A stretch of DNA of 16,909 bases from Myxococcota bacterium (GTDB taxonomy: Bacteria > Myxococcota > SpSt-1050). The translations under genes were made by a program, and so were the position numbers. This document shows, piece by piece, positions 1-16,909 of this stretch. The notes beneath the pieces were generated by a model, which searched no databases, was not told the DNA's origin, and saw nothing but the letters and a program-made list of their open reading frames with translations. Numbering within the stretch: position 1 is the stretch's first letter; the number at the start of each line of letters is the position of its first letter. The stretch lies in assembly GCA_049969675.1 (NCBI GenBank), contig JBMFOP010000052.1, positions 1 to 16,909 on the forward strand, read 5' to 3'.

Positions 1-831
1 GATGATAATATTTTTATGTTTGAACCGTATCGTTGTGAATCAATCAAGACCCAGAAGGCTGTTGAAGTAAAGTATTTTACAATGGATGAAAGACGAGAAG
101 AGCTATATTATGCCGATTTTCAGAAAAAAAATCTTGTGAAATTGAGTATGAAAGATCTGTCAATTATAAAAGAAGCGGATATCTATGGAATCTCTCCACA
201 AATGGTATCCGATGAGAACTCTGACTATATATTTCTTATTTATGACCAGCCACTATGGATAGAAAAGAGAAGAAAATCAGATCTTATGGCAGAACTGAGA
301 CTGGATGTTCTAAGGTCTGATGTGTGTGGATTTGGTAGTATTGGAATCTCTCTCTCTTTAGGCGGAGGTCATAGTTTATTCGCCTCCTTTATTAATTGCA
401 AAAGAGGTATAATTGAGATAGATATATCCAATCTTTACCCTGTTAAATTATTAGAACCAGAAGATAAAATTAACTGGTATATTGCCACCTCACACATCAA
501 TAACTCCCTATATGTAGCATATCCGTCAAGAAATTATATTTCAGAATATGATTTAAAGAGTTTAACTCTCAAAAGACATATTAATGCTGGTTTTGGTATC
601 AGGTTTATCTTAGAATCTTATGATGGTAAATTGCTATATGCGGCTGATTATTTGACCGGGAAAATATATATAATTGATATTATAGGGAACAAAATACTTA
701 ATATTTATCAATTTGGCAGAAAGACCTATGCTATAGCAGAACATCCATTTACTCATAATATCTTTGTGGGTGGGCCTGCCGGTATCTGGGAAATAGAATT
801 TGAAGGCGATAATGAAAAGCAAAAACACTAA
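1..831 (+). CDS. YVTN/YncE-like beta-propeller protein, probably 5'-truncated by the window edge
   Basis: The frame is open from base 1 (GAT GAT AAT ATT TTT ATG), so ATG16 is probably internal. Repeated blade-like motifs: LYYADFQKKNLVKLSMKDL, LYVAYPSRNYISEYDLKSL, DGKLLYAADYLTGKIYIIDI, HNIFVGGPAGIWEIEF. Stop TAA at 829-831. Confidence 0.7.
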   Translation, partial: DDNIFMFEPYRCESIKTQKAVEVKYFTMDERREELYYADFQKKNLVKLSMKDLSIIKEADIYGISPQMVSDENSDYIFLIYDQPLWIEKRRKSDLMAELRLDVLRSDVCGFGSIGISLSLGGGHSLFASFINCKRGIIEIDISNLYPVKLLEPEDKINWYIATSHINNSLYVAYPSRNYISEYDLKSLTLKRHINAGFGIRFILESYDGKLLYAADYLTGKIYIIDIIGNKILNIYQFGRKTYAIAEHPFTHNIFVGGPAGIWEIEFEGDNEKQKH

Positions 832-2290
832 AATTGTATTTGTCAGACCTATAAGCCCTCTTGGATATTATGCCAGAGTAAATATGCAACATCCAATAAA
901 TTTATGCCTCCTCGGGGCTATCGTAAAAAATGCTGGTTTTGTACCATATATATATGACTTTGAAGTTGAGGGTAATGACGAGAGTAAGTTTATCAAATTT
1001 ATTATTGATAGAGAGATAGATGTTGTTGGGTTCTCCTGTACAACTCCACAGATAAAATTTGCAGACAGACTCTCCGGAAAAATAAAGAGATTAATGCCAG
1101 ATATAAAATGTGTTGTTGGCGGTGCCCATATATCTGCAATCCCAAAAGAGACATTTAATGAATTTCTAAATTTTGATGTCGGTTTTGTAGGTGAGGCAGA
1201 TAATAGTATTGTTGAATATTTAAAATGTTTGGAAAAAGGCGAAGAATTTTATAACATCGCAGGAATTGTTTTTAGAAGAGATAATGAAATCATTTTTAAC
1301 CAGAATCCAGAGAGAATAAGAGATCTGGGAGATGTATTCCCTGCCAGAGACCTTTTAAGCATGAATAAGTATATGCACCTAAATAAATTTAAAAATGTTG
1401 CTGCACCCGGTGTGTATAAACCAGATATCAGGGCTACCCAATTAATACTTTCTCGTGGATGTATCTTTAATTGTCTCTTCTGCTCAAATGTATCTAACTT
1501 TAATGAAAGGAAAAATATTCCAAAAATTGTTGTAAGAAATATCCAGTCTATAAAGGAAGAAATACTGGATTGTAAATATAGATTTGGGATAAACCACTTC
1601 TCCGTTCAGGACGAACTCTTTCCTGCAAATAGAGATTTGTTGCATGAATTCTGTCGTATAATGGAGCAGGAAAAACTGACTTTTAACTGTAATTCAAGAA
1701 CAGATATATTAAGACTGGAAGATTATTATTATATGAAAAGGGCTGGTTGTCTACAAATAGGATTTGGAGTGGAGTCTGGCAGCGAAAGGATATTGAGGCT
1801 TATAAACAAAAGGCAGACAATTGATAAAATTGCAAATGCCTTTGATATGGCTAAAAGGGCTGGGATAAGAACTGTTGGTTATTTCCTGATTGGTTCTCAT
1901 CCAGATGAAAATGAAGAGGATATTATTGAGACTATAAAATTCATTAAATATATAAAACCCGATTTGATTACCTGTACCCTTGCAGTGCCATATCCCGGCA
2001 CTCAACTTAGGAATATACTTAAAGAAAAGGGATTGATATTCTCAAATGATTGGGATAAGTATGCATATTATTCACCTGAGCCTGTATGGAGAACTTTTCA
2101 TTTCAGCAGTAATGACCTGTTGGAACAACAATATAGAGTATTAAGAAGCCTTTATTTATCACCCAAATATATTTTACAGAGGTTAAAAGTTTTAGCATCA
2201 CCTTCCGAATTATTGATGTTATCAGAAGGTGGTTTACGAATGATAAAATTTTTATATGGAAGGTACAGGAAGAAGAATATGCATAAATAG
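812..2290 (+). CDS. Cobalamin-dependent (class B-type) radical SAM enzyme #1, B12-binding + radical SAM domains
   Basis: N-terminal B12-binding Rossmann features (HPINLCLLGAIV, DVVGFSCTT, VVGGAHIS, GEAD). CxxxCxxC motif SRGCIFNCLFC (nt 1460-1483), then QDELF, GVESGS, YFLIG, PYPGT. ATG812 preferred over TTG800 because GAAGG lies upstream; 20-nt overlap with the previous gene. Confidence 0.9.
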   Translation: MKSKNTKIVFVRPISPLGYYARVNMQHPINLCLLGAIVKNAGFVPYIYDFEVEGNDESKFIKFIIDREIDVVGFSCTTPQIKFADRLSGKIKRLMPDIKCVVGGAHISAIPKETFNEFLNFDVGFVGEADNSIVEYLKCLEKGEEFYNIAGIVFRRDNEIIFNQNPERIRDLGDVFPARDLLSMNKYMHLNKFKNVAAPGVYKPDIRATQLILSRGCIFNCLFCSNVSNFNERKNIPKIVVRNIQSIKEEILDCKYRFGINHFSVQDELFPANRDLLHEFCRIMEQEKLTFNCNSRTDILRLEDYYYMKRAGCLQIGFGVESGSERILRLINKRQTIDKIANAFDMAKRAGIRTVGYFLIGSHPDENEEDIIETIKFIKYIKPDLITCTLAVPYPGTQLRNILKEKGLIFSNDWDKYAYYSPEPVWRTFHFSSNDLLEQQYRVLRSLYLSPKYILQRLKVLASPSELLMLSEGGLRMIKFLYGRYRKKNMHK

Positions 2291-3580
2291 ATGGAGTATT
2301 TAATGAAAATTCTAAATAAGAACATTGATAGACAATCATTACTCTTAAAGATACTCAATATGGAAGGAGAACCAGAAGATGGATATGGAGTATATTTTCA
2401 TATAAAAGGGAGAAAGATATTAGATTTATGGGGAGCCTATGGGGCAAATGCCCTTGGCTATAATAATGAGATGTTGTGTAATTCTCTCATGTCTTTTCTA
2501 AAAGAAAATAGACCAAATGTAGTCTTCCCTTTTGAAAGGGAGGTCACGAAGAGGCTTGAGAGTGAACTTGGCAGAGTAAGTGGCTCTATATATACAAAAT
2601 CTATATTTACAACAGGCGGCTCGGAATCTGTTGAGACAGCATTAAAGATTGCATCCACTATAAACAGAGATAAGTATTACTTTATAACATTTGAAAATTC
2701 TTTTCATGGCAAGAGTATAGGGTCTCTATCTGTAACAATGCAACCCGAGATCAGAAAGGATATCCCATTATTAAAAAATGTATTGTTTTCCCGATATAAT
2801 GATACCATTTCGTTTGAAAAGATTCTTGATAAAGAGAAGAAAAATGTTGCAGCAGTTATATTAGAACCGATACAGGCAAATGGGGGAATAATTGAGGGAA
2901 ACGAATCATTTTTAAGTAAAGTCTCTGAACTATGTAAGAGGCACAATATCATTTTGATTGACGATGAGGTCTCTACAGGTTTGGGTAGAACCGGTAAATG
3001 GTTTGCATTCCAACAGTATACAAAGTTTAATCCAGACATCATATGTATAGCAAAACATCTGGGAGGAGGGCTATTCCCTCTGGGTGCATCAATGATTTCA
3101 AAAGATATTTTAAGTAGATACAATTTAGATACAATTTCATTATCTTTTACATTTTCATCACAATCTATTGCCCATTATATTGGATGTAAAGTCATTGAAT
3201 TTATTGAATCAAACAATTTACTATCTAATGTTGAGAAAATCGGTAGCTATCTGATAGACGGGTTGAAGAGAATAAAAGAGAATTTTCCTGATAGGATTAT
3301 GGATGTAAGAGGCAGGGGATTGATTATTGGCATTGAACTTCACCCATTTATTTATAAAAAGTTACCCAATATTTATACCCTTGCAGTTATAAGGGAATTG
3401 TTTGTAAATCACAATATTCTTGTTGGCTTAACCTCCTCCAATCCCTCTGTTATCAGGTTACATCCACCATTTATAATAAACAGAGAGCAAGTAGATGAAT
3501 TTTTAAATGCACTTGCAAAGGTATTGAGCAAGAATCCCTTATCTCTGATAGGAAATTTAATAAAAAACGGGATATTATAG
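2291..3580 (+). CDS. Class III PLP-dependent aminotransferase (ArgD/PatA/HpnO-like fold; substrate unknown)
   Basis: LDLWGAYGANALGY, GSESVETALK, NSFHGK, LEPIQANGG, DDEVSTGLGRTG, PLP-Lys in DIICIAKHLGGG, DVRGRGLIIGIE, VIRLHPPFII. ATG abuts the previous TAG. Alternative start ATG2303 has GGAG at 2293-2296. Confidence 0.9.
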   Translation: MEYLMKILNKNIDRQSLLLKILNMEGEPEDGYGVYFHIKGRKILDLWGAYGANALGYNNEMLCNSLMSFLKENRPNVVFPFEREVTKRLESELGRVSGSIYTKSIFTTGGSESVETALKIASTINRDKYYFITFENSFHGKSIGSLSVTMQPEIRKDIPLLKNVLFSRYNDTISFEKILDKEKKNVAAVILEPIQANGGIIEGNESFLSKVSELCKRHNIILIDDEVSTGLGRTGKWFAFQQYTKFNPDIICIAKHLGGGLFPLGASMISKDILSRYNLDTISLSFTFSSQSIAHYIGCKVIEFIESNNLLSNVEKIGSYLIDGLKRIKENFPDRIMDVRGRGLIIGIELHPFIYKKLPNIYTLAVIRELFVNHNILVGLTSSNPSVIRLHPPFIINREQVDEFLNALAKVLSKNPLSLIGNLIKNGIL

Positions 3581-3590
3581 TGTTTTAATC

Positions 3591-4997
3591 ATGACTGAAA
3601 AGAAAGGTATTTTACTATTGATTCCATATTATAATATGTCTCGCATAATGAGGGTGTTGCCAGAGATGCCAGAGAGATTTGAGGGGAATATACAGATGTA
3701 CCCTTTTTTAGGGGTGTCATATATTGCCTCTTCTCTCATAAAGGCTGGATTTAATGTAGAACTCATTGACTCTACTGCCGAAAGAGTATCAATCCACGGG
3801 ATATTAGAAATTATAAAAGAAAAAAATCCCTTATTTGTAGGAATTTATGTAAATAGCTTTTTATTACACTCTACTTATTATATTATTAAAATGATAAGAG
3901 AGAATTTTAATGTTCCAATTGTCGTTGGAGGTCCTCACATCACATCTATAAAAGGATTTGAAGAGACCTTAGGTGCGGACTATGGCATTTATGGTTATGC
4001 AGAATCAGACATTGTTGAACTGGCAAACTTGATCAATGAGCAATCTGCAAATAATAGTTATAAGTTAAAAGATGAGGCTAATGATGTCTTTGATATTAAC
4101 TCTATTCCATTTCCATTCAGACCAAAGAAATTTAAAAAAATTTATTATTCCCCATTTTATAGAGGGCCAATAACTACAATGATAGCTTCAAGGGGGTGCC
4201 CATTTAAATGTAGATTTTGTGCGTCTTCCATTCTGGGAAGATATCAGAGAAGGGATGTAGAAAATGTTATAGAAGAGATAGAATGTGTAATTAAAGACGG
4301 ATATAAGGTAATTCAATTTCAGGATGATACATTTAATATTGATAAAAAATGGCTCCACAAATTATGTGAAAAAATAATAACTAAGGGTATTAATAGAAAA
4401 ATTATATGGGATTGTAATATAAGGCCAGACCTGATCGCCGCGGAGGATATCCATTTAATGAAACAGGCTGGATGTAGAATGATCAGGTTTGGTGTAGAAT
4501 CATTTAGCGACTACCTGAGAAATGATATATCAAAAAAGGGATTTACCATTGCACAAATAGAAGATGTAATAAATCTTGCTATTAGATATGGAGTAAAGAC
4601 ATTAGGCTATTTTATGATTGGACTGCCATTTGAAACAGAACAGGATATTCAAAAAACTATAAATTATATAAAATCTTCAAAATTTAATTATGTTGATATA
4701 TCTATTGCTACAATATTGCCTGGTACCGATTTTGAGAGAATGGCTATTGGACAAAATCTGATAAGCAGTATAGTATGGAACGAGGTAGCAATAAATGGGA
4801 GAGAGATGCCAGTCTTTACCAGTAGTTCTTCGCTGAATCAACTGAGAAATTTCCAGAAGAATGCATTATATGGATTTTATCTTAACCATAATTTCATTTT
4901 TCGTGAGATAATATCTTCTTCTTTAGAAAGAAGATTTTTAAACTCTTTGCGGACAGCCAGTACATTATTTCGCCATTATCTTTTTAATGATTTTTGA
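3591..4997 (+). CDS. Cobalamin-dependent radical SAM enzyme #2
   Basis: YPFLGVSYIASSL, IVVGGPHIT, SRGCPFKCRFC (nt 4197-4220), QDDTF, GVESFS, YFMIGLPFET, LPGT. Confidence 0.9.
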   Translation: MTEKKGILLLIPYYNMSRIMRVLPEMPERFEGNIQMYPFLGVSYIASSLIKAGFNVELIDSTAERVSIHGILEIIKEKNPLFVGIYVNSFLLHSTYYIIKMIRENFNVPIVVGGPHITSIKGFEETLGADYGIYGYAESDIVELANLINEQSANNSYKLKDEANDVFDINSIPFPFRPKKFKKIYYSPFYRGPITTMIASRGCPFKCRFCASSILGRYQRRDVENVIEEIECVIKDGYKVIQFQDDTFNIDKKWLHKLCEKIITKGINRKIIWDCNIRPDLIAAEDIHLMKQAGCRMIRFGVESFSDYLRNDISKKGFTIAQIEDVINLAIRYGVKTLGYFMIGLPFETEQDIQKTINYIKSSKFNYVDISIATILPGTDFERMAIGQNLISSIVWNEVAINGREMPVFTSSSSLNQLRNFQKNALYGFYLNHNFIFREIISSSLERRFLNSLRTASTLFRHYLFNDF

Positions 4998-6473
4998 TAG
5001 CATTATCTTTGGAATATTTTTATAGTAATTTTCTATATAAGAAAGCCAGGAGTAATCTGGAATTGAGATAATAGATAAAAGGTAAAATAGGTATCTTAAA
5101 CTGTATGGAAAATATATATCTTTCCTCAAGGCATTTATTAGCATTTTTGAAATATATTCTGGTAGAGAACCAGAGGAAAGTAATGCGATCTCAGCATTTT
5201 TCAGTGATATCTTATCTTGATACATATCACTTTTATGCCCCATCAGGTAATATGTCGTCTCACCAGAGTTTATCTTATTATTGATAATATCTTTCTCTTC
5301 GGCTTTGGTGACATATTCAATTATTTCTGTCTTTGGATATAAAGAGAGCCAATATACATTTACCATCTTTAATCTCTTAAATCTGGTATAGAAAATGGCG
5401 TTATCAAATAGTTCATTTGTATCTTCTTCCGGTAGCCCGATTATCTGGTCAGCACTATATGAAATTTTTGCCCTATCAAGGATAGTAAAACATCGCTCTA
5501 TATCTTCATTAGTCTCAAATCTCTTTAGATATTTTCTCTTAATTATGGGGTTTAATGTCTGTACCCCCAGTTGAACCCTATAACAACCGGCATTTTTTAA
5601 TGACCTTGCAATATCCTCATCAATAAATTTGGGATGTGTTATTATTGAGAATGGCTTTTTAATATTGGTTTTGTACTGTGATAGAAATTCAAGAACCCAT
5701 TTTTTATTGAATGTGAATATGTCATCATTGAAGTGAACAGTCTTATAATTATATAGCCTTTTTGCGGTTAATAACTCAGAGATTACACTTTCAATGCCTC
5801 TCTGCCTAATTTTATTGAAACCAAGTAATTTATGTAAATAATTATAACAACAATAACTGCAATTGTATGGACAACCCCTTGAACACATAGTTCTGTAAAT
5901 ATCTTTTGAGATGAAACCAGTTGAGTAAAACAACTCTTTGTCCAGAAAAGGTAGGTCATCAATATTGTGGATAGGTTCTGGATCAGGTCCTTTAATTATC
6001 TCGCCATTTTTGGTTTTAGACCATAGCCCCTCAATCTGTTGAAGTTTTTCATTATTGTTAATATTTGCTATTAGCTTCTGGATACTATACTCAGCCTCAC
6101 CCATAAGGAGAAAATCTACTGCACCTTCTTTAATTACAAATTCTGGAACAAGGGTTGGATGAATACCACCAAACAAAATTCTGATGTCCGGATTGATTGC
6201 TTTTATCCTCTCCGCGATTCTCAGATTCCATTTGTAGTTGTCAGTCATTGATGAAAAGCCAATTATATCGGGCTTATTTTCCAATGATTCTCTGATAACC
6301 TCGTCCTCACGAGATACCAATTTATAAAGAACTGGATAATGAACTGTATTAAAATCCGCAAAAAATGCCGGGTCAAAAGAGAGGGTTACATTATGACCAG
6401 AATTTTTTAACACAGATATCAGAGATTCCACACCGAGATTCTCTGCTCCCATACATATAAAGTGAATGCGCAT
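4965..6473 (-). CDS. Cobalamin-dependent radical SAM enzyme #3
   Basis: ENLGVESLISVLK, DIIGFSSMT, FGGIHPT, GEAE, SRGCPYNCSYC, NDDIF, GVQT, IIGLPEE. The likely start is ATG6473 (MRIHFIC...), 1 nt after the upstream TAG (6477-6475), rather than the ORF-track start at 6524. Confidence 0.9.
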   Translation of the reverse strand: MRIHFICMGAENLGVESLISVLKNSGHNVTLSFDPAFFADFNTVHYPVLYKLVSREDEVIRESLENKPDIIGFSSMTDNYKWNLRIAERIKAINPDIRILFGGIHPTLVPEFVIKEGAVDFLLMGEAEYSIQKLIANINNNEKLQQIEGLWSKTKNGEIIKGPDPEPIHNIDDLPFLDKELFYSTGFISKDIYRTMCSRGCPYNCSYCCYNYLHKLLGFNKIRQRGIESVISELLTAKRLYNYKTVHFNDDIFTFNKKWVLEFLSQYKTNIKKPFSIITHPKFIDEDIARSLKNAGCYRVQLGVQTLNPIIKRKYLKRFETNEDIERCFTILDRAKISYSADQIIGLPEEDTNELFDNAIFYTRFKRLKMVNVYWLSLYPKTEIIEYVTKAEEKDIINNKINSGETTYYLMGHKSDMYQDKISLKNAEIALLSSGSLPEYISKMLINALRKDIYFPYSLRYLFYLLSIISIPDYSWLSYIENYYKNIPKIMLSKIIKKIMAK

Positions 6474-6474
6474 T

Positions 6475-7896
6475 CTAATCTTTATACCTGTTAAAGATAA
6501 TTTTTGTAAATATCCCAAGTCCACCCAACAATGTGTGAATATCTGGAATAGCCTTAAAAATTCTCAGGGCCTGTTTTGGCCTTAAATAGAATGATAGTAT
6601 TGCCGATTTGTGTAGTTTATTCAGGGTCTCTGTCTTAACAGCACTGATATTTGTAATTGGTGAGTAATATCTAATATTGTCTGTATTGAGTGCCTCCAGC
6701 AATATCTGTCTTTTGACATCCTCTGGACACATCTCAAATAGTTCTGTCCCGAGGTGTGGGGCGACTTTAAAGAAGGAGGCTGTATGTATAGGAAGGCCCA
6801 TGGCAAAGGTTATGGTCTTTTTAACCTCCTCTTCGGTCTCTGTGGGAAATCCGAGCATAAAATATCCATGAAGTATTATTTTATGTTTTGAGAGCAACTC
6901 CACATTTTCTCTTAGCCTCTCAAGGTCAAGACGCTTTTTGATCAGTTTCTGGATCCTCTCAGAGGCGCTTTCAACAGCGATGGAAACATATGATGTATTA
7001 TGTTGCCCAAGAAATTCAATAAAGTCCTTACTCAGGATATCTGTCCTCAATCCATTGGGGAATAAAAATTTCTGTTGGGGGTCAATACTTAGAATGCCTT
7101 TCAATATCCTCTTTGCCCTTCCCTCGTCAATATTAAATATGTCATCGTATATCTCAATCTCCTTTGAAGAATACCTCTTTGTAAACTCCTGTACATAACT
7201 TATTATCTTATTCTCTGGAATAAACCTCACCCGCTTCCCAAATATCCCATGACAGTATACGCAGGAGTATGGACAGCCCCTTGATGTAATAAGGGGTAGA
7301 TATGGTCTTATCCCAGCAAGCTCAAAGCCCATATAATTGAAATAATCCCTTAGATTTATAGAATTAAGGTCTGGTAGAGGGATGTCCTCTTCTTTAAGGA
7401 TGGCATCCTCTATGGGATTGAAAATGACTTCACCGTCTTTTCTATAAATTAGGGAGGGTATAGAGGATAGACTGTTTTTCCCTTCTGTAATATTCTGGAT
7501 TAAGAGTGTAAGTGGAATCTCTCCTTCATTGGAGATGGCATAGTCTATATTTTTGTTTTTCAATATCTCCTTTTTGACAGAGGATATAACAGGTCCACCC
7601 ACAACGATAGGAACAGACGGGAATGACTCCTTCAATAGATTGCAGACTTGATTTATAAGGTAGTAATTTTTCATCATGCCGGAGATCCCAAATAATAGAG
7701 GTTCTCTCCCCTTATATTTTTTTGATACAGTACCCGGCACATCCTTATTAATAGCAAAGTCATATACATCAAAGTTGAGCCCTGATATTCTCTCTTTTAA
7801 GTAAGTTATGAGAGAAGCGATCCCGAGAGGTGGCACAATGTTTACTGGTTTATATGGTTCATAAATTCTTAAAAATACTATCCTGCCAGTATTCAT
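6475..7896 (-). CDS. Cobalamin-dependent radical SAM enzyme #4
   Basis: PPLGIASLITYL, VVGGPVIS, EGE, SRGCPYSCVYC, YDDIF, PNGLRTD, AVESAS, YFMLGFPTET, PHLGT, FYLRP. ATGA overlap with the upstream UbiA-family gene (7896-7893). Confidence 0.9.
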   Translation of the reverse strand: MNTGRIVFLRIYEPYKPVNIVPPLGIASLITYLKERISGLNFDVYDFAINKDVPGTVSKKYKGREPLLFGISGMMKNYYLINQVCNLLKESFPSVPIVVGGPVISSVKKEILKNKNIDYAISNEGEIPLTLLIQNITEGKNSLSSIPSLIYRKDGEVIFNPIEDAILKEEDIPLPDLNSINLRDYFNYMGFELAGIRPYLPLITSRGCPYSCVYCHGIFGKRVRFIPENKIISYVQEFTKRYSSKEIEIYDDIFNIDEGRAKRILKGILSIDPQQKFLFPNGLRTDILSKDFIEFLGQHNTSYVSIAVESASERIQKLIKKRLDLERLRENVELLSKHKIILHGYFMLGFPTETEEEVKKTITFAMGLPIHTASFFKVAPHLGTELFEMCPEDVKRQILLEALNTDNIRYYSPITNISAVKTETLNKLHKSAILSFYLRPKQALRIFKAIPDIHTLLGGLGIFTKIIFNRYKD

Positions 7897-8714
7897 AAAT
7901 AAATCACTTTAAAACAAAATATTGTATTAATCAAGACAATTAAAAATAGCCAACTGTCATTCAAAAGGATCTCAAATGGTGAAAGATGGTTATTTATTTT
8001 GATAAGATAATAGTAGAATCTCAATATACCAATCATATGAAAAAATACACTTAAAATAATGATAATAGGTAAATGTAGATTTATAAGAAACAGGAAGTTT
8101 AAGATTATACTCAAAGGGGAGAGGATAAGGTATATATTCATAACAGAGTGGCTCTCTATATCACGACTCTCTCGTTTTATCCTCTTTGCAAGTGCTACAA
8201 GAATCGCGATAGTGAATATCCACAATAACATATTTATATCTGGTTTATGGTGAATGCACTCAAAACCCGCAATAATTCTGAGAATAAAGCCAGTAGAGAC
8301 TGTAATAGCATCTATCAAAAAGAATTTTTTTAGCCTCCAACTATAAAGGATATTTATAAATATAAAAAGCAAAATCAGAAATAGTATCTTTGGAGATGGA
8401 CCAATGATGTTCAGAAAGACGAGGGTCACAGATAAAACAATTATAAGCATAATTGCTTCTGGAATCTTTAATTCACCATTTGGAATAGGCCTGAACCTCT
8501 TCCTCGGGTGTCTTTTATCCTCTTTCCTATCAAAGATATCATTTATGGTATATATTATAAACGCAGCAAATGTAAATTTTACAAAGACCCATAATAATTC
8601 ATATAATATGGTTTTATTAAAAATATACCCGTAATAAAACGCGGGAAGCAAAATTGCAAAGTTCTTCAATATATGCAGTGGCCTGATCTGTCTTATATAT
8701 ATAGAAAGTCTCAT
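7893..8714 (-). CDS. UbiA-family prenyltransferase, polyprenyl-phosphate phosphoribosyltransferase (DPPR synthase, mycobacterial Rv3806c-like)
   Basis: IRPLHILKN, NDIFDRKEDKRHPRKRFRPIPNG (NDxxDxxxDxxHPxKxxRP signature), YSWRLK, GFILRIIAG, LAKR, C-terminal PFEILLND, multiple hydrophobic TM segments. Confidence 0.8.
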   Translation of the reverse strand: MRLSIYIRQIRPLHILKNFAILLPAFYYGYIFNKTILYELLWVFVKFTFAAFIIYTINDIFDRKEDKRHPRKRFRPIPNGELKIPEAIMLIIVLSVTLVFLNIIGPSPKILFLILLFIFINILYSWRLKKFFLIDAITVSTGFILRIIAGFECIHHKPDINMLLWIFTIAILVALAKRIKRESRDIESHSVMNIYLILSPLSIILNFLFLINLHLPIIIILSVFFHMIGILRFYYYLIKINNHLSPFEILLNDSWLFLIVLINTIFCFKVIYL

Positions 8715-8749
8715 ATATAGGACATCCCTTTATCATTTATATACTGGTC

Positions 8750-8772
8750 TTGCAAATGAAAGTAATTTGCAA
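8750..8772. repeat. Perfect 8-bp inverted repeat TTGCAAAT-N7-ATTTGCAA in the divergent intergenic region (candidate operator)
   Basis: TTGCAAAT at 8750-8757, spacer GAAAGTA, ATTTGCAA at 8765-8772, read directly from the sequence. Function is inferred. Confidence 0.55.
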
Positions 8773-8794
8773 TTTTATAGTTATATGTTATACT
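8767..8794 (+). promoter_or_regulatory. Putative sigma70 promoter for the 8820 operon
   Basis: -35 TTGCAA (8767-8772), 16-nt spacer, extended -10 TG-T-TATACT (8786-8794). Confidence 0.55.
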
Positions 8795-8806
8795 CATCCT
8801 GCTTTA

Positions 8807-8815
8807 TAAGGAGGT
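8807..8815 (+). promoter_or_regulatory. Strong Shine-Dalgarno site
   Basis: TAAGGAGGT ending 4 nt before ATG8820. Confidence 0.85.
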
Positions 8816-8819
8816 CTGT

Positions 8820-9575
8820 ATGAAAAGTATTTACATTGTGATTATTTCAATGCTGGCAATTATCTCTGCGATATTTATTTACTGTTCTGGTAATAGCAAT
8901 CCATCAGATGATACAACAGGTGATGTAGGCATCAAACCATCTTCCCAGATATGCCCCAAACTACCTAAGTGTTTCAATAATGCCTATCCACCATTTATTG
9001 GTTATGATAAGGCATCCTGTATGAAGACCATAAATACATTTGATGAGGCACTTATTCAGGAATTGCTGGATGCAAATGGGGACTGCGACCAATACAAAAA
9101 TCTGCTTATGGACTTTCAACTTACAGAAGGGTGTAAGGTATTGCAGGCGTGTCTTGATGCAAAGATATTCAATGAAAGGTTGGGAGGCAGTATAGATGGA
9201 TGTAAGGATGTTCTAAAGACAGAGAATATCTCCCTGGAGCTTGAGCAATGTATTTATTCAGCATATAGAAATAATAACGACTGTAATGGTGTTAACCTGT
9301 GTATCAATATCGCACAGGCTGATGTGGGTTTTGATACGATATTTACTGATACGGGAGTAGAAAAGGCTTGTGTTACAGATACAGATTCATACAACTGCGA
9401 ATTTGTCTGTGATAAATTCCACTCCTGCACCAATCTCTACTGTCCACCGGAGAATGGAGATTGCACCAGAGATGATTGTATTAACGGCTGCAAAGACCCT
9501 GTTGGACAATTTACAATTGAACTTATGTGCTGTCTGGCAGAGAAGAGCTGTGAAGAAATCTCACAATGTTATTAA
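8820..9575 (+). CDS. Cysteine-rich putative lipoprotein, unknown function
   Basis: MKS + hydrophobic stretch ending IFIY-C22 (atypical lipobox), followed by a S/T/D/G linker. 23 Cys in 251 aa (hand count), recurring C-x5-C units, strong RBS. Confidence 0.75.
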   Translation: MKSIYIVIISMLAIISAIFIYCSGNSNPSDDTTGDVGIKPSSQICPKLPKCFNNAYPPFIGYDKASCMKTINTFDEALIQELLDANGDCDQYKNLLMDFQLTEGCKVLQACLDAKIFNERLGGSIDGCKDVLKTENISLELEQCIYSAYRNNNDCNGVNLCINIAQADVGFDTIFTDTGVEKACVTDTDSYNCEFVCDKFHSCTNLYCPPENGDCTRDDCINGCKDPVGQFTIELMCCLAEKSCEEISQCY

Positions 9576-9585
9576 GAATGGCTGA

Positions 9586-12075
9586 ATGTCTATATCAGTT
9601 ATTATACCTGTATATAATGAGTCAGGTGTAATTGAATCCGTCCTCAAGGATTTAATTGAAAGTAGAAGAAATATAAATGCTCTGATTGATGCTGAGATTA
9701 TATTCGTAGATGATGGAAGCACAGATGATACGGCAAAAATAATAAAATCATCAAAAATCTCTAACTCAAAAATAATATCAACTCCACATATGGGGCTCTC
9801 ACATGCCCTATATACCGGGATAATGGCTGCATCTAAAGACATAATAGTAACCATTGATGCTGACGGGCAATTCTCTTTTGAGGATATACCCAGATTTTTA
9901 GAGAAACTTGAGAGTGAGAATGCGGATATTGTAACAGGTTATCGCATAAAAAGAAATGACAATATTATAAGGAAAATTAGTTCACTTATTGCAAACTTTT
10001 GTAAAAGATTAATACTAAACGATAATGTAAGGGATTCTACCTGCACACTCAAGGCATTTAAGAGGGAGGTGAGGGATAAGATATTATATTGCTTTGATGG
10101 ATTTCACAGATTTATACCCTCATTTGCCATAATGAATGGATTGAAAGTTGTTGAAATCCCTGTTGTGCATAAGAATAGGATTGGGGGAACTGCGAAATTC
10201 GGGATAATAAACAGAATCCCCGATGTAATAATTGATATCTTTGGAGTGAGATGGCTCAAATATAAGAGATTCTCCCCTGATTCTGATGAGAGGAGATTCT
10301 CCTTTTATCCTGATATCTTCTTTATAATTCTACTCCTATCAGTTGTAATCGGTCTCTTTAATGGGTATTTCAGAGTTATTGATGACTTCTGGCTATATGG
10401 CTCTTTAAACAGATTTATTGGATATGACTATTCAAAGAGCTACGGTTGGGAGAACTTCATATTTAATGAGATTGTGCCACCCTTGATAAGAATAATTTAT
10501 GCATCCTTTATGAACATTGGAACGGTAATAGGCGTAAAGTACCCTCTTGAATGGACAAATAAGGTGATAGGAATTTCAATTCTATTACTCTCTTATATAC
10601 TTTTTACTAAATTTTTCAATTCTCATACCAGAAGGCATCTGGCAAAGTGGGTTGCCTTCTTAATCGTCTTTTATGGGGTTGTATCTTCCGAGATATATTC
10701 CGGACTTGCGAGGTCATTCTCCTATATCCTTATACCAGCCCTTTTGATAGCATTTGAAAAAAGGTCCTTAATTGCCATTTCTTCAATAACACTTCTCACT
10801 GCACTTTTATACCCGGTCTTACTCCCACTCTTCTTTATCTTTATAATGATTGGTTATCTTCTTTATGATATCAGACATCTGTTTCATTCAATTCTTCCTA
10901 TCATTAGTGGATTGCTGGGACTTTTGCCGATGTTGTTGAGGATAGATCTAACAAAATTTAGTCCTCCAGATGCAGGGGATTCTTTTCTTAATCAGACACA
11001 TATATTTGAGTTGCCGATTTCATCAAATTTACATCTTCTCTCTGGTTCTCTAACCGATCTGGGGGTAGTTGAATGGATAAATTTTAATTTTTTGCATCAA
11101 TGGATTTTGAGTGATAATCTCAGGGATATTATCGGGATTATGCTCACTCTCTTCTTTTTACTTGCTGTTTTGAGAAGAATTTTGAGAAGAGAGAGAGAAC
11201 GGATAGATATTGCAACTTTCTTTTTGCTCTTTATATTCTATATTGTTGGATTATTTCAGAGAGAATATACAGATATAGCCTATGTCTTCAAATGGGGAAT
11301 CTTCTTCTCAGCAGTATATATAACCATTGGAATAATCAGGCCTGAATTGATCAGGAGATATAGAACTATTTTCATACTCTCAATCTCTGCCCTTATCTCT
11401 TTTTTTATTACACATTTGCTCTCAACTAAATTTGGATTTGGTGTCCATGAGCCCGGCAGACAGATACAGAGGGCATTTGCAATCATCTTTCCATTCCTCT
11501 CATCTGCACTTTTCTATTCTTCATTTGTGAGGGCAGGGGACATTCTTAAACCAATTGTAATCTTTATAATCTTTATAATCGTATGTATCTTCTACCCACA
11601 ACTCAAACTCGTAAGCCCTGTTGATAGATATGTGATTGAGCGAATCTCATCCCTTAATAAGGGGTCTTTAATACTTTCTCATCCACTCACTGCAAACTGG
11701 ATTGTCTCACATACAGATAAATATTCCACAATCATTGATGAGCAGATAAGGGTAACAAAGACAAATCCTATCAGAGGCTCAAAAGAGACCATTATGCCAA
11801 CAGAGATGGCTGCCCTGATTTTAGGTATATATTATACTAATGATTTCAATAGAGCAGTTAATTGGTGTAAAAGTAAGAGCGATACATACATTCTGGTTGA
11901 GGAATATTATTATAGCGAAAGTTTTTTCAATTTACATAGAGAGCCTTACTACTCATTTGTAGAGCGAAATAATCCCTCAAAGGATTTTGCACTTCTAAAG
12001 ATACCACTTGATCTGAGACACCCTATTACCCCGGAGGCATTTTTAATATCCTGTGAAGAGATGACAGAGAGATGA
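9586..12075 (+). CDS. Fusion protein: GT2 polyprenol-phosphate glycosyltransferase (DPM1/ArnC-like) + multi-pass GT-C-like membrane domain
   Basis: aa 1-~228: ISVIIPVYNE, VDDGSTDDT, DADGQ (DxD), GFHRFIP, HKNRIGGTAKFG. The remaining ~600 aa have many TM helices, an acidic DD pair right after the first TM (VIDDFW, nt 10381-10386) and a C-terminal soluble domain. The GT2 call is strong; the GT-C call is inference. Confidence 0.75.
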   Translation: MSISVIIPVYNESGVIESVLKDLIESRRNINALIDAEIIFVDDGSTDDTAKIIKSSKISNSKIISTPHMGLSHALYTGIMAASKDIIVTIDADGQFSFEDIPRFLEKLESENADIVTGYRIKRNDNIIRKISSLIANFCKRLILNDNVRDSTCTLKAFKREVRDKILYCFDGFHRFIPSFAIMNGLKVVEIPVVHKNRIGGTAKFGIINRIPDVIIDIFGVRWLKYKRFSPDSDERRFSFYPDIFFIILLLSVVIGLFNGYFRVIDDFWLYGSLNRFIGYDYSKSYGWENFIFNEIVPPLIRIIYASFMNIGTVIGVKYPLEWTNKVIGISILLLSYILFTKFFNSHTRRHLAKWVAFLIVFYGVVSSEIYSGLARSFSYILIPALLIAFEKRSLIAISSITLLTALLYPVLLPLFFIFIMIGYLLYDIRHLFHSILPIISGLLGLLPMLLRIDLTKFSPPDAGDSFLNQTHIFELPISSNLHLLSGSLTDLGVVEWINFNFLHQWILSDNLRDIIGIMLTLFFLLAVLRRILRRERERIDIATFFLLFIFYIVGLFQREYTDIAYVFKWGIFFSAVYITIGIIRPELIRRYRTIFILSISALISFFITHLLSTKFGFGVHEPGRQIQRAFAIIFPFLSSALFYSSFVRAGDILKPIVIFIIFIIVCIFYPQLKLVSPVDRYVIERISSLNKGSLILSHPLTANWIVSHTDKYSTIIDEQIRVTKTNPIRGSKETIMPTEMAALILGIYYTNDFNRAVNWCKSKSDTYILVEEYYYSESFFNLHREPYYSFVERNNPSKDFALLKIPLDLRHPITPEAFLISCEEMTER

Positions 12076-13409
12076 TTGGAATAAAAGATATACCTTTTTT
12101 GATACTAATATTAATTCTGGCTACATTACTCTTTTTCCTCTTCGTAGACAAAAGGCCCTTTACCGATGAGGGTTCGTTCTGTACAATCGCAGAGGCTATA
12201 TCAAATGGTTCGGTACTTTACAGAGATATATACAACGAGAAGGCTCCAATTCCATATTTCCTTGCTGCCCTGTTTGTAGATACAAATGGGGATAATATTA
12301 AAATATTGAGAAAGATCTCTTTTGTTGCGTTCTTATTTTGCATCCTTCTCTTATATCTCTTATTAAAAAAGAATGGACTGACAATTTTACAGACCTTTTT
12401 TATCTCTGTATTCTATATCCAGACCGCCCCGCTCTTTCAATCATTCAACTATACATCGGAGATTCTATCATTACCAATCATCCTGTTTATAATCAATCGC
12501 CTCTATATTATTGAGAGGAGCAAAGTGAATATTATTATTGGGTTTCTTACAATAATTCTGGTCTTTATTAAACAGCCTTTTATTCTCTTCTCCCTTTTAA
12601 TAATGATATTTGCACTTTCTTCTCCAAATATCAGAAGGCATTTTTTTATAGGTGTTTTGTTCGGTATCGTATTTATATTCCTTTTACTGCTTATAACAAA
12701 GTCCTTCTTACCATTTGTTGAAAACCTCTCTTTTATCGCACATCACTTAAATTTAAGAGATTATGCGCGGTTGCCATATAGAGTAGAATATTATCAGTTC
12801 ATATTGATTCTGGTTCTGTCTACTTTTTTGATTTACCATTATTTCAAAAAGAATCTGAAATTGATTCATATTCTGTTAGCATTGAGCCTCCTCCCTCAGG
12901 GGATGGTGAGAATGGATGCATTTAAGTTGCTTCCATTCTTTACTGTTCTGATTATAATGATTGCCAGATTGAGTATTATAGAGCAGGTGAAGAATCTATA
13001 CATTATTCTCCTTATCCTATCTGTCACCCCTGTCTGGTTTTATAGAGATATCTTAAATCAGAATTTTGATAGTATTAAAAGTATCAGTTATACAGTTGAG
13101 ACAAAGACAGATAAAAAGGATTCAATCTGGGTTGCACCACACGAGGCAAATATATATTGTCTCTCTCATAGAAGACCCTCCTCCAGATTCTTCTTTCTAC
13201 TCCCCTGGATAAGTAAATCAGAGGTCTTTCTTACTCTTATTGAAGACCTTGTAAGAAGAGACCCTCCAGAGTGCATCGTGGATGTCTCAAAATTTAATAA
13301 TGCGACTACATATAATCTTTCTGATATGTTCGCAGAATTTGGGGAAATTATAAAAAATTATAAGGATGTTATGGAGATTAATGGAGCAATAATCTATTGT
13401 AAGAAATAA
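12072..13409 (+). CDS. GT-C fold membrane glycosyltransferase (ArnT/PMT-like)
   Basis: TM1 followed by RPFTDEGSF...NGSVLYRDIYNEKAP (DE pair at nt 12165-12170), FIKQP, many TM segments and a C-terminal soluble domain (IYCLSHRRPSSRF). ATGA-coupled to the upstream gene. Confidence 0.75.
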   Translation: MIGIKDIPFLILILILATLLFFLFVDKRPFTDEGSFCTIAEAISNGSVLYRDIYNEKAPIPYFLAALFVDTNGDNIKILRKISFVAFLFCILLLYLLLKKNGLTILQTFFISVFYIQTAPLFQSFNYTSEILSLPIILFIINRLYIIERSKVNIIIGFLTIILVFIKQPFILFSLLIMIFALSSPNIRRHFFIGVLFGIVFIFLLLLITKSFLPFVENLSFIAHHLNLRDYARLPYRVEYYQFILILVLSTFLIYHYFKKNLKLIHILLALSLLPQGMVRMDAFKLLPFFTVLIIMIARLSIIEQVKNLYIILLILSVTPVWFYRDILNQNFDSIKSISYTVETKTDKKDSIWVAPHEANIYCLSHRRPSSRFFFLLPWISKSEVFLTLIEDLVRRDPPECIVDVSKFNNATTYNLSDMFAEFGEIIKNYKDVMEINGAIIYCKK

Positions 13410-13699
13410 TGGGAGTAAATATGGATAAGATAAATCTGGATTTCTGGCTAATCTTTGGTCTTCTCGGACAGTTTGTATTTTTTTTAAGATTCTTTCTCCA
13501 GTGGATAGTTAGTGAGATAAAGAAGAGAAGCACAATTCCAGATGTGTTCTGGTATTTGAGTCTTCTGGGTGGGATAACATTATTTATTTATGCCATTCAT
13601 AGGGAGGATATTGTATTTATTATAGGTCAGGGAGGCGGCCTAATTATTTATACAAGGAATATTATGTTGCTTAAGAAGGGGAAGAAGGAAACTATATGA
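13409..13699 (+). CDS. Stand-alone lipid-A-disaccharide synthase N-terminal (LAB_N) domain membrane protein
   Basis: GLLGQFVFFLRFFLQWIVSE...IPDVFWYLSLLGG...YAIHREDIVFIIGQ is the characteristic LAB_N pattern. TAATG overlap at 13409; alternative start ATG13421 has GGGAG at 13411-13415. Confidence 0.85.
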   Translation: MGVNMDKINLDFWLIFGLLGQFVFFLRFFLQWIVSEIKKRSTIPDVFWYLSLLGGITLFIYAIHREDIVFIIGQGGGLIIYTRNIMLLKKGKKETI

Positions 13700-15138
13700 G
13701 ATTCCTCTTTCTACAGGATACAATTGATTCAGAGTCAATAGGTCTCTCTTATATCTCTGCTGTGCTTAAAAAAGCAGGTCATACTACCGAGCTTTACATC
13801 GCATCACTTGAGAACAATCTATTTGAAAAAATAAATGACTATTCTCCAGATATTATTCTGTTCTCTGTGATTATTACGAAACAGGATTTTTACAATAGGC
13901 TTGGCATCATTTTGAAGAGGAAATTTCCAGACATAAAGATAATTATAGGTGGCCCTTATGTTACACTGAAGAACGCTTATGCAAAGAATGATTGGGTTGA
14001 TTTTGCAATAATTGGTGAAGGAGAGGATGCTATAATTGATCTAATAGAGGCACTTGAAAATGGAAAGGATTTCAGAAAAATAAAAAATCTGGTTTACAGA
14101 GAGGGTGATAAGCTGATTGTAAATGAATTGCGGGATTTGAAAGAGGATTTAGATAGTCTGCCTATTCCTGATAGAGAATTGTATTTAAAGTACAGGTCTT
14201 TTAAGGACCTCACTGTGAAACGTTTTATAAGTGGCAGAGGGTGTCCATACTCATGTACATTCTGTTTTGCAAGAAGATTGAGAGATATGTATCATCAGAA
14301 GGGAAAATATGTAAGAAAGCATTCGGTGGAGAGGGTCTGTGAAGAAATCAATATTATGAGAGAAAAGTCTGTGCTCAATACTGTTCATTTCTCTGATGAC
14401 ATTTTTCTGACCGATAAGAGATGGCTGGAAAGATTTGCAAAACTCTATCCAGAGGAGGTTGGACTGCCATTTCAATGTAATCTAACGGCAAAGACAATTG
14501 ATGAAGAGACTATAAGGCTCTTAAAGGGTTGTGGGCTTAGAGGTGTGGGTATAGGGCTTGAGTCGGGAGTTGAGAGAATTAGAAATAATATTCTTGGGAA
14601 GCGTTTCTCAAATGAGGAGATAGAGGAGGTTTCAAGAATACTTCATAAATATAAAATTGAAATTTATACATACAATATGATAGCACTTCCTGAGGAGAGT
14701 ATTGAGGATGCAATCTCCACGCTTGAATTGAACAGACATATGAAAATTAAAATAACTCAATGCAATATTGCTATTCCTTTTGAGGGATTACCTCTTACAG
14801 ATATGGCAATTCAAAATTCTTTGCTTGAAGATACGTCAGTTGTATTCAATATGAATAAAAGACCTGAATCTCCAATCATAAAGGTTGAGGTCAAAGAGGA
14901 GTTTGAGAGGTTATTCCTTCTCTTTCCATTTCTGGTAAAGGCAAAGATTTCAACAAAGATTATTAGAATGTTGTTGAAACTTCCCTTGAATTTTATATAT
15001 AGAATGCTTCATAAAATCAGTTATATTTTAAATATGAAAAGGTATTATGATATCTCTTTAATCTCTGGATTGAGGATTTTCTTTGATATAAGAAGAGGGG
15101 AGAGATATTTAAAAGACTTTTTTAAGAGAGAGAGATGA
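13696..15138 (+). CDS. Cobalamin-dependent radical SAM enzyme #5
   Basis: ESIGLSYISAVLKKAGH, IIGGPYVT, GEGE, DLDSLPIPDR, GRGCPYSCTFC, SDDIF, GLESG, YNMIALPEES. ATGA overlaps at both ends. Confidence 0.9.
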   Translation: MRFLFLQDTIDSESIGLSYISAVLKKAGHTTELYIASLENNLFEKINDYSPDIILFSVIITKQDFYNRLGIILKRKFPDIKIIIGGPYVTLKNAYAKNDWVDFAIIGEGEDAIIDLIEALENGKDFRKIKNLVYREGDKLIVNELRDLKEDLDSLPIPDRELYLKYRSFKDLTVKRFISGRGCPYSCTFCFARRLRDMYHQKGKYVRKHSVERVCEEINIMREKSVLNTVHFSDDIFLTDKRWLERFAKLYPEEVGLPFQCNLTAKTIDEETIRLLKGCGLRGVGIGLESGVERIRNNILGKRFSNEEIEEVSRILHKYKIEIYTYNMIALPEESIEDAISTLELNRHMKIKITQCNIAIPFEGLPLTDMAIQNSLLEDTSVVFNMNKRPESPIIKVEVKEEFERLFLLFPFLVKAKISTKIIRMLLKLPLNFIYRMLHKISYILNMKRYYDISLISGLRIFFDIRRGERYLKDFFKRER

Positions 15139-15740
15139 GCCAACTTTTAATATTGCTATCTCTGCTTCTACCTATAAGTAGTGGAGAGATACCACTCGGC
15201 TGTATGGAGGATGAAAATCCAATCAGGCTCAACTATCCATTCTTTACAATACCAGTGGGTAAGAAGGTGATGTACAATGAAAAATGTGATAAAAAGCATT
15301 ATTTAAGTCAAAAACTACTTGATGAGATTTCTCCTTTAAATGGATTTACTGGATTGAAGAAAGAGAGTTCATCTGTTGTATTAAATAAAGATAGACAGTC
15401 AATAAAAAGATTCTATACAACATCAAACCTAACGCCTTATTATGGGATTAAGATTACAAAGGCAAAATTGAATATCATTAATAAGATTATGATAGCTCTT
15501 GAGAGAGAGTACGGAGATGGACTATTTTTACTGGTTTTGAGAAATGATAATGGAATGTTTGCAAGACAGATTATTGTTGATGAAATTAAGTGTGCAGTAG
15601 AGGTGATAATACCTGTTGCTGAATTTTTCCAGATACCTTATAAAGAGGGGGATTTCCTTGATGCAGAGTATCAGATTGAATTATATCTGATCAATTATAA
15701 TAAAATGAAATGGAAGTTTGTTGGGTTTGAAATAGAGTGA
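15135..15740 (+). CDS. Hypothetical exported protein
   Basis: 201 aa with a short hydrophobic N-terminus (MSQLLILLSLLLPISSG). Coupled by ATGA upstream and GTGA downstream. No recognisable family. Confidence 0.6.
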   Translation: MSQLLILLSLLLPISSGEIPLGCMEDENPIRLNYPFFTIPVGKKVMYNEKCDKKHYLSQKLLDEISPLNGFTGLKKESSSVVLNKDRQSIKRFYTTSNLTPYYGIKITKAKLNIINKIMIALEREYGDGLFLLVLRNDNGMFARQIIVDEIKCAVEVIIPVAEFFQIPYKEGDFLDAEYQIELYLINYNKMKWKFVGFEIE

Positions 15741-16666
15741 AATTATTACTTAGAAAATTTATAGTGATTATCCTGATATTTCTCTCTCTGGAGATATTAT
15801 TAAGGCTATTTAATAACCCTTTTTATGTCTCTGAGAAGAGGCTTTTTCAATTTAGAAAGGATTTGAAGATATCGGAGGGAAAATCGGGAATTTATATTGC
15901 AATGCTTGGCGATTCATTTACCTATGGTGTTAAGGTGAAAGATGAAGAGACATCCTCATATCAGCTTGAGAGACAATTGCGAGAGAGATTAGCTAGAGAA
16001 GATATATATGTAGATAATCTGGGTATAGCAGGGACTTCTACGATTGAACAGTATGTCATTTTTGAAAGAGTTGTTAAAAATTCTAATTATGATTTTGTAA
16101 TTTTGAACTTCTTTATTGATGACTTTACACCATACTACTACTTTAATACCCTCTTAAATCCATATGAATATTGTAGAGAGTATCTAAAGTCTGGTGGCAA
16201 TATGTTGGGTCTTCTCTCTATGATGAGATTATTTGAAATCACTACAATCTATTACGATATTATAAAAACATACATTAAAGTGGGCTCACCACTCACACCT
16301 GTATCATATATGTTGGAGAAGATGAGAGAGAGGGATTCGCTTAGATATATGTGTGCAAAGGGGAGATTGATTCAGATGGGAGAGGAGATTAAAAATTCCG
16401 GAAAGAGAGCGATATTTCTTATGATTCCCTCGCTTACCTTATATGATTATCAAAATCCATATCCAGAGGAGATAGCAAAATATGAGACAGAGGCGATGCT
16501 TATTGCAAAGGGGGCCGGATTTGAGGTAATTGATACAGTTGTGGAGTTGAGGGATAAATTAGACCAGCGGTTGATTGTGAAGAATGATATACACCTTAAT
16601 AAAGATGGATATCGCTTGATTGCAGAGCTAATTGCAGATAAGATTATAGCATTGATGAAAAGATAG
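15737..16666 (+). CDS. Membrane-anchored SGNH/GDSL hydrolase-family protein (esterase or O-acyltransferase)
   Basis: N-terminal TM anchor (LSLEILLRL), block I LGDSFTYG, block II NLGIAGTS, block III FFIDD, block V DIHLN. GTG start. Confidence 0.85.
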   Translation: MKLLLRKFIVIILIFLSLEILLRLFNNPFYVSEKRLFQFRKDLKISEGKSGIYIAMLGDSFTYGVKVKDEETSSYQLERQLRERLAREDIYVDNLGIAGTSTIEQYVIFERVVKNSNYDFVILNFFIDDFTPYYYFNTLLNPYEYCREYLKSGGNMLGLLSMMRLFEITTIYYDIIKTYIKVGSPLTPVSYMLEKMRERDSLRYMCAKGRLIQMGEEIKNSGKRAIFLMIPSLTLYDYQNPYPEEIAKYETEAMLIAKGAGFEVIDTVVELRDKLDQRLIVKNDIHLNKDGYRLIAELIADKIIALMKR

Positions 16667-16670
16667 GATT

Positions 16671-16909
16671 ATGAAGAATATTTTGATTGGAAAGGTTGAG
16701 ACCGACCCTCTCATTCACTATGGAGGGTTATTTAATACACTTGAATGTTTGCTGTTTTTATCCTTTGTTTCATATCTGATATTCATCCCATTCATAAGAG
16801 AGAAGAGATATAAAAATTTTCTCTTTTATATTTCTACTCTAATGCCGATACTCAACATCTATTATAGGAACAATCATCCATTTGTGGGTGGAATATTTCT
16901 GGGGCACCT
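16671..16909 (+). CDS. Partial membrane protein, 3'-truncated by the window edge
   Basis: ATG16671 lies 4 nt after the SGNH stop, preceded by AGGA. The frame is open to the end: MKNILIGKVETDPLIHYGGLFNTLECLLFLSFVSYLIFIPFIREKRYKNFLFYISTLMPILNIYYRNNHPFVGGIFLGH. Not in the ORF track. Confidence 0.6.
   Translation, partial: MKNILIGKVETDPLIHYGGLFNTLECLLFLSFVSYLIFIPFIREKRYKNFLFYISTLMPILNIYYRNNHPFVGGIFLGH

Follow-up and report, generated by a model that had tools for sequence, protein, structure and literature searches.

Radical SAM enzymes with B12-binding domains in a strain-variable glycosylation island of Myxococcota: a possible route to remodelled lipid-linked sugars

We analyzed a stretch of 16,909 nt (hereafter the window) from a Myxococcota bacterium of the lineage SpSt-1050 (assembly GCA_049969675.1, contig JBMFOP010000052.1, positions 1-16,909 of the forward strand). 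Its predicted genes form three co-directional blocks (plus strand 1-4997, minus strand 4965-8714, plus strand from 8820 onward), and the only intergenic gap longer than 15 bases lies at 8715-8819. The first block begins with the 3' portion of a gene for a membrane-anchored beta-propeller protein (1..831, weak propeller matches), truncated by the contig start. It continues with R1, a radical SAM protein with a B12-binding domain (812..2290; 492 aa from the ATG at 812), a class III PLP aminotransferase (2291..3580; PF00202, E 2e-79, PLP lysine K255), and R2, a similar radical SAM protein with altered cobalamin-pocket motifs (3591..4997; 468 aa). The minus-strand block encodes two more, R3 (4965..6473; 502 aa from the ATG at 6473, or 519 aa from a GTG at 6524) and R4 (6475..7896; 473 aa), and a UbiA-family protein (7893..8714) akin to polyprenyl-phosphate phosphoribosyltransferase (DPPR synthase) and shortened after its KR motif. 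The third block opens with a cysteine-rich secreted or lipid-anchored protein (8820..9575), followed by a fusion of an ArnC/DPM-like GT2 domain with a rarely seen polytopic membrane domain that may be GT-C (9586..12075; PF00535, E 8e-29), a GT-C glycosyltransferase of the PMT_2/ArnT type (12072..13409), the small membrane protein LAB_N, a candidate flippase (13409..13699; PF07578, E 1e-29), and the fifth radical SAM protein, R5 (13696..15138; 480 aa). It ends with a protein of unassigned family with a signal-like N-terminus (15135..15740), a membrane-anchored protein of the SGNH/GDSL type that may be an O-acyl transferase or an esterase (15737..16666; PF13472 above cut-off), and the beginning of a polytopic membrane protein of 477 aa (16671..16909). 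The proteins at 8820, 15135, and 16671 have no family match. All five radical SAM frames are uninterrupted, and contigs from one public DNA run, which may be the source sample, cover 30/30 bins of the window with no insertions or deletions listed. As the initial annotation had stated, a scan of 14 window proteins with Pfam and NCBIfam revealed neither PKS/NRPS nor tetrapyrrole genes, the gap at 8715-8819 holds no credible peptide gene, and the window has no room for a RiPP precursor. It also contains no nucleotide-sugar enzymes.

The five radical SAM proteins are as intact as first described. Each exceeds the cut-offs of PF02310 (45-68 bits, cut-off 32) and PF04055 (68-85 bits, cut-off 29.5) and retains CxxxCxxC (CIFNCLFC in R1), and all have the class I cobalamin-dependent architecture of an N-terminal B12-binding Rossmann domain and a radical SAM domain. 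Their pairwise likeness is 25-31%. An excerpt of PMC9204698 gives GG, GE, and a downstream GxS as hallmarks of this class. GG is present in all five, and GE and the Ser of GxS in R1 (GFS), R3, R4, and R5; R2 has GY and GIY in their place, besides a gap of about 12 residues. The Ser position also varies in further paralogues, and the R2 orthologue (43-45%) in one related genome retains GE. The AlphaFold model of R5 (pLDDT 96) is matched best by AprD4 (6FD2; Z 27.9, rmsd 3.4, 404 residues aligned) and MgmA (9CCB; Z 27.4), and aligns along its length to MgmA, CysS, OxsB (15% identity), TsrM, and TokK. AprD4 and ArsL share the architecture yet do not bind cobalamin, according to an excerpt of PMC12931638. 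With the fold of R5 as near to AprD4 as to MgmA, and with R2 lacking GE, cobalamin dependence of R1-R5 is an inference that the architecture does not prove. The four genomes of the genus all encode methylmalonyl-CoA mutase and none has a CobS match; hence, the genus would scavenge cobalamin. Orthologues of known function, the outcome against which the initial annotation had set its proposal, did not emerge: none of the five reaches the NCBIfam cut-off of a named family (BchE, HpnJ, HpnR, PhpK, AprD4, ladderane B12-rSAM, and MgmA; best scores 122-155 bits, cut-offs 360-750), nor do nine further paralogues of the genome, and no models named HpnP, GenK, GenD1, Fom3, OxsB, or GrsA/B were among the matches listed.

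The neighbors named in the initial annotation were likewise confirmed. ArnC (109 bits, cut-off 529), PpgS, and dolichyl-phosphate hexose transferase are the top NCBIfam matches of the GT2 domain, all under cut-off. The fused membrane part (about 590 aa; low-confidence structure model, no PDB or profile match) has an invariant Asp in its first loop and Atlas features at 0.97-0.99 to RgtA/PMT_2-like clusters. The separate GT-C has no Pfam match of its own; it carries a DE motif at D32-E33 and falls with Atlas PMT_2 clusters, its orthologues in two congeners exceed the PF13231 cut-off, and a GT-C profile also holding seven PMT_2-like proteins matches ArnT (5EZM, E 4.5e-9). LAB_N is single-copy, lies directly upstream of R5 in 4/4 genus genomes, and occupies the operon position expected for a flippase; we found no paper on its function in the literature, and it may act as one. 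In the PDB, the UbiA protein is related only to chains of decaprenyl-phosphate phosphoribosyltransferase (8J8J, E 3e-15). It keeps the KN, NDxxD-HPxK-RP, GFxLRxxAG, and KR motifs, lacks about 20 residues after KR (the HRxxLxxY-LDQ stretch of 12 homologues), and has counterparts in 0/3 congeners and 140/401 genomes of the phylum. The aminotransferase scores below the ArgD, PatA, and PigE NCBIfam cut-offs and is missing from 3/3 congeners at E<=1e-50; its homologues at 70% and 48% lie on contigs whose longest length equals that found for R5 homologues. LpxC is present, making lipid A a possible acceptor.

The window represents the right-hand portion of an island that varies between strains. We compared the source strain (G000) with three congeners (G001, G002, and G003; completeness of the four 85-100%) and a genome outside the genus (G004). 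G000 carries 14 radical SAM genes with B12-binding domains on three contigs (C44, C110, and C52), nine of them outside the window on two contigs, and G002 has 13 paralogues packed into 37 kb alongside GT2 and PMT_2-like genes, two of each. Island GC is 33-35%, against 39.0±1.9%. One operon forms a core common to the genus: it opens with the lipoprotein (8820), continues with the GT2-membrane fusion, GT-C, LAB_N, R5, the protein at 15135, and GDSL, and closes with the polytopic membrane protein at 16671. Overlapping genes and conserved order mark it from the GT2 fusion to GDSL, the G003 contig beginning inside the GT-C gene. Orthologues occur in 3/3 congeners for R5 (66-72%), the protein at 15135 (41-45%), GDSL (59-62%), and the last membrane protein (55-59%), and in G001 and G002 for the lipoprotein (37-38%), which has a second copy at the end of C110 (85% DNA identity over 550 bases). 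R1 (best congener match 32% or less), the aminotransferase, and UbiA are strain-specific. R4 is 40% alike to a G002 island protein, its sister at support 100, and R3 is 35% alike to a protein of that island; in a quick tree, R3 and R5 form a clade (SH-aLRT 86) inside a clade of 97. The propeller protein is 38% alike to a 496-aa G001 protein directly upstream of the R2 orthologue and has paralogues in the islands of G000 and G002. These two islands also hold a CrtI-like oxidoreductase, and a polyprenyl synthase and a second UbiA type lie at the G002 island edge. A SPASM radical SAM gene is present in the island; PqqD was not found among the island proteins scanned, the search for RiPP precursors covering the scanned sequence outside the assembly gaps between C44, C110, and C52, and the island gave no Rfam match. 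The paralogue set varies by strain, in a way reminiscent of surface-glycan loci.

Relatives of these enzymes recur beside glycosylation genes. In a metagenome set of 79 loci (47 of them 10 kb or more), a glycosylation family was found in 48/79 and in 39/47 of the long loci, and GT2 in 24/47. Random 20-kb windows of G000 gave 23% and 4.8%, and 20 regions around other cobalamin-binding genes gave 4/20 and 1/20, a comparison biased in favor of the test loci, on which its profile HMMs were trained. A short DPM-like GT2 was directly adjacent in 15/24 loci (8.7±2.0 when shuffled, p 0.003), with no such excess for epimerases (3/23), DegT (1/13), GT4 (2/10), methyltransferases (1/9), or SPASM radical SAM proteins (4/13). 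Sixteen enzymes adjoin a GT2; with 18-38% likeness among them and positions dispersed across the tree (15 changes vs 15.3 shuffled), they do not descend from one inherited operon. At least 14 of the 79 loci have GT-C-type Pfam matches; LAB_N and a DPPR-like UbiA were found in none. Among 51 long homologues, seven are fused to GT2 or GT4 and 29 are NRPS-type fusions. Plasmid pDMC1 of the cultured Solidesulfovibrio magneticus carries a DedA/VTT-GT2-GT2-B12rSAM array and a GT-C, and three of six plasmid contexts are peptide, SPASM, or fatty-acid clusters without sugar genes. In Myxococcota outside the genus, glycosylation genes accompany 4/9 loci (control 4/20, p 0.21), three of the four being one family, and 7/12 once three more loci are added; four solitary copies have none. 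The linkage that the initial annotation predicted is thus recurrent without being universal. Its proposal of a sugar-building radical pathway feeding GT-C enzymes gains from this linkage and loses the notion of five enzymes as one unit, as R5 belongs to a genus-wide core operon, R1, the aminotransferase, and UbiA are missing from congeners, and nine paralogues lie elsewhere.

Gene content, domains, intact frames, synteny, and linkage statistics are direct observations. Among them, the conserved operon, the GT2 adjacency, the GT2/GT4 fusions, pDMC1, and the low-GC island favor a lipid-linked sugar as substrate, and an excerpt of PMC13459092 offers precedents for such radical chemistry in HpnJ and Cds. 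Our main reading, to which we give a probability of about one half, is that soluble radical SAM enzymes remodel polyprenol-phosphate-linked sugars in the cytoplasm, on the inner side of the membrane, before flipping and GT-C transfer. The GT2 domain would charge polyprenyl phosphate from a nucleotide sugar, and UbiA may load phosphoribose in the source strain. R5 and its paralogues would abstract hydrogen from the carrier-bound sugar, whose radical could be C-methylated via methylcobalamin, or dehydrated or ring-contracted as by AprD4 and HpnJ, and a carbonyl so formed could be aminated by the aminotransferase. LAB_N would flip the product and, as its family suggests, the GT-C would transfer it to a cell-envelope acceptor, for which lipid A/LPS core or the lipoproteins encoded alongside are the likeliest candidates; the GDSL protein may acylate it. 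In the G000 island, however, fourteen paralogues stand against a single GT2 and a single UbiA, too many for a single-sugar route. The window's lack of nucleotide-sugar enzymes, the solitary Myxococcota copies, half of the plasmid contexts, the NRPS-type fusions, and the absence of LAB_N and DPPR-like UbiA from the metagenome loci also count against the sugar reading, and the CrtI-like oxidoreductase points to lipid chemistry.

The enzymes might instead methylate, cyclise, or cross-link a membrane lipid, acting on its acyl or isoprenoid chains or, once the glycolipid is complete, on its head group, with the GT-C enzymes doing no more than glycosylating it. Numerous paralogues would suit a many-carbon substrate, the best NCBIfam matches are lipid or tetrapyrrole models (BchE, HpnJ, and rSAM_ladder_B12), and the CrtI-like, polyprenyl synthase, and second UbiA genes fit; according to the same excerpt (PMC13459092), ladderane clusters pair a B12-rSAM with a phytoene-dehydrogenase-like enzyme. 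However, squalene-hopene cyclase (found in G004) and PcrB/GGGP synthase are each absent from 4/4 genus genomes, no fatty-acid synthesis gene was found among the island proteins scanned, and relatives specifically adjoin and fuse with glycosyltransferases, which leaves lipid tailoring rather unlikely.

We consider it improbable that the substrates are soluble nucleotide sugars or a growing O-antigen/core oligosaccharide, with the GT-C module only using the finished sugar. Soluble nucleotide-sugar pathways are encoded at several of the sugar-linked loci, so a lipid-linked substrate is not required; relatives occur in heptose, nonulosonate, and GDP-sugar clusters, some are fused to GT4, and AprD4, the top fold match, acts on a free aminosugar. 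Yet the island proteins scanned include no nucleotidyltransferase, epimerase, GT4, Wzx, or Wzy, and the adjacency is specific to DPM-like GT2 rather than epimerases or DegT. Also hard to credit is a hot spot of unrelated accessory genes, whose radical enzymes would work outside glycosylation, on proteins, peptides, or a small metabolite. The mosaic, strain-variable content with a duplicated gene would agree with it, as would solitary and peptide-linked relatives, the SPASM gene, and the protein methylase MgmA tying for best fold match to R5. Against this, R5 overlaps LAB_N in a position kept in 4/4 genomes, inspection by eye of 14 intergenic gaps from G000, G001, and G002 showed no shared small ORF, and GT2 adjacency and fusion arose independently and repeatedly.

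We found no paper describing such a radical-enzyme/sugar-transfer system, and the proposed remodelling of sugars bound for the cell surface would apparently be a route new to the literature that recurs in many microbes. More tentatively, and with more doubt than belief, anaerobes and candidate phyla may share a widespread branch of envelope glycobiology in which sets of as many as 14 cobalamin radical enzymes furnish each strain with its own library of sugars (C-methyl-branched, deoxy, amino, or ring-contracted) made directly on polyprenol phosphate, with a LAB_N flippase and, in the source strain, a ribose-based donor, as an oxygen-independent surface diversification. To our knowledge, most B12-binding radical SAM sequences have no assigned function, and nearly all characterized ones belong to antibiotic, cofactor, or lipid pathways. 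If true, the envelope link would assign a class of substrates to much of the family and lead one to expect unusual sugars on the surfaces of uncultured anaerobes, with relevance to phage receptors, immune or predator recognition, and biomarkers. It would also provide enzymes that methylate sugar carbons or edit sugar rings site-selectively. Plasmid pDMC1, from a cultured host, makes the question testable.

Among known systems, AprD4 is a radical SAM 1,2-diol dehydratase acting on paromamine. It is the best structural match to R5 and acts on a sugar, and the downstream aminotransferase would fit its chemistry; however, identity is 15%, the window enzymes score 44-88 bits (cut-off 500), and four of the five retain GG and GE, whereas AprD4 binds no cobalamin (excerpt of PMC12931638). 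With MgmA, CysS, TokK, TsrM, and OxsB, the window enzymes share the Rossmann domain and radical SAM barrel (Z 19.6-27.4), GG, CxxxCxxC, and, except in R2, GE. OxsB is a ring-contracting enzyme and the other four are cobalamin-dependent methylases. Identities are 13-20%, the window has no antibiotic, peptide, or protein-target context, and its enzymes lack the TokK-type Trp after the cysteine motif. GenK, GenD1, and MoeK5 act on sugar substrates. They are Csp3 methylases (excerpt of PMC12931638). Radical SAM chemistry on a lipid-linked sugar occurs in the hopanoid cyclitol-ether branch HpnI/HpnK/HpnJ and calditol synthase Cds (excerpt of PMC13459092). Here too, a GT2 accompanies radical SAM enzymes, and HpnJ is among their top NCBIfam matches, but at 108-132 bits (cut-off 578), in a genus without hopanoid cyclase, with a GT-C, and with 14 paralogues rather than one. 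The mycobacterial decaprenyl-phospho-arabinose route combines DPPR synthase, DprE1/DprE2, and GT-C. The window's UbiA also adjoins GT-C genes, but it is shortened and limited to the source strain within the genus, and DprE1 (PF04030, ALO family) was found in 0/5 genomes G000-G004, a positive control matching in Corynebacterium. ArnC/ArnT exemplifies three-component periplasmic glycosylation. Such systems combine a GT2 polyprenol-phosphate-sugar synthase, a flippase, and a GT-C, as in YkcC/YngA/YkcB (excerpt of bioRxiv 10.1101/2022.02.03.479048). Although the window's GT2 carries a second, membrane-embedded domain by fusion and stays far below the ArnC cut-off, LAB_N occupies the place of a GtrA-type flippase, and radical SAM enzymes are embedded in the operon, family evidence provides both the synthase and the GT-C, and the operon has the same makeup of an ArnC/DPM-type GT2, a small membrane protein, and a PMT_2/ArnT-type GT-C.

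The five window genes initially annotated as cobalamin-dependent radical SAM enzymes (R1, 812-2290, R2, 3591-4997, and R5, 13696-15138, on the forward strand; R3, 4965-6473, and R4, 6475-7896, on the reverse strand) were confirmed as intact B12-binding-domain radical SAM genes, for which cobalamin dependence is predicted. Each matched both the B12-binding (PF02310) and the radical SAM (PF04055) profiles above the curated cut-offs, and the CxxxCxxC motif is intact in all five. The annotated neighbours also stood: a class III aminotransferase (2291-3580, forward), a DPPR-synthase-like UbiA (7893-8714, reverse), an ArnC/DPM-like GT2-membrane fusion (9586-12075), a GT-C-like protein (12072-13409), and the small membrane protein LAB_N, to which we add a GDSL protein. 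The five radical enzymes are 25-31% identical to each other and are therefore old paralogues rather than fresh tandem copies. None approached the cut-off of a named NCBIfam family, with 87-155 bits for BchE (cut-off 481), 108-132 for HpnJ (578), 69-124 for PhpK (600), and at most 146 for the ladderane-type model (360). Hopanoid, bacteriochlorophyll, and ladderane pathways were rejected for the island, as was a RiPP cluster.

The window lies on a contig of 22,497 bases (C52) in a genome of 3.05 Mb and 39% GC (G000); in the tree, loci of its congeners carry the label Myxococcota. Contigs of one public DNA run, which may be the source sample, cover 30 of the window's 30 bins with no indels listed. 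Run X1 hints that the island has strain variants, with ten substitutions clustered within R4 (7048-7101) and loose contig ends in the aminotransferase (3506), R2 (4140), and the GT2 gene (9693-9725). Rfam gave zero matches over 113 kb, and the promoter (22 vs 24.0) and terminator (3 vs 2.6) scans were at chance level.

The GC content of the island is low (33.7% for 1-8714 and 34.9% for 8820-16666, compared with 39.0±1.9% in 301 windows of the genome), and the island extends beyond the window. The genome has 14 genes encoding B12-binding-domain radical SAM enzymes (B12-rSAM): five in the window, five at the end of contig C44, and four on contig C110. These pieces align to a 37 kb island found on one contig of the congener G002, with orthologues 54-82% identical. 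The latter encodes 13 full-length B12-rSAMs (12 with a PF02310 match), one fragment, one SPASM radical SAM, two GT2, two PMT_2-like genes, LAB_N, GDSL, two beta-propeller membrane proteins, and a CrtI-like oxidoreductase. In the congener G001, the beta-propeller gene and an R2 orthologue come after the gene that is truncated at the C44 end, and C44 can therefore be joined to the window start by synteny. The cysteine-rich lipoprotein gene at 8820 is duplicated, since 8808-9349 matches the end of C110 (G000:C110:1-539) with 85% DNA identity over 550 bases. In G002 the gene is single and stands after the C110-type block and before the GT2 fusion. From this gene order, the simplest reading would be that the contigs follow each other as C44, C110, and C52, with 1-8800 as an extra block between the lipoprotein copies. 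These copies may bracket an inserted block and account for the assembly break.

The core operon comprises the lipoprotein, the GT2 fusion, the GT-C, LAB_N, R5, a 201-aa protein of unknown function, the GDSL protein, and a 477-aa membrane protein, all co-directional and with overlapping starts and stops. It is complete in G000, G001, and G002, and present from the GT-C onward in the third congener, G003. In all four genomes, LAB_N has one copy, immediately 5' of R5, whose orthologues in the congeners are 66-72% identical. R3 and R4 have relatives of 35% and 40% identity in the G002 island, R2 has an orthologue of 43-45% in G001, and R1 has no congener match above 32%. UbiA was not found in the three congeners searched, nor was the aminotransferase at E<=1e-50. 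The longest contigs of two aminotransferase homologues (70% and 48% identity) have the same size as those of R5 homologues (25,576 and 51,113 bases), which suggests that this gene may recur in the island elsewhere. A second battery in G001 (L014:6421-19161, on G001:C93) is an uninterrupted run of eight radical SAM genes, of which six are of B12 type and one is methyltransferase-fused, with no glycosyltransferase recognised alongside. A lone B12-rSAM of the source genome (G000:C33:117-2128, locus L004) lies directly 3' of a 185-aa ORF and 5' of a class III aminotransferase, possibly in a peptide-type system.

Regarding the membrane machinery, orthologues of the GT-C exceed the PMT_2 cut-off and conserve the DE pair of the first loop. 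The family to which the membrane domain of the GT2 fusion belongs is rare: it has 10 representatives, most of which stand alone and one other of which is fused to GT2. Language-model features point to RgtA/PMT_2-like clusters. A 9-sequence profile of this domain found no PDB match and did not match the GT-C alignment either (probability 2%), and the C-terminal domain modelled from a 3-sequence alignment had a pLDDT of 42.7. As these tests were blank or unusable, we regard its GT-C status as a lead. The last membrane gene of the core operon (L001:672-2102) contains a run of N in the assembly; TDSG and RYGP are conserved in congeners, and the protein may be another GT-C. The lineage is unusually rich in GT-C, with 11 PMT_2-type matches in 3 Mb in the source genome and 10-13 per congener. 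Together with 10 GT2 genes of DPM-like type genome-wide, the 11 matches could absorb the output of the 14 radical enzymes.

UbiA retains the DPPR-synthase motifs of its N-terminal part as well as KR, and misses around 20 residues present in all 12 aligned homologues. No DprE1-family gene was found in the genomes searched; hence the product, if the enzyme is active, would be a ribose rather than an arabinose carrier, and the canonical arabinofuranose route was rejected. In 29 GC-rich loci, no B12-rSAM was found within 1.5 kb of a DPPR-like UbiA. Only in G002 is the island flanked by genes for a polyprenyl synthase and a UbiA of ChlG/DGGGP-synthase-like type (L008:390-2399, on G002:C41). No PcrB was found in the four genomes of the genus, and an archaeal-type ether lipid was rejected for this reason.

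We used as cobalamin-pocket markers the GG, GE, and downstream serine motifs described in the available text of PMC9204698. GG is kept in R1-R5, and GE and the serine in R1, R3, R4, and R5. R2 has GY and GIY in their place, plus a short deletion, and its G001 orthologue retains GE; R2 would be expected to bind cobalamin poorly. In the fold comparison, the R5 model (pLDDT 96) had two equally good matches, AprD4 (Z 27.9, rmsd 3.4, 404 aligned) and MgmA (Z 27.4, rmsd 3.4, 378 aligned), followed by CysS and OxsB (Z 25.6). Since AprD4 does not bind cobalamin, according to PMC12931638, the predicted fold fits methylation, dehydration, or ring contraction alike and is no proof of cobalamin use. Methylmalonyl-CoA mutase is present in the genus, and CobS had no match in the genus genomes. 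A TonB-dependent receptor and DUF6580 adjoin the radical SAM gene in two metagenome loci (L067 and L108), and DUF6580 is also found in L056. The best NCBIfam match of the L108 receptor, the one scanned of the two, was the B12 receptor, below its cut-off; the pair is a possible cobalamin uptake module.

The initial annotation expected homologues to be recurrently linked to glycosylation genes. We searched metagenome contigs with a 97-sequence R5 alignment, which gave at least 618 matching stretches, at least 584 of them confirmed. The best 80 of the latter were kept, resulting in 79 loci (25-35% identity) whose neighbour proteins were clustered and named from family representatives by Pfam. Among these best-matching loci, 48 of the 79 had a glycosylation family, as did 39 of the 47 of at least 10 kb. 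GT2 was found in 24 of these 47, and two or more paralogues in 20. For comparison, the frequencies in random 20-kb windows of the source genome, which has short contigs, were 23% for glycosylation and 4.8% for GT2. In 20 regions around other cobalamin-binding genes, from 20 Myxococcota genomes, they were 4/20 and 1/20. The same profiles gave 40/47 and 28/47 in the test loci, on which they had been trained and which they thus favour. A short DPM-like GT2 was the direct neighbour in 15 of the 24 loci holding both, versus 8.7±2.0 when gene order was shuffled (p 0.003). Six families were compared in this way, and the other five showed no excess. The GT2-adjacent B12-rSAMs resemble one another at 18-38% and are dispersed across a FastTree phylogeny (124 sequences of at least 330 aa). 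GT-C-type Pfam matches (PMT_2, YfhO, AftD, TMEM260, PTPS-related, GtrII) occurred in at least 14 of the 79 loci, counted from 55 membrane-rich singletons and family representatives only. Named relatives include Omnitrophota, Schekmanbacteria, and several archaeal groups. Fusions to GT2 and/or GT4 domains make up 7 of the 51 longer homologues; in 29 (within P0142-P0171), the B12-rSAM domain is part of an NRPS-type protein. Of the 3 loci obtained by searching genome contigs with R5 alone, two belong to the congeners G001 and G003, and the search thus lends no independent support.

The linkage recurs in metagenome loci, as expected, but it is not universal. A close match was found in 12 of 200 other Myxococcota genomes. 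Nine of these loci were fetched for the linkage test: four have glycosylation genes (three from one family), which is not significant relative to the control (p 0.21), four are solitary copies without such genes, and the ninth, in which no transferase was recognised, combines three paralogues with a SPASM enzyme and GDSL. Three more, fetched before, carry YfhO/PMT_2, GT4, or GT2, bringing the total to 7/12. In three of the six plasmid records examined, out of 14, the gene has a sugar cluster around it (pDMC1 of S. magneticus, pDCAR1 of S. carbinolicus, and Roseibium); in the other three the context is peptide, SPASM, or fatty-acid. The solitary copies and non-sugar contexts indicate that the family extends beyond glycans, and the link is strongest for clustered copies. 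The pDMC1 loci (L173 and L179, NC_012797.1, from the cultured Solidesulfovibrio magneticus RS-1, with the locus tags DMR_RS21980 and DMR_RS24050) have DedA/VTT-GT2-GT2-B12rSAM, a GHMP kinase, a transketolase-like pair, GDP-fucose synthase, DegT, and GT-C; L066 and L073 have a similar set. One Myxococcota family (L020, L148, L151, L152) keeps a block of SIS, three tandem B12-rSAMs, GT2, and two epimerases; 14 kb can hold as many as eight B12-rSAM genes in this family.

A three-component scheme of GT2, flippase, and GT-C is described in the available part of bioRxiv 10.1101/2022.02.03.479048, and HpnJ and Cds are proposed, in the accessible text of PMC13459092, to ring-contract lipid-linked sugars. 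Joining these precedents with the GT2 adjacency, the best explanation is that the radical enzymes would tailor polyprenol-phosphate-linked sugars at the cytoplasmic face of the membrane, to which we give a probability of around one half. This reading ranks ahead of three others. Tailoring of the lipid core itself comes next and is unlikely. Tailoring of soluble nucleotide sugars seems more doubtful still. That the radical enzymes are unrelated cargo of the island, a view to be set between the solitary copies and the conserved pairing of LAB_N and R5, is the least probable.

Our literature search, thin on subscription papers and without supplements, found no account of B12-rSAM/GT2/GT-C islands, of LAB_N function, or of pDMC1. 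The island is real, recurrent, and undescribed as far as the literature was searched. The system can be tested in a cultured organism, and its substrate is a prediction. As proposed, it would work like HpnI/HpnJ grafted onto an ArnC/ArnT-type system, while being a member of neither.
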